Below are positions 1 through 64,000 of a DNA stretch of 64,000 nt, piece by piece. The position numbers and the translations under genes were made by a program. Positions within the stretch are counted from its first letter, which is position 1. The number at the start of each line of letters is the position of its first letter. The notes beneath the pieces are model-generated. The model saw nothing but the letters and a program-made list of their open reading frames with translations. It had not been told where the DNA came from and searched no databases. Source of the DNA: Parachlamydiales bacterium (GTDB lineage: Bacteria > Chlamydiota > Chlamydiia > Chlamydiales > Rhabdochlamydiaceae); the NCBI GenBank assembly GCA_963705295.1, contig OY970065.1, positions 1,280,001 to 1,344,000 of the forward strand, in the 5' to 3' direction.

Positions 1-1
1 G

Positions 2-1345
2 CGGCGGCTACCTCCGGAAGAACTGCAGGATGTTGAGGAACACTTGAGCCATGTGACGGAGGAGCATGTCGAGCGGCTGTGCGCGGCGCTCGAGAGGCAA
101 AATTGGGATGCGGCTGTGTTTCAGGAAGAGAAGTATCCGTATTATGCATTGAAGGCGGTGCAGGGGAAGAAAATATCTCTGAAGCAGTTTACAACGGTGA
201 TGTTCCACTGGGTGAATTTCACGAAAAACAAAAAAAAATACAGGTTTATTCCTCTTTTTGGGAGAGATGGGAAAGTCGATCGGCAGGCGCGGGAATTGAT
301 ACGGCAAACGCTTGTCCACAAAACTCCTCTTCCTGAGCATTCCCAGGCTACAAAAAATGTGGCATTCTTTCTCGGATATGAGATCGACCTCTCGGATAAA
401 GAGAGTTGTTATCTGACAGATCAGCAGTTTAAAGCATTCATTGAGGAGATGAGAAACGAGCCCGTTTCAGAGCAAAATTTCTTTCTTTTTGATCTGGAAG
501 AGGCTCCATCGATAGCCAAAGCCATTCATGACAATGGTATCAATGTCTTCGGACAGACTAGAGAGGGGTGGATGGTTCCCTCCTTTTCGATGATGCAAGC
601 ATATTTGAAGGTTAAATTTGGCTCGAGGGCACTCCATTTAAAGTCTGTACTCGGATTTTCATCACCACGCGATATCCGCAATGGGATTTTGACGGATGAG
701 CGAGATCTTGCAGTCCCTTTTCCAGGAACGACACTTCCCCCAAAAGCCGACAAATTGGAGGCGCCGGGTTATTTTCTTTGCTGGCACGATTTTTATCATG
801 CGATCATGGCCTCTTATGTCGTCGCAAAGTACCGGATTCTGCTGATGAAACTCGGGGATGTTGCTGAGAGTTTTTATAATCAAACGGGATATAAATTAGC
901 ACATGAGTTTGCTGGAATTCTCTATGATATGGAACATTCTCTTTTCCGCGATGAAGTGCTCGCTTCTGTTTCTAAAGCGCGGAGAAAAGATATGAATTAT
1001 TCATTTTGGTATACGCTCGCGATCGGCTTTACGATTGCAAAAACACGGACGACCGAAGTAGGAGACATACTTATTATTAATCCAGAGGAGAGACAGTTTT
1101 TAGGAGAAGTGATTTCGAAAATTCCCTACGACCTTGAATACAAAGAATGTACAGGAGAGGCCCATCTTGCTGTGCTAGAAAAAGCCAAGAAAGATCGAGA
1201 AGCCATTCAAAAAAAGGGACTTATATATCCGCCGGGTATCTTCGCTCCTCTAGAAGAAACGTACACAGATTTAGTAAGCAGGAATCTCTTCAAAGTCATG
1301 CACGATCTTTGGACGAGCTCAAACGCTTTTTCCAAGCTTCACTGA
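2..1345 (+). CDS. Hypothetical protein with HDFYH motif, paralog of 1296..2768; 5' end lies outside the window
   Basis: Frame is open from base 2 (RRLPPEELQDVEEHL) and aligns with RRLPSDELLAVEQEL of the neighbouring gene. Both share EEK(Y/F)PxYAL, LKVK(F/Y)G, HDFYH and DME blocks. Confidence 0.75.
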   Translation, partial: RRLPPEELQDVEEHLSHVTEEHVERLCAALERQNWDAAVFQEEKYPYYALKAVQGKKISLKQFTTVMFHWVNFTKNKKKYRFIPLFGRDGKVDRQARELIRQTLVHKTPLPEHSQATKNVAFFLGYEIDLSDKESCYLTDQQFKAFIEEMRNEPVSEQNFFLFDLEEAPSIAKAIHDNGINVFGQTREGWMVPSFSMMQAYLKVKFGSRALHLKSVLGFSSPRDIRNGILTDERDLAVPFPGTTLPPKADKLEAPGYFLCWHDFYHAIMASYVVAKYRILLMKLGDVAESFYNQTGYKLAHEFAGILYDMEHSLFRDEVLASVSKARRKDMNYSFWYTLAIGFTIAKTRTTEVGDILIINPEERQFLGEVISKIPYDLEYKECTGEAHLAVLEKAKKDREAIQKKGLIYPPGIFAPLEETYTDLVSRNLFKVMHDLWTSSNAFSKLH

Positions 1346-2768
1346 GTACACGGTAAATATTATTATCTCTTAGATCTCGGATCTCAGGTCTCGGATCGTT
1401 TAAAATAATCGTGTATGGAGGATAAGCTGCAACTTGCCTATCAGCTTCTCGATGAGCTTCATCGAGATGTTTCATAAATGCATCGTCTTCTTGCGTCCGC
1501 CCTTGCTTATATTTTTCGTTGATAGGAATAAAAGAGAGGAGACTTTCCAGGAAATTTCTTTCTTCCAGTGAAGTCAGAAGAACAATATGTGGTTTGAAAT
1601 ACCGGTCTATTGGTTTTGTTGCTATTGTTTTTGTCTTTATAAAAAAACCAGCGAGCGCAAGCCAAAATAGATCATTTACTCTTTTAGCTGGATCTGCATC
1701 TTTATAAAATGCATTAAAGAACGCTTCTTGAGATAAAGGTGTCTCCATGTCAATGATCGCTTCATAAAATGTCTTAGCAAAACTCAAGTTGTTTTTTTTG
1801 GAATAATCTTCAGCAAAGTCTGCAATTTTAAACCACAATGCGCGGAATTCTTCACTTAACCCAGAGACTAATAGGAGATGGTAAAAATCATGGAAGCTAA
1901 TCGCAAAACCTGTCGCACCTGCTTGATCAGCTTCTGATGGGAGAGTTGTGAGAGGGAAATGGACGGCCATATCCCTCCTTCTAAATTTCTGGATACCCTC
2001 GTGAATATCTTTTACAGAGGAATAACCAGCGCAGGGATGAGGAAGTACAGCATTGGGTCCATATTTTACCTTCAGAAAGAGATCCATCATTCCTAAGGAT
2101 GGTCTCATGGCTCCTTCGTCTGTCTGATAAAAAATATTGATTCCAACTTTATGGATAACCTGTACAATTTCAGGGGTTTCTTTTTCTTGTTTTATGAAGA
2201 AACACCGCTCTGAAGGTCGAAGTTCTTCTCTCGCCCTTCTGAAGAATTCATGGAGTTCTTCATCTGTCATAAAAGTTGTATGGGGATCAATTTCTGGTAA
2301 AGAACATTGAATTCCAGGAATAGAAATTTCTGGTTGTCTGAAAATCATTGTCTGACGGATCAGGTCCCACGCTTTGGAATTTATCGCTCCATCCACAAAG
2401 AGGGGAACAACTCTTGTCTCACCTCTGGCCTCAATTCCTTCTTTGGAAAACTCAACCCAATAAAACAACACTGTCGTCAGTTGCCTGTCGGTAATTTTCC
2501 CTTTACGAAAGGCCGCTAACGCATAAAAAGGGAATTTTTCCTCATGAAAGACAGGGGCATCCCACTTGAGTTCATTCATGGCACCGATCAGACGGTCGAC
2601 CTGTTCATCCGTGACCTTCGCAAGTTCTTGCTCGACTGCCAAAAGTTCGTCGGATGGAAGTCTCCGTGTAAATTCTCTATAACCGTCTTCATAGCTACCG
2701 GTTTGAGAGACTGGAGATGAGTTGAAAAAGATACCTTGAGAAGAGCTCGTTACGGGTGAAGTTGCCAT
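1296..2768 (-). CDS. Hypothetical protein with HDFYH motif, candidate secreted effector
   Basis: 490-aa ORF with a Ser/Thr-rich N-terminus; collinear with the convergent paralog. Confidence 0.8.
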   Translation of the reverse strand: MATSPVTSSSQGIFFNSSPVSQTGSYEDGYREFTRRLPSDELLAVEQELAKVTDEQVDRLIGAMNELKWDAPVFHEEKFPFYALAAFRKGKITDRQLTTVLFYWVEFSKEGIEARGETRVVPLFVDGAINSKAWDLIRQTMIFRQPEISIPGIQCSLPEIDPHTTFMTDEELHEFFRRAREELRPSERCFFIKQEKETPEIVQVIHKVGINIFYQTDEGAMRPSLGMMDLFLKVKYGPNAVLPHPCAGYSSVKDIHEGIQKFRRRDMAVHFPLTTLPSEADQAGATGFAISFHDFYHLLLVSGLSEEFRALWFKIADFAEDYSKKNNLSFAKTFYEAIIDMETPLSQEAFFNAFYKDADPAKRVNDLFWLALAGFFIKTKTIATKPIDRYFKPHIVLLTSLEERNFLESLLSFIPINEKYKQGRTQEDDAFMKHLDEAHREADRQVAAYPPYTIILNDPRPEIRDLRDNNIYRVLSEAWKKRLSSSKDRA

Positions 2769-2905
2769 TGTATTACCTATTTTAATTATTCAAATACTTA
2801 TTATATTCCTTTAATTAATTTATTTACGAGCTAATTCTATCATCCTTATGATTAGAGTGTTAAAATTAAGTTTATTTGTTTTCAAGTATTTGTTATAATT
2901 TTAAC

Positions 2906-5068
2906 ATGACAATGCCCCCAATAGAATTAAATAAATTAAACCGTTTTAATATAGAGCACCCCACACTCAGCAGAAGCAAACTTGTTCCTTTGGTCAATGC
3001 ACTCCTCAAAACGTGGTGTAGTCCAGAAGCACACGAGAGATTTACCCGAATATTCGATGCTTGTCAATTGGGGAACGATGGTTTCTCTTGGTGTGATCCA
3101 GCCCGTTTACTTTCTGTACTGGTGTCTCCCATCGATCGATTCCGCAGTTCGAACACATTAGAAGACAAAATCTTTCTCCGAACATCTGATCCTGACTCTT
3201 TATTATTGGTGGCATCTAGAAAAAACCTACCATTAGAGTTATCATCTTCGGAAAAAGAGGTTATTTTGGAAGGGGTAAGCGAAGAGGCCCTTTTCCAAAT
3301 CGTCAAGTACTTGGAGACGGGGGTTGCCGAATTTATTAACCCGAGGGGTCAAAAGGTGACAAGATGCGCTGCGAGGCAAAGCCAGATTGATTCTCGCGAG
3401 GATTACATTCTTGAATACGAAGGATTCCGAGCGAGAATCGATATGGCAAAGCCGCAGCAAGCAGGTTGTCACCTTTTGACCCCTCGGGTTAATAACAGTG
3501 AAACAATTGGTGAAGTCTTCCAGTTTGCTCAAAAATACAAGAATTCAGATTTAATGGATCTCTCTTCTAAGTGTATATTGTTTGACCTTAATAAGACCAT
3601 TAGAACTGCGTTCGAAATACATTCGAATAAAGGTATTGTTAAAATAGCTGTCGAAACAATTTTAGATGACCCTGCTAAAATTGGTGAGTGGAGAGCTTGG
3701 GTGCAAGATCACCCTCCTCCAGCTGGTTATCTTGCTCTTCAGGAATCTTTATGTGTTGCTATGGAGCGATTTCATCTGTGTAGAGCTCATGCCAATCCTG
3801 TCATCATCAGAACATCTCATTCTTTATTATTGGTGGCTTCTCGAGACAATTTAAAAACTTCAGAAAAGGAGATTATTTTTGGAGGGATCAGCGATGAGTC
3901 CCTGATCAAACTCTCTGAGTTTTTTGAAACCGGCAACGTCGAAATCTCTGATGAAGATATAGCTATCGAAATCTATCCAGTGGCTCAAAAATATCAGATG
4001 TCAAGCTTGATGAAACTCTGCTACCCCCAGTTGCTACGGACGGTAACCTCTTTAAATAGAGCGCTTCGTTATTATTCCGAAGGGGAGGAACCATTATCTC
4101 AGGCTAGGAAGCGATTTGACCAATGTCAAACTTTGCTTCAATTAAATCCTGTCGTAATTCAGTCGGCGGACCCGGACTCTGTCCCGTATGTTCTTTCATC
4201 CGGAGAAAAACTTAAGCACCGGAGCCTTGCGTTGAAGGAAATCTGTGAAAGCACGCTGTTTAAAGGCAAAGCCATTTTTGAGGGTTTCAGTTCAGAAGCA
4301 TTGTATGAGATTGCTCAAGCTTTAGAAACCGGCGGATGTGCATTCTTCGGAGAAAACATACTCCCTGCCTATCTTTTTTTCTCAATGTTTGGATGTGAGG
4401 AGCTGAGAAAAGAATGTTTGGAAACAATCCTTGAAAATTTAAATTCCTCTCTTTTAGCTGTTCTAGAGTTTGCACTAGACATTGAAGATAAAGTACTTCT
4501 TACAGCACTGATGACAGAGGCGGCAAATTCCATTTATGGTCTACGGGGCTGCTCGGATGAAGTCTCAGATATTCTTTACCTGATTAGAAAAATATACAAT
4601 TGCAAAGCCGTAAAACTGGAGAGGGACGGTTTTGACGTTCATCTGCGCCTGAACACTCAAGATAAATCGGAGGGTCTTTTCTATCTGATAAAGTGTTTAT
4701 TTAGAGAGAGGCTGCATCTGACTAAAATGACTTTTGAGTGCAACAGTCCAGATGAAGCCCGTGAACACGGTAAGGTTTTGAGGGAATTTGGAAAAACGTC
4801 GAACTTGCGCGCGTTAAATCTCGTCACCAATAACCAACAAGTTCTCGAATTTATAATCTCAAGCCTCCCTGGCACTAACATTTCTCACTTCTCGGTCAAA
4901 ATGGAGGGAAGTATTACGAATTTAAATAATTTAGAAGATGCCTCTACTCTCACGCACTTAACCCTTAGAGCGACCGAGGTATTAAAAAATCAAATTTTAG
5001 AGAAAATAAATGCAGAGCGGATGCTCAGGAGAAAACCGGCACTTGTCGTAGAGTTCATTCCACTGTAA
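2906..5068 (+). CDS. Protein with about 3 BTB/POZ-like repeats and an LRR-like C-terminus, carrying a 53-aa in-frame mobile-element insert
   Basis: Repeated EG(V/I/F)SxE(A/S)L...(L/F)ETG...AQKY...L blocks resemble the BTB fold. ATG at 2906 is preferred over TTG at 2876. Confidence 0.7.
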   Translation: MTMPPIELNKLNRFNIEHPTLSRSKLVPLVNALLKTWCSPEAHERFTRIFDACQLGNDGFSWCDPARLLSVLVSPIDRFRSSNTLEDKIFLRTSDPDSLLLVASRKNLPLELSSSEKEVILEGVSEEALFQIVKYLETGVAEFINPRGQKVTRCAARQSQIDSREDYILEYEGFRARIDMAKPQQAGCHLLTPRVNNSETIGEVFQFAQKYKNSDLMDLSSKCILFDLNKTIRTAFEIHSNKGIVKIAVETILDDPAKIGEWRAWVQDHPPPAGYLALQESLCVAMERFHLCRAHANPVIIRTSHSLLLVASRDNLKTSEKEIIFGGISDESLIKLSEFFETGNVEISDEDIAIEIYPVAQKYQMSSLMKLCYPQLLRTVTSLNRALRYYSEGEEPLSQARKRFDQCQTLLQLNPVVIQSADPDSVPYVLSSGEKLKHRSLALKEICESTLFKGKAIFEGFSSEALYEIAQALETGGCAFFGENILPAYLFFSMFGCEELRKECLETILENLNSSLLAVLEFALDIEDKVLLTALMTEAANSIYGLRGCSDEVSDILYLIRKIYNCKAVKLERDGFDVHLRLNTQDKSEGLFYLIKCLFRERLHLTKMTFECNSPDEAREHGKVLREFGKTSNLRALNLVTNNQQVLEFIISSLPGTNISHFSVKMEGSITNLNNLEDASTLTHLTLRATEVLKNQILEKINAERMLRRKPALVVEFIPL
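3334..3494 (+). mobile_element. Palindromic MITE-like element, copy A (core I), in frame inside a CDS
   Basis: Perfect 29-bp inverted arms TATTAACCCGAGGGGTCAAAAGGTGACAA / TTGTCACCTTTTGACCCCTCGGGTTAATA. Length 161 bp with TA at both ends. Near-identical to 28854..29014. Confidence 0.93.
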
Positions 5069-6881
5069 CGGATTTTGCGAGATTGCGGGGATGGTCGATA
5101 TCTCTTCCGAGTTCTAGGGCGATGTAATAGGCGAAGAGCTGAGTCGCGACGGAAAAGGGGATAGGGGCCAGGGCGTCGGAACATGAAGGGAGATAGATCA
5201 CGTCGTCTGCGAGGTTGTCGATATCTGGGGTATCTTCGAAGGCGAAGGCTAGGATGGGTGCGCCGCGGGATTTGACTTCGGTGAGATTGCTGATCATTTT
5301 ATCGAGAGTGCGCCGGTTACCACAAAGACCGATGATGGGGAGATTTTCATCGACCAGAGCAATCGGACCATGTTTCATTTCACCTGCTGCACATCCTGTG
5401 GCTTCCCGATACGCAATTTCTTTGAGTTTGAGAGCCGCTTCTAGGCTGCTGGGATGCATGAAATGCCTGCCGAGGAAAAAGAAGTGGGAATATTTGCTGT
5501 ACCGGGCCGCAACTTCAGCGATGGCTTCATGTTGAGATAAGACTTTCTCAACGAGGGATGGAAGTAGGCGGATGTCATTTAAAAGTTCCTGTCCTTCTTC
5601 CTTGCTAAGATGCCGCTGCCGTCCCATCAATACTGCGAAAAGTGAAAGAACGGTGATTTGACTGGTGAACGCCTTCGTTGAACAGACGCTGATCTCAGGA
5701 CCAGCCCGTAGAAAAATCGTCGTATCGGCTTCCCGCGTCAGAGTCGAATTTTTGACATTGCAAATCGCAATGACCTGGGCCCCTTTTTGCTTCACTTCAC
5801 GGACTGCCGCTATCGTATCGAGGGTTTCTCCGGATTGGCTGATGGCTATGACAAGGGTATTTTCAGAGATAATCGGATTTTTGTACCGGAACTCGGAAGC
5901 GATTTCGACTTGGCACGGAATCCGGGCTTTTTCCTCGAGATGAAATGCTGCAATACACCCCGCATGCCATGAGGTGCCGCAAGCTAAAATCAAGATTCTT
6001 TTGACGGCTTGCAAATCTTGAGGGGTGAGATGAAAATTTTCGAACTCGACCGTGCCAAAATCTTCGATAAAACGGTTATGCAACGCTTGCTGGAGGGTTT
6101 GGGGTTGCTCGAAGATCTCTTTGAGCATGTAATGCTCAAAAGCCCCTTTCGAGCGGCTATAATTTTCAAGTCCCAGTTTTTCAGGAATTTTGGCGATAGG
6201 GGAGCTGCTCGGATCCAAAATTTCGATTTTATCGGCTTGGATCACCGCGAGTTCATCGCTCCTGAGAAACAAAACATCGAGATCGGAGCTATGGAACGCG
6301 TTTGGATCGGAGGAAATAAACGCCTCTCCAGATTTAAAACCAATCGCGAGAGGATTTTCCCTGGCTGCCGCAATGATCGTATCGGGATGATCTTGATGAA
6401 CGACGGCAATTCCCCAAAATCCTTGCAGAAGCGAAAGGGCTTTTTGAGTTGCTGCCACCAAGTCGCCGGTATAAAAATGGGCGATGAGCTGCGCAATCAC
6501 CTCGGTGTCGGTGTCCGATTGGAATTTTCGACCATTGCCCTGGAGCATTTCTCTTAAAGGTCTGTGATTCTCGATGATCCCGTTGTGAACAACGGCGACG
6601 TGCAATTTCTCATCAAAATGGGGATGGGCATTTTCCTTTGTTGCTTTTCCATGCGTCGCCCACCGTGTGTGAGCGATAGCAAGCGAAAGGGGAGCGGGGC
6701 TACTTTGCCACGCTTGCTCGAGCTGACGGATTTTCCCCGTCTCTTTCCAAAAACGGAGCTGCCCTTCCGCAACTCCGACGAGTCCTGCAGAATCGTAACC
6801 CCGATATTCGAGCTTTTTAAGCCCTTCCAAACAAATGAGAGCTGAATCGTTCGGGCCAATATATCCGAATATGCCGCACAT
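5055..6881 (-). CDS. glmS: Glutamine--fructose-6-phosphate aminotransferase (isomerizing)
   Basis: N-terminal MCGIFGY, LEYRGYDSAG, HTRWATHG and C-terminal PRNLAKSVTVE. Confidence 0.98.
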   Translation of the reverse strand: MCGIFGYIGPNDSALICLEGLKKLEYRGYDSAGLVGVAEGQLRFWKETGKIRQLEQAWQSSPAPLSLAIAHTRWATHGKATKENAHPHFDEKLHVAVVHNGIIENHRPLREMLQGNGRKFQSDTDTEVIAQLIAHFYTGDLVAATQKALSLLQGFWGIAVVHQDHPDTIIAAARENPLAIGFKSGEAFISSDPNAFHSSDLDVLFLRSDELAVIQADKIEILDPSSSPIAKIPEKLGLENYSRSKGAFEHYMLKEIFEQPQTLQQALHNRFIEDFGTVEFENFHLTPQDLQAVKRILILACGTSWHAGCIAAFHLEEKARIPCQVEIASEFRYKNPIISENTLVIAISQSGETLDTIAAVREVKQKGAQVIAICNVKNSTLTREADTTIFLRAGPEISVCSTKAFTSQITVLSLFAVLMGRQRHLSKEEGQELLNDIRLLPSLVEKVLSQHEAIAEVAARYSKYSHFFFLGRHFMHPSSLEAALKLKEIAYREATGCAAGEMKHGPIALVDENLPIIGLCGNRRTLDKMISNLTEVKSRGAPILAFAFEDTPDIDNLADDVIYLPSCSDALAPIPFSVATQLFAYYIALELGRDIDHPRNLAKSVTVE

Positions 6882-6898
6882 ATGTTATTAAGATAGAT

Positions 6899-7393
6899 AT
6901 GGAAGCCAAATATGTCAAAGATTCTGCCGTCATCGATCATACCTACAAAGTTTTTCCCAACGATTTGAACTCATACGGGACGGCTTTTGGAGGAATGATC
7001 ATGGCCATTTGTGATCGGACAGCACTCGTGGTTGCTGAGAGACACAGTAAACAGACGTGCGTCACAGCCTCTGTCGACTCGATGCATTTTCTTCGGCCCG
7101 CTGGTCAAGGAGATATTCTCCTTTTTAGCGCAGCCATCAATCGAACCTGGCGATCATCGATGGAAATCGGCGTCAAAGTCATTGCTGAACACTACGAAAC
7201 CGGTGAAAAACGGCACATCCTCTCCGCCTATTTCACCTTCATCGCCATCGATGAAAATAAACAACCCACTGAAGTCCCCGCCATCCTCCCCGATGGCCCT
7301 ATCGAAAAGAGACGGTTTGAAGAAGCCGGCGATAGACGTGAGCGACGCAAAAAAGAAGCCGAAGATCGGAAAGCCAATAGAGCAAGCTCTTAA
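6899..7393 (+). CDS. Acyl-CoA thioesterase (hotdog fold, YciA-like)
   Basis: FPNDLNSYGTAFGG, VTASVDSMHFLRP and SAYFTFIAID. Confidence 0.9.
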   Translation: MEAKYVKDSAVIDHTYKVFPNDLNSYGTAFGGMIMAICDRTALVVAERHSKQTCVTASVDSMHFLRPAGQGDILLFSAAINRTWRSSMEIGVKVIAEHYETGEKRHILSAYFTFIAIDENKQPTEVPAILPDGPIEKRRFEEAGDRRERRKKEAEDRKANRASS

Positions 7394-7454
7394 TCCTCAA
7401 TAACTTCCATTTCAGTTTAAATTAATATTAATATATGATAAAATATTCATTAAT

Positions 7455-8642
7455 ATGACATTAAAACCATTATCGTGTTCAGAAATAAAAGAAACATCTT
7501 CCTTTCCGCCATTATCCTGCGGTTCTTTGAAGCCGGTGAAGACTCGTGATTTTCTTCGATGGTTTTCCTATGATACTCTCTATGTGCTTCTGACACACAT
7601 GGCCCCTTATCTTGAGATGAAAGATATCAAAAATCTCATCGAATACTTAGATGATACTGTTAGCTTAGATGCCTTTTTTATCATGAATGCTGGGTCGGAA
7701 GATCGGGACTCTAGAATTCAAAGATTAGGAAAACTCTTGGTCGATGCTGCTGTGGCTGGCGATGCCGAAATTGTCAGCCAAGTTTTCGGAACTCGCGTGA
7801 TTTATGAATTGTCGTCTTCAGTTTGCGCAGCTTTTGTACAAGCGCATTTAGAAGATCGAGGGCCGGTGATCAATGTCTTGATTCAGAAACATCCATTTCC
7901 AGATGAAACTCTGCGAGATCATTTTAATATAGCATGTGAATTTAGCTCGTTTTCTGTTTTAGATGTCCTTCAAAATCTCCCAGCGATAACACCTGCGATG
8001 CTCTATACAGAATTTTCTAAAGCATGTCGCAAAGGCGATTTAAGTCTTGTGCAGCATTTGAAAGAAAACAGTAGACTTGGCGAAGGAATTGTCCGTACGG
8101 AATTTAGTCATGCCCTCCAGAATGGGAATCTACCTGTAGTCAATCTTTTAATAGATCACCCTGCGGTTGATAACACAATTTTCTTCGATACAGAGTTTTG
8201 TTGTGCTTGTCGTAGCGGAGATTTAAATCGTATTAAAAACTTGAAAGAAAACTTCAGACTTTCAGACGGAATAGTCCGAACGGAATTTAGCCACGCTCTT
8301 TGGAATGGGAATCTCACTCTTGCGGATCTTTTGAAAGACCACTCCGCGATCGACACGAAAACCATCGATGACAACTTCAAGGAAGCGTGCCCACAGGGAA
8401 AACCCGAAATCGTCACTTTTTTACTTTCTCATCCCAAGCTCTCAGGTGATACGTTAAATGCCTTATGTTTCCAGACTTTTTGTCACGGCGATGAGAAAAT
8501 TGCCCAACTCTTACTACCCAGAATAAATCGTGAGACCTTAACGCAATTTTATAAAGATGCTACAAGCAAAGGTTTTAAAAAAGGGGTTGACCGTCTAGGG
8601 AAAATATTAGGCATCCAACCGGCGAAGAAGAAACACAAATGA
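7455..8642 (+). CDS. Ankyrin-like repeat protein with an internal ~61-aa duplication
   Basis: Repeated FxxAC/ALxxGxLxxVxxL motifs. The block TEF...KENxRLxxGIVRTEFSHALxNGNL occurs twice. Confidence 0.7.
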   Translation: MTLKPLSCSEIKETSSFPPLSCGSLKPVKTRDFLRWFSYDTLYVLLTHMAPYLEMKDIKNLIEYLDDTVSLDAFFIMNAGSEDRDSRIQRLGKLLVDAAVAGDAEIVSQVFGTRVIYELSSSVCAAFVQAHLEDRGPVINVLIQKHPFPDETLRDHFNIACEFSSFSVLDVLQNLPAITPAMLYTEFSKACRKGDLSLVQHLKENSRLGEGIVRTEFSHALQNGNLPVVNLLIDHPAVDNTIFFDTEFCCACRSGDLNRIKNLKENFRLSDGIVRTEFSHALWNGNLTLADLLKDHSAIDTKTIDDNFKEACPQGKPEIVTFLLSHPKLSGDTLNALCFQTFCHGDEKIAQLLLPRINRETLTQFYKDATSKGFKKGVDRLGKILGIQPAKKKHK

Positions 8643-9598
8643 GCCTTTTAACCAGAATCGATCCTACCGTTTTTGAAGATGTCTTTTTATCCCGGCTAGG
8701 GGGTTATCTCGACTATTCTGGACTTAAAGTTTTAGCTTCCCATCTTCAGCAGAATGTGGCCGATCTTGCGATCCGCGCCATTCAAGCCCCACAACCGACC
8801 GATTCCGAAGCTCTTACCATGCGTGTGGCAATGCGTATCGAAAAAACCTCCAAATTTTTGATCGGGGCGGCCCGCGAAGGAGATTTAGAAGTTTTAGAAA
8901 CTATTGTAGCGCACCGTCTCTTTCAATTCGTTTCCCCAAGTGATATCTGCAGAGCTTTTGAACGAGCCGTTTCCAATCAAAGAATCGAAATTCTTCAGAG
9001 ATTACTTCCTTTTACGACCGAGACAATGGTTGCAGGGGGATTTAGGCTGGCTTGTAAGCACGGATTTTTAGAAGTTGCTCAAATTTTGGCCGAGAGAGAT
9101 GAATTAACGAAAGATGAATTTAGCCGTGGGTTTATAGCAGCATGTATGGAAGGTAGAAGCAACATTTACACAGCTTTTTTCAACCATCCTAAACTGAAGT
9201 GGAACTCTGCTAAATTAATGTTATTCACTGCCTGTGATAGCGATGCTTTTACGATTGCTGCGCTGCTGGCAACTTTAGATACGATAAAGCCTTTTATAGG
9301 CAGCGGATTTGTAAGAGCTTGCTGCAATGGAAGTCTTCGTGTTGTTGAATATTTCCAACAATGTGGCTTTATCCCTTTACATGAACTGCGGCAGGGATTT
9401 TATATGAGTTGTGTCTATAAAAAAATGATTGTGGCCCGTTCGATCTTTAGCCATGTCAATATCCCAGAAATGAGTTATATCACTCGGAGTCATTCACCCA
9501 ACCGAGTCATTGCACAATTAAAAAGCGAGCTGCCCAAGCAGCAGAAAATCTTATTGCTCGCCTACAACGCTTCCAGCTGGCTTAGGGAGAGACTATGA
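8639..9598 (+). CDS. Ankyrin-like repeat protein
   Basis: GFRLACKHGFLEVAQIL, GFIAACMEG and GFVRACCNG repeats; ATGA overlap with the upstream gene. Confidence 0.7.
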   Translation: MSLLTRIDPTVFEDVFLSRLGGYLDYSGLKVLASHLQQNVADLAIRAIQAPQPTDSEALTMRVAMRIEKTSKFLIGAAREGDLEVLETIVAHRLFQFVSPSDICRAFERAVSNQRIEILQRLLPFTTETMVAGGFRLACKHGFLEVAQILAERDELTKDEFSRGFIAACMEGRSNIYTAFFNHPKLKWNSAKLMLFTACDSDAFTIAALLATLDTIKPFIGSGFVRACCNGSLRVVEYFQQCGFIPLHELRQGFYMSCVYKKMIVARSIFSHVNIPEMSYITRSHSPNRVIAQLKSELPKQQKILLLAYNASSWLRERL

Positions 9599-10713
9599 CT
9601 TTTGATTTCTTTAATAGTTTCGATCCTCAGGTATTGAAAGCGATACTCCCTCGTATCGTAACCGATTTCGACTATGACGATCTCTTTCGCTTTGTCCCTA
9701 CTCTGGCAATTCCTCCTGCCCGCTTTTTTCGCGATCAACTCTCTTTCAATCCAGAGAAATTTTCTGAATACCTCCTCGCCTCCATCGAAAAGGCACACTC
9801 AGTTGTGGTGCGGACGCTTCTTGGTCACTCCTTAATGCAAAAAATGTCCTCTGCTGATGTTGTTGCTGCCTTTGATCAGGCCATTCGGTACGGGGATGTC
9901 GCTGCTGTTAGATCTTTGATTGAGAACCCTGCAATTACAGTTGCTAAAGTCGATGAAGCTTTTGCAAGATGCTGTGAATCGGTCCTTGTGCCTCTGATCG
10001 AATTTCTAAAAGATCACACCAAATTGACCTGGGTCGGTTTTAGAGAGGGTTTTTTGAGGAGCTGCAAAGCGGGTCAGACGACTATTATTGAATTGCTTTT
10101 CTATCACAGGTATTTAAGTCCATCGATTTTAGGTGATGGGTATGTCCAAATCTGCACCAAAGGTCATGTTCCTTTAGTGAGCCGATTTCTCTCTGATGAA
10201 AGGCTTTCTCAAAATAGAAAAGAAATAGGATTTATTAAAGCTTGCAAGCACAACAGAGCCGATATTTTGGCACATTTGGACCCTGTTTCTAATGGGGTTT
10301 TCATTCAAGGTCTGCAAAATGCAGGACGAGAGGGATGTTTTGATGTGATCAAGAAATTGAAAAACTGTCCTGCTACACTACTTGCCATAGGAAATGTTTT
10401 TTACTATGCTTGTTTGAATGGGTATCAGGAGATTGTGGCCCTTTTAGAAAATGACTTGAGGCTGACACCTGAACACTTGAATGACGGGTTTCATCGTGCT
10501 TGTCAAGAGGGGCGTACAGAGATCGCACGCCTGCTTCTTTTAAAACCTGAACTGACGATAAGAACACTGAGTTTTCTGTTTTATTGCAGACCTGAAATAA
10601 AAACCTTGCTCCGGGAATTGCCTCTACAGACACAGTTTCTTGTTCACATGGAGTATGCAAGGGCTTGCGCGATGACTGCCTTTAATTCCTTAACTTCTAG
10701 ATTTTCATACTAA
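9595..10713 (+). CDS. Ankyrin-like repeat protein
   Basis: GFIKACKHN, FYYACLNGYQEIV and GFHRACQEGRTEIARLLL repeats; ATGA overlap. Confidence 0.7.
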   Translation: MTFDFFNSFDPQVLKAILPRIVTDFDYDDLFRFVPTLAIPPARFFRDQLSFNPEKFSEYLLASIEKAHSVVVRTLLGHSLMQKMSSADVVAAFDQAIRYGDVAAVRSLIENPAITVAKVDEAFARCCESVLVPLIEFLKDHTKLTWVGFREGFLRSCKAGQTTIIELLFYHRYLSPSILGDGYVQICTKGHVPLVSRFLSDERLSQNRKEIGFIKACKHNRADILAHLDPVSNGVFIQGLQNAGREGCFDVIKKLKNCPATLLAIGNVFYYACLNGYQEIVALLENDLRLTPEHLNDGFHRACQEGRTEIARLLLLKPELTIRTLSFLFYCRPEIKTLLRELPLQTQFLVHMEYARACAMTAFNSLTSRFSY

Positions 10714-11437
10714 GAATTGCCAGAAATAGAGGAAACTCGAGGCGACACCGGTTTTCCATGCGGGCTTTGGGGCCCGTACTTTTTTTATCAGAGATCCATT
10801 CTTCCATTGTTTCAATGACAAAACCTGCTTTTTTGAGGCCTGCTGCGTATGCAGAGAGAGAGTGATGGAACGACCATGTCGTGGGGGATTCTTCGCCTTG
10901 GACGGGATGGGTCTGGATGGGGATTTTGAGGGGAGTCATGTAGAGGTCGACGCGCCGGTATTGGAGCTTTTTCTCTTCGTCTATGCCCCAGGAGGACTGT
11001 CGTGGAATGCGGTAGCAAGGGTGGTTGAGGACTGTGAGAAGTTTGCCACCGGGCATCAGATATTGAGCTGCATTCTCGAAAACCTTTTCAAAATCAGACA
11101 CGTTTTGCAGAACTAGAATGAGGGTCGCATGGGAGAATGGGGTGTGTTTAAGGGTGAGTGGTTGTGTGATATCGGAGACATAAAAGGGATGGCGCGACTG
11201 CTTTTTCGCTTTTTCGATGAGAGCGAGGGAGGCATCGACGCCGACGTAGTCGACATCTTTAGGAAGGTTGCGACTCAAGACACCTTGTCCGCACCCCAAA
11301 TCTAAGACGGAGTCACCCGATTTTAGCTGCAAAAGTTGGAGAGCTTTGGGAAGGATCACATGTTCGTGGTAATAGTGTCCTTTTTCTCCAACGAGGGCAT
11401 CGTACCACTTATGAGACGTCTCCCACGAAGTCCCCAT
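10697..11437 (-). CDS. Class I SAM-dependent methyltransferase
   Basis: Motif I VLDLGCGQG, followed by GVDAS. Confidence 0.9.
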   Translation of the reverse strand: MGTSWETSHKWYDALVGEKGHYYHEHVILPKALQLLQLKSGDSVLDLGCGQGVLSRNLPKDVDYVGVDASLALIEKAKKQSRHPFYVSDITQPLTLKHTPFSHATLILVLQNVSDFEKVFENAAQYLMPGGKLLTVLNHPCYRIPRQSSWGIDEEKKLQYRRVDLYMTPLKIPIQTHPVQGEESPTTWSFHHSLSAYAAGLKKAGFVIETMEEWISDKKSTGPKARMENRCRLEFPLFLAILSMKI

Positions 11438-11440
11438 GAG

Positions 11441-12853
11441 TTATAGGTCTTCCGTTTCGTGAGCCAGTCGGATGTTCCAGCTCGGCTTTTTAAACCGGAG
11501 GATCAAAGAGGGCGCAAGGCAAACAACGACGACTCCTACGATGAGAAAACCGACGAAAAAGGCAGTATTACCCGTTGGTATTTGAGCGGGAGGGAAAAAT
11601 CCGATGATCAAGGTGAATACAGAACTCAAGATGCCCATCCCTGCAACCACCCACATCCCGAAATTCCCACCCGGGATTTTGTAGGCCCGCGGAACATCGG
11701 GTTTTTTGTACCGGAGTTTGATTGCAGCGGCGAACATCATGATGTACATCACGAGATAAACTTGGGTCACGAGAACCGCCAAAATCCAGTAGGCGCTGTT
11801 CACCGTTGGCATGAGGACAAATAGAAAACTGAGGACCGTGACAATGCCGGCTTGCAAGATGAGAAGGGGACGGGGCATTCCGTGTGGGTTGAGCTGCCGG
11901 AAAGTCGGTGGAAGATCACCACTTTGAGCAGCGGCTAGAAGACCTCGGCTCGGGCCCACAATCCATGTGCTGAGCGAGGCTAAGGCTCCTATGACAATGA
12001 GGAGCGCCATCCAGGGGACAAGCCCTTTAAGATTGTACGCATCGACAAATGCGACAAATGCCTGCATCGAGCCTGCCGTCAAGCTGATTTCACTTTTAGG
12101 GACGACGGCTGCAATGGCCAAGACTCCTAGAATTGACAGACCAAGAATCAAAATAACTGAAATCAAGGTCGCTTTCGGGTAATTTTTTTGGGGATTTTCG
12201 ACATCTTTGGCGTGGACGGCTGACATCTCCATGCCACAAAAAGAGAGGAGGACACCGGCAAAGAGAACGAGTTGCTCCGGACTCGACATATCGGGGATAA
12301 AACTCTTTAAACTGAAATCGATTTGCAGTGGACTTTCGGAAATAAACCAGTGGCATCCAAGGCCGATAATCACTGCGGCCGGAATAAATGTTCCGACAAT
12401 CACTCCAAACGAACTGATCCACCCAGAAATTTTCATCCCCTTCATATTGATATACGACATGAGCCAAAATGAAACGACCGAGACGATCAAAAGGTACGGT
12501 TTGTTGTTGATGAGGGCCGGATCGAAAAGATAGGCGGCCGTCGCAGCGATAAAGGAGAGAATGGTCGGATACCAGATCACATTCTCAAACCACTGGAGCC
12601 AGATCGCGAGAAATCCTGCCCGGTGACCAAAAGCTTCTTTCACCCAAACAAAAACGCCTCCAATCTTCGGCCATCCCGTTGCGAGCTCTGCGGAGACAAG
12701 TGCAGTGGGGATAAAAAATAATAACGCAGCGAGAAGGAAGAAAAATAAAGAAGAAAAACCGATTTCTGCAATCGTGGGCCAATTTTTCACGCTTCCAATT
12801 GCTGCCACGTTGATCATGGCCAGTGTAAAAACGGTGATTGTTTTTTTATTCAT
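11441..12853 (-). CDS. APC-family amino acid permease (GadC-like antiporter)
   Basis: About 12 hydrophobic segments; SAELATGWPKIGGVFVWV, GMEMSAVHA and GPSRGLL. Confidence 0.9.
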   Translation of the reverse strand: MNKKTITVFTLAMINVAAIGSVKNWPTIAEIGFSSLFFFLLAALLFFIPTALVSAELATGWPKIGGVFVWVKEAFGHRAGFLAIWLQWFENVIWYPTILSFIAATAAYLFDPALINNKPYLLIVSVVSFWLMSYINMKGMKISGWISSFGVIVGTFIPAAVIIGLGCHWFISESPLQIDFSLKSFIPDMSSPEQLVLFAGVLLSFCGMEMSAVHAKDVENPQKNYPKATLISVILILGLSILGVLAIAAVVPKSEISLTAGSMQAFVAFVDAYNLKGLVPWMALLIVIGALASLSTWIVGPSRGLLAAAQSGDLPPTFRQLNPHGMPRPLLILQAGIVTVLSFLFVLMPTVNSAYWILAVLVTQVYLVMYIMMFAAAIKLRYKKPDVPRAYKIPGGNFGMWVVAGMGILSSVFTLIIGFFPPAQIPTGNTAFFVGFLIVGVVVVCLAPSLILRFKKPSWNIRLAHETEDL

Positions 12854-12889
12854 TTCTTTTTCGTAATAAAATACCTTATAAAGAAATTA

Positions 12890-14125
12890 ATGATCAATGA
12901 TAAGTCGTTAGAGGCCGTCAAAGAAGCGCAGTGGTCGTCCCATTTTTGCAAGCCTCTCTATAAAACGTATTGTTTTTCAAAAATTCCTGGGACTCTTCTC
13001 CATCTATTGGGAGAAAAATCAGAGACCTTGCCATCGGATTGTTGGGAAGACCGATCTTATAAAAGTGTTATTTTAATTTTAATCGACGGTTTTGGGTGGA
13101 AATTTTTTGAAAAACACCATAAAAATTATCCGTTTTTAAATCAGTTTGTCGAGGATGGAATTGTATCCAAATTGACCTCCCAATTTCCTTCAACGACGGC
13201 TGCTCATATCACCACCCTTTGCACAGGAATGGAGGTCGGACAAACAGGTGTGTTTGAGTGGTTTTACTACGAACCCCTGGTCAACCGGGTGATTTCTCCT
13301 CTGCTATTTTCTTACGCCGGTGACAAAACGACGGAAACGCTTGACCTCACACCCGATCAAATCCTCCCTGAGCACACCCTCTTTCAAAGGCTGAAAGGAA
13401 AAGGCATCTCCTCCTATGTCTTCCAGTCTGAATCGATTGCCCATTCTCCTTATTCAGATTGGATGTTCCGGGGAAGTGAGTCTGTTCCATACCACAGCTT
13501 TTCTCATGGTTTGTCTCAACTCGGAGCCTATCTTCCCCGGGGCGGTCTTTTTTATCTCTATTGTGGAGATATCGATGCGTATGCGCATCGAACGGGGTGG
13601 GAATCGGAAAAAGTGAAAGAGACATGCGATTCGATTTTCAAAGAACTCGATCGTTTTTCATCGAAGCTTCCGCCAGGTGTTGCCTGCATGGTCACCGCTG
13701 ACCATGGGATGACGGCAATCAGCCCCAAGACAACCGTTTTTCTCAATCAAGAAATTCCGCAGGTGGAATCGATGCTCCTGAAAGGGGCAGATGGACGGCC
13801 GCTGACCCCTGCCGGCTCGTGCCGCGATTATTTTCTCTATGTTAAAGATGAGCAGATCGATGAAGCCAAAGAACTTCTTCAAAAAACTTTTGAAGGAAAG
13901 GCTGAAGTTTTCAAAACATCGACCCTTATCCGCGACGGTTTTTTTGGCTCGAAACCGGTTTCTGAAACCTTTCTCAAAAGAGTCGGAAATCTCGTGATTT
14001 TACCCTACGATCACCAATCAGTCTGGTGGTATGAGAAAGGCCGCTTTGAACAACGGTTTTACGCGATGCATGGCGGCCTTTCTCGAGATGAGCTTGAAAC
14101 AATCTTTCTATTTAGAAAGACTTAG
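12890..14125 (+). CDS. Alkaline phosphatase / nucleotide pyrophosphatase family protein
   Basis: Metal-binding motifs LIDGFG, SQFPSTT, DAYAH, VTADHG and MHGG. Confidence 0.9.
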   Translation: MINDKSLEAVKEAQWSSHFCKPLYKTYCFSKIPGTLLHLLGEKSETLPSDCWEDRSYKSVILILIDGFGWKFFEKHHKNYPFLNQFVEDGIVSKLTSQFPSTTAAHITTLCTGMEVGQTGVFEWFYYEPLVNRVISPLLFSYAGDKTTETLDLTPDQILPEHTLFQRLKGKGISSYVFQSESIAHSPYSDWMFRGSESVPYHSFSHGLSQLGAYLPRGGLFYLYCGDIDAYAHRTGWESEKVKETCDSIFKELDRFSSKLPPGVACMVTADHGMTAISPKTTVFLNQEIPQVESMLLKGADGRPLTPAGSCRDYFLYVKDEQIDEAKELLQKTFEGKAEVFKTSTLIRDGFFGSKPVSETFLKRVGNLVILPYDHQSVWWYEKGRFEQRFYAMHGGLSRDELETIFLFRKT

Positions 14126-14219
14126 CTTTCTTCTTTTCTTGCTTAGCAAGTTTTTTTTCTTTCATACTTTTCTGAGGTTTTTTCTTATCCTCTTTTTTTG
14201 CATCACGAGTTTTTGACAT
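14112..14219 (-). CDS. Small Lys-rich protein, 35 aa (MSKTRDAKKEDKKKPQKSMKEKKLAKQEKKKAKSF), absent from the ORF track
   Basis: ATG at 14219 with a GGAGG Shine-Dalgarno just upstream (14224-14228, minus strand); TAA at 14114-14112. Confidence 0.7.
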   Translation of the reverse strand: MSKTRDAKKEDKKKPQKSMKEKKLAKQEKKKAKSF

Positions 14220-14341
14220 AAAGCCTCCATATAGGGAATCCCATAAGTATAAGAGATTTAAAATAATTTTCAAGAAACATTTTTCTTTACATGATTCGTT
14301 TTTTCTTTTATATAAAATTATTTAAAAAAAAAGGATACCGC

Positions 14342-17300
14342 ATGCAAAATTTTAGGACTCTTGGACTTCTTACATCCTCTGTTGTGCTCTTTTCTGCTGT
14401 GAATGTCTCTTCAGATGGCGAATTACAGAATGCGATTATCTCTGCGAATTTGGGTGGAGATAATACGATAAATTTTGTCAATAACATCACGCTCACTTCT
14501 CCAGGAATAGGTGCTCCTAATTTACGTCCTATCAATGCGAACTACGACTTTACACCGGGTAATTATCCTATCACCATTAATGGAAACAACTTTACTTTAA
14601 ATGGGGCGAATGCTTTTCGAGGTTTTTTTGTTCGCGGAGGAACTGTCTCCATCAATAATCTCAATTTTGGCAACACTTTGAGTGAAGGTGGTCAAGGTGG
14701 AGATACAGGCGGTGGAGGTGGTTCTGGGATTGGTGGATCGGTGATTGTTGGAACCGGAACCAACGTCACTTTGGTAAACCCTACTTTTGTAAATTCTAAA
14801 GCTCAAGGTGGACATGGAGGCGCTCCAGGAACCGCCAATGTCACTCCACCACTCGCAGGTGGGGGAGGAGGTATGGCAGGATCTGGTGGTTTTGGAGGAG
14901 GATTTTCCGGCGGCGGCGGCGGTGGTTTAGACTATACAGGAGGAAATAGTACGTCAAGCAACAACAGCGGCTCTGGAGCGGGAGGTGCCGGCGTGGGATT
15001 CAATGGTGGAGATGCTTCAGGAACAGACACACCTGGAAATGGAGGCAATAATTATGCTGGTGCTGGGGGCGGAGCTGGAGGTTCTACTTTCCTTGCCAAT
15101 GGTTCTCCTGGCTCCAATGGAGGTGGTGGAGGTGGAGGGCATGATACGCTTGGCGTGACTCCAGGAAATGGCGGTGCAGGTGGCGCAGGAGGAATTGGCG
15201 GTGGAGGAGGGGGTGGCGGTGCTGTACTTCCAACGACCAGTGTCGGTGGCGCAGGAGGAGATTTTGGCGGCGGCGGCGGAGGAGGATTTCAAGGTAGTGT
15301 AGGAGGTGCCGGAGGCATTTTTGGAGGCGGCGGTTGTGGCGGAAATACCGATCCCGAAAGTTTTCCACAATTCAATGGAGGACAAGGTGGAAATGGAGGT
15401 TTTGGAGGCGGCGGCGGAGGTGGTGGTGGTGCTTTCGTCACAGTTCTTGGCCTTACACCGGGTGCGGGTGGAACAGGAGGTTTTGCAGGGGGCAATGGTG
15501 ATAGCGGCAGTCTTGTCGTAGGTAGTTTTGGACCCAATGGAGCTGGAGGTGGAGGTGCAGGCTTTGGAGGAGCTCTTTTTCTTCAAAATGGGGGAAATCT
15601 TACAATCCAAGGTGCGCCGAGTTTTTCTGGGAATTCTTCGGCAGGGGGACTGAGCGGTGGTGGGAATGCGACAAGTGGCTCAGGTTTGGGGCAAGACATC
15701 TTTATGATGTCATCGTCGCTGCTCACCTTCAATATTACGAATACAGTGACATTAGCTAATCCCATTCAGAGTGATCAAGGGGCAGGCGGAGGGAGCACGA
15801 CAACCGGTGGTTTGACTAAAAGCGGCACAGGGACACTCGATTTCGCAACATTTAATCTCGCTAATACGTACACCGGTACTACAACAATTAATGATGGCAT
15901 TTTGAAAATTGCCAGCGACAGTAATTTGGGAGTGGCGGCAAACCCTGTCGTTATGAACACGGGTATCGGGGTTTCTCCGACTCTCGAATTTGCAGGCAAT
16001 GTCATATCGGCTCGTTCGATCACGCTGACTGGTCTACAAGCTGCGACTCTACAAGCAGACGCATCAACGAATTCGATTTTTTCAGGGATCATCAGTGGTA
16101 CAGGTTCTTTGACGAAAACAGGAACTGGTGTTGTTACTTTTTCAGGAGTGAGTCCTAATACCTATACAGGGACGACAACTGTCAATGATGGTATCCTTAT
16201 TTTGAATAAAGCACCCAATAACTTTGCCATTGCTGGAAATGCGGTTATTAATGGAGGCTCGCTCGTTTATGCTTCGACAAATCAGATGCCCTCTACATCC
16301 ACTGTGACCATCAATGGTGGTGCTTTCGATTTGACAGGCAATCCTGTGACCTTGGGAACTTTGATCTACAATGGTGGAACATTAACTCAAAGCGGTGCCC
16401 TTCTAACTTTATGTAATCCGAGACATGCCCTAACCATGCGCGATACCGTGATAACGGGGGATATCCTCTTGAAGAGAACAGGAAAAGTTACTTTTGATGC
16501 GACCAACAACGGAACAGCTGTCATTGCAGGTAATGTCGATTTGAATGGGCATAATATCGAATTTGATATTGCAGACGGTACTGCCCCGTTTGATATGGTT
16601 ATCAGTGGCGTGATCAGTAATGGAGGTCTCAAAAAGAAGGGACCTGGAACTCTCTACTTAACAGGAGAAAATACCTATAGCCATGGCGCAAAAATCTTAA
16701 AAGGAACCTTGGTAGGAAATACCAACAGTCTCCAGCCCAATATCGTCGATAAAGCAACCCTGGTTTTCTATCAAGATTTTGATGGAACGTATCAAGGTAA
16801 AATCCGTGGCCCAGGCGAACTTATCAAGAATGGTCTTGGAACAGTCACACTTATTGGGAAAAATACCTATAATGGTGGAACGGTCATCAATGAAGGAGCC
16901 TTGAAAGGAAACACGAAATCACTCCAGCGAAACATTCTCGATAATGCCACCATCATCTTCGAACAAACATCTCAAGGGAACTTCCATGGAATCGTCTCTG
17001 GTACAGGAGCTTTGATTAAAACTGGCGAAGGAACTTTGGTGTTCACAAAAAAACAGCAGTACACAGGGCAAACATTCATTGAACAAGGGAAATTAAGAGC
17101 TAATGGGGGTGGAAAAATTGCCGGTGATATTGTCGATAATTCCGTTTTGATTTTCCAGCAAAACAACAATGCATCTTACTCTGGAAATATCAGTGGTAGT
17201 GGAAAAGTTATTAAGACTGGTGAAGGAACTCTAGCACTCAAAGGAACCAATAACTATACAGGTGGAACAAGGATCAAGCAAGGAGCTCTTAAGGGAAATA

Positions 17301-18988
17301 CCCAAAGTATCACAGGAAATATTGTCGATGACGCAACTTTGATTTTTGATCAAAAGGTTAATGCGAAGTTCGGGGGCAACATCAAAGGAACAGGCGAACT
17401 GATAAAAACAGGAAATGCGACTTTGACACTGACAGGGGATAACACCTACACCGGTGGAACGATTGTTAAACAAGGAAAGCTCAAAGGGAATATTCCCGAT
17501 ATGGGAGATAACATTGTCAATGAAGGGGTAGTGGTTCACGAAGGAAATGGTCACTTCAATGGCACAATGAAAGGAAAAGGAGAAGTTCATGTTACCGGAA
17601 GACTCGGAGGAAGTGGAACAACGACTTCTCTGACTGTCAAAAGAGGTGGACGAATTGCTCCTGGAAATAGCATCGGAACCTTAAAAGTCTCCCATGACTA
17701 TACTCAAGAGAAGAGAAGCACGTATGAACTTGAGGTCGGCAAAAAGAGCGACTTGATTCAGGTTTCTGGAAAATCTCATCTCAAGGGTGGAACTGTCGAT
17801 GTTGATATTATTGAAAGCGACTTCGCGATCAATAAACCGTACGTTATTTTAAAGGCTAAAAAAGGTCTTAAGGGGACGTTTGACAAAGCCCGTCTAGACC
17901 ATCCGTATTTGACACCCGTTTTGAGTTATGATGACCATCATACCTACATGACCCTCAAGAGTGATTTCGGGAAATTTGCTAAAAACTCGAACGAAGCCCA
18001 AGTTGCAGAGCAGCTTGATGGACACCCATCGAGTCACTTCGATTTTTCGCATTCTCTCAATAAACTCTCGGGCGAGCAATATACGAACTTAATCTATATC
18101 GCCCAGCAGTCGGATCAAAGATTCATCCAAAGGATCTACTATCCCTTAGCCCGACGTATTGGAAGCGAGTGCCAACCGATGGAAGGGAATAAAACCAAAA
18201 TCTGGACCGATGGTCAGTGGGGAAGAAGCCATCAACATAATGACGACCATGCCAAAGGGTATAAGTCGAATGATTGGAACTTCACTTTAGGGATACATCA
18301 GGAAATTGGAACCCAAGGTACCATCGGGATAGCAGGTGCCTATGAGCAAAACCATGTCGACTTTAAAGCAGGCGGAGTCGGTCACTGCCATACCATCCTC
18401 GGAGCACTGTATGGTGCTTACAATCCCGACCCGATTTACATCATCTCGAACCTGGTTGCTGGATATAGTCATGATAAAGTCAAAAGACCTACCCACTCCA
18501 AGAGAATTGCCGGATATCCGAAAATCAACCATGTCACGTTCTACACTGAAATCGGTGGAAACATCTTTACCGGTTGCGGCTCACTGCAACCGTTTGCAGG
18601 TCTAGAAGTGCAACATTATCATCGAAGTTCATTTGAAGAACATGGCAGACACGCTCTCAAAGTCAAGGATAGAAATGTCAACCCTCTGAATAGCCGATTG
18701 GGCCTTCATTTAGCAACTCTGGCTTGGTGCGAGTTTACCTTTGGAGCCGATGTCGCATGGCTCCACCGTTTCTACTTCCATAAGGACAAAATCCGTGCGA
18801 AGTTTAGAAAATTTGGACATGAATTTAACGTCGAGGGTGTCGATGAACACCACGATGCGTTCCAAGGATCTTTGAACTTTACAGCTGCGCTTCCAAAAAA
18901 TGTCGATCTTTTTGCTGAAGCCTCAGGCCAAGTATGGAGCCACTTTTACTCTTACACCTTCACCGGAGGGCTGTCTTTCAGCTGGTAG
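14342..18988 (+). CDS. Autotransporter with Gly-rich passenger, passenger-associated (PATR-like) repeats and C-terminal beta-barrel
   Basis: Signal-like N-terminus, poly-Gly region, repeated LxKxGxGTLxLxGxNTYxGGTxI, APGNSIGTL, and terminal FSW. Confidence 0.9.
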   Translation: MQNFRTLGLLTSSVVLFSAVNVSSDGELQNAIISANLGGDNTINFVNNITLTSPGIGAPNLRPINANYDFTPGNYPITINGNNFTLNGANAFRGFFVRGGTVSINNLNFGNTLSEGGQGGDTGGGGGSGIGGSVIVGTGTNVTLVNPTFVNSKAQGGHGGAPGTANVTPPLAGGGGGMAGSGGFGGGFSGGGGGGLDYTGGNSTSSNNSGSGAGGAGVGFNGGDASGTDTPGNGGNNYAGAGGGAGGSTFLANGSPGSNGGGGGGGHDTLGVTPGNGGAGGAGGIGGGGGGGGAVLPTTSVGGAGGDFGGGGGGGFQGSVGGAGGIFGGGGCGGNTDPESFPQFNGGQGGNGGFGGGGGGGGGAFVTVLGLTPGAGGTGGFAGGNGDSGSLVVGSFGPNGAGGGGAGFGGALFLQNGGNLTIQGAPSFSGNSSAGGLSGGGNATSGSGLGQDIFMMSSSLLTFNITNTVTLANPIQSDQGAGGGSTTTGGLTKSGTGTLDFATFNLANTYTGTTTINDGILKIASDSNLGVAANPVVMNTGIGVSPTLEFAGNVISARSITLTGLQAATLQADASTNSIFSGIISGTGSLTKTGTGVVTFSGVSPNTYTGTTTVNDGILILNKAPNNFAIAGNAVINGGSLVYASTNQMPSTSTVTINGGAFDLTGNPVTLGTLIYNGGTLTQSGALLTLCNPRHALTMRDTVITGDILLKRTGKVTFDATNNGTAVIAGNVDLNGHNIEFDIADGTAPFDMVISGVISNGGLKKKGPGTLYLTGENTYSHGAKILKGTLVGNTNSLQPNIVDKATLVFYQDFDGTYQGKIRGPGELIKNGLGTVTLIGKNTYNGGTVINEGALKGNTKSLQRNILDNATIIFEQTSQGNFHGIVSGTGALIKTGEGTLVFTKKQQYTGQTFIEQGKLRANGGGKIAGDIVDNSVLIFQQNNNASYSGNISGSGKVIKTGEGTLALKGTNNYTGGTRIKQGALKGNTQSITGNIVDDATLIFDQKVNAKFGGNIKGTGELIKTGNATLTLTGDNTYTGGTIVKQGKLKGNIPDMGDNIVNEGVVVHEGNGHFNGTMKGKGEVHVTGRLGGSGTTTSLTVKRGGRIAPGNSIGTLKVSHDYTQEKRSTYELEVGKKSDLIQVSGKSHLKGGTVDVDIIESDFAINKPYVILKAKKGLKGTFDKARLDHPYLTPVLSYDDHHTYMTLKSDFGKFAKNSNEAQVAEQLDGHPSSHFDFSHSLNKLSGEQYTNLIYIAQQSDQRFIQRIYYPLARRIGSECQPMEGNKTKIWTDGQWGRSHQHNDDHAKGYKSNDWNFTLGIHQEIGTQGTIGIAGAYEQNHVDFKAGGVGHCHTILGALYGAYNPDPIYIISNLVAGYSHDKVKRPTHSKRIAGYPKINHVTFYTEIGGNIFTGCGSLQPFAGLEVQHYHRSSFEEHGRHALKVKDRNVNPLNSRLGLHLATLAWCEFTFGADVAWLHRFYFHKDKIRAKFRKFGHEFNVEGVDEHHDAFQGSLNFTAALPKNVDLFAEASGQVWSHFYSYTFTGGLSFSW

Positions 18989-19020
18989 GAAAATAAATTT
19001 AAAAAAAAGGAAATACGAAT

Positions 19021-22000
19021 ATGCGAACCTTTAGAACTCTTGCACTTTTAACTTCTTCGGTTGTGTTATTTTCAGCCAATGTAGCGACAGATACCGATTT
19101 GCAAAATGCGATTATCAATGCAAATGCCGGATTAGATGAAACGATCAATTTTTTAAATAGCATCACTTTAACAGGTGCGATCGCTCCGAATTTAAGACCT
19201 GTCAATGTCGATCCTGGCTTCTCTCCGACATCGAATGCCATCACCATCAATGGGAATAACTTCTCATTGGGTGGTTCGAATACATTTAGAGGCTTTTTTG
19301 TCCGTGGGGGAACTGTCAACATCAATAACCTCAGCTTTAGTAGTAATTTAAGCCAAGGAGGAGTCGGCGGACAAGTTGGCGGTGGCGGCGGCGGTGGGAT
19401 TGGCGGAGCATTGATTGTTGGAACCGGAGCGACTGTAACAGTGGTAAATCCGTCTTTTGTGAATTCTAAGGCTCAAGGTGGTAATGGAGGCATTCCTGGA
19501 ACTGCTGGTAACAACGATCCATTGGCTGGCGGCGGTGGTGGTCTGGGCGGAGCTGGTGGTATTGGGGGATTCTTTGCGGGGGGTGGCGGTGGTGGTTTGG
19601 ATTTTCAGGGGGGCAACAATTCCATTCCTGGCGGTAATAGTTCTGGAGCTGGTGGAGGAGGTGTTGGTTCGATAGGAGGAAATTGTGTAGGCGATACTCC
19701 TGGTAATGGGGGTAATAATTATGCAGGTAGTGGAGGCGGAGCCGGCGGTGTTGCTTTCTTAGATAATGGATCACCTGGAGCCAATGGCGGAGGAGGTGGC
19801 GGGGGTCATGATAGTGATGGCCTCACTGGACCTGGTGGAGCGGGTGGTGCTGGAGGCATCGGCGGCGGCGGTGGAGGTGGCGGAGCAACGTCTCAAAACC
19901 AGAGTTTTGGTGGCGCTGGAGGAGATTTTGGAGGGGGCGGTGGCGGTGGATTTCAAGGTAGCGCAGGAGGAGCCGGTGGCTTCAGTGGAGGTGGAGGATG
20001 TGGTGGTAATACTGAGCCTTTTACTCCACAACTCAATGCAGGACCGGGTGGTAATGGGGGTTTTGGTGGCGGCGGCGGCGGTGGTGGTGGGGGACCAACA
20101 GGTGTTGGCGTTTTTCCAGGAGCAGGAGGAGTAGGAGGATTTGGAGGAGGCAATGGGGACAACGGGAGTCTTGCAGGCGGCTTTGGACCCAATGGAGCCG
20201 GGGGTGGAGGTGCTGGTTTTGGAGGAGCGATTTTTCTTCAAAATAGTTCAAATCTCACCATTCAAGGAGCTCCAAGTTTTTCAGGAAATAGTGTTGTTGC
20301 AGGAGTGAGTGGGGGTGGGAATGCTACAAATGGCTCGGCCTTAGGAGCCGATATCTTTATGATGTCGTCGTCACTACTCACGTTTGACATTACAAATACT
20401 TTGACATTGGCAAATCCGATCGAGAGTGATCAAGGAGCCGGGGGAGGAAGTACGACGGCCGGGGGTTTGACGAAAAGTGGTCCAGGAACTCTCGATTTTG
20501 CAACGTATAATCTCGCAAATACCTATACGGGTACGACAACCATTAATGATGGCATTTTAAAAATTGCCAGCGATCAGAATTTGGGAGCGGTTGCAAACCC
20601 GATTGTTATGAATACAGGTGTTGGGGTATCTCCGATTCTTCAAATTGCAGGGAATGTTGTAACGGCACGATCAACGACGGTCAATGGCACACAGACGGCA
20701 ACTTTTCAAATTCTTTCAGGTGCCTCTCTTATGGATTCTGGCCCTATATTTCTCAATGGAGCTAACTTGGCTGTAGATACAGCACTAGGGACATCTTCCA
20801 CTTTATCTGGAATCATCAGCGGAACCGGTTCTCTGACAAAACAAAACGGAGGTGTCCTGACACTTTCAGGGGCAAGTCCCAATATTTATACAGGTCTAAC
20901 AACGGTCAACGGCGGCACCCTTCTCTTGGATAAACCGGCAAATATCCAAGCAGTCGGAGGCGATACGGTGATCAATGGAGGCTTGCTTATTTGCGGAGCA
21001 TCGAATCAGCTCCCCTTCACATCAACCGTGACCCTCAATGGCGGTGCCTTTGACTTAAGTGGCAATCCAACCACCATCGGAACCCTGATCTATGATGGAG
21101 GAACCTTAGCTCAAGGTGGCGCTATTTTAAGTTTAAGCAGCCCTACAAATGCCTTGACAATGAGGAATACCGTGATCACGGGCGATATTAGTTTGACGCA
21201 CGGAGGAAGTGTTGTCTTTGATGCTACGAATAATGGAACGGCGCTCATTACGGGCGGTGTCAATTTGAATGGCTATAATGTCGATTTCGATATTGCCGAT
21301 GGGACGGCTCCGATCGATATGTTGATCAGCGGGGTGATTAGCAGCGGCGGTGTTCTCACAAAGACGGGTCGTGGAACCCTCTATTTGCTAGGACAAAATA
21401 CATACAGCGGTGGGACAAGGATCCTCGATGGTGTACTGCAGGGAAATACCAACAGTCTTCAAGGCAATATCGTCGATCATGCGACACTGATTTTTTATCA
21501 AGATTTTGATGGAACGTATAATGGTAACATTCGAGGATGGGGTCAACTTATCAAGAATGGCCTGGGAACAGTAACATTGGTGGGAAAAAACACCTATAGT
21601 GGTGGAACGATCATCAACTCAGGAGCCTTAGAAGGAAATACCCGATCTTTGCAGAAGAATATTCTGAATGATGCCACCATCATCTTCAACCAAACATCTC
21701 GTGGTGCCTTCAAAGGGGTTATCTCTGGCACTGGCGACTTGATCAAAATCGGTAAAGGAATGTTGGTGATCAGGAAGAAACAACACTACACAGGGCAGAC
21801 ATTCATTGAACAAGGCAAGCTGAGAGTCAATGGTGGTGGAAAAATTGCCGGAGATATTGTCGATAATTCAGTTTTGATTTTCCAGCAAAACAACAATGCT
21901 TCCTACTCAGGAAATATCAGCGGGGTTGGAAAAGTCATTAAAAGAGGTCAAGGAACTCTAGCACTCAAAGGAACCAATACCTATACATGTGGTACGAAGA

Positions 22001-23715
22001 TCATTGCAGGAGCCCTTAAGGGAAATACCCAAAGTATTACAGGGAATATTGTCGATAATGCGACGCTCATTTTTGATCAGAAGTTTAATGCTATTTTCAG
22101 CGGTAACATTAGCGGAAAGGGCGAACTGATAAAAACAGGAAATGCGACTTTGACACTGACAGGGGATAACACCTACACCGGTGGAACGATTGTTAAACAA
22201 GGAAAGCTCAAAGGGAATATTCCCGATATGGGAGATAACATTGTCAATGAAGGGATAGTGGTTCACGAAGGAAATGGTCACTTCAATGGCACAATGAAAG
22301 GAAAAGGAGAAGTTCATGTTACCGGAAGACTCGGAGGAAGTGGAACCACGACGTCTCTGACTGTCAAAAGAGGTGGACGAATTGCTCCTGGAAATAGCAT
22401 TGGAACCTTAAAAGTCTCCCATGACTATACTCAAGAGAAGGGAAGCACCTATGAACTTGAGGTCGGCAAAAAGAGCGACTTGATTCAGGTTTCTGGAAAA
22501 TCTCATCTCAAGGGTGGAACTGTCGATGTTGACATTATTGAAAGCGACTTCGCGATCAATAAACCGTACGTTATTTTAAAGGCTAAGAAAGGTCTCAAGG
22601 GGGCATTTGATAAAGCCCGTCTAGACCATCCGTATTTAACACCCGTTTTGAGTTATGATGACCATCATACCTACATGACACTCAAGAGTGATTTCGGAAA
22701 ATTTGCTAAAAACTCGAATGAAGCCCAAGTTGCAGAGCAGCTTGATGGACACCCATCGACACACTTCGATTTTTCGCATTCTCTCAATAAACTCTCGGGC
22801 GAGCAATATACGAACTTAATCTATATCGCTCAGCAGTCGGATCAAAGATTCATCCAAAGGATCTACTATCCCTTAGCCCGACGTATCGGAACCGAATGCC
22901 AACCAATAGAGGGGAATAAAACCAAAATCTGGACCGATGGTCAATGGGGAAGAAGCCATCAACATAATGACGACCATGCCAAAGGGTATAAGTCGAATGA
23001 TTGGAACTTCAGCTTAGGGATCCACCGTTATATCGGCACCCAAGGGACAATCGGAATAGCAGGTGCCTATGAGCAAAACCATGTCGACTTTAAAGCAGGC
23101 GGCGTCGGTCACTGCCATACCATTCTCGGAGCACTGTACGGCGCCTATAATCCCGACCCCATTTACATCATCTCGAACCTGGTTGCTGGATATAGTCATG
23201 ATAAAGTCAAAAGACCGATCCACTCCAAGAGAATTGCAGGATATCCGAAAATCAACCATGTCACGTTCTACACTGAAATCGGTGGAAACATCTTTACCGG
23301 TTGCGGCTCACTTCAACCATTTGCAGGTCTAGAAGTGCAACATTATCATCGAAGTTCATTTGAAGAACATGGCAGACACGCTCTCAAAGTCAAGGATAGA
23401 AATGTCAATCCTCTGAATAGCCGGTTGGGTCTTCACCTAGCAACTCTGGCTTGGTGTGAGTTTACCTTTGGAGCCGATGTTGCTTGGCTCCACCGTTTCT
23501 ACTTCCATAAGGACAAAATCCGCGCGAAGTTTAGAAAGTTTGGACATGAATTTAACGTCGAGGGTGTCGATGAACACCACGATGCTTTCCAAGGATCTTT
23601 GAACTTTACAGCAGCGCTTCCGAAAAATGTCGATCTTTTTGCTGAAGCCTCAGGCCAAGTATGGAGCCACTTTTACTCTTACACCTTCACCGGAGGACTA
23701 TCTTTCAGCTGGTAA
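19021..23715 (+). CDS. Second autotransporter, tandem paralog
   Basis: Same architecture; the last ~1.6 kb is near-identical to the upstream copy. Confidence 0.9.
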   Translation: MRTFRTLALLTSSVVLFSANVATDTDLQNAIINANAGLDETINFLNSITLTGAIAPNLRPVNVDPGFSPTSNAITINGNNFSLGGSNTFRGFFVRGGTVNINNLSFSSNLSQGGVGGQVGGGGGGGIGGALIVGTGATVTVVNPSFVNSKAQGGNGGIPGTAGNNDPLAGGGGGLGGAGGIGGFFAGGGGGGLDFQGGNNSIPGGNSSGAGGGGVGSIGGNCVGDTPGNGGNNYAGSGGGAGGVAFLDNGSPGANGGGGGGGHDSDGLTGPGGAGGAGGIGGGGGGGGATSQNQSFGGAGGDFGGGGGGGFQGSAGGAGGFSGGGGCGGNTEPFTPQLNAGPGGNGGFGGGGGGGGGGPTGVGVFPGAGGVGGFGGGNGDNGSLAGGFGPNGAGGGGAGFGGAIFLQNSSNLTIQGAPSFSGNSVVAGVSGGGNATNGSALGADIFMMSSSLLTFDITNTLTLANPIESDQGAGGGSTTAGGLTKSGPGTLDFATYNLANTYTGTTTINDGILKIASDQNLGAVANPIVMNTGVGVSPILQIAGNVVTARSTTVNGTQTATFQILSGASLMDSGPIFLNGANLAVDTALGTSSTLSGIISGTGSLTKQNGGVLTLSGASPNIYTGLTTVNGGTLLLDKPANIQAVGGDTVINGGLLICGASNQLPFTSTVTLNGGAFDLSGNPTTIGTLIYDGGTLAQGGAILSLSSPTNALTMRNTVITGDISLTHGGSVVFDATNNGTALITGGVNLNGYNVDFDIADGTAPIDMLISGVISSGGVLTKTGRGTLYLLGQNTYSGGTRILDGVLQGNTNSLQGNIVDHATLIFYQDFDGTYNGNIRGWGQLIKNGLGTVTLVGKNTYSGGTIINSGALEGNTRSLQKNILNDATIIFNQTSRGAFKGVISGTGDLIKIGKGMLVIRKKQHYTGQTFIEQGKLRVNGGGKIAGDIVDNSVLIFQQNNNASYSGNISGVGKVIKRGQGTLALKGTNTYTCGTKIIAGALKGNTQSITGNIVDNATLIFDQKFNAIFSGNISGKGELIKTGNATLTLTGDNTYTGGTIVKQGKLKGNIPDMGDNIVNEGIVVHEGNGHFNGTMKGKGEVHVTGRLGGSGTTTSLTVKRGGRIAPGNSIGTLKVSHDYTQEKGSTYELEVGKKSDLIQVSGKSHLKGGTVDVDIIESDFAINKPYVILKAKKGLKGAFDKARLDHPYLTPVLSYDDHHTYMTLKSDFGKFAKNSNEAQVAEQLDGHPSTHFDFSHSLNKLSGEQYTNLIYIAQQSDQRFIQRIYYPLARRIGTECQPIEGNKTKIWTDGQWGRSHQHNDDHAKGYKSNDWNFSLGIHRYIGTQGTIGIAGAYEQNHVDFKAGGVGHCHTILGALYGAYNPDPIYIISNLVAGYSHDKVKRPIHSKRIAGYPKINHVTFYTEIGGNIFTGCGSLQPFAGLEVQHYHRSSFEEHGRHALKVKDRNVNPLNSRLGLHLATLAWCEFTFGADVAWLHRFYFHKDKIRAKFRKFGHEFNVEGVDEHHDAFQGSLNFTAALPKNVDLFAEASGQVWSHFYSYTFTGGLSFSW

Positions 23716-25533
23716 TCCCCAAGCTTTCAGGTAGAAAGCGTGCTCTTTTTCGAGAGAGTCGCGGATGTTTTCCGATTTGCGGAAGCCATGCTGCTCTCCC
23801 TCGTAGATAATGAGGTCGGTGAGAATGCCTCGCTCTTTTAAGGCGAGGTACATCTTTTCAGCTTGGTCGAGAGGGACGATGAGGTCTTCTGCCCCTTGAA
23901 AAAATATCACCGGCGCGTGGAGTTTATCGACCTGGTAGAGGGGAGACCGCTGCTCGTAGAGTTTTTTTTCTGCGGGGTAGGGACCAACGAGAGAATCGAG
24001 ATAATCGGATTCAAATTTGTGCGTTTCCGCGGCAAGGGCGATTAAATCGCTGACTCCATAATAGCTGGCGCCGACAGTAAATCCCGAGCCAAAGGTGAGG
24101 GCTGCGAGCGTGGTATATCCGCCGGCACTACTTCCACGGATCGCAATCCGGCGCGGATCGGCTTTTTTATTCTGAATGAGAAAGTGTGCACCAGTTTCAC
24201 AATCTTCAACATCGACGATTCCCCACTTTCCCTTCAAAGCATCGCGGTACGGACGTCCATAGCCCGTGCTGCCACCATAATCGACATCGAGGAGTGCAAA
24301 CCCCCTTGTGGTCCAGTATTGGACTTTCAAATCAAATGTCGGATTCGTGGCCGCTGTGGGGCCGCCATGTGTCACGACAACAACAGGCGGAAGACTTCCT
24401 TCAGGGGCTTTGTAATCTTTATTGCGCGGCGGATAGTAAAAAGCGTGGGAGACTCGCCCCTTTTTACTAGGATAGGTTAAAAATTCGGGCTTGGAGAAAG
24501 ACTCCGGATCGAGATGAGGATAGATATTATGAGCTAGAATCGTCGTTTTGTGAGTTGCTAAATCGAGCTTGACGATCGACTTGTCTTCGGTGGCGGAGCC
24601 TGCAATGAAAACGGCATAATCGGGCGTGGCCCGAATCTGTGTGAAATAGGTCCAAGGAAGATCGAGAGGCTTGAAGGGAGGAGCAAACCCCAGAGACCAC
24701 ATGCCGCTGTTGACAGAGGCGGCAAGGAGCTCTTTTCCAGCAAACGCATACGTCGACATGCCAAAAACCCATTGAGGAAGGCCAAATTCAGCTTCCATGG
24801 GACAAAGTGATTCGATCTTGTGGTCGTGATACCGGTATATATTCCACCAGCCGGTTTTATCCGATACAAAATGGAGCACGCCATCGGGAGAAAAAGACGG
24901 CTCAAAAATCGATTCATTTTCGCTGCCGGCAATTTTTTTGAGATCCGTGAGATGTCCTCCTCTAAAATCACCGAGCCAAAGTTCCGTCCCATCCCAAGGC
25001 ATTTGCGGATGATTCCAAGCCAAAAAAGCGAGTTTCCCTCCATCGTGACTAAAAGTCGGAGACGAATAAAAATCTTTACCAAACGCGATTTTATCCCATT
25101 TTTTGGATTGCAAATGGAGAGAAATAAGGAAGTTATCATTCCCTTTTTCACCAACAGCCACCAGATAGTGGCCATGAATTTGTAGGTCTGCAAAACGGAT
25201 GCCCGGCTCCGTCAGAGGCTCCTCGTCCAAATAGATCCGCTGATCCTTGTCATTCACGAAATAGACTTTCCCATGGCTGACGGCAAAAGGAGCGCCTCCA
25301 TACTCATGCACCCGTGTCCGAGCGCTCATGGTTTCAGGAGTCATATCTTTTTTCTCACCATCAGGGGTCAATCGTACGACGACCGATCTCCCTTTTTCAG
25401 AGGGTCTCAGCTCGTCCCAGTAAATCATGGCCCCATCGAGAACAACGGTTCCATACCTTTTTTGGCTCATCGTGAGCCACTGCGCCGTGATGGGCGATTC
25501 CCAGGTTCCGTAAGGAGCTATTACTGCTGGCAT
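23698..25533 (-). CDS. S9 family peptidase (prolyl oligopeptidase / acylaminoacyl peptidase-like)
   Basis: APYGTWESPI, HGGPT, GSSAGG nucleophile, FQGAEDLIVP and GEQHGF. Confidence 0.95.
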   Translation of the reverse strand: MPAVIAPYGTWESPITAQWLTMSQKRYGTVVLDGAMIYWDELRPSEKGRSVVVRLTPDGEKKDMTPETMSARTRVHEYGGAPFAVSHGKVYFVNDKDQRIYLDEEPLTEPGIRFADLQIHGHYLVAVGEKGNDNFLISLHLQSKKWDKIAFGKDFYSSPTFSHDGGKLAFLAWNHPQMPWDGTELWLGDFRGGHLTDLKKIAGSENESIFEPSFSPDGVLHFVSDKTGWWNIYRYHDHKIESLCPMEAEFGLPQWVFGMSTYAFAGKELLAASVNSGMWSLGFAPPFKPLDLPWTYFTQIRATPDYAVFIAGSATEDKSIVKLDLATHKTTILAHNIYPHLDPESFSKPEFLTYPSKKGRVSHAFYYPPRNKDYKAPEGSLPPVVVVTHGGPTAATNPTFDLKVQYWTTRGFALLDVDYGGSTGYGRPYRDALKGKWGIVDVEDCETGAHFLIQNKKADPRRIAIRGSSAGGYTTLAALTFGSGFTVGASYYGVSDLIALAAETHKFESDYLDSLVGPYPAEKKLYEQRSPLYQVDKLHAPVIFFQGAEDLIVPLDQAEKMYLALKERGILTDLIIYEGEQHGFRKSENIRDSLEKEHAFYLKAWGLPAER

Positions 25534-26717
25534 GGTTGATTACACATTTGTTGTATAAGAGATCCAATTTCTTCGTTAAATCTGTTTTTGGGAATTTTCT
25601 GAAAAGACATTCTCATTTGATGACGGAGTTCTGAGTCGTACAAAAATTGCCGGACAATGGTTTCGGCTTCATTGAAATGAGTGATAAAATCACCGACGCC
25701 ATAATGCATGATGAGATCAATGTTGGCTTGCTCCCAACTGATGACCGGCGTTGTGCAATCGATGAGAATCGGGATTTGCATCGCAAGGGCTTCGGTCACA
25801 GACGTCGTGCCCGATTTTGTGATGATCAGATCGGAGAGCGCCATAAGCTCTGGGATTTTATCTGTGAATCCCATCACCGTCATCGAATTGGTGGGATGGA
25901 GCGGCATCTTTTTGAGATCGTCTGCAAGATCGGCATTTCTCCCTGCACACACAATGAAATGGACTCCCAGTTGAATCGTTCCCAAACTCTTGATATAACC
26001 CTTGGTCGTTTCGCCCCCAACCCCGCCAATCATGATCAGAATGACCGGTTTATGCTGTGGAATTTTATACAGACTCTTGAGATTTTCTGGATCTCTTTTC
26101 ACTAGAAAATCAGGCCGAATCGGCAGGCCCAGTGACGCAATGGCTGTGTCGGGTATGTTCCTTTTACGGAGCATTTCTCGGCTGCACCACAAATCGGTTC
26201 CTACCACCACTTTAAATTGTCGATGGGAAACGCCTTGAAGGCCATGCACCCAGGTCTGCAAATCGTTATCCGTGGTGATAATCAAGTACGGGATATTCAG
26301 TTTTCTGGCTGCCTCGCTGGCAGGATAGTTGATGAAGGGTATCAGTGAGATAACTAAATTCGGTTTTTCTTTCTCAATGTGGTTTGTAATCAACCCTTCC
26401 ATCTTGTTCTTATATGTTCTAAATACCTTCGGAGCCAGGTACCTAGAAACAACATTGACCGACCGAGTCCATCCATATTTCAGGGCCAAATTATAGAGGC
26501 TTTCTCCCGATTTCACACCCCAAATCTGCAACTCATCAATCGGATAAACGACCTTAAAATCATACTCGCTCTCTAACTTTGCCTTCAATGCTCCTGCAGC
26601 AGCATTGTGTCCATTTCCACCATTGCTGCACAAAATCAATAGCTTCTTCTTTGGCTCAGCAGAAAGAAACAGCGGAATTACAATGAGGAAGACGGCCCAT
26701 TTTTGTAGCATGTTCAT
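25521..26717 (-). CDS. MGDG-synthase-like GT28 glycosyltransferase
   Basis: GGNGHNAAA, GLPIRPDF and MALSDLIITKSGTTSVTEA. Confidence 0.85.
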   Translation of the reverse strand: MNMLQKWAVFLIVIPLFLSAEPKKKLLILCSNGGNGHNAAAGALKAKLESEYDFKVVYPIDELQIWGVKSGESLYNLALKYGWTRSVNVVSRYLAPKVFRTYKNKMEGLITNHIEKEKPNLVISLIPFINYPASEAARKLNIPYLIITTDNDLQTWVHGLQGVSHRQFKVVVGTDLWCSREMLRKRNIPDTAIASLGLPIRPDFLVKRDPENLKSLYKIPQHKPVILIMIGGVGGETTKGYIKSLGTIQLGVHFIVCAGRNADLADDLKKMPLHPTNSMTVMGFTDKIPELMALSDLIITKSGTTSVTEALAMQIPILIDCTTPVISWEQANIDLIMHYGVGDFITHFNEAETIVRQFLYDSELRHQMRMSFQKIPKNRFNEEIGSLIQQMCNQPCQQ

Positions 26718-26782
26718 TTCATGTTAGTATATGCAGCAATTTTTGATACATGGAAAATCCAAGGTCCGCTATAGGGTAAAAT

Positions 26783-27808
26783 ATGCCCCGGTGGATTCAG
26801 TCGATATTACTTTGTTTTCTCGTTTGTATTTCTTCTTGCAACAAACACCCCAACGTCGTGCTGCATCCGCAAAAAACTGGGATATCTACCATCAAAATTT
26901 ACGATGCATCTCGCCACCGTCCTTTGGTGACTGAGGTTTGGTATCCGATCGATAAGAACGTTCCAGCTTCGCACATCGAAGGGATGTGGGTCCGTTGTCC
27001 TGAAGCGCGCGATGCGCCCCTGAAAACATCATCTACAAAATATCCCCTCATCGTCATGTCTCACGGAAATGGGGGAGATCGGATGAACAATGCGTGGCTT
27101 GCAGAAATCCTCGCAGCCAATGGATATATCGTGGCCTCGGTCGACCATCACGGAAATACCTGGAATAATAAAATTGCCGAATGTTTTGTCAAAATATGGG
27201 AACGGCCCAAAGATGTCAGTTTTGTGATCGATCACCTTCTCACAGATGGACGATTTGGTGCCCATATCAATCCAGAAAAAATTGGATTTATTGGGTATTC
27301 TCTGGGCGGTCTGACAGGGATTTGGATGGCCGGCGGGCAAATTTGCAATTTCGGAAAAAGCGAGATGAGAAAGATTCCGTCCGATCAACTCCCCACCGCA
27401 ATCGATGAGGCTTTTCTCGATTCGGTCGATTTTTCACCCATCCAAGAATCATACCGAGATTCTCGCATCACCGCCGTCTTTGTGATGGCCCCTGCCCTCG
27501 GCCATTTATTCGATCTGACGAGTCTTCAGTCGATCTCGATCCCCGTCCATATCGTCGCCTCCGAAGGCGATAGCACCGTCTCCACCGAAAATAGCGCTAA
27601 AATCCTCGCCAGCAAAATCCGAAAAGCCGCCTTTACCCTCATCCCAGGGAGCGCCAACCACTATGTCTTCCTCAATGAAGTCACCAAGGGGGGCAAACTC
27701 CTCCTCGATAAGCGACTCGCCCATGACCCCCCTGACGTCGACCGTGCCAAAATCCACGAAGACATCGGCCATTCAGCCGTCCAGTTCTTCAACAAATTCC
27801 TCAAGTAA
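26783..27808 (+). CDS. Lipoprotein alpha/beta hydrolase (PAF-acetylhydrolase-like)
   Basis: Lipobox-like ISSC; SHGNGG, GYSLGG nucleophile and ANHYVF. Confidence 0.85.
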   Translation: MPRWIQSILLCFLVCISSCNKHPNVVLHPQKTGISTIKIYDASRHRPLVTEVWYPIDKNVPASHIEGMWVRCPEARDAPLKTSSTKYPLIVMSHGNGGDRMNNAWLAEILAANGYIVASVDHHGNTWNNKIAECFVKIWERPKDVSFVIDHLLTDGRFGAHINPEKIGFIGYSLGGLTGIWMAGGQICNFGKSEMRKIPSDQLPTAIDEAFLDSVDFSPIQESYRDSRITAVFVMAPALGHLFDLTSLQSISIPVHIVASEGDSTVSTENSAKILASKIRKAAFTLIPGSANHYVFLNEVTKGGKLLLDKRLAHDPPDVDRAKIHEDIGHSAVQFFNKFLK

Positions 27809-27815
27809 CAGTCTA

Positions 27816-27869
27816 TTAAAACCCAAAAAGTTGCAAAAAAGGTGTCTTAAATCCCAAAAAGTTGCAAAA
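27816..27869. promoter_or_regulatory. Two 23-bp direct repeats upstream of the Fic gene, candidate operator
   Basis: TTAAA(A/T)CCCAAAAAGTTGCAAAA at 27816 and 27847; 22/23 identical, 31-bp period. Confidence 0.5.
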
Positions 27870-28542
27870 TCAAGTATATAGGAACCCTTTAATGCCCAAA
27901 TCGTTGCCCGAGGTGTTTATTTCATCTGCTGATATCGCATCGTACGTTTCAAAAGAAGTCAGAAAGGGTACTTTGCGTAAGTTAGGGAGCCGAATATATA
28001 CGACGAATTTAAAAGAATCTCCAGAAACTTTAATTAAACGACATGTTTGGTTTCTAGTGGGTTCTTTTTTTCCAGGTGCAGTCATTGTCGATCGAACAGC
28101 CATGGAACACCGCCCTGCTAAGGATGGCTCGGTGTTTATCGTTTCTAAGAAAAAAAGGTCTATTGTTTTACCGGGACTTCGTATCTATCCAAGAAAGGGA
28201 CAGGGTCCACTTTCAGATGACAAACCGTTTATGGACAATCTTTATTTGTCTAGTTTGCCCAGAACCTATCTTGAGAATTTATGTCAACGACGGACCCGCA
28301 AAGGGAAAATATCTAGAGCACTTTCGCGAGAAGAAATAGAAGAAAAATTGGAGACTCTTCTACAAACAATTGGTGAAGAAGCCCTTCAGAAATTAAGAAA
28401 GGATGCAAAAAAGATCTCTTCGCAATTAAAAATGAACAAAGAATGGAAGGTCTTAGATCATTTAATTGGTGCTTTATTGGGGACACGTGAAGCCAAAGAA
28501 ATCCAATCGCCTCTTTATTTGGCACGGCTTCAAGGGTATCCT

Positions 28543-28714
28543 TATTAACCCGACACGCAAAAAAGAGACAACCTGCTGGCTGCACCCCTGACAGATCGAT
28601 CCTCCTTCTCGGCCTAGCCTTCGGCTATGATCCTCGTCGGTCGGACCGCTGACGCTTCGATCTGACAGGGGTTCGCTTACGCATCTTGTCTCTTTTTTGC
28701 GTGTCGGGTTAATA
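28543..28714 (-). mobile_element. Palindromic MITE-like element, copy C (core II)
   Basis: Perfect 29-bp arms TATTAACCCGACACGCAAAAAAGAGACAA; 172 bp. Its reverse complement aligns with 62238..62421. Confidence 0.92.
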
Positions 28715-28853
28715 CGACGCAAAACGTCTCGTAATGAGGATGAGTTCATTGCAATTTTAAAGAGACGCCATGCGCATCTTATGCAAATTCGTCCTGAAAT
28801 GAGACCAGGAGAATTTAAAACGGTGCAAAACCGAGCAGGATCAACTGTCTTTG

Positions 28854-29014
28854 TATTAACCCGAGAGGTCAAAAGGTGACAAGATGCGCTGCGAGGCAAA
28901 GCCAGATTGATTCTCGCGAGGATTACATTCTTGAATACGAAGGATTCCGAGCGAGAATCGATATGGCGAAGCCGCAGCAAGCAGGTTGTCACCTTTTGAT
29001 CTCTCGGGTTAATA
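28854..29014 (+). mobile_element. Palindromic MITE-like element, copy B (core I)
   Basis: 161 bp with TA at both ends; differs from copy A at only 4 positions by my reading. Confidence 0.93.
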
Positions 29015-29429
29015 ATGCCAGATCTTGTCGAAGGAACTTTAAGAAAAGGTTTTAAATGGCTTCAAGCTTTAGAGGCTCCTTTTCACAAAGCTGTTTATAG
29101 CCTATTTTTAATTACAGAAGTGCATCCCTTTATCGATGGAAATGGAAGATGTGCTCGCCTCATGATGAATTCTGAACTTATAGAAGCTCATCAATCCCGC
29201 ATTATTATTCCAACGATTTTAAGAAATAATCAATTGGTTGCGCTGAAGGCTCTGTCTCAAAATACCCGAGCAGAACCCCTCATCAAGATTTTAGATTTTG
29301 CTCAACACTATACGTCTCTCATCGATTGGAGTAGCTATCAAAAAGCTCTTAAAATGCTCCAAAAGACAAATGCATTCGAAGATTCCAACACAGCTGAGTT
29401 AATGGGCATTCATTTGATTTTGCCAAATA

Positions 29430-30959
29430 TTAACCTCGTACGTCGAGGCCTTGGTCGATAAGGGGTTGTAGGGTATGACGGCCGAGCATCAGGTTTAGGT
29501 TGCAATCCCAGCATAAAAGCTGTTTCAGGTATTTAAGTTGAGCGAGAAAATCCCAAATTTGATTCGTTAGGCCAGAACAACAGTCAATAGCCAGATTTTC
29601 TAAGGGGAGATGTGTTAGGTGGGCAAAACCAGTTCCAGTTAATTTCCTACATTCTGTCAATTCGAGGGTTTTGAGTGGAAGGGTAGAGAGTGATTTTAAG
29701 TTCTCATCGGTCAACCCTTGATTACCATTGAGGCGTAGTGTTTCCAAATGGGTCAGTCGAGAAAGAAGGGAAAAACCGTAGCTGGTGATACTTTTATGAA
29801 AACTCAGATCAAGGCTTTTCAAGGTTGAAATGCTAGAGATAGAATCTAGGGCCATATCGGAAAGCTCATACGAGTTTTGCGCTAAACCCAGGGTTGTTAA
29901 ATGGGGAAGCCAAGTTAAATAAGCTAAAGCCTGATCACTACATCGATAGAAATTAAGGTCAAGGGTCTGTAATTTTCTTAGCACTGCAAGAGCTCGCAGG
30001 CCTTTATCACCTAGATTGTCGCATGAACTGAGGTCTAGAGTATGTAAAGAGGTCCCCTTTAGGAAAATCAGGGTAATTCCCGTGATACTTGTCCAGCGCA
30101 GCATGAGGCTTTGTAATTGTTTGAGTTTTCCAAGGAAGCGAATGCCCCAATCGGTTAAATTTCTACAATGACTCAAATCGAGTATTTCTAAAGTTTTAAT
30201 ATTTGAAATAAAAAATTCGATGTCTTTATCGGTGATGTTGGAAGAGGAAAGATTCAGTTTTTTTAGAGGAAGGCGAGTGAGCTCTAATAAGCCTGCACTT
30301 GTGAGGTCCTGATGGGCTAGATTGAGATTGATCGCCTTTAGACGGGGGAGTTTGGACAAGGCGCTTAAACCTACATTAGAAATAGGGGTAAAACTCAGAT
30401 CTAAATCGAGTTGTTCTAAACTTGAAATTTTGCCGATCTGTTCTAAGCCAGCATCCGTTATCCCTTTGGAAAAGGTTATTCTGAGGTTTGTTAACGCAGG
30501 CAGCTGGGTGAGAAATCCTAAAGCGGTATCTGTAAATTCAAAAGCACCGAGATGAAGATTTTGCAACCGGGGACAGGAAGAACAAATCGCTGCAATAACA
30601 TTTTCTGTAGGTATTTTCCCTTTGAATTCGCTGTTTAAAGTTAAACTCGTGAGATTGGGACAGTATTTTAAGATTTCTATGACCTCGTCATCATGGAGAT
30701 AATAGTGGGTTAAATCGAGGGTTGTTAAATTTCGACCTTGAACCCTCATATACTCAAAAAATTCCTTTAAACTATTAAACTCGGTTTTTGAAGGTACGAC
30801 TTGTCCGAGTATGATTATTGCTCTTTCTAAGCTTCTATTTACGGGTGGGACTTCGCTAAAAATGCCCCGCGCAATTGCTACGGCTGGGGAATCTCTTTTC
30901 TCAGTAATAACAGGTCTAATGTGCCCTAATAAAACATTAATTCTATCTAATGAACTCAT
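29430..30959 (-). CDS. Leucine-rich repeat protein (FBXL-like cysteine-containing LRRs)
   Basis: Repeated LxxLDLSxCxxLTDxGL units. Confidence 0.88.
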   Translation of the reverse strand: MSSLDRINVLLGHIRPVITEKRDSPAVAIARGIFSEVPPVNRSLERAIIILGQVVPSKTEFNSLKEFFEYMRVQGRNLTTLDLTHYYLHDDEVIEILKYCPNLTSLTLNSEFKGKIPTENVIAAICSSCPRLQNLHLGAFEFTDTALGFLTQLPALTNLRITFSKGITDAGLEQIGKISSLEQLDLDLSFTPISNVGLSALSKLPRLKAINLNLAHQDLTSAGLLELTRLPLKKLNLSSSNITDKDIEFFISNIKTLEILDLSHCRNLTDWGIRFLGKLKQLQSLMLRWTSITGITLIFLKGTSLHTLDLSSCDNLGDKGLRALAVLRKLQTLDLNFYRCSDQALAYLTWLPHLTTLGLAQNSYELSDMALDSISSISTLKSLDLSFHKSITSYGFSLLSRLTHLETLRLNGNQGLTDENLKSLSTLPLKTLELTECRKLTGTGFAHLTHLPLENLAIDCCSGLTNQIWDFLAQLKYLKQLLCWDCNLNLMLGRHTLQPLIDQGLDVRG

Positions 30960-31100
30960 AACTATCCTTTTTTAAAAGTTATATTATTATATTAAAATTC
31001 TAACATTAATGTCAATTTATTAAGTAGTTGAATGTAAAAGACTTATGGTTAAATTAATAACTTTGAAATAATTTATATAATATGTTATAATAATTAACAT

Positions 31101-31511
31101 ATGACAACTAAAGTATCTATTAATCAAATGCCTCTTGGAAAATTGAACGAAGTCCTTGAAAAAGGTGGGAGTCCAGCTTTGCTCGCAAAAATCTATGCGG
31201 CCCGGGCTAAAATCTTTATAGGAATGGCCGAAGGGGAGAAAGCCCTCTCCGATTTAAACAATGCAGAGTTCCATTACCGTGCGATGGATGAAATGAAAGC
31301 CTCCATTTTAATGGATCGAGGAATCACTTTCTTCAATATGAATCTTTTCCATACAGCTATTGCTGATTTCATCAATGCACTCCGTTGCCAACCGATATCG
31401 GATGAATTACGTGGACGGGCAGAATTCTATCTAAAATGCGCTGTCCAGAGAGATCGATCCAGAGATATCGAAGCCGCAAAGCAACTCTTACTTTTTGGAA
31501 GAAATCAATGA
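31101..31511 (+). CDS. Small TPR protein
   Basis: ALSDLNNA and ILMDRGITF...AIADFINAL TPR-like helices. Confidence 0.7.
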   Translation: MTTKVSINQMPLGKLNEVLEKGGSPALLAKIYAARAKIFIGMAEGEKALSDLNNAEFHYRAMDEMKASILMDRGITFFNMNLFHTAIADFINALRCQPISDELRGRAEFYLKCAVQRDRSRDIEAAKQLLLFGRNQ

Positions 31512-32008
31512 CGACACGAATTAGTTTTAGAGCCAGTGCCATTTTCGAGCTTCATTTAGAGATTAGAGCTAAAGAGCTTTATATCGGCGGCTTATTCTTA
31601 AGCGATGATGGAAGATATGATGAAGCTTTCATCCGTTTCCAAGCTGCTTTAGAGTGCATGCCAGAGCAAAGCCTCCGGACAGAGATTCTTTACGCCAGGG
31701 CACAAACATCGATGCGGTGTGGTTTAAATCGTGAGGCTTTCCATGATCTCAATGATGCAATTCATCATTACACTGTGATGGATGAACTGAAGGGGAAAAT
31801 TCTCTATTTGAGAGGTCATATCTATGGCTCATTTCATAATTTTCAGCTTGCCACACTAGATTTTTCCAATGCTCTTCTCTGCAATCCTTTAAAACCCGAA
31901 TTGAGAATAACCCTCGTATTTTTCAGAAATATTTCGATCATTGCGCAAGAAAATCAAAGAAGAATGATCCAAGCAGAGCAGACAGATCTTCTGCTGACTC
32001 AATTTTAA
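31508..32008 (+). CDS. Small TPR protein, paralog of the upstream gene
   Basis: Shares the DLNxAxxHYxxMDExKxxI block; ATG at 31508 overlaps the upstream stop. Confidence 0.7.
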   Translation: MTTRISFRASAIFELHLEIRAKELYIGGLFLSDDGRYDEAFIRFQAALECMPEQSLRTEILYARAQTSMRCGLNREAFHDLNDAIHHYTVMDELKGKILYLRGHIYGSFHNFQLATLDFSNALLCNPLKPELRITLVFFRNISIIAQENQRRMIQAEQTDLLLTQF

Positions 32009-32090
32009 TAACTCTTAGAAAAAAGTCTTATTTTCACACAGTTCAAGGTCGGTTGCAACAGAGTCAGTTCTCTTATAAGCCAGAATCTCT

Positions 32091-32151
32091 ACTTGACAAT
32101 TTTCTTGAAAATTACTAATTTTATTGGTAGTATACAAGAATAATATCAAGT
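32091..32151. promoter_or_regulatory. Imperfect 29-bp inverted repeat with 3-bp spacer over the abiE promoter, candidate AbiEi operator
   Basis: Arms 32091-32119 and 32123-32151 match at 22/29 positions; TTGACA at 32093. Confidence 0.65.
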
Positions 32152-32159
32152 GGTTCCTT

Positions 32160-32969
32160 ATGGGGTTGGATGAGTTTTTCGCTCAACATAAAGTATTTAC
32201 TATCAATGAACTAACTAAAAGTATGGGGTCTTCCAAAAATTCAACATTCTATAACTTAATCGCTTATCATCAAAAGCAAGGCCATATTCTTCATATTCGT
32301 CGTGGGTTATATTATTCCGTTCCTAAAGGGGTTGATCCTAAGAGCTGCTCTATTGATCCATTCTTAATTGCTAGTAAAATGGCAGAGGATGCAGTGCTTG
32401 CTTATCGGACTGCTCTTGGTTTCCATGGAAAACTCCACTCTGCTGAAAGTGAATTTATTTATCTTACAAGAAAGCGAGTCATGGCTCCTTTTGTTTTTAG
32501 AGAAATTAAGTACCAAGCTGTTTCCATTCCAACGGCTTTGAAAGGACCTACTGAAGCCATGTTTGGAGTGGAGCCATTAGATCGTCTTGGTCAAAAAATC
32601 GTAGTAACGACTCTGGAGCGCACTTTAGTGGATGTTCTAGATCGTCCCCATCTATGTGGCTCATGGGAAGAGATTTGGCGTTCTCTTGAAAATATCGAAT
32701 ATTTGGATCTAGATGAAGTGCTTAAATATGCTCTTCTTTTAGACAATGCAACAACAATTGCAAAGCTTGGATTTTTCCTAGAAACTCATCGAGAACAGTT
32801 CATGATATCCGATGAGTATCTTGAAGAGCTCTGTAAACATTGTCCAGCCAAACCTCATTATATGAATCGCAACCAGAAACAACCTCAAAAAATGATCACT
32901 AAATGGAATTTAATTGTTCCTCTAAGCCTGATCAATCGTTCATGGGAAGAACCTAATGAAAACATCTGA
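32160..32969 (+). CDS. Type IV TA antitoxin, AbiEi family
   Basis: N-terminal wHTH (GHILHIRRGLY), AYRTALGFHG and TTLERTLVDVLDRP; overlaps the toxin start. Confidence 0.88.
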   Translation: MGLDEFFAQHKVFTINELTKSMGSSKNSTFYNLIAYHQKQGHILHIRRGLYYSVPKGVDPKSCSIDPFLIASKMAEDAVLAYRTALGFHGKLHSAESEFIYLTRKRVMAPFVFREIKYQAVSIPTALKGPTEAMFGVEPLDRLGQKIVVTTLERTLVDVLDRPHLCGSWEEIWRSLENIEYLDLDEVLKYALLLDNATTIAKLGFFLETHREQFMISDEYLEELCKHCPAKPHYMNRNQKQPQKMITKWNLIVPLSLINRSWEEPNENI

Positions 32970-33951
32970 ACAAGAATTGATGAAAGAAGCCAATAAAACA
33001 GGGTTTCGCCCTGAAATTATGGAAAAAGTTTGGCATTTGATGGCCATTCTTGATGGCATCAGTACACATCCCTATTTAAAGGATCGATTAGTTCTAAAAG
33101 GAGGTACGGCTTTAAATCTTTTCTTCTTTGACCTTCCTCGATTGTCTCTGGATATCGACCTCAACTATATTGGGAAATTGGATAGACAAGAAATGCTTCT
33201 GGAACGTCCTGAGATAGAAAAGGCACTAGAAGCGGTATTTCATAAAGAAGGCTTAAGCATTCGGCGAATCCCAGAAAAACATGCGGGAGGAAAATGGCAG
33301 CTTCGCTATGAAAGTGCTCTGGGAGGTAGTGGCAATCTAGAAGTAGATCTCAACTTTATGTTTAGAATGCCCTTGTACGAGATAAGCAAGCAACATTCGC
33401 GCGCGATTGGAACACGAACAACCAAAGAGATAGCGCTTCTGGATATCCATGAGCTTGGTGCTGGGAAAATTGTAGCGCTGTTTAACAGACGTGCTTCTCG
33501 TGACCTCTTCGATGCACATCAACTGTTGACGAAATGTTCTTTAAATGTCGAACAACTGCGGCTTGCATGCCTTGTGTATGGAGCAATGGGGTCAAAAGAC
33601 TGGCGCCAGATATCCATCGAAGATATTTCCTTTGAGGAAAAAGAGCTGAAAAACCAACTCATTCCTGTTCTTAGGAAACGTGCATATCGAAATGATGGTT
33701 GGCTCAGTTGGACGAATCAAATGCTTAGTGATTGTAAAAATGCTTTAAAGTCACTTTTCCCTTTGAAAGAAGGCGAACAGCTTTTTCTTAAAAACGTGTT
33801 TGAGAAAGGGGAGATTGACGCAACATTAATCACGCGAGATTACAATTTAATTCAGATTATCAATTCACATCCACTCTTACAATGGAAATTACAGCTTGCA
33901 TCCAAAAATAGAATTATGCCCAAGACAGGCTCCCCCTCGGCAAGCAGCTAA
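32956..33951 (+). CDS. Type IV TA toxin, AbiEii nucleotidyltransferase family
   Basis: LKGGTAL, RLSLDIDL and KIVALFNRRASRDLFD. Confidence 0.92.
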   Translation: MKTSEQELMKEANKTGFRPEIMEKVWHLMAILDGISTHPYLKDRLVLKGGTALNLFFFDLPRLSLDIDLNYIGKLDRQEMLLERPEIEKALEAVFHKEGLSIRRIPEKHAGGKWQLRYESALGGSGNLEVDLNFMFRMPLYEISKQHSRAIGTRTTKEIALLDIHELGAGKIVALFNRRASRDLFDAHQLLTKCSLNVEQLRLACLVYGAMGSKDWRQISIEDISFEEKELKNQLIPVLRKRAYRNDGWLSWTNQMLSDCKNALKSLFPLKEGEQLFLKNVFEKGEIDATLITRDYNLIQIINSHPLLQWKLQLASKNRIMPKTGSPSASS

Positions 33952-34345
33952 AGCTGTCATGTCCGAGGGGCCGGTTTGCACGCAAGCGTGCTGCACTTCT
34001 CGTCCTGGCGTGAGCCAAATCATTGGCTCACTTCTTGCGCTAAAAGTGCGAACTCTTATTGCCCAAGACAGGCTCCCCCTCGGCAAGCAGCTAAAGCTGT
34101 CATGTCCGAGGGGCCGGTTTGCACGCAAGCGTGCTGCACTTCTCGTCCTGGCGTGAGCCAAATCATTGGCTCACTTCTTGCGCTAAAAGTGCGAACTCTT
34201 ATTGCCCAAGACAGGCTCCCCCTCGGCAAGCAGCTAAAGCTGTCATGTCCGAGGGGCCGGTTTGCACGCAAGCGTGCTGCACTTCTCGTCCTGGCGTGAG
34301 CCAAATCATTGGCTCACTTCTTGCGCTAAAAGTGCGAACTCTTAT
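33917..34345 (-). repeat. Three identical 143-bp tandem repeats, each carrying the last 13 nt of tRNA-Leu
   Basis: TGCCCAAGACAGG starts at 33917, 34060, 34203 and 34346 (the tRNA itself); the intervening sequence is identical. Confidence 0.95.
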
Positions 34346-34429
34346 TGCCCAAGACAGGACTCGAACCTGCACACCCTTTCGGGTAACAGAACCTAAATCT
34401 GTTGTGTCTACCAATTCCACCACCTGGGC
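34346..34429 (-). tRNA. tRNA-Leu(UAG)
   Basis: GCCCAGGTGGTGGAATTGGTAGAC...ACAGA-TTTAGGT-TCTGT, long variable arm and GGTTCGAGTCC; CCA not encoded. Confidence 0.96.
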
Positions 34430-34436
34430 CCAGTTA

Positions 34437-34979
34437 TTAATGCGTACCAAAAAACCGATCTCCAAAGTCCCCAAGACCAGGGACAATGAAGTGATGGCTG
34501 TCTAGGGATGGGTCGACAGCCGCCACAAAAATAGAGACATAAGGATACTGACTTCGGATTTTCTGTAAACCTTCGGTTGAAGCAATAATTCCTATTAAAA
34601 CTATTTTTGAAGCACCTTTTTCTACCAATCGTTGAATAGCCAGCAGAGAGCTACCAGCCGTAGCAACCATTGGATCTAAAATAAAAACTGTATCGGAGGG
34701 TTGGATCGGGGGAATATTCTCATAGTAGAGAATCGGGGTGGCGGTTTTTTCATCCCGTCTGATTCCAAAAAACCCGATCGGCGCCTCAAGAAAATAATTC
34801 AAAAAAGAGGGGAGAAGGGACATTCCGGCTCGCAAAATAGGAACCAGGAGTGCCCGCTCTGGTTTTATGGCAGAAATCGCTTCTGCGGCGATCAGCTCGG
34901 CAAGCTGCAACGCCGTCTGGCGAAAGACCCCTAGAGGAATATTTTTATCTCTTAAGATTTTCAGTAAATGATCTTTCAA
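34437..34979 (-). CDS. upp: Uracil phosphoribosyltransferase
   Basis: PILRAG, LDPMVATAGS and IVPGLGDFGDRFFGT. Confidence 0.95.
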   Translation of the reverse strand: MKDHLLKILRDKNIPLGVFRQTALQLAELIAAEAISAIKPERALLVPILRAGMSLLPSFLNYFLEAPIGFFGIRRDEKTATPILYYENIPPIQPSDTVFILDPMVATAGSSLLAIQRLVEKGASKIVLIGIIASTEGLQKIRSQYPYVSIFVAAVDPSLDSHHFIVPGLGDFGDRFFGTH

Positions 34980-35572
34980 ATCTCTACCTTTTTACGGAGT
35001 ATATCTGTAGCAGAATCGACAATTTCTTGCGTCTCAATATCGTAAAGGGTCAGTGTCATGAGATAATCTTCGATATCATACCTTTTCTGCTCCGTCATCG
35101 CTTTGGAAATCCGAATTTTAGCTAGAAATTGGGGTGCAGAGACCTGGTGGTTTTCCACCCGTGTTTTCGAAGAGTATTTGGGGTCTTTCAAGATTTTTTT
35201 GAGCCAATGATCGAGTTCTTGCTCATCTTTGGTATCTCCAACCACCATCGTTACCCGTCCATCATCGACTGCGACATGCTCGACAATATCCCGAATGACA
35301 TCTGTTGGAATCACCATATCGGTCCGGTTATCGATGTGGGTGATGATAATCCGTGGCTTTCCTTGAGCCACATCATAATTTGTCCGTGCAATCCACCTGT
35401 CCACCAGCTGCTTGGTGATTTTCCCCGTCTGAATCCGGATATCGGTTGCACCATATTTCCAGTTCAAGCACGTTTCTTTCGGATTTCCAGGGGTGATATC
35501 TTGCGCTGTGCGGATATCACGGCCGCAACTGGCCAATATGATTGATAGAGCAATTGGAATATATTTTTTCAT
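34976..35572 (-). CDS. LpoB-like lipoprotein
   Basis: Lipobox LASC, IDNRT and YLMTLTLYDIETQEIV; start taken at MKKYIP. Confidence 0.65.
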   Translation of the reverse strand: MKKYIPIALSIILASCGRDIRTAQDITPGNPKETCLNWKYGATDIRIQTGKITKQLVDRWIARTNYDVAQGKPRIIITHIDNRTDMVIPTDVIRDIVEHVAVDDGRVTMVVGDTKDEQELDHWLKKILKDPKYSSKTRVENHQVSAPQFLAKIRISKAMTEQKRYDIEDYLMTLTLYDIETQEIVDSATDILRKKVEI

Positions 35573-36596
35573 CGTTTTTCCTTGTTTGAAAGATTTCAAT
35601 AATACCGGGTTTTTCTTTATTCAAATGATAGAGATCGATCTGTGCGGGGAGCATCCGCCAGCTCCGAGTATCGGCCTGCGTCGCAGCATTCGAGATCAAC
35701 ATTGCAATATCCATTAGAGGCTGCACATCTTCCTTAGCCGATGCAACGACTCCCCGCCTCAGCAGAAGTCTAGCAGCAGCTCGGGTGGCAATCCAAGGCA
35801 TCTCTTTTTCCAAAGCCGCCTTCGCAGCAAGGGCTACATCATAGCTCAGCACCGGCTTTTGCGGGAGACCTAAATGCGAAACCTCCCGTATCCCGACCAG
35901 CTCTGGCACAGGTACACCCATCAAGGTCGACAAGGCAGGCCTCACATCCTCGATCCCCAAAATCGTCTCCAATACAGCCGCACAGACAATACTTGTCGGA
36001 GCTATCTTTGAAATCTTATGTGGGACAAGACCTCGGTGATGGATCACCAAAATATTTCCTTGGGGCAAATCCATTCCCAAGCGGTTGAACAACACCCGCG
36101 CATTGCTATCGTCACCCCTTCTCATTAAAAGAGTTCCCAGTAGATATGTCGTGAGGGGATTTTGCCCTTCATGATTCTCCAGATAATACAACGTTGCCGC
36201 TGCATTGTCTTCATCTCCTAAATGGAGAAAAGCCAGCGCTAGATAAAACCGTGCAAGGCCTTCTTCGAACAGCGGAGGAACATAAGCTCCTACACCATCC
36301 TGAATCAGTGTTTGACCCATCACTTCGGCCACGCTCGTCTGCTTATAATAATCGATCGCATCGAGCGCAGCCTGAAAATCTTTTACAGATTCCTCCATTT
36401 TCCCATTTTGAAAATAGACCATCGCACGCGATAGCAGAAGGAGCGCAGACTCTCGATTCTTTGTATACGCCCGATCAACCTCTGCTAAATCTCGCTCTGC
36501 TTCATCCAAATTTCCGTGCTCAAAATGGACCGCTGCATGCTGATACGTCGCTGTCGAGCACGAGAATAATAATAGCAGGACCCAGAGATAGATCAT
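35517..36596 (-). CDS. TPR-containing lipoprotein (COG3014-like)
   Basis: Lipobox LFSC, TPR helices and ADTRSWRMLP; adjacent to the LpoB-like gene. Confidence 0.7.
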   Translation of the reverse strand: MIYLWVLLLLFSCSTATYQHAAVHFEHGNLDEAERDLAEVDRAYTKNRESALLLLSRAMVYFQNGKMEESVKDFQAALDAIDYYKQTSVAEVMGQTLIQDGVGAYVPPLFEEGLARFYLALAFLHLGDEDNAAATLYYLENHEGQNPLTTYLLGTLLMRRGDDSNARVLFNRLGMDLPQGNILVIHHRGLVPHKISKIAPTSIVCAAVLETILGIEDVRPALSTLMGVPVPELVGIREVSHLGLPQKPVLSYDVALAAKAALEKEMPWIATRAAARLLLRRGVVASAKEDVQPLMDIAMLISNAATQADTRSWRMLPAQIDLYHLNKEKPGIIEIFQTRKNDEKIYSNCSINHIGQLRP

Positions 36597-36646
36597 CTTT
36601 AAAGATTTAGAAATGATCCATTAAAGATTCTTTCTTGTCTATCTTC

Positions 36647-37087
36647 TTATGGTTCGTAGACTGGGTGGATCGGGAAGCCGGCGGAGCGGACGGTGAAGAT
36701 CGCTTGGGCGATCGGTTCCCAGCGGGCATCGCGGGCGATGTGGAGGAGGACCTTGGTCTCTGAAGGGTTGGAAGGTATGAGGCCGAGTTGTTGTTGTTTG
36801 AGGAGTTCTTGTTTGATGCTCTCGGGACCGTCCATGATGAACTCGTTGACTTCGGTGAGCCATTTGTAGGTTCCATCTTCCGAGATGCTGATGTTGACTT
36901 GGTACGGTTGGTCGGAGGAGGGGGTTTGGGTATGAACGCGAGCGAGTTTGACTTCGGAGTCGTAGAGGACGGCACGGGTGATGGCCATGGTGGCGAAGAC
37001 GGCGACAATGAGGAATAGAAAGTCGACCATGGGTGCCAGGTTGATGGTATGGGATCTTTTGAACTCTTCTTCAGGAATGAGACTCAT
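36647..37087 (-). CDS. exbD: ExbD/TolR family protein
   Basis: INLAPMVDFLFLIV transmembrane motif. Confidence 0.88.
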   Translation of the reverse strand: MSLIPEEEFKRSHTINLAPMVDFLFLIVAVFATMAITRAVLYDSEVKLARVHTQTPSSDQPYQVNISISEDGTYKWLTEVNEFIMDGPESIKQELLKQQQLGLIPSNPSETKVLLHIARDARWEPIAQAIFTVRSAGFPIHPVYEP

Positions 37088-37090
37088 GGA

Positions 37091-38017
37091 TTAACTCTCA
37101 ATGAGGTTGGCAAGCGATTGCGCTTCATTTTCAACCCGCACGAGCTGCCGGGTCAGTCGGTATTTGGAGATCGAGTGGAAGGTGAGGGCAAGGATCGCCA
37201 CGATTAAACCGCACAAAGTGGTTCCAACCGAGACTCCAAGCCCATCAAAGAGGGCCGTAATACTCTCCATCGACCGATTGAGATCGTAAAAAGCATAGAA
37301 CATGCCCAGCACAGTTCCAAGTAAACCGAGCATCGGAGCGATGACAGCGATATCGTTGAGTAGAGCGAGTTTTTGCCAGAATGTCGTGGTCGCCCTTCGA
37401 CCTTCGGCTTTCATCAAATCGAGCATGATATTTTGTCCTTGATGACGGGTCTGAATTCCTGTGGCTACCATCTTGAAGAGGACCGAGGGGTTATTTTCGC
37501 AGACCAGGAGCGCTTCTCCGTACTGTTTTTGTGAAAGCTTTTCTCGAATCTCACGGAGGCTCTCTGCGGGGATCAGTTGTTTTTCCCTCAGGTTCATCAG
37601 AGCATAAGCCCAAATCGAGAGACTTCCAATGGAAAGGATAAAAAGAAGGGTATAGATCGTTGGAGAAGCCGCAAAGACCTGACCGAGATCAATTAAAATT
37701 CCATTCGATTTAACAGCAGCTTCAACTTCACGCTCCTCTTCTTCAAGAGCAGAAAGCTCATCTTCAGGATCAAAGGGGACCGGTTGAATTTCTTGAGGTG
37801 ATGTTTCCAAAAGCGTAGCCGCTTTTTGAGGAGGAATAGAAGGGGAGTCTGTATTTAAAATAATATTTAACTTTGAAGCGGTTTCTTTAGGAGCTTCCGT
37901 ATCAGGTAGCGACTTTGCAAAGTTTTCGATTTCGTGCTTGGCCTCCTGCTCGGATAGGGGGATTTCTTCTGCCAAAAGGGTTGAGGCGTAGATTGTTAGA
38001 ATGACCCATTTTTTCAT
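37091..38017 (-). CDS. exbB: MotA/TolQ/ExbB family protein
   Basis: IAPMLGLLGTVLGMF. Confidence 0.88.
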   Translation of the reverse strand: MKKWVILTIYASTLLAEEIPLSEQEAKHEIENFAKSLPDTEAPKETASKLNIILNTDSPSIPPQKAATLLETSPQEIQPVPFDPEDELSALEEEEREVEAAVKSNGILIDLGQVFAASPTIYTLLFILSIGSLSIWAYALMNLREKQLIPAESLREIREKLSQKQYGEALLVCENNPSVLFKMVATGIQTRHQGQNIMLDLMKAEGRRATTTFWQKLALLNDIAVIAPMLGLLGTVLGMFYAFYDLNRSMESITALFDGLGVSVGTTLCGLIVAILALTFHSISKYRLTRQLVRVENEAQSLANLIES

Positions 38018-38122
38018 GCGTTAAACCTCTTTTTAAATTTTACAATAGCAACCCGCTTAGTATTGATCAAGGATTGAATTTATCCGGCGGATCATCTAAA
38101 ATTCTTCGCAAAAAGGTACGGC

Positions 38123-39031
38123 GTGAAGGTAACTAGTGCTTTATATACGTTGGGTGGATCTGTTTTAATAGCAGGAGTCGATTGGGTTGGCCATGATATC
38201 TTACGACACTGTATGACAGGAAGACAGGCTTTTTACGTATCCACGGTCATTTGTTCAACGACTTCGATAGGGCTTTCCGCGCGCTTTTCATCCCTTAGTT
38301 TTTTAAGAGGGTCTGCTCTTCTGTATACAGCCTTTGCGGTTTCTTTTTATTGTTTATCTAGAATTTTGGTTTCAATCCTACATCCTTTTCTTCAACATAA
38401 AAAGAGAGAGCTATATGATGCGCTGCTTATTTATCTCCTTATCCAGTCGGATCAAAATCCCAATACGATCACAGAAGATGGGCTTAATGGTATCATTGAG
38501 GCAAATTCTGAAGCTTATCAAAGCAAATTGCGCAATATAAATATTCAAAAAAAGATCAACTTTTTAATCTACATTTCTTGCGTAGAGTTTCTTTTTAACC
38601 TTCAAGTGTCTTCGCACAAATTCTTTGACTCACATATGAAATCAGAAGATGCCGACTTCCCTAGAGCCATACAACCGTTATTTCAAAATGATTCCTTCTT
38701 ATATATCTACCGTTTTTTTAGAGGACAGCTTCGGTTGATTGAATTTACTCAAACAGACCCTTCAACTTTTAGAGATCGTTTCCGAGTTTATACTCCAAAA
38801 ACACTGGTGGCTTTCAACATCAACACTTCAAGAGAAATGTATAATTGTGTTGTCAGGGTCCTTAAAGCAATAATTGATCCACAACCCATGAACCCATGGC
38901 TAGTCGTTGATGAAAAACCTCTGCCTGGCGAGTGGGATAAGACCAATCCCTTCAAGATTTTTCCAGAAAGACCCTTATACACACGCATGGGAGGGTATCC
39001 ATCCTCCTCTTTAATTCAAGGAGATATATGA
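38123..39031 (+). CDS. Hypothetical membrane-anchored protein (paralog 1 of 3)
   Basis: Hydrophobic N-terminus; IYRFFRG and NPFKIFPE shared with the next two genes. Confidence 0.7.
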   Translation: MKVTSALYTLGGSVLIAGVDWVGHDILRHCMTGRQAFYVSTVICSTTSIGLSARFSSLSFLRGSALLYTAFAVSFYCLSRILVSILHPFLQHKKRELYDALLIYLLIQSDQNPNTITEDGLNGIIEANSEAYQSKLRNINIQKKINFLIYISCVEFLFNLQVSSHKFFDSHMKSEDADFPRAIQPLFQNDSFLYIYRFFRGQLRLIEFTQTDPSTFRDRFRVYTPKTLVAFNINTSREMYNCVVRVLKAIIDPQPMNPWLVVDEKPLPGEWDKTNPFKIFPERPLYTRMGGYPSSSLIQGDI

Positions 39032-40035
39032 TCGACGCAATCAAACAGATACCCATAACACGCCTAGGGCAAGTCGTTGCAGGAACACTAGCACAAGTTG
39101 GCATCGATGCTCTTGTCCAACGTCTTTTTTCAAACTACATCTCTGCGCAAAATACAGAGGCTCTAATCGGATGTACCGGACTTCTTTTGGCTAGGTTTGT
39201 GCAACCTCTAAACTTTTTAACCTATTCTACCGTTGGCTTCCTTGGGGTTAAGGCCGCACTTCATTTCTTTCGGTGGATGAATAAAATCGCCGAATCGAAT
39301 CAATTGAAGCAGATCCAAAGAAATGTGAAAATGCACTATAGGGAACTGATTCAAGAGCTGATAATACCACTAAACGTAGATGAGCCTAATTCGAGTGATA
39401 TGAATGCACTGGCTGCAGAAAATAGGAACGCATTTAGGATCAAATGGGCAGATTCGAAATTGATCGAGAAAGGAACCCCATTATTTGAGGCAAGTGTTGC
39501 AGAATTTAGATTGCAAATGGCTCAACTGGATGAAGAGACCAAACACTTAACCATTACTCACATGCGAATGATGCAAAAAGCCCAACTTTTTGAAGAAAGA
39601 TTCTGTCGAGACATGCCTGGGAAAGATTCTTTTTTAACGATTTATCGTCTTCTACGTGGAAAACTGTGTTATATCAATCATGTTCTGGCAAAGGATCCAA
39701 ACACTTTACCTGAGAGGAATCGAATTGCTACCTTTCTCGGTAAATATCATGTTCACTCTTTAGATCTCGAAGACGAAAATACAGAGGTTTTCTTCCAAGA
39801 TACTCCGCAGGGTGCATGGAGAAAAGAGTATAACGAGTGTGTACAACTCATTGAACCTTTACTACATTATCTCCCCAATAACATGATCTGTGATTGGGCT
39901 GTACAAGATACACAGCCGAAGCCTGGAAAATTCCGAGGTGATAGTGTAAGAAACCCCTTCAAAATAGTTCCTGAAGAGGGCCACTATAAAGGTTGGAGTG
40001 GACACCCATCGCTATCTCTCCTTGGTGATTTATGA
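39028..40035 (+). CDS. Hypothetical membrane-anchored protein (paralog 2 of 3)
   Basis: IYRLLRGKLC and NPFKIVPE...YKGWSGHP. Confidence 0.75.
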   Translation: MIDAIKQIPITRLGQVVAGTLAQVGIDALVQRLFSNYISAQNTEALIGCTGLLLARFVQPLNFLTYSTVGFLGVKAALHFFRWMNKIAESNQLKQIQRNVKMHYRELIQELIIPLNVDEPNSSDMNALAAENRNAFRIKWADSKLIEKGTPLFEASVAEFRLQMAQLDEETKHLTITHMRMMQKAQLFEERFCRDMPGKDSFLTIYRLLRGKLCYINHVLAKDPNTLPERNRIATFLGKYHVHSLDLEDENTEVFFQDTPQGAWRKEYNECVQLIEPLLHYLPNNMICDWAVQDTQPKPGKFRGDSVRNPFKIVPEEGHYKGWSGHPSLSLLGDL

Positions 40036-40925
40036 CACAGACACTTTCTGTTGCAGCTATAGGAACAGCAGCTCTTGTAGGTATTGACATTGCAGTGCAA
40101 CGGTACGTCACGGCTCAAAATAGTCATTATGTGGTTTTTGCCCTGGGTTCTCTCATAGCTCGAAAAGTGGAGCCCATTTACTATTCAATAATAGCCTATA
40201 CAGCTATTAAGATTTGTACACTTCTCTACGGTTTCTGGACTAAACGAGCAGAGGAGAAACTATTAGAAAATGCTCAAAAAGATGTTCGAAGATGTTATCG
40301 GAGTCTTGTCGAGGAATTGAAAATTGAATTACCGAGATCAAGCGATCTTGATGACGCTGCTACGGCCCATCGAGTGAGGCTCAGACTTAAATGGGCTGAC
40401 CCACAGGTTCTTATAAAAGCAGACGAGTTGTTCGTTGCAAGTTGTTTGGAATTGAGACACCGTACGGCACAACTTCGAAGAGAAATGGAAACTTTAACAA
40501 AATCTCAAAAACGGTTATCTATATACTATTTTACCGATTATCTTACTGAAGGAAGTTCCCCCCTAGCCATATATCGGCTGATCAGGGGGAAATTATGTTT
40601 TATTGTTACACCTGGTCGGACTTTCCTTGACAAATACCATATCCATTCCCTTGGTCTTGAAACGGAAGGAGTCGAAATATTCTCGCAGGAAAACTCATTG
40701 GAAGGTAGATGTAGAAAGGTATACAATGAATGTATCGATAGTCTTGCCCCTTTACTCCACCATTTATCTCAAGCCCATCCATTCCGCGATTGGGCCGTCC
40801 GGGATGATCAGCCTCAACCGGGTTTATTTAGAGGGGATACGAGCCAAAATCCGTTTAAAATCTGTCCTGAACAACCTCATTATGAAGGGTGGTCTGGAAA
40901 TCCAGCTCGCTGTCTGGAAAAATGA
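40032..40925 (+). CDS. Hypothetical membrane-anchored protein (paralog 3 of 3)
   Basis: IYRLIRGKLC and NPFKICPE...YEGWSGNP. Confidence 0.75.
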   Translation: MTQTLSVAAIGTAALVGIDIAVQRYVTAQNSHYVVFALGSLIARKVEPIYYSIIAYTAIKICTLLYGFWTKRAEEKLLENAQKDVRRCYRSLVEELKIELPRSSDLDDAATAHRVRLRLKWADPQVLIKADELFVASCLELRHRTAQLRREMETLTKSQKRLSIYYFTDYLTEGSSPLAIYRLIRGKLCFIVTPGRTFLDKYHIHSLGLETEGVEIFSQENSLEGRCRKVYNECIDSLAPLLHHLSQAHPFRDWAVRDDQPQPGLFRGDTSQNPFKICPEQPHYEGWSGNPARCLEK

Positions 40926-42268
40926 AGCCGACGGATTTAAAATTTCCTTACCCTTGGGAAGAGCGAAAGCCTTTTCTCCTAGGTAAGGTTCTTTTTATTC
41001 CGGAACATTATGATCGGCATCATGAATGGATTTTTCCTGGATGGGCGTCGATTTTTGGAAATGACAGGGCTGTCAACATTGAATATTGCTCAGGCAATGG
41101 GATGTGGATTGCGGAGAAGGCAAAAAAATCGAAAGAGAATTGGGTTGCGGTTGAGTATCGCTTTGATAGAGTGAGGCAGATCTGGGCCAAAATGCACAAC
41201 TGGGGCATCTCGAATCTATTGATTGTTTGTGGCGAGGCGTTAACATTTGCGACGGAATATCTACCCGATTTTTCTGTTGCAGAAGTGTTCGTCAATTTCC
41301 CCGATCCGTGGCCGAAAAAAAAGCATGCGAAGAATCGACTTTTTCAGCAGCCCTTCATTGAGCAGCTTGCTCGGACGGTCAGAAATACGGTGACAGTTGC
41401 TACGGATAGTGAGGAATACGGGGACCAAATTTTGAACGAGATGCAAGGATGGAAGGCAACATTTCAAGAACCTCATTTCATCACCGAGTGGCCGGGGTAT
41501 GGGACTTCATTTTTCGAGACTCTTTGGAAACAGAAAGGAAAAACGTTAAGGTACTATCAATTTGGAAACCGCAATTTGAAAACCGTCATTTTAGATGCCT
41601 CCATCAGCAGTGATTTGAATTGGACTGTTCCTGATGTAGAGAACATCCTTTGGGAGTTGGATTTTGGAGTGCTCAAAGATATTCATTTCCACACATATGC
41701 ACTCGCGGTCGAGCATTTTGCGAAAAACATCTGGAGATCTGATTCCAAAGGAGTTGTCTTATACCGAGGTTCGCTCGATATTGTTCAATCGGTCGAAGAG
41801 GCCGACTATTTTGCCGATTTTCTTCACCGTTTGGCATCGTTTTTGCCCGATGAAGCAACACCGTATTGTCTTTTTGAGGGGGCATGTTCTTTTACCAAGG
41901 CAAAGTCGGCACAGCTCATGTCAAAAGACCGGTTTTGGCACCTCCATTTAAGTTTGGAGGAAAATAAAAGTTCTAAAGGAGTGCTCCTTCCTTCCGATCC
42001 GTACTGCACAACAGAAGCCCTGGAAAAACTCGAGGCTTATCTCGTAGAAGATTATCGAATCATTCCTGAAATGCGTCTCAATGAAATGTGGGATGGATTA
42101 GATGAGCTTTATGTGGCTGCAGTCAGTCCTCAAGGCCTTCGGCATGTGAAGGGATTCATCGCTGCGGGAGGAAAAGTGTTCGGAGCAGAGGGATTCGAAC
42201 CCCCGACCCACTGCTCCCAAAGCAGTTGCGCTAGCCAAACTGCGCTATGCTCCGAACAACGAATATAA
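40922..42268 (+). CDS. trmB: tRNA (guanine-N7)-methyltransferase fused to a C-terminal domain of unknown function
   Basis: IEYCSGNG, NFPDPWPKKKHAKNRL and ATD, followed by ~220 extra residues. Confidence 0.85.
   Translation: MKPTDLKFPYPWEERKPFLLGKVLFIPEHYDRHHEWIFPGWASIFGNDRAVNIEYCSGNGMWIAEKAKKSKENWVAVEYRFDRVRQIWAKMHNWGISNLLIVCGEALTFATEYLPDFSVAEVFVNFPDPWPKKKHAKNRLFQQPFIEQLARTVRNTVTVATDSEEYGDQILNEMQGWKATFQEPHFITEWPGYGTSFFETLWKQKGKTLRYYQFGNRNLKTVILDASISSDLNWTVPDVENILWELDFGVLKDIHFHTYALAVEHFAKNIWRSDSKGVVLYRGSLDIVQSVEEADYFADFLHRLASFLPDEATPYCLFEGACSFTKAKSAQLMSKDRFWHLHLSLEENKSSKGVLLPSDPYCTTEALEKLEAYLVEDYRIIPEMRLNEMWDGLDELYVAAVSPQGLRHVKGFIAAGGKVFGAEGFEPPTHCSQSSCASQTALCSEQRI
42180..42254 (-). tRNA. tRNA-Pro(UGG)
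   Basis: CGGAGCATAGCGCAG...ACTGC-TTTGGGA-GCAGT...GGTTCGAATCC. Confidence 0.95.
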
Positions 42269-42308
42269 TACTTGACTGGAATCTTTTTCTCAAGGTTCTA
42301 TATTAACC

Positions 42309-43796
42309 ATGGATACAAAACTCAAAGAACTTGCAAAAATCCCTCCCGATTTAAAAAAAATCTTAGCGCCCGAGAGGGTTGCCGCCTACAAAGCAGAGGC
42401 GTGCGGGCTGAAACTTCTCTATGCAACAGAGCGGGTGGACGAGACAATTTTAAAAGAACTCTATCGATTAGCAGATGAAAAAAAGCTCCTCCAGCAGATG
42501 CATGCCATGCAGGCGGGGGAAATCGTCAATTTTACCGAGAAAAGACCGGCCCTCCATACGGCCATGCGGGATCTCGATGGACGGTCCGAGGCGGCCGTTT
42601 TAGCGCAGCAAGAGATCGAAAAGCTTAGAGCATTTCTCCCGACGGTCGAGAAGTTTACCGACGTGATCCAGATTGGGATTGGTGGATCGTATCTAGGTCC
42701 TGAGGCAATCTATTTGGGATTGGAAATATTCCGAAAAAAGCGGGCCCATTTTCTTTCCAATGTCGATCCCGATGAAGCAGCCAAAATCTTAAAACAAGTT
42801 GACCTTGCAAAAACCCTCATCATTGTCGTTTCAAAGTCGGGAACCACATTGGAGACGGTAACCAATGAAGCTCTCATCCGAGAAAAGCTGAAAAAAGCAG
42901 GGCTGAATCCAAAAGACCACCTCATTGCTGTCACAGGAAAGGGGAGTCCCATGGATGAGCCCTCAAAATACCGGGCCGCGTTTTACATCTGGGATTACAT
43001 TGGAGGCCGGTATTCGGTCACATCGATGGTGGGCGGAGTTGTTCTGGCCCTGACACTCGGTCTCGATCGATTCCTCGATTTTCTCAAAGGGGCTCATGCG
43101 ATGGATCTTGCGGCCCTCCAACCGAAAAATCTCCCCCTCTTAGCCGCTCTTCTGGGAGTTTGGAACCGGAATTTCTTAAACCATCCGACGGTTGCGGTCA
43201 TTCCCTACTCTCAAGCCCTCGCCAGGTTCCCCGCCCATCTACAACAACTCACCATGGAATCAAATGGAAAGCGGATCACCAAAGAGGGGAATGTGGTTCC
43301 GTATGAAACCGGTGCTATTCTCTGGGGAGAGCCCGGAACGAATGGACAACACTCGTTCTTCCAGCTTATCCATCAAGGAACGACCGTCGTCCCTCTCGAG
43401 ATCATTGGCTTTAGAGAAGCTCAATACCAAGACGATCTCGAAATTGCCGGCTCTTTCTCCCAAGAAAAGCTTCTCGGTAATCTCTTTGCCCAAGCCATTG
43501 CCCTTGCGACAGGCCAAGACAACACCAATCCCAATAAAATCTTCCCAGGCAATCGCCCCTCTCATATTTTGCTGGGCCAAAAGCTCGATCCGTTCACCTT
43601 GGGGGCACTCCTTGCCTACTATGAGCATAAAACTGTTTTCGAAGGTTTTCTTTGGAATATCAATTCGTTCGATCAAGAAGGTGTACAATTGGGGAAAAAA
43701 CTTGCCACCCAGATGATCGAAACTTTTATAGACATCCGAACCGATCAACCTATACAATATCCGCTCGGCTGGGCCTATACAAAGGAATTAACATGA
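42309..43796 (+). CDS. pgi: Glucose-6-phosphate isomerase
   Basis: IGIGGSYLG, SKSGTTLET, GGRYS, GTNGQH and NSFDQEGVQLGK. Confidence 0.97.
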   Translation: MDTKLKELAKIPPDLKKILAPERVAAYKAEACGLKLLYATERVDETILKELYRLADEKKLLQQMHAMQAGEIVNFTEKRPALHTAMRDLDGRSEAAVLAQQEIEKLRAFLPTVEKFTDVIQIGIGGSYLGPEAIYLGLEIFRKKRAHFLSNVDPDEAAKILKQVDLAKTLIIVVSKSGTTLETVTNEALIREKLKKAGLNPKDHLIAVTGKGSPMDEPSKYRAAFYIWDYIGGRYSVTSMVGGVVLALTLGLDRFLDFLKGAHAMDLAALQPKNLPLLAALLGVWNRNFLNHPTVAVIPYSQALARFPAHLQQLTMESNGKRITKEGNVVPYETGAILWGEPGTNGQHSFFQLIHQGTTVVPLEIIGFREAQYQDDLEIAGSFSQEKLLGNLFAQAIALATGQDNTNPNKIFPGNRPSHILLGQKLDPFTLGALLAYYEHKTVFEGFLWNINSFDQEGVQLGKKLATQMIETFIDIRTDQPIQYPLGWAYTKELT

Positions 43797-44988
43797 TCAC
43801 CCTTCTGGCTGCTTTTTTGACAACAGAGCCCATCACCATTGAAGAATCTGAGACTGCTGCTCCCTTTTATTCTTCGATCTCAATGAATGAAAAGGGGGAA
43901 GTTGCCGCTCTCTGGTCGTATCTGGATGAAGAAGCGATGACCAAAAAAACCATCAAAACAGGGATCCTTTCTGCAACCCGATCTGCAACAGGGGAGTGGT
44001 CTTCCGTGACACCACTCGAGACGTTCGAAGGATGGGTCTTGCACCCTTTTGTAGATATGGATAGCGATGGAATCTCTAAGGGAGCCTGGAGAGTTAATAT
44101 TGACGATGAAATCCACACTCGTTTTGCTAAAAAAGAAAAAGAAGGGACATGGACTTCCCTAGAAGAAATAAAAGTGGCTGAATTTTCTAAAATCTTGGCT
44201 AAATCAAACTTGCCATTGATAGATTTTGTCTCATCAGATGAAGATTTTATCGATGATATCCGGTGTGAAGAGTTTATCCAAAATAATTCGAAACCCCCGG
44301 GCGTTTGTTCCCTTATCAGAGCACCTGGTTGGCTTCCACTTACATCGAAACTTTCATTAGAAGCTTCACGCCAGGTTGGAGAGCGATTCTATGAAATTTG
44401 TCAGCGTGATTTATCCTTTGATTACAGGGGATTAAAGGGAATTTCGAATACCAAGAATGATCTGGTTATTCTTTGGCAAGAAAGAGAATTGGGTATTGCT
44501 TCTCAGTGGAATCTCTATGCTGTTTTTTCAGAGAATTTTCGCCATGGAAAACCTGTATTTTTAAGTACCGCATACGACGGATGTGAAACCCGTTTCTCTA
44601 TAGACAAAAATGGGAATGCCGTTGTTGTTTGGACAACCAAAGACAAACAAAAGCACGGAATTTCAGCAGCCTACAAACTGGTTGGAAAACCTTGGTCTTC
44701 ACCCATCCAACTCGCTACGGATCTCGACCAAATCCAACTCCCGCCTATGGATACCACAACGCCGGTCATTTTGTTGTCGTCTGGGGCGATTTTTCTGAAA
44801 AAGGATGTTCCATCCAAGGAAAATGTTTTTCTACCCTGACAGAGACTTGGGAATCGGCCCAGCTTTCTCCCTATAATTGTCACTCTCCCAGTTTTAGCTT
44901 CAATGAGCAGGGGAAAGGGATTATCACCTGGGTTTCTTCTCTAAAAGCTCCTCGTCAATTTCAAGTTGCTAACTTAAGTTGTGATTGA
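43793..44988 (+). pseudogene. Beta-propeller-like repeat protein split by a frameshift near 44730-44760
   Basis: The repeat motif (D/N)xxGxxxxxW occurs in ORF 43652..44839 and continues (NAGHFVVVW, NEQGKGIITW) in ORF 44629..44988. Confidence 0.6.
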
Positions 44989-46009
44989 ACCGACCACCGG
45001 TAACTTCGATGGATGGGAAAGATAATTCATGGAACGACGGAGATGTGAGAAAGACTTGACCAAAGTGGGTCATTTGCTTGAGAAGGGCAGAGCGACGGTC
45101 ACCATCGAGATGGACGGCAAAATCGTCGATACAGAAGAGGGGAGGAACTTGGTGGTGCTCTTTGAGGTGTTTCCACTGGGCTAGGCGAATGGCGGCGATG
45201 GCGGTGCGGAGCTGCCCCTGGCTGGCAAAAGAGCGGGCTTCTTGGTCGTTGATGAGAATCTCGAGATCATCCCGGTGAGGCCCCACAAAGGTCGAACCTA
45301 CGATCATTTCTTTGGCCCGGTGTTCTCTATAATCTTCTGTGTACGAGGGGATGTAATCGATCTTGAGGGTATCTTTTCCATCGGAAAGCTCCAACATGCT
45401 ACTTCTCAAATGATCGGCAAGCGCGGTGATCATCTCTTGTCTCTGCTGCTTTAAATATTTCGCTGAGATGACCATCAAGGTTTCCCATGTCTCGATCGAC
45501 TCGGTCGATTTCTTCCTCAGCATGAAATTCCGATGTTTAACCGCTTTGTGATACCGGGTGAGGTGGTGGACATAGAGAGGATCGCTTTGCGCACGATGGA
45601 GATCCAAAAATCGGCGCCGCTCAGCGGGTGCACCTGAGATGAGAAGAACATCTTCCGGCGCCAAGAGAACAATCGGCAGTAATCCCAAAAGCGGAGAGAA
45701 ATAACTATAGCTGGTGTTGTTATAATCGAGTTTTTTGGTTTCTCCATCGAATGAAAGGCGAACCCGTTGCACAAGACCGTCTTTAAGAAACTCGGCCTCG
45801 ACGAAAAAAAACGGATGGGCATGGTGGATGAGTTCTTTTAGATGGGTTGTCCGAAACGAGCGACCAGTTCCGATGAGATAAAGAGCTTCTAAAAGATTTG
45901 TCTTCCCTTGGGCATTTTGCCCGCGGATGAGATTCATCTGCTCAGAAAATTGGACTTCGACCTCTCCGTAGTTGCGGAAATGTCGAAGGTAGAGTCGACG
46001 AATATACAT
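44969..46009 (-). CDS. recF: DNA replication/repair protein RecF
   Basis: FRNY, GQNAQGKTNLLEA, ERRRFLD, GPHRDD and SQGQ. Confidence 0.97.
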   Translation of the reverse strand: MYIRRLYLRHFRNYGEVEVQFSEQMNLIRGQNAQGKTNLLEALYLIGTGRSFRTTHLKELIHHAHPFFFVEAEFLKDGLVQRVRLSFDGETKKLDYNNTSYSYFSPLLGLLPIVLLAPEDVLLISGAPAERRRFLDLHRAQSDPLYVHHLTRYHKAVKHRNFMLRKKSTESIETWETLMVISAKYLKQQRQEMITALADHLRSSMLELSDGKDTLKIDYIPSYTEDYREHRAKEMIVGSTFVGPHRDDLEILINDQEARSFASQGQLRTAIAAIRLAQWKHLKEHHQVPPLFCIDDFAVHLDGDRRSALLKQMTHFGQVFLTSPSFHELSFPSIEVTGGRFNHNLS

Positions 46010-47109
46010 TAATTTTCAAGGCGCATCGGCATCAACACAAAAAACGCATTGGTCGAATCGGTGATGAGGCCAGGATTGAAAGAATCGGTCAAACTGAGCT
46101 GGACAGTTTCGTCTTTGCTATGGCGCAAAATATCGAGGAAAAAATGGGGATTGAAGGCGATATCGAGTTTCGGCCCGCCATAGTTGACGGCCATGCTCAC
46201 TTTTCCTTCTCCAATGTCTCCGCTCACCGCCGTCAAATGGAGCTCGCCCGACGTGAAGGTGAAACGGACAGCGCTGCTTTGTTCACTGGTGAAGAGAGAG
46301 ACCTGCCTGAGTAGTGACATGAGTTCTTCCCGGTGAAGAGCGATTGGAGCTGAACCCTTCTTTGGAATCACCCGGTCGACATCGGGATATTGACCTGTGA
46401 GAAGTTTCGTGATCAGGGTGATGTTATTGGTTTCTACCCCGATTTTGTCGGTAAGAAACGTGATTTTACATTTTTGATCTTTGACTTCCAAGAGCTTGAT
46501 CATCTCTTCGACCGCTTTTAAGGGAACCACGTACGATCCCGTTTGCTCTTGGGCCTCCTCCACATCGGCAAACAGCCTCGCGAGTCTTTTCCCATCAGTC
46601 CCAATAAAGGTTGCCAGTTTCTGTTGGTGCAGAAGCAAAATGCCATTGAGCACCTGCCGGTTGTCGTCGCGTGCAGCAGCAAAAGAACTTCGGACGAGCA
46701 TCTCTTTCAGCATCGCTCCATCGAGCGTCATCGATAGACCGCCATTCATATCAGGCAGAGCTGGAAATTCGCTCTTGTGCATCCCGCTCATCTTGAAATG
46801 GGACGTTCCCGCATTGATATGAGCCACTTCCGTCGTCGTCGCATGGATCTCCACCTGAGGCGCCGTCAGCTCCCGCACCAGTTGGAAAAACTTCTTCGCC
46901 GGCAGCGTAATCGCTCCTTCCTCTTCAATCTGTGCCCCTGCATAGGCAACCATGCTCACCGTCAAATCGGTTGCACTGAGCACCAGCTGATCATCATGGG
47001 CCTCCAACAAAACATTGCTCAAAATCGGCAGCGCTGGTTTCGTCGGAACAATGGCCTGAATTTTTCCAATCAAATTGATCAAAACAAGTCTCGGGATCGT
47101 CAGCTTCAT
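46009..47109 (-). CDS. dnaN: DNA polymerase III beta clamp
   Basis: LPILSNVLL, ATDL, GTDGKRL, GQYPD and VLMPMRL. Confidence 0.98.
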   Translation of the reverse strand: MKLTIPRLVLINLIGKIQAIVPTKPALPILSNVLLEAHDDQLVLSATDLTVSMVAYAGAQIEEEGAITLPAKKFFQLVRELTAPQVEIHATTTEVAHINAGTSHFKMSGMHKSEFPALPDMNGGLSMTLDGAMLKEMLVRSSFAAARDDNRQVLNGILLLHQQKLATFIGTDGKRLARLFADVEEAQEQTGSYVVPLKAVEEMIKLLEVKDQKCKITFLTDKIGVETNNITLITKLLTGQYPDVDRVIPKKGSAPIALHREELMSLLRQVSLFTSEQSSAVRFTFTSGELHLTAVSGDIGEGKVSMAVNYGGPKLDIAFNPHFFLDILRHSKDETVQLSLTDSFNPGLITDSTNAFFVLMPMRLEN

Positions 47110-47159
47110 GTGCCCACCTTTTACTAAAGAAGATATCCGATCGAAAAAGGTATGTCAAT

Positions 47160-47508
47160 GTTTAGGAGAAACCACAGAGACACAGAGAAGGATGAGGTAG
47201 GAGGAGGGTTTAAAGAATGATTCGCTTTATGCCTGACTTAACGACATCTTCAACAAGAAAGTCAACTCTATAAACTTCTTCTAGTTGAATCTCTCGATAT
47301 GTAAGTGTACAAATCTTTTGCCGCTCGAACTTAATTTTTCTGTGGTTAAATTCTACAGCTAGACACCTTTCATAAGAAGATTCCAATAGGCCTGGGCCCA
47401 GCTGCCGATGAACCTCTATAGCAGCTCCAATAATTTTCTCAGTTATTTCATCCACGATTTACTCTTCCTACCTCATCCTTCTCTTTTGTCTCTGTGGTTC
47501 TCCTAAAC
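47160..47508. mobile_element. 349-bp cassette: 47-bp inverted repeats enclosing a GxxExxY gene remnant
   Basis: 47160-47206 GTTTAGGAGAAACCACAGAGACACAGAGAAGGATGAGGTAGGAGGAG. Reverse complement of 47462-47508 is GTTTAGGAGAACCACAGAGACAAAAGAGAAGGATGAGGTAGGAAGAG. Confidence 0.75.
47210..47455 (-). pseudogene. GxxExxY protein with internal deletion
   Basis: IIGAAIEVHRQLGPGLLESSYE and YRVDFLVE are joined directly to the C-terminal GIKRII. The ELK and GLLINF segments typical of the family are missing. Confidence 0.8.
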
Positions 47509-48336
47509 TTAACTGCTTGCGAATAACTTGCGGAGGAAGGTGGGGTCGAGGAGCATTTCCATTTGCTTGAGAGTGGGGACGCGGAATTGGGTTTTGGCGA
47601 GTTCTTCGATGATGTGTTTCATGTAGAGGGCGAGGCCGGCGTCGGTGGTATCAGCGAGGAGGTTTTTACGGCGGAGGAATTCGACAATGGCCACAAATGT
47701 GGAAGACCGTTGCAGCCCAAAGTAACAATGGATGAAGGGGATTTTTCCTTTTTGGACGGCCTGGGCAATTTTATGTGCCAGAACGATAAGGGCGGGGTGG
47801 GCTTCGGCGGGAACGGCTGCTTTGTCGGGCCAGGCATGGAAGTGATAGAAAACCTTTGTGTTCCAGATACCTTCGTTATAAGATAAATTTTTGATTATGA
47901 GTGGGATTTGAGATCGGACATCGGGAATATCGAGGTAATTGAGAGGTTCCTCAGATCGCATTAAATTGACGATGAGATGGTGATCAGGAGAAGATCGGAT
48001 CAATTCAACAAATGCGACTTCATCGAGGTTATCATGCTGAGCGGCAAAACCAGGTCCATAGATGATATATTTGGCATCAAAAATGGGAATTGCCTGAAAG
48101 GATGGGCGTGGGTATTGTTGGCTGCAATTCATTATAAGCCCTTGGAACTGATCTAAAGGCAGATTATGTTGGAATAAGGGAGTGAATGTGAGGCGAGGGA
48201 AGGGTTGTTTCGTTGTGAGAAGAGAATGGATGAACTTGGCAAGTGCAAGGAGGGCGATTCCTGTGATGACCACAGCAAGACATTTGACAGGAGTCAATTT
48301 CCAGAAAGGTGTTGAACTTGTGATAGGTTGAACCAT
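47509..48336 (-). CDS. Protein tyrosine phosphatase-like protein with N-terminal hydrophobic segment
   Basis: WPD loop, P-loop IHCYFGLQRSS and a Q-loop-like TLKQ. Confidence 0.75.
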   Translation of the reverse strand: MVQPITSSTPFWKLTPVKCLAVVITGIALLALAKFIHSLLTTKQPFPRLTFTPLFQHNLPLDQFQGLIMNCSQQYPRPSFQAIPIFDAKYIIYGPGFAAQHDNLDEVAFVELIRSSPDHHLIVNLMRSEEPLNYLDIPDVRSQIPLIIKNLSYNEGIWNTKVFYHFHAWPDKAAVPAEAHPALIVLAHKIAQAVQKGKIPFIHCYFGLQRSSTFVAIVEFLRRKNLLADTTDAGLALYMKHIIEELAKTQFRVPTLKQMEMLLDPTFLRKLFASS

Positions 48337-48348
48337 GCGACCATTATA

Positions 48349-48795
48349 CTATTCTGAGTCTTTCATGGAACGATCAATTAATCTTTTGGCTTCGCGGGCT
48401 TTAATGGCTGCACGCTTGTCGTACGCTTTTTTGCCGCGGGCGACGCCTAGCTTAACTTTGACAAACCCTTTTTTGAGGTACATGGCTAGGGGAATGATGG
48501 TGAGACCCTTTTCATCAACAATTGATTTCAGGCGAAGGATTTCCCGTTTATGGAGGAGGAGCTTTCGCTCCCGCCTTTCTTCGTGCGGAAAAGAACCGGC
48601 AAATTTGTAGGGAGCAATGGAGCTGTTTTTTAGATAAGGGACCATTCCATAGAATACAACATAGGCGTCTTGAAGATTTCCACCATGGTTGCGGAGCGAT
48701 TTGATTTCGCTGCCGAGTAAAATGATGCCAGCTTCAACGGTTTCGAGGATCTCATAGTGATGAAATGCCTTCCGATTTGAAACGAGATCTTCCAT
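48349..48795 (-). CDS. smpB: SsrA-binding protein
   Basis: NRKAFHHY, EAGIILLGSEIKSLR, RKLLLHKREI and GKKAYDKR. Confidence 0.97.
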   Translation of the reverse strand: MEDLVSNRKAFHHYEILETVEAGIILLGSEIKSLRNHGGNLQDAYVVFYGMVPYLKNSSIAPYKFAGSFPHEERRERKLLLHKREILRLKSIVDEKGLTIIPLAMYLKKGFVKVKLGVARGKKAYDKRAAIKAREAKRLIDRSMKDSE

Positions 48796-48797
48796 TT

Positions 48798-50111
48798 TCA
48801 CCCAAAAAGAGATTGACCGAAGGGAGTCACCATAAAACAGTCTTGACCTTCATAGGTGCCAATGGCGGTGATGCCGGCTTCGAAGAGCCATTCAAAAATC
48901 GTGGCATGGAGCGCGGTTTTTTCCTCAGGTGTATATTCAGGGATAGCATATTTCCAACATTTACCGCATTTCTTGAGCATAACGGGAAATTCACCGAGAG
49001 GTGCCATCACTCCTTTGAAAAAGTCGTCATAGAGAACCCAGCCGCAGTGAAGAACACGCCCAATCGATTTCTCCGCTTCTCGCATAACTTTTTCGGGGAC
49101 AGGAGCAGATGAGATTTTGTTTTGGGGATGCCGGTAGAGATAGAGGGCCTTATTTTCGAGCCGCATCTCCAAAAACTCTTTGGCAATTTCAGGATCTTTT
49201 AGATTTAAAAGTTCGATTTTGTCTTGGATCTGCTTCAAATACTGCGGGTCGGAAATCGGCTCTTGCAATCGAATGGCTTGGATGACAGAGGTCATATCTT
49301 CAACAAAAGAGAAATCATGGGGCCGAAACCGGACGACTTTACTGGGGTCTGAAAGGGGGGAAGGAGTCGTTGTTTTTAAAAACGTGAGATAGTCACGCCA
49401 TTCTTGAAACGGCGTTACAACAGCTTCCCACGCGTTGTCATTTTTTTGATAGCCGCTGCAGCAAACAAAGTGAAATTCCAAAAGGAGGATATATTCTTCG
49501 AGCTGCTCTTTTGAAATGCCGTATTTTTGGACGAGTTTTTTGGTCGGAATTTTAAAGTCAGGGGCACGAAACACATCTTGGGCGATGGCGACGATGGCCG
49601 GATCGGAAAAATTGAGCTCCAAGAGATACCGCTGGAAAATCTGAGGTGTCAATAAATATTTTTCAACTAACGAAGCAAAAATATTATTCGATGTCCGAGG
49701 GATCGAATACCATAAAGGAAGGACATGAATAGGGACTTTTTTAAGGAGATTTTGAAGAAATTCCATACCAGGGATGAAATCTTCATTAAATTTTTCAATT
49801 TCGGCCTCAAAATATTTCCTCATCTCTTTATCGACAACGACCGAATCGTCCTCGATGTGAAGGAGACCTGTTGTAGAGAATTTTTCGAGAATGGGAATCA
49901 ATGTTTCTTCACCGATGTCGAGATTTTTACCCATTTTTCGGATCGGCGTCTTAATTGGGCTAAAGAGAATTTCCTCGAGAACAGAGACTTCCACTACGGA
50001 AAAATCAGACAAGAGAAGACGATTTTCAATATCCCTTTTATAGTTATAATCGATAAGAGATATTTTGTTTTTCTTAACTGTTGTTTCTAGCATAAATTTT
50101 AAATTGATCAA
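48798..50111 (-). CDS. Hypothetical protein (start may be 50093)
   Basis: 437-aa ORF co-oriented with and abutting smpB; no recognised motif. Confidence 0.75.
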   Translation of the reverse strand: MINLKFMLETTVKKNKISLIDYNYKRDIENRLLLSDFSVVEVSVLEEILFSPIKTPIRKMGKNLDIGEETLIPILEKFSTTGLLHIEDDSVVVDKEMRKYFEAEIEKFNEDFIPGMEFLQNLLKKVPIHVLPLWYSIPRTSNNIFASLVEKYLLTPQIFQRYLLELNFSDPAIVAIAQDVFRAPDFKIPTKKLVQKYGISKEQLEEYILLLEFHFVCCSGYQKNDNAWEAVVTPFQEWRDYLTFLKTTTPSPLSDPSKVVRFRPHDFSFVEDMTSVIQAIRLQEPISDPQYLKQIQDKIELLNLKDPEIAKEFLEMRLENKALYLYRHPQNKISSAPVPEKVMREAEKSIGRVLHCGWVLYDDFFKGVMAPLGEFPVMLKKCGKCWKYAIPEYTPEEKTALHATIFEWLFEAGITAIGTYEGQDCFMVTPFGQSLFG

Positions 50112-50183
50112 ACCTCAACTGACAGTATATTTAATTTTCCACTTCGTGACAATAAAAAAAGTTTCATATATTTTATTTAGCCT

Positions 50184-52559
50184 ATGTACGATCACAGGCG
50201 CATTGAACAAAAGTGGCAGCATTTTTGGGAAGAAAGTGAAATTTTAGAGACGGAGGTCGACCCGAACAAGCCGAAATATTACATTCTAGATATGTTTCCG
50301 TATCCTTCTGGAGCGGGGCTCCATGTCGGCCATGTGACAGGGTACACCGCGACCGACATCATCGCTCGGTATATGAGAAATAAAGGGTACAACGTCCTTC
50401 ATCCGATGGGATGGGATAGTTTCGGGCTCCCTGCAGAACAATATGCGATTCGGACAGGACAACATCCTGCTGTCACAACCGAGGAAAACATCAACACGTA
50501 TCGTCGGCAGCTGAAGTCGCTTGGATTAAGTTACGACTGGAGCCGCGAAGTCGCCACAAGCGAACCGTCGTATTACAAATGGACCCAGTGGATTTTCACA
50601 AAGCTGTACGAGAAAGGGCTCGCCTATGAGGCAGAAGTCCTTGTCAATTTTTGTCCGGCGCTGGGAACAGTGCTGGCCAATGAAGAAGTAGAGAATGGTG
50701 TTTCGAAAGAAGGGGGATTTCCTGTTGAGCGGAGACCTCTCCGTCAATGGATTTTGAAAATCACTGCATATGCCGACCGCTTACTCGAGGATCTTCAGCT
50801 CGTCGACTGGCCCGAGTCGTTAAAACGACTCCAAATCAATTGGATTGGAAGGAGCGAGGGAGTTAAAATCCATTTTGGTGACATTACCGTTTTTACGACA
50901 TGTCCCGAAACCCTTTTTGGGGTGACCTTTTTGGTTCTAGCTCCCGAGCATCCTTTTGTAGCAGACCTACGATCAAAAGAAATCGACGATTATCGAAGGG
51001 AAGTGGCATCAAAATCGGACATGCAACGGACCGAACTGGCCAAAGAAAAGACAGGGGTTTTTACGGGTCTTTATGCCATCAATCCAGCTAATAACGAGAA
51101 GATCCCTATCTGGATCGCGGATTATGTTCTCATGAACTATGGAACGGGTGCAGTCATGGGAGTTCCAGGCGGTGACGAGCGGGACAAAGAATTTGCTGAA
51201 AAATACGGGATTCCGATCGTTCCTGTGATCGAAAAAGACGGAATAGTCGACTGGCTCGTCGAGCATCATAAAGGAGAGCGGGCGGTCGGGTATAAACTCC
51301 GCGATTGGCTTTTCTCAAGGCAACGGTATTGGGGAGAGCCGTTTCCGATTCTCCATTTCGAAGATGGGACAAAAAGAGTCCTCGATCTCGATGAACTTCC
51401 CCTCTGTCCTCCTGAACTAAAAGATTATAAACCGTCTGCTGCCGGCGAAAGTCCCTTGGCCAAAGTTAAGGAATGGGTCGAGATCATCGATCCGAAAACA
51501 GGAAAAAAAGCATGGCGCGAGACCAACACGATGCCCCAATGGGCCGGCTCATGCTGGTACTACTTGCGCTTTTGTGACCCTCACAATGACAAAGCTGCCT
51601 GGGATGACCAGAAAGAAAAATACTGGATGCCCGTCGATCTTTATGTAGGCGGAGTCGAACATGCGGTGCTCCATCTTTTGTACGCTCGTTTTTGGCACAA
51701 AGTTCTCTATGATTGTGGCTATGTTTCGACACTCGAGCCATTCCAAAAGCTCCGGAATCAAGGCCTTTTGACCGCTAGGTGCTTCCAGCTCCATTCAGGA
51801 GCTTATGTTTCTCCAGAAGAAGCCATCGAAAAAGAGGGAAAATATTATCAGATGGGGACCGATCTTCTTCTCTCGACCCATATTGAAAAAATGTCAAAAT
51901 CGAAGCTCAATGGAGTGACCCCCGATGATATGATTGAAGATTACGGAGCCGATAGTCTTCGACTCTATGAGATGTTCATGGGACCCTTTGAACAAGAAAA
52001 ACTGTGGAATACCGATGCTGTTCAAGGGTGTTACCGGTTTTTATCTCGGTTTTATGCTCTTGTTACATCGGAGAAGGTGAGCGACGAAAAACTAGAAGTT
52101 GCCTTAAAACTCGGTCATCGTCTCGTTTACCATGTTGAAAAAGATATCCAGGAGATGTCGTTCAATACTGCGATTGCCAAGATGATGGAGTTCATCAACG
52201 ATTTTTCTCCGCTGCCCACATACCCACGAGAAGTATTAAAGATGCTCACGCAGGTTCTCTATCCTTTTGCACCGCATATTGCAGAAGAAGCTTGGGAGCT
52301 TCTTGGCGGAGCTGAAAGTTTAACATTTGCACCGTTTCCAATTTTCGATCCAACCTATCTCATCGACTCTACGGCCCTTTACATTGTCCAAATCAATGGA
52401 AAACTGCGTGGCAAATGGGAACTTCCCAAAGATAAAACAGAAGCTGAAATATTGGATTTCATAAAGAAACAACCGCAAATCGCAAAACATCTCGAGGGGA
52501 CGATCGAAAAAGTGATCTTTGTGCCCAATAAACTCATCAATCTCGTGATTCATGCTTAG
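50184..52559 (+). CDS. leuS: Leucine--tRNA ligase
   Basis: MFPYPSGAGLHVGH, DWLFSRQRYWG and KMSKS. Confidence 0.98.
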   Translation: MYDHRRIEQKWQHFWEESEILETEVDPNKPKYYILDMFPYPSGAGLHVGHVTGYTATDIIARYMRNKGYNVLHPMGWDSFGLPAEQYAIRTGQHPAVTTEENINTYRRQLKSLGLSYDWSREVATSEPSYYKWTQWIFTKLYEKGLAYEAEVLVNFCPALGTVLANEEVENGVSKEGGFPVERRPLRQWILKITAYADRLLEDLQLVDWPESLKRLQINWIGRSEGVKIHFGDITVFTTCPETLFGVTFLVLAPEHPFVADLRSKEIDDYRREVASKSDMQRTELAKEKTGVFTGLYAINPANNEKIPIWIADYVLMNYGTGAVMGVPGGDERDKEFAEKYGIPIVPVIEKDGIVDWLVEHHKGERAVGYKLRDWLFSRQRYWGEPFPILHFEDGTKRVLDLDELPLCPPELKDYKPSAAGESPLAKVKEWVEIIDPKTGKKAWRETNTMPQWAGSCWYYLRFCDPHNDKAAWDDQKEKYWMPVDLYVGGVEHAVLHLLYARFWHKVLYDCGYVSTLEPFQKLRNQGLLTARCFQLHSGAYVSPEEAIEKEGKYYQMGTDLLLSTHIEKMSKSKLNGVTPDDMIEDYGADSLRLYEMFMGPFEQEKLWNTDAVQGCYRFLSRFYALVTSEKVSDEKLEVALKLGHRLVYHVEKDIQEMSFNTAIAKMMEFINDFSPLPTYPREVLKMLTQVLYPFAPHIAEEAWELLGGAESLTFAPFPIFDPTYLIDSTALYIVQINGKLRGKWELPKDKTEAEILDFIKKQPQIAKHLEGTIEKVIFVPNKLINLVIHA

Positions 52560-53799
52560 AATCTTGTACGATTTTGTCTTAGTTCTCTCAACTCTCTTCT
52601 ACTTGCCGAAATTTTTATGGGATTCGATAAGGCACCGAAAATACCGAAAATCGTTTTTAGAAAAACTCGGATTTAAACTTCCTACTTTTTCTCTTCCCCA
52701 TGATACCTTTCGCATTTGGATCCACTCGGTTTCCGTCGGCGAGACAAAGGCCGTCGCGCCGCTGGTTGAAAAGCTCCGCAATCATGCGTCTATTGTCATT
52801 TCGACGACGACAGAGACCGGTCTTGAAGAAGCCAAAAGGAGTATGCCAGAACTAGATCACTACTTTTATCTCCCTCTCGACTTTTCCTGGACGATGCGGG
52901 CCCTCGTTTCTCGGATCAAGCCCGACCTTCTCATCTTAGTCGAGACCGATTTTTGGTATAATCTTGTGAGTTACAATCCTAAGGTCGCACTCGTGAATGG
53001 AAAAATCTCAGAAACCTCTCTTGCCCGGTTCAAACTCATTCCGTTTTTTACCCGCCGTCTTTTTGAGCAGTTTGATCTCTTATGCGTCCAAAGTGGCCAG
53101 TACGCCCGCCGCTTTGAATCGCTGGGCATTGATCCGTCTAAAATCATCGTCACCGGAAACCTGAAATTCGATCAACCGTTTCCCCATATCGATCTCGCCA
53201 AATGGAAAAAAGACCTCGGCATCACTCCCCAGACTCAAGTCATCACCCTTGGTTCCACCCATGAAACCGAAGAAGATAATCTCCTCACAGCCCTCATCCC
53301 CCTTTTCGACCGGCATCCCCACTTAAAAATTCTCGTTGTTCCAAGACACCCTGAGCGGTTCCGGTCGGTTGCAGAACTCGTCGCAAAGAAAAAAATTTCC
53401 TATGGCATTTTCTCTGACCATCTCCCCAAAACTGGAAGCGAAAAAGTGATCCTCATCGATGCCATGGGCATCCTCAGCGCCTGCTATCAACTCTCTGACC
53501 TTGCGATCGTCGGCGGCAGCTTCGTTTCCCATGTCGGTGGCCACAACATCTTCGAACCAGCAGCCCTCGGGGTTCCCGTTCTCTTCGGCCCACACATGGA
53601 GTCTCAAAAAGACCTCGTCGACACCGTCCTCCAAGCCGGCGCCGGCAAGCAGGTGACTCTGGATGAATTGCCCAGCATCATCAATTCTTTCCTTGAAAAT
53701 CCCCCTCAGCAGATGAAAGAAGCCGGCCTTAAACTCGCTAGGGAAGTCGACGGAGCTACCGAGCGAACCTTCATTGCATTAAATCCTTACATCCGTTAA
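52552..53799 (+). CDS. waaA: Kdo transferase (GseA/KdtA)
   Basis: WIHSVSVGE, VTGNLKFD, GSTH, VPRHPERF and GGHNIFEP. Confidence 0.95.
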   Translation: MLRILYDFVLVLSTLFYLPKFLWDSIRHRKYRKSFLEKLGFKLPTFSLPHDTFRIWIHSVSVGETKAVAPLVEKLRNHASIVISTTTETGLEEAKRSMPELDHYFYLPLDFSWTMRALVSRIKPDLLILVETDFWYNLVSYNPKVALVNGKISETSLARFKLIPFFTRRLFEQFDLLCVQSGQYARRFESLGIDPSKIIVTGNLKFDQPFPHIDLAKWKKDLGITPQTQVITLGSTHETEEDNLLTALIPLFDRHPHLKILVVPRHPERFRSVAELVAKKKISYGIFSDHLPKTGSEKVILIDAMGILSACYQLSDLAIVGGSFVSHVGGHNIFEPAALGVPVLFGPHMESQKDLVDTVLQAGAGKQVTLDELPSIINSFLENPPQQMKEAGLKLAREVDGATERTFIALNPYIR

Positions 53800-53816
53800 T
53801 CTTACCGTCAACTTAT

Positions 53817-53889
53817 CGCGGGGTGGAGCAGTGGTTAGCTCGTTGGGCTCATAACCCAAAGGCCGGAGGTTCGAATCCTTCCCCCGCTA
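53817..53889 (+). tRNA. tRNA-fMet(CAU), initiator
   Basis: C1 is unpaired with position 72; GGG/CCC anticodon stem with CTCATAA loop. Confidence 0.95.
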
Positions 53890-53912
53890 TTTTTCATCTC
53901 TATGCTACCTAT

Positions 53913-53986
53913 GGCGGTATAGCTCAGTTGGTTAGAGCGGAGGAATCATAATCCTTGTGTCGTTGGTTCGAATCCGACTACCGCTA
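53913..53986 (+). tRNA. tRNA-Met(CAU), probably elongator
   Basis: GGCGGTATAGCTCAG...GAGGA-ATCATAA-TCCTT...GGTTCGAATCC. Confidence 0.93.
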
Positions 53987-53989
53987 ATT

Positions 53990-55663
53990 ATGACGTCTTC
54001 TACCTTTAGACCGTATCAATATCCTTATCTGTTTCAATTCCATAATGTTTTGGGTGAACTAAGCAAGCTCGGAGAACAAGGACACGAACGTCTTGCTATT
54101 GTTCCAAAAGAACACGGTTATACTCTTCAGACAAAAGCAAAACCGCTATCATTATGGGGTCGATTGTGGGTTTGGCTCTTTGGCCCCGAAGATACCGTTA
54201 AATATGTGAAAGTATCTCAATTTGCTGAGGCCTTTTTTCAAGAGAATCTACCCTTGATGCGTGATAACACTCCTCGCGATAATTTAGCAGTCCTTCCGAC
54301 ATTGTTGAAAATCCAAGCCCGTTTTCCGCAAGTCGCCGGTCTACAGCCTGCAATCACTCAAATTTTAGCTCATATAAATCAGACATTCACTGTAGCAGAT
54401 GACATCCGACGCCGGGAAAAACAAATCCTTAAAGAAGCAGAGCGGGGAGCTAAAAAAACGGTTACAGACGCGTTGAATACCACAAGAGATGAAATTGCAG
54501 CTTTAGAAGAAGAAAAAGCAAGCTTGGAAAGAAGGAATGCTGGAATACAGAGGCTCATGACCTTGCCTCCACAAACGGAAGAGAGACTCCGCGAGCTTGT
54601 TAAAAACACAACATTTTTAGATACCGTTTTTATTTGTCAAAATGGGGATGAAGTTTACGCTCACAGTTTATTTCTTCAAGATATCCATTTTTGCAGCACG
54701 GATGTTCGTGGTCATTTCCAAGAAGTAAAAAAGGAACAACATCTCTGTAAAGATGGAAAAACTCGAACTCCAATCGATCTTCGAACCTCATCTCCTGTAG
54801 GCAAAAAACATCGAAAAGAAGTTGTGGAATGCATGGTCGAATGGAGCAGATCGTTTCAATTTTATCCCATGGATGATGCATTTGCGATAGAAATTCTTGA
54901 ATTAACAGATGAACTCGGTTTCCACGCTCTGAAACAAGCGTGTCAGAAACAAATGATAAAACAAACAAAAGATCTGAATCAGGCTCTGCACTGGGTCCGT
55001 TATCCTCAATTTCCCGAAATTTTCCATCACAGCATTGACGTGATTGCTCAGCATCTGCCCGACGTCCATGAGAACTTATTCCTTCAATTTTCTCCAGAAA
55101 CCGTCATGGGTCTTTTAAAATCGGATCAAGTCCGGATCGAAAGCGAATACGAACTTTACGAACTTTTAAAGAAGTGGGCTAAGCACAATCAGATCAAAAA
55201 CCTAGCCGATTATTTAAGCCACATCCGTTTTGAATATTTTCCACCCAAAAAGCTGAAGCATAAACCCAAAGAACTCGCGCTGCAAAGTCGTCCCTGCAGA
55301 CGGTATTTTGAAATTGGCGAAGGGTTCAAATTGGTTTCTCCAGGCAACTGGGTTTTGAGGATCACGCTCGATCAAATCCTCGCCTTCTGCTTCCAAACAA
55401 ACCGGACCATCCGATCATCTCACATCTCCTTTAACAGTGAAGGTCTCCAATTGCCCCCCGATCTCGCGTACACATGGACGGTCAATTCCAAATTTGTCAC
55501 AAAGTCAAATCCAACTCACATCGAACACGGTTTAGAATTTATAACCCTCGTGCTGATGGAATTAAGAAAAAAGGAATATACTTGGTCAAAAGAAGAAATT
55601 GAAGATTTTCTCAAAGGACGAGAACTCACTCTCTATTTAAAAGTCACTTTAGAGAAATTATAA
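53990..55663 (+). CDS. Coiled-coil plus BTB/BACK-domain protein, candidate effector
   Basis: DTVFICQNGDEVYAHSLFL (BTB start) and LLKSDQVRIESEYELYELLKKW...LSHIRF (BACK). Start moved to ATG 53990 to clear the tRNA. Confidence 0.8.
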   Translation: MTSSTFRPYQYPYLFQFHNVLGELSKLGEQGHERLAIVPKEHGYTLQTKAKPLSLWGRLWVWLFGPEDTVKYVKVSQFAEAFFQENLPLMRDNTPRDNLAVLPTLLKIQARFPQVAGLQPAITQILAHINQTFTVADDIRRREKQILKEAERGAKKTVTDALNTTRDEIAALEEEKASLERRNAGIQRLMTLPPQTEERLRELVKNTTFLDTVFICQNGDEVYAHSLFLQDIHFCSTDVRGHFQEVKKEQHLCKDGKTRTPIDLRTSSPVGKKHRKEVVECMVEWSRSFQFYPMDDAFAIEILELTDELGFHALKQACQKQMIKQTKDLNQALHWVRYPQFPEIFHHSIDVIAQHLPDVHENLFLQFSPETVMGLLKSDQVRIESEYELYELLKKWAKHNQIKNLADYLSHIRFEYFPPKKLKHKPKELALQSRPCRRYFEIGEGFKLVSPGNWVLRITLDQILAFCFQTNRTIRSSHISFNSEGLQLPPDLAYTWTVNSKFVTKSNPTHIEHGLEFITLVLMELRKKEYTWSKEEIEDFLKGRELTLYLKVTLEKL

Positions 55664-55791
55664 TTCCTTCATTATTGTGTTCTCTTAAGCCAAAGAAATC
55701 TTGAGTACAAAGATGTCGTTCCTTTACTTTCGGATCTACAATCAGGGTCCAGCCACTTCCGCTTCCATTTCCATTTTCAAATTCTGCTCGC

Positions 55792-55954
55792 TATTAACCC
55801 GCTGGGCAAATAAGAGGCAAAGAGCGCTAGCGAGGCAAAGCCAGATTGATTCTCGCGAGGAATAACATTCTTGAATACGAAGGATTCCGAGCGAGAATCG
55901 ATATGGCGAAGCCGCAGCAAGCTATTTGTCTCTTATTTGCCTGGCGGGTTAATA
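55792..55954 (+). mobile_element. Palindromic MITE-like element, copy D (core I, different arms), intergenic
   Basis: 163 bp. Arms TATTAACCCGCTGGGCAAATAAGAGGCAA / TTGTCTCTTATTTGCCTGGCGGGTTAATA have three G-T pairs; core shared with copies A and B. Confidence 0.9.
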
Positions 55955-55972
55955 AACTCCACCAAAAGAAGA

Positions 55973-57868
55973 TCATTTACGGCTACTGTATTCGAGCAGA
56001 GTAGATCTTCGGATCCAATCTCGAGTGAGTGTTAATACAAGGTTTTGCATCCGTACTTTTTGCTGTGCTATCAAAACGCCCAGTAGAGGGTCGCTTCCCA
56101 GCATCTGAGTTACAACATCAGAATTGATGGCTTCGAACTCCCTTGGATGAGCAGCTTTTAGCTTTTCTTGCCAGAGCTCAGATTGTGCGAGAACTTGACA
56201 CACATCCTCTGCGGAAGTTGTTTGGGATAAAATTCTTTTTTTTGCATCTTCTAGCACGGTAAGTAGGAGTTCCGCTGACATTCCAGAGCCATAGAGCATT
56301 CCTTCTGTTGAAAAGGGAAGCTTTAAAGTTTCTCTAAGGCGTATCAGAAGACAAAGATAGACTTCGATAGGATCGCCTAGTCTGAGCTCTGCAATTTTCT
56401 CCTCGGCAATTTTGTTCAGCAAATCAAATCTTCTCATACCGAGGATGAGCTCGACCAGCTGTCGATCGGTTAACGTCGTTGATTTACAGTGAATATTCCA
56501 TAGAATTTCGATTTGAATGAAAGCGTGATCAACCCGATCGGTACAGCTCGATAGAGAATCTTCTATGATTAAAAATATCTTATCACGAAATTGTTCATGG
56601 ATGGACGCCCCTTCTAACATGTGGCCTACGCGCAAAATGACATTTGTACGAGTCCGTTTATCTTTAAAGTCCTTCGTATTTTTTAACATGCTAAGAAAGG
56701 TTACTAATAGGGCTTTTTTAGGATGGATGGATAGAGGCTGATAAAATAAAGTATCTCTTTTATTTGCCTGGGGGAATGTTTCTTTAAATAGTTTAAGCCA
56801 GAAAGTCAAAGTCTCTTCAAAAGAGGTTGCAGCTGCTGGTCTTGATCCTTCGTATATAGAGTAACGATAACCAGGTCCTTGAACAGAGGCATCTGCAAAT
56901 GCTCGATTTTGGGCTTCCCCGATCCGATTGTTTTCAGCATTAATGTTGCACCCTCTAGGAAGCATTGACAATGACCTTGGAAGGGTCGTGAGTAGATTGT
57001 GGGAGAGGTCAAGCACTCGAAGAGCCGTAAGCCTGCTAATGACTTCAGGAACTTGATCAAGGCGATTGTAGTGGAAAAAAAGCTCTCGCAGCGCCGTTAA
57101 TCGTCCTATTGCATGGGGTATTTGAGTGAGTTGATTGCTGCTTAGGGAAAGCTCTTGGAGACCGGTTAGCCCGCCGATCGATTCTGGCAAACGAGTGAGC
57201 CGATTGTTAGTGAGATAAAGTTTTTGCAGCGCCGTTAGTCGGCTGATACCTGCGGGTATTTCAGTGAGTTGATTTTCATTAAAACCAAGCAGTTCTAGAC
57301 CTGTGAGCCGGGTGATACCTGCGGGTATTTCAGTGAGTTGATTGTAGATGAAAGAAAGCTCTTTCAAAGCTGTAAGCCTGAAGAAGAGTGTATCGGATAT
57401 TTGAGTCAGTTGATTATTGGAAAGATCAAGTTTTTGCAGACCGGTTAGCCTGCCTATGGCTTCTGGTACGTGGGTGAGTTTATATCTAGAGAGGGGAAGG
57501 TCCGAAATTCCCTCGAGAGCCTTTATATGGTCATTTATCCATTGGCAAAACCTAGACACTACCTCTTCGTTGGAAGTAAAATCCTCACAGCTAGGAATGT
57601 CTACCCTTATCTTTTGACCCAGTACTTGCCAAACGACAAGGATATCACGACCTTCCGGTTGTAAGGAGAATTTGGAAGGGGGGTCTATTTTAACGACTAT
57701 CCTCTGGATAGGTGGCCGAGGCTGATGGATAAGAGGCCGAGGCTGAACCGGAGCTTGCTTTTTCTCCCAACAACGCATGACTCTATGGATAATAAATATA
57801 GTTGCACCTGTAAAGGCTATCCCCAGTGATAAATAAACTAAACTGTTAGAAATATTTTTTATAGACAT
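55973..57868 (-). CDS. LRR plus NEL-type E3 ubiquitin ligase (IpaH/SspH-like) with N-terminal hydrophobic segment
   Basis: 23-aa LRRs (LxLxxNQLTxIP), catalytic-like SSCTDR, and DPIEVYL...LRETLKLP...MLY. Confidence 0.85.
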   Translation of the reverse strand: MSIKNISNSLVYLSLGIAFTGATIFIIHRVMRCWEKKQAPVQPRPLIHQPRPPIQRIVVKIDPPSKFSLQPEGRDILVVWQVLGQKIRVDIPSCEDFTSNEEVVSRFCQWINDHIKALEGISDLPLSRYKLTHVPEAIGRLTGLQKLDLSNNQLTQISDTLFFRLTALKELSFIYNQLTEIPAGITRLTGLELLGFNENQLTEIPAGISRLTALQKLYLTNNRLTRLPESIGGLTGLQELSLSSNQLTQIPHAIGRLTALRELFFHYNRLDQVPEVISRLTALRVLDLSHNLLTTLPRSLSMLPRGCNINAENNRIGEAQNRAFADASVQGPGYRYSIYEGSRPAAATSFEETLTFWLKLFKETFPQANKRDTLFYQPLSIHPKKALLVTFLSMLKNTKDFKDKRTRTNVILRVGHMLEGASIHEQFRDKIFLIIEDSLSSCTDRVDHAFIQIEILWNIHCKSTTLTDRQLVELILGMRRFDLLNKIAEEKIAELRLGDPIEVYLCLLIRLRETLKLPFSTEGMLYGSGMSAELLLTVLEDAKKRILSQTTSAEDVCQVLAQSELWQEKLKAAHPREFEAINSDVVTQMLGSDPLLGVLIAQQKVRMQNLVLTLTRDWIRRSTLLEYSSRK

Positions 57869-57920
57869 AGAGATATTATACCGGTTTTTACCGAATAATT
57901 CTATTGAAAGGTGACTTTTA

Positions 57921-58892
57921 TTGTCAGAAGTTATTAAAATTGCCCTACTTATGTGGCTTTTTGCAGCAGTACTCCATCTTGCTCTCTTAACCTCTGATCG
58001 GTACCCTCCGTCGCAAAAAATCGATGATCAACTTCTGATGGCTGCGTTGCAGGAGCATGGGGTTGAAGCAGAGTCGATCGACTGGAGGGTTAATAATGTC
58101 GACTGGACGGCATACGATGCGGTGATGGTCTATTCGGTATGGGATTATTACGAAGATCGTCCCCAATTTATCAATCTTCTGAAAAAAATTGAGAGTTTGA
58201 ATATCCCCCTCTATAACCCCTCGTTCATCATTGAGTGGAATTCTCACAAAACCTATTTGCAAGATCTAGAAAAGATGGGATTAAAGACTCTCGAAAGTGT
58301 CTACATTTCCGGGCAAGAATTAAGCAAACTCGAATCGATCATGGAAGAAAAAGGTTGGGACGATTGTGTTATTAAACCTCAGGTTTCAACGTCGGCTCAC
58401 CACACATTTAGGCTGAACAGATCCAATCTTTCTACGATCCAAAACAATCTGGAAAAATTTAATGAAGATTGGATTCTTCAGCCCTTCGCACCCGAGATTG
58501 TCCTGGAGGGAGAGTGGTCTTTTGTCTTCTTCGACAAAGAGTATCTTCATTGTACACTGAAAAAGCCCGCTCCCGGTCACTTTCTTGTTCAAACCGGTAA
58601 AAAGATTCTCATTCAACCCCCAGAGTGGATGATTCAAGAGGCTCAGCGCATCGTTGATACCCTCAATCTCCCAGCCCTGCAAACTCGCGTTGACCTCATT
58701 CGAAGAGGCGATGAAATCATCATCATGGAAATTGAGATGGTTGAGCCTAGTCTTTATCTGAGGTTCTTTTCTGGTTCTGAAAAAAGAGTTGCCGAAAAAA
58801 TCAGCCAAAAATTGCACAGCAAAATTCTATCAAACTCTGATGCTTTATTAACAAAGCAAAAAGCTATCTATTTCCCATCAAAATCTTATTAG
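57921..58892 (+). CDS. ATP-grasp protein (RimK / glutathione synthetase-like)
   Basis: SVWDY, WNSHKTYL, VIKP, GEWS, RVDL and MEIEMVEPSLY. Confidence 0.85.
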   Translation: MSEVIKIALLMWLFAAVLHLALLTSDRYPPSQKIDDQLLMAALQEHGVEAESIDWRVNNVDWTAYDAVMVYSVWDYYEDRPQFINLLKKIESLNIPLYNPSFIIEWNSHKTYLQDLEKMGLKTLESVYISGQELSKLESIMEEKGWDDCVIKPQVSTSAHHTFRLNRSNLSTIQNNLEKFNEDWILQPFAPEIVLEGEWSFVFFDKEYLHCTLKKPAPGHFLVQTGKKILIQPPEWMIQEAQRIVDTLNLPALQTRVDLIRRGDEIIIMEIEMVEPSLYLRFFSGSEKRVAEKISQKLHSKILSNSDALLTKQKAIYFPSKSY

Positions 58893-59012
58893 CAAAAATG
58901 GTCGAGAAGAAGATCATTTACGCATATTGTGTTCATACCTATCGGTATACTGACTTATTCTTGCTAACTTCAAGCCATTCTGTTTTACTTTGGTGCAATA
59001 TTAAGGTTTTTT

Positions 59013-60038
59013 ATGTCTGATGATTTTTCCTTTTCGCAAAGTCAAATCCTCCTGTATCAAACAGAAGATGGTAGACAACGAATCGAGGTGCGTCTAGAAA
59101 ATGAAACAGTTTGGCTGAGTCAACGACAAATGGCAGAACTTTTTCAAACTACACCGGCTAATATCAATATTCATTTAAAGAATATCTTTTCAGAAGGAGA
59201 GCTATTTTCTGAGTCAGTTGTTAAGGAATCCTTAATAACTGCTGCTGATGGCAAAAACTATCGAACTAAGATGTACCGATTAGAGGTTGTCCTTGCTATA
59301 GGTTATCGTGTCAGCAGTCATAGAGGTGTTCAGTTCAGACAATGGGCGACAGATCGACTTAAAGAATATATAGTGAAAGGGTTCACACTTGATGATGAAA
59401 GATTAAGTAAACCGGGTACGATAGATTATTTTGATGAACTACTGGATCGCATTCGCGCCATCAGAGCATCAGAAAAGAGATTTTATCAAAAAATAAGGGA
59501 TATCTATACCCTCAGTATTGATTATGATTCATTGCATCCCATGACTCAAGAATTTTATAAAACAGTACAGAATAAGCTTCTCTATGCTGTCAGTGGATTC
59601 ACAGCTGCTGAGATCATTTATAATAGAGCAAATGCTTCTCTTCCCCATATGGGGTTAATGACCTGGGACGGAATTAAAAGAGGTAAAACACCTTCTAAAC
59701 AAGATGCCGAAATAGCTAAAAATTATCTAAATGAAGATGAACTGAAAAATTTAGAGATACTCGTAAGCCAATACTTAGATTTTGCAGAATTGCAAGCCAG
59801 ACAACGTAAACCCATGTATATGATTGATTGGAAGACTAAATTAGATGCTTTTTTGCAGCTGAATGATCGAGATATCTTAACCCATGCTGGAAAAATCTCT
59901 GCGGATTTGGCTAAGGAACTTGCGCACAATGAACATGCAAAATTCGAAGAAATAAAAATTAATAAAGAAAAGAAAGAATCTGAAATGGAATTGCGAGATA
60001 TTCTTAATAAACTTGTGACATCTATAAAAAAATTATGA
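59013..60038 (+). CDS. RhuM-family protein
   Basis: ETVWLSQRQMAELF, AIGYRVSS, FRQWAT and IRAIRASEKRFYQK. Confidence 0.9.
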   Translation: MSDDFSFSQSQILLYQTEDGRQRIEVRLENETVWLSQRQMAELFQTTPANINIHLKNIFSEGELFSESVVKESLITAADGKNYRTKMYRLEVVLAIGYRVSSHRGVQFRQWATDRLKEYIVKGFTLDDERLSKPGTIDYFDELLDRIRAIRASEKRFYQKIRDIYTLSIDYDSLHPMTQEFYKTVQNKLLYAVSGFTAAEIIYNRANASLPHMGLMTWDGIKRGKTPSKQDAEIAKNYLNEDELKNLEILVSQYLDFAELQARQRKPMYMIDWKTKLDAFLQLNDRDILTHAGKISADLAKELAHNEHAKFEEIKINKEKKESEMELRDILNKLVTSIKKL

Positions 60039-60068
60039 AGAAAAATAACCTCCCTCTTCACAACTGGA

Positions 60069-60512
60069 ATGGAACACCTTAAGAAAAAACGATATATAAA
60101 ATCATTTGTTATTACTTCTCTTCTTTGCTGGTTAATATTTGACAAGGAATTACAACAAGATTTATCAAAATTTTTTGCATATTTTTTCGAAAAAATATTT
60201 CCCGTTTTGATTAGTTGCTCTTTGGCTTATTTTCTGAATAGGAGCCCAAGCAGGAAGAATATAAAAAAACACATCGAATATCTAGGAATAGTCACACTCG
60301 GGATTCTATATATTTTTCTTGGCGGTATTTCTCTATCATTGATTATTACAATTTTATTATCAAAACTATTTCCGATTAGATTTGTATTTGTATGGCCAGT
60401 TTGGTGTTCGTTTTCATTTTTAATATTATTTTTTTCTTTCTTGTTGTTCTTTAAAAAAATGTCCCAAAAAAAAGAAAAGATTTTTACAGGAAAAATCACT
60501 GCAAAACATTAA
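60069..60512 (+). CDS. Hypothetical membrane protein, very AT-rich
   Basis: 147-aa ORF with about 4 hydrophobic segments. Confidence 0.5.
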   Translation: MEHLKKKRYIKSFVITSLLCWLIFDKELQQDLSKFFAYFFEKIFPVLISCSLAYFLNRSPSRKNIKKHIEYLGIVTLGILYIFLGGISLSLIITILLSKLFPIRFVFVWPVWCSFSFLILFFSFLLFFKKMSQKKEKIFTGKITAKH

Positions 60513-60537
60513 TTTTTTCATATAAGTCTTTTCAAAA

Positions 60538-60619
60538 CCGAGAAGGAGGATCGATCTGCCCCTATCTGACAGGGGGTTGCAGCCAGTAGGTTGTCACCTT
60601 TTTATGGCCCCCGTTAATA
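60538..60619 (+). mobile_element. Half copy F of the palindromic element (core II, right half)
   Basis: CCGAGAAGGAGGATCGATCTG...GCAGCCAGTAGG-TTGTCACCTTTTTATGGCCCCCGTTAATA matches the right half of copies C and E. Confidence 0.8.
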
Positions 60620-62435
60620 ACTGTGAGATGAGCTCTTGAATCAGCTTTACCTTTTCCAGTAAAGCTATGATTCTAGAATGAGTACCTTTTCTACGGGCTG
60701 TTTGCAGGGGTGTTTCTCCATACATATCGCGGATATCTATGCGCGCTCCGAATTGGAGGAGCAATTGAACACGGGCTTCATCCTCAGCAGGATTTAAATT
60801 TTTCACAGCAACGTGCAATGGGGTTCTACCTTTCTTGTCTGTAGCATTAGGATGGGCGCCTCTTCGTAAGAATAGGGCGGCATCCTCTATAGCGCCAGCG
60901 GTAATGGCGGTCATGAGGGGAGTACTTCCCCAACTGTTTTTGGCATGAAGATCCGATCCTTGATCTAAAAGGAATTCATTTAATTCGGGATTACATCTTA
61001 AAGCCGCTGAATGTAGCGGCGTCTTCCCATGATCATCAGTGGCTTTCCAAATCGGCACCCTTTTCTAAAAGAACCTGGGAGACTTTTTTACATCGAGATT
61101 TGTGTAAAGGGGTCTCGTGAAAAACATGACATCTTGCATCGACATTTGCACCGTTTTCTAAGAGCAACCTTGCGACATCTGAGCGACCATTGATAGAGGC
61201 AAAATGTAAAGGGGTTTCTCCACAAAAACCGACTCGATCTACAACGGCACCACTGTCGATAAGAATTCTACAGACGGCAAGGTGACCATTTTCTGCAGCT
61301 CTATGCAAAGCGGTCCGCGTAAGATTATCAACAGCATTGACTTTCGCCCCTTCTTCAAGAAGATACCGAACAACATCGGATTTTCCAGCAGCTGCAGCTT
61401 TATTCAGAAGCACACAACTTTTATCGATAGTTGGAACACATTCCATACAGATTTGCAGCATGGGGAAACACTCGGTCTTTATTGCTTTATCTATGATAGA
61501 ACAATGATGGAGATCAAGCTCATTTCCGCCGAGTCTTATTAAGAGCTCATATCTAGGGAACTCACTATGAAAGTCAACATAAGAAGGATGGCGACTCGTT
61601 AAACGTTTATTTAAAGTATATACATAATCGATCTGGGGAGCAGATTTTCGATCTCTTAAAATTTTACATAAAAATTGAGTAAATTCTATCGTGTAAGACT
61701 CGGGTAAATGGAATATTTCAGCTGCAGTTATAGATTTCAGGTTTCTTAAAGAAGTCTCCAAATCTGATCCCTCAGATAGATATATTTCAAGATGAGGTCT
61801 TAACAAGTGGAGGCTGTGATCTAAAGACTGCATATAGGCTTTTGCTTGAGCTGCATCTGTCCCTAGATACCCAAATTCACGAGCAAGTGTTAACCAGACA
61901 TCGGCGGTTAATCTCCGAGTCTCTGTACAAACCCGGGATACGTTTCCTAAATCACGAGTTCCAAGATGACCCAGCACCATCACCATTAACTCGTCTGGCA
62001 AGTGACTCACATGGCCTCTAGGTTGTCGCTGAATGAGTCGTTCAATTCTCTTGACATACTGGACACCCGCTCCTAAAGCAAAAGCTCTAAGCCCTTCCAG
62101 ACGATCCGGATATCGACTACCAATCCCAGGTTTATAGATGAGTCCATTTTCGAGGACCTGATTGATTTTGGCTAATGTAGTTGTAGCCTGAGGTTTTTTA
62201 CCGGTTTCTACGATTTGATAGGTTTTATCTGTAATTCTATTAGCCCGACGGGCAAACAGGTGACCCAAAGGGTGACAATATGCGTTAGCGAACTCCTGTC
62301 AGGTCGAAGCGTTAGCGGTCCGACCGACGAGGGCCATAGCCAAAGGCTAGGCCGAGGAGGAGGATCGATCTGGCAGGAGTGCAGCAAGCAGATTGTCACC
62401 TGTTTGCCCGTCGGGCTAATAATATTGAAAGTCAT
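60594..62435 (-). pseudogene. F-box plus ankyrin-repeat gene disrupted by element E at codon 5 and a +1 frameshift near 61045, ending in element F
   Basis: F-box HLPDELMVMVLGHLGTRDLGNVSRVC and TPLH ankyrin repeats in two frames. Deleting one A gives KGADLEATDDHGKTPLH. Confidence 0.85.
62238..62421 (+). mobile_element. Palindromic MITE-like element, copy E (core II, with 12 extra bp in the left arm)
   Basis: Arms TATTAGCCCGACGGGCAAACAGGTGAC[CCAAAGGGTGAC]AA / TTGTCACCTGTTTGCCCGTCGGGCTAATA; 184 bp = 172 + 12. Confidence 0.9.
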
Positions 62436-64000
62436 AACTGCTCCAAAGGTGGAATTTTTCTTTCGATTTTACTAACCCCAAGGCCAAACGATGCCGAAAA
62501 TCCGTTCTGATCGAAAATAGCCGTTAACTTTTCCTTTTCTTCATGGGTGTATGTATCACGAAACTCAGCGAATATTAAAGACCGATTAGTTCCCAGTTGA
62601 TGGGCAAAAGAAGCCATTGCTTTATATGAAAAAGCTTCCGACATTTCTAAGACAGATAGAGATCGATTGTGTGCGAGTCCAGATCCCAAAAGTTCAAGAT
62701 GTTCATCCGTGAACTTACCTCCTCTTAAAGCCAAGGTCCGGAGAGAATGCGAACTTCTTAAGAGATCAGCAAGAGCTTGGAAACTCCTTTTTCCAATATC
62801 TGTTTCACTTAATTGTAATGTTTGAAGCGAAGAATTCCCCTCAAGAGCTCGAACAAGAAGTTCGCCACCTTCGTCTCCCATCTTATTATGATTCAAAGTA
62901 AGTTCTTGAATCGAGGCAGAAGTTCTTACCATTTGAGCAAATCCCCTCATGTCAAGAGGAACATTCCCATCCGCAACATGCAGTTTTAAAGTTTGAAGAG
63001 TCGGGCTTCTTCCAAGCCCCTCCGTCAGAAGTCTATCCAAACCTGCAATATCGTATGGACGGATCGTTAAATTTAACTGCCGGAGATTTGAGTTTCTCAG
63101 CGCCTTTGCAAAAACATCCGCCTTTTGCAAAGCAGCTCCATCCATCTTAAGGGTTAGAGAAGTTAGCCCTTTGTTGCCTTCGATCATCTCGGACAACGGA
63201 CCGATTTCTTTAAGGCCTAGTCTCATCCTTAAATCAAAATCTCTAAGGCTGCTGCAGCATTGAATTTGCGGAGCTAGAGTAAGAGTTGTTGTTGAATCAC
63301 GGCTCTCCTCATCCTTTATAGTTAAGAAAGTCAAACCTCGATTCTGCCTAATAAAGTTTCTAAGTCCCCGTTGTCCTTTAGGTGTTAACTCGTTTTTACA
63401 ATAAACGCTTAGAGATCTTAATGAATCGTTTTCAGATAAACTCTCGAAATTTTCAAAACCGGTCTCGGTATTGTTATGAAGGGAGAGTTCATTTACTTTA
63501 AGACGTAAAATAATGGGAAGCAGCTGTGCTAGAACATCTTTATTTGTAGTATAGAATGCAATAGAATCCAAAGGGGTAGTCGTTCCATATTTCAGTAAAA
63601 TTTCACTTAATTTAACGGCAAGGAGAATGTCATCAGAGTGGAAATTCAGACAACGAACCTTCATTCCTTCTTGAAGAGACCATTCTAGTAAATCAAGGGA
63701 TAGGTGGGTGTTATGAGGATCGGTATCAACACGATAATTTGGAAATTTATGACTTAGATACATGGCTTCTAAGGCTTGAAGCTCTTCAAAGGTTTTATTT
63801 TCTCCTGTTATATTTTCTATAGTGCAATGATCACGCGGACCATTCGAAAATAGACAAGCTTTTAAAAGTCCATCGTCATTTTCATAGGCAAAGACCCAAA
63901 GAGTGTTAAGCAGGGCTACATCTTTATCAGAGAGCAAGAGCATGCCTTTAATTTGATCTAACGTGGCATCTTTTAGGACCTTACAGTGCCACATGAGGGC
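62432..64000 (-). CDS. Ribonuclease-inhibitor-like LRR protein; 5' end probably beyond the window
   Basis: 28-aa repeats (ALxxNSSLxxLxL, MGDEGG); frame is open to the window edge. Confidence 0.8.
   Translation of the reverse strand, partial: ALMWHCKVLKDATLDQIKGMLLLSDKDVALLNTLWVFAYENDDGLLKACLFSNGPRDHCTIENITGENKTFEELQALEAMYLSHKFPNYRVDTDPHNTHLSLDLLEWSLQEGMKVRCLNFHSDDILLAVKLSEILLKYGTTTPLDSIAFYTTNKDVLAQLLPIILRLKVNELSLHNNTETGFENFESLSENDSLRSLSVYCKNELTPKGQRGLRNFIRQNRGLTFLTIKDEESRDSTTTLTLAPQIQCCSSLRDFDLRMRLGLKEIGPLSEMIEGNKGLTSLTLKMDGAALQKADVFAKALRNSNLRQLNLTIRPYDIAGLDRLLTEGLGRSPTLQTLKLHVADGNVPLDMRGFAQMVRTSASIQELTLNHNKMGDEGGELLVRALEGNSSLQTLQLSETDIGKRSFQALADLLRSSHSLRTLALRGGKFTDEHLELLGSGLAHNRSLSVLEMSEAFSYKAMASFAHQLGTNRSLIFAEFRDTYTHEEKEKLTAIFDQNGFSASFGLGVSKIERKIPPLEQL

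Follow-up and report, generated by a model that had tools for sequence, protein, structure and literature searches.

The window analyzed here is a stretch of 64,000 nucleotides (G000:C1:1280001-1344000) from the genome of a Parachlamydiales bacterium (G000), and it holds six copies of a short palindromic element—five full and one half—present at the coordinates and with the consensus frame that a first-pass annotation of this DNA had assigned to them. Copy A (3334..3494, + strand) is a 157-bp element (3336-3492) between two TA dinucleotides, located in frame inside an ORF (2876..5068, +) that encodes 730 amino acids with internal repeats and without a Pfam match; copy A accounts for a 53-residue in-frame insert. 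Its left arm (3336..3362, +) is a 27-bp, IS630-type terminal inverted repeat of the design seen at the ends of the IS630 elements L047 and L048 described below, and its right arm (3466..3492, +) is complementary to the left one at 27/27 positions. The core between the arms (3363..3465, +; core type 1) is a strand-asymmetric hairpin with a GA bulge, an A-rich internal loop and a tandem GA/GA motif, scoring 85.7 bits with the core model R1; its folding has a z-score of -6.8, with 0 of 200 shuffles equally good. Copy C (28543..28714, -; 168-bp element, core type 2) is found at the 3' end of an ORF (27862-28548), while copy B (28854..29014, +; 157 bp, core type 1) interrupts a frame whose downstream part (29015-29461) carries a Fic domain. 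Copy D (55792..55954, +; 159 bp) pairs a type 1 core with arms of another type and is intergenic, with a BACK-domain gene on one side and an LRR-NEL gene on the other. Copy F (60538..60619, +) is a 3' half only, i.e., a core type 2 remnant with an arm of a further type. Finally, copy E (62238..62421, +; 180 bp, core type 2) has a 12-bp duplication in its left arm and lies within the initial codons of a - strand F-box/ankyrin gene.

The first-pass annotation had held that removing the element plus one TA restores a protein frame at copies A, B, C and E. This is borne out for A, which is read through and has 155 and 523 open in-phase codons on its two sides, and for B (75 and 148). Copy E, a few codons past the apparent start of its gene, has only 16 codons upstream, yet the corresponding position of a paralogue has just one TA, which supports the claim. 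The site of copy C is not clean, with 241 and 14 flanking open codons on the + strand and 116 and 75 on the - strand.

A genome-wide profile search with nhmmer returned 80 loci, 70 of them paired-arm copies; the other ten were scored by script as partial or unpaired, and by eye three of these look full and one has other ends. A strict seed pattern recovered 49 copies, and model R1 gave 76 matches. The paired-arm copies are short (116-205 bp), dispersed and without a transposase gene inside, and comprise 39 copies with core type 1, 28 with type 2 and three with other cores. In addition, 14 solo, unpaired arms were found at E<0.05; those inspected as possible IS ends adjoined no transposase ORF. 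TA occurs on both flanks in 60 of the 70 copies, as claimed for the family, and is missing on one side in the other ten; TTAA is the preferred target (30 of the 60 TA/TA copies vs. 6.4 expected). The density of roughly one copy per 10 kb claimed from the window does not extend to the genome, where there is one copy per 30.5 kb, about a third of that value—the window sits in the densest region, with 26 of the 70 copies within 1.2-1.6 Mb. Three pairs of identical copies suggest that activity was probably recent, in line with the earlier proposal. Orientation relative to replication is unbiased (29/70 leading).

That the elements insert into genes was, by comparison, overstated. With the flanks counted apart, long in-phase flanks occur in at most 12 of the 60 TA/TA copies, compared with 70% of 3000 TA sites drawn at random and 66% of sites with TTAA; among these 12, one may have a stop at the junction, and another counts copy C by the weaker of its two strands. 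The dup0 and dup1 controls gave 6/60 and 8/60 against these 12/60, a weak comparison since the junction codon is ignored. In-frame read-through is found in four of the 60 copies (copy A and copies in an AbiEii-family, a TPR/NTPase and an arylsulfotransferase gene), with further cases at L062, which has other ends, and at L007, in a gene of a relative. Element length is divisible by three in 26/60, and in a crude gene set a stop codon is no more than 6 nt away from 19/70 copies. The AbiEii-family gene also provided an empty site: in the orthologue in genome G015, the matches to residues 4-216 and 270-337 adjoin one another, and DNA anchors that are 200 bp apart in the filled gene are 41 bp apart in G015—a difference of 159 bp, exactly the element plus one TA (157 + 2). 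Together with the flanks, this empty site fits a TA duplication. A TTAA duplication, with the TATTAATA target as boundary, was ruled out by the 159-bp difference and by the TTAG/CTAA arm variants.

The window had been described as free of transposase genes, and none was found even genome-wide: in G000 (94.7% complete), searches with PF13358, with the L013 protein and with six IS630/IS4 proteins (tblastn, E<=0.1) revealed no IS630 transposase, the PF13340 search no transposase, and there was no IS-like near-identical repeat over 260 bp. Three tyrosine recombinases were found as a separate observation. Partner elements were identified in related genomes. A DDE_3 search of 41 genomes led to L013, whose ends begin with TATTAACC and whose protein matches 10 of 350 genomes of the phylum; five of these ten carry elements with the MITE arm design (L047, L048, L051, L053 and L054). 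L047 and L048 are about 1120 bp long, flanked by TA, and contain a single ORF of 348 and 349 amino acids, respectively, above the NCBIfam IS630 cut-off; their best plasmid relatives are annotated as IS630. L047 retains the DDE residues, and L048 lacks the first catalytic Asp. Compared with the 27-bp arms of the MITEs, the IS630 ends agree at 20-24 of 27 positions. Of 140 arms, 120 share GACA(A), the inner motif of the left IS end, and none has the GACTC/GACGC of the right end, although the right end of L047 is an equally good match to the outer segment of some arms. The IS630 link anticipated by the first-pass annotation is thus matched by full elements with ends agreeing at up to 24/27 positions.

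A pattern scan of the contigs, which missed most arm types, gave three matches: two by chance and one arm-like element with another core (L044). The arm pattern in the five IS-bearing genomes gave seven matches, all of them IS ends and none a MITE; since G000 in turn has no detectable IS630, MITE and partner never co-occur in these genomes. For MITEs, the partner transposase is often absent from the same genome, and its absence here lowers only the case for current activity, not the identity of the elements. An IS630 transposase uses helix-turn-helix domains to bind the inverted repeats, cuts the element out and integrates it at a TA. A published description of the family likewise has the repeats bound through two HTH motifs and TA duplicated, with ISY100 as a TA-duplicating example (PMC2170065). 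Given arms that match IS630 ends, TA flanks and the 159-bp empty-site difference, we are highly confident in assigning the window copies, from their sequence, to a non-autonomous, TA-duplicating MITE of the IS630 family.

Arms and core have diverged to very different degrees. Among 38 core-1 copies, the cores are 96.5% identical; the arms—the 27-bp terminal inverted repeats—share 74.3% identity between copies and, on average, 94.7% within a copy. The arms sort into 18 classes, one of which is found on both core types, and in 50 of 70 copies the left and right arms fall into one class, compared with 9.1 in shuffled data and at most 19 over 2000 shuffles. What the earlier consensus displayed as variable N14 is, as judged from these copies, whole-arm replacement in which both arms change together. 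Self-complementarity extends over the first 62 bp of one copy (G000:686814), vs. 28 bp or less in every other copy, indicating that its right half was copied from the left. Template-switch repair of quasi-palindromes is a process able to copy one half onto the other, and would explain both this fold-back copy and the paired arm changes. Fold-back copies amount to 1/70, and no end-capture intermediate was seen among the copies.

The core itself is a conserved fold. In alignment A2, 96.2% of 364 cells are paired, vs. 21-40% in slid controls; core pairs show 33 double changes vs. 7.3 after shuffling, a test that related sequences inflate, and an alignment of 32 cores has double changes at 12 of 17 pairs. 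Template switching can itself make compensatory-looking changes, so that this covariation is no proof of selection—and covarying hairpins of such MITEs could be mistaken for regulatory RNAs. In core pairs, G-T outnumbers A-C (20 vs. three). The purine strand folds better in 70/70 copies as RNA and in 66/70 as DNA, and the GA bulge and the tandem GA motif are conserved in 66 and 69 of the 70 copies, respectively. Within the core, the inner portion is highly variable, and there are minimal derivatives with an 18-nt core between two arms (L081, L085, L106 and L285).

The same core was found beneath unrelated ends. Across the phylum, R1 matched 32 of 149 genomes and 19 of 88 genera, with 0/26 in family f20; in a DNA search of 40 relatives, eight matched. 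The ends around R1 matches include TTAAC and TATAC types with TA, GGGCYCGT ends with 3-bp repeats, CTCWGTAC ends with 9-bp repeats and several rarer kinds, and 44 metagenome loci sorted by reading comprised 29 with the family arm, nine of the TATAC type, three others and three ambiguous cases. A second core model, R2, was trained on 26 cores carrying the arm of the IS630-MITE family only, a restriction that avoids circularity. It matched 31 of 40 chosen loci (E<=6e-7, 38.8-89.9 bits), 12 of them with IS4-type ends; six full-length IS loci, L044, L068 and L297 had no match among these 40, and R1 had none in the six IS loci or L068. Nor did R2 match in 101 genomes of another phylum (that of G361), and the core had no match in viral contigs and plasmids. 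The IS4-type ends of core-bearing MITEs bound the full IS4 elements L274 and L281; CTCTGTAC ends bound full ISs with 383- and 390-aa proteins above the IS4 cut-off, and seven IS4-ended MITEs have 9-bp direct repeats. For the GGGCYCGT ends with their 3-bp repeats, a search turned up no autonomous partner. Over 89 distinct cores, mean identity between IS4-ended and family cores is 63%, vs. 67% within the family and 45% after shuffling, with maxima of 84% and 80% for loci selected by core pattern and by ends, respectively. The lack of R1 and R2 matches in the six full-length IS loci, together with the same core under IS4 ends, indicates that the core is no remnant of the partner ISs; the interior derived from a parent IS that marks a classical deletion derivative was not found. 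On sequence comparison, the core is an independent hairpin module common to MITEs of other transposase families, which the first-pass annotation had missed.

We put the probability of the account that joins these observations—IS630 MITEs moved in trans, a heritable hairpin core, and captured ends paired by fold-back copying—at roughly 0.6. A clade of IS630 (Tc1/mariner-type) transposases would mobilize the arms in trans, with the hairpin as the heritable part of the element. As a single strand, the core would fold on the purine-rich strand only and bring both arms together; fold-back (template-switch) copying could then make the second arm a duplicate of the first. An end newly captured from a transposon would in this way be turned into a matched pair, and the core could change its transposase. 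The fixed mismatches (GA bulge, A-rich loop and tandem GA/GA) would prevent a perfect palindrome in double-stranded form, and the one-strand fold may be under selection. Copies inside genes would mostly be purged, so that the remaining ones sit between genes, at stop codons or in frame. A bolder version, which we propose tentatively, casts the hairpin as a selfish, transposase-independent module that recruits the ends of incoming ISs (several IS630 lineages, IS4 and others), uses fold-back synthesis to double the end it has captured and outlives each transposase, its conserved one-strand bulges being recognized by a protein of the host or of a mobile element. If so, these MITEs would be born by assembly, not by deletion.

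It is rather unlikely that the core is passive, i.e., old palindromic cargo without selected function, spread by descent and horizontal transfer, with ends exchanged through chance recombination or nested insertion and covariation mimicked by fold-back repair. The observed fold-back copy, the minimal derivatives, the wide variation of the inner core and the lack of R2 matches in the other phylum are in keeping with passivity. However, fold-back repair would erase one-strand, non-Watson-Crick features, and their persistence across end families therefore speaks against it, as do the excess of G-T over A-C mismatches and the 80-84% identity reached between IS4- and IS630-ended cores.

Selection at the RNA level appears improbable. 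An RNA hairpin that makes insertions tolerable has been proposed for Correia and ERIC elements, and a transcript-stabilizing or nuclease-targeted hairpin would account for the better fold of the purine strand as RNA, the G-U excess, the copies near stop codons and the purine strand being sense in 10 of the 12 in-phase copies. Nevertheless, orientation between co-oriented genes is unbiased (18:15), single-stranded DNA tolerates G-T pairs too, and the TTAA/TA target explains the location at stop codons.

A coding palindrome of the Rickettsia palindromic element (RPE) kind, retained for its in-frame peptide, would fit the read-throughs in G000, L062 and L007 and copy A, which is stop-free in one frame on each strand; as the main explanation it is largely refuted, and very improbable, as 48/60 copies have no long in-phase flanks, most lengths are not divisible by three and the insert is missing from orthologues. 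Equally remote is a single-strand recombination substrate—a REP/REPIN moved by a RAYT/HUH enzyme, or an integron attC site—for although such enzymes and integrases read strand-specific bulges, the core has bulges of this type, solo arms adjoin patchy genes and a broken Y1 fragment lies at G000:631488, that sole Y1 match is a 54-codon piece with a stop, there is no intact RAYT gene flanked by repeats, there are TA and 9-bp duplications, the ends match DDE ISs, and the copies are dispersed in both orientations without a cassette array; the HUH-type alternative that the first-pass annotation listed found no support.

Here, one core is tied by direct end matches to transposases of two unrelated families, with intact candidate enzymes, so that the origin of bacterial MITE interiors, and why they fold, becomes experimentally approachable. 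IS630 ends around a stop-free hairpin would also offer an intracellular bacterium a concrete source of in-frame inserts like those of RPEs. The annotation had not recognized a described family, and this stands: an Rfam search of the window returned four tRNAs only and no match to the elements, and the literature covered—which excludes ISfinder, most subscription papers and the MITE set of PMC11602168, any of which could contain the family—describes neither this family nor a core common to IS630 and IS4 MITEs. The closest systems are RUP of Streptococcus pneumoniae (IS630-Spn1), ERIC (MITEEc1, IS630) and Correia, which share a length below 200 bp, terminal inverted repeats, a terminal TA, a long stem-loop and movement in trans by an IS630 transposase (PMC2229807, PMC11602168); the present family differs in its 27-bp arms of about 18 classes on near-identical cores, and in a core shared with IS4-ended MITEs. 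ISY100 and other IS630/Tc1/mariner elements resemble the partner ISs in their HTH and DDE_3 transposase and TA duplication (PMC2170065), whereas the MITE encodes nothing and its interior has no match in full ISs. RPEs are alike in being about 150 bp, palindromic and in frame in unrelated genes of an intracellular bacterium; unlike RPEs, nearly half of which are in frame, this family is so in 4/60 copies and its mobilizing family is identified (PMC10969869 for the RPEs). QMITE2 of Coxiella burnetii, a 150-190-bp MITE with a palindromic stem part that is also found in other bacteria without the complete ends, is set apart by its 7-11-bp repeats and GTAG REP core, and the portion of its description available mentions no end swapping (PMC5896051). 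In the excerpts available, the cores of different MITEs are said to share no similarity (PMC3184786), MITEs are described as IS deletion products, and cross-mobilization means the same TIR with different interiors (PMC11602168); the present family is the reverse, with the same interior and different ends. End swapping on a kept core does not fit the usual view of MITEs as hollowed-out transposons: gene-less mini-transposons moved by IS630 are known, and what appears to be new is a folded core that is kept while its ends are swapped, even for those of an unrelated transposon family.

The core of the IS630-type MITE family, or an arm resembling its own, was also encountered in other combinations. 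On the source contig (OY970065.1), different TATACTG ends enclose the family's core at positions 1253553-1253725 (locus L062, 953-1125), and this element lies in frame within a 603-aa ORF. In an Anaerolineae element (locus L044, 1601-1731), an arm resembling that of the family is combined with a different interior, for which no match to the hairpin-core models R1 and R2 was obtained. A second hairpin is nested within the core of a 334-bp copy (locus L079, 239-572), and nested elements are present in locus L297 as well.

Several other mobile or repeated sequences were observed. A second MITE family on the source contig (167 bp, four copies, at 560943, 1094675, 1278167 and 1492848) has TAGTGCCTG ends and a hairpin unrelated to that of the IS630-type family. 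ATCCTG/CAGGAT units form REP-like doublets at 107037, 118369, 498451, 512432, 747848, 1810445, 1828913 and 2115324. The same contig carries a broken fragment of an IS200-type Y1 transposase (L058, 631488-631646) and, near a half copy of the IS630-type MITE family, two adjoining ORFs (1792665-1793696) that, judged by eye, resemble a split IS110-type transposase. The terminal repeats of an IS630-family element at locus L017 (740-2152) are unusually long and apparently perfect.

Within the window, two 1565-aa autotransporters stand in tandem (14291-23715; 86% identity across 2.9 kb), and an F-box/ankyrin gene (60594-62268) spans two overlapping ORFs. Copy E (62238-62421) lies at the start of this gene and half copy F (60538-60619) at the end; the gene's paralogue (contig positions 2063914-2065432) also has a family copy nearby. 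Elsewhere on the contig, three solo (unpaired) arms reside in a polyketide-synthase-like cluster (1948254, 1949518 and 1950625), and further ones adjoin toxin-antitoxin and ATPase genes; such arms may mark deletions or earlier capture events. Finally, a 1.2-kb segment (L010, contig positions 726173-727409) contains three family copies, two of them within one ankyrin gene—a clustering that resembles the window's B/C pair (28854-29014 and 28543-28714).
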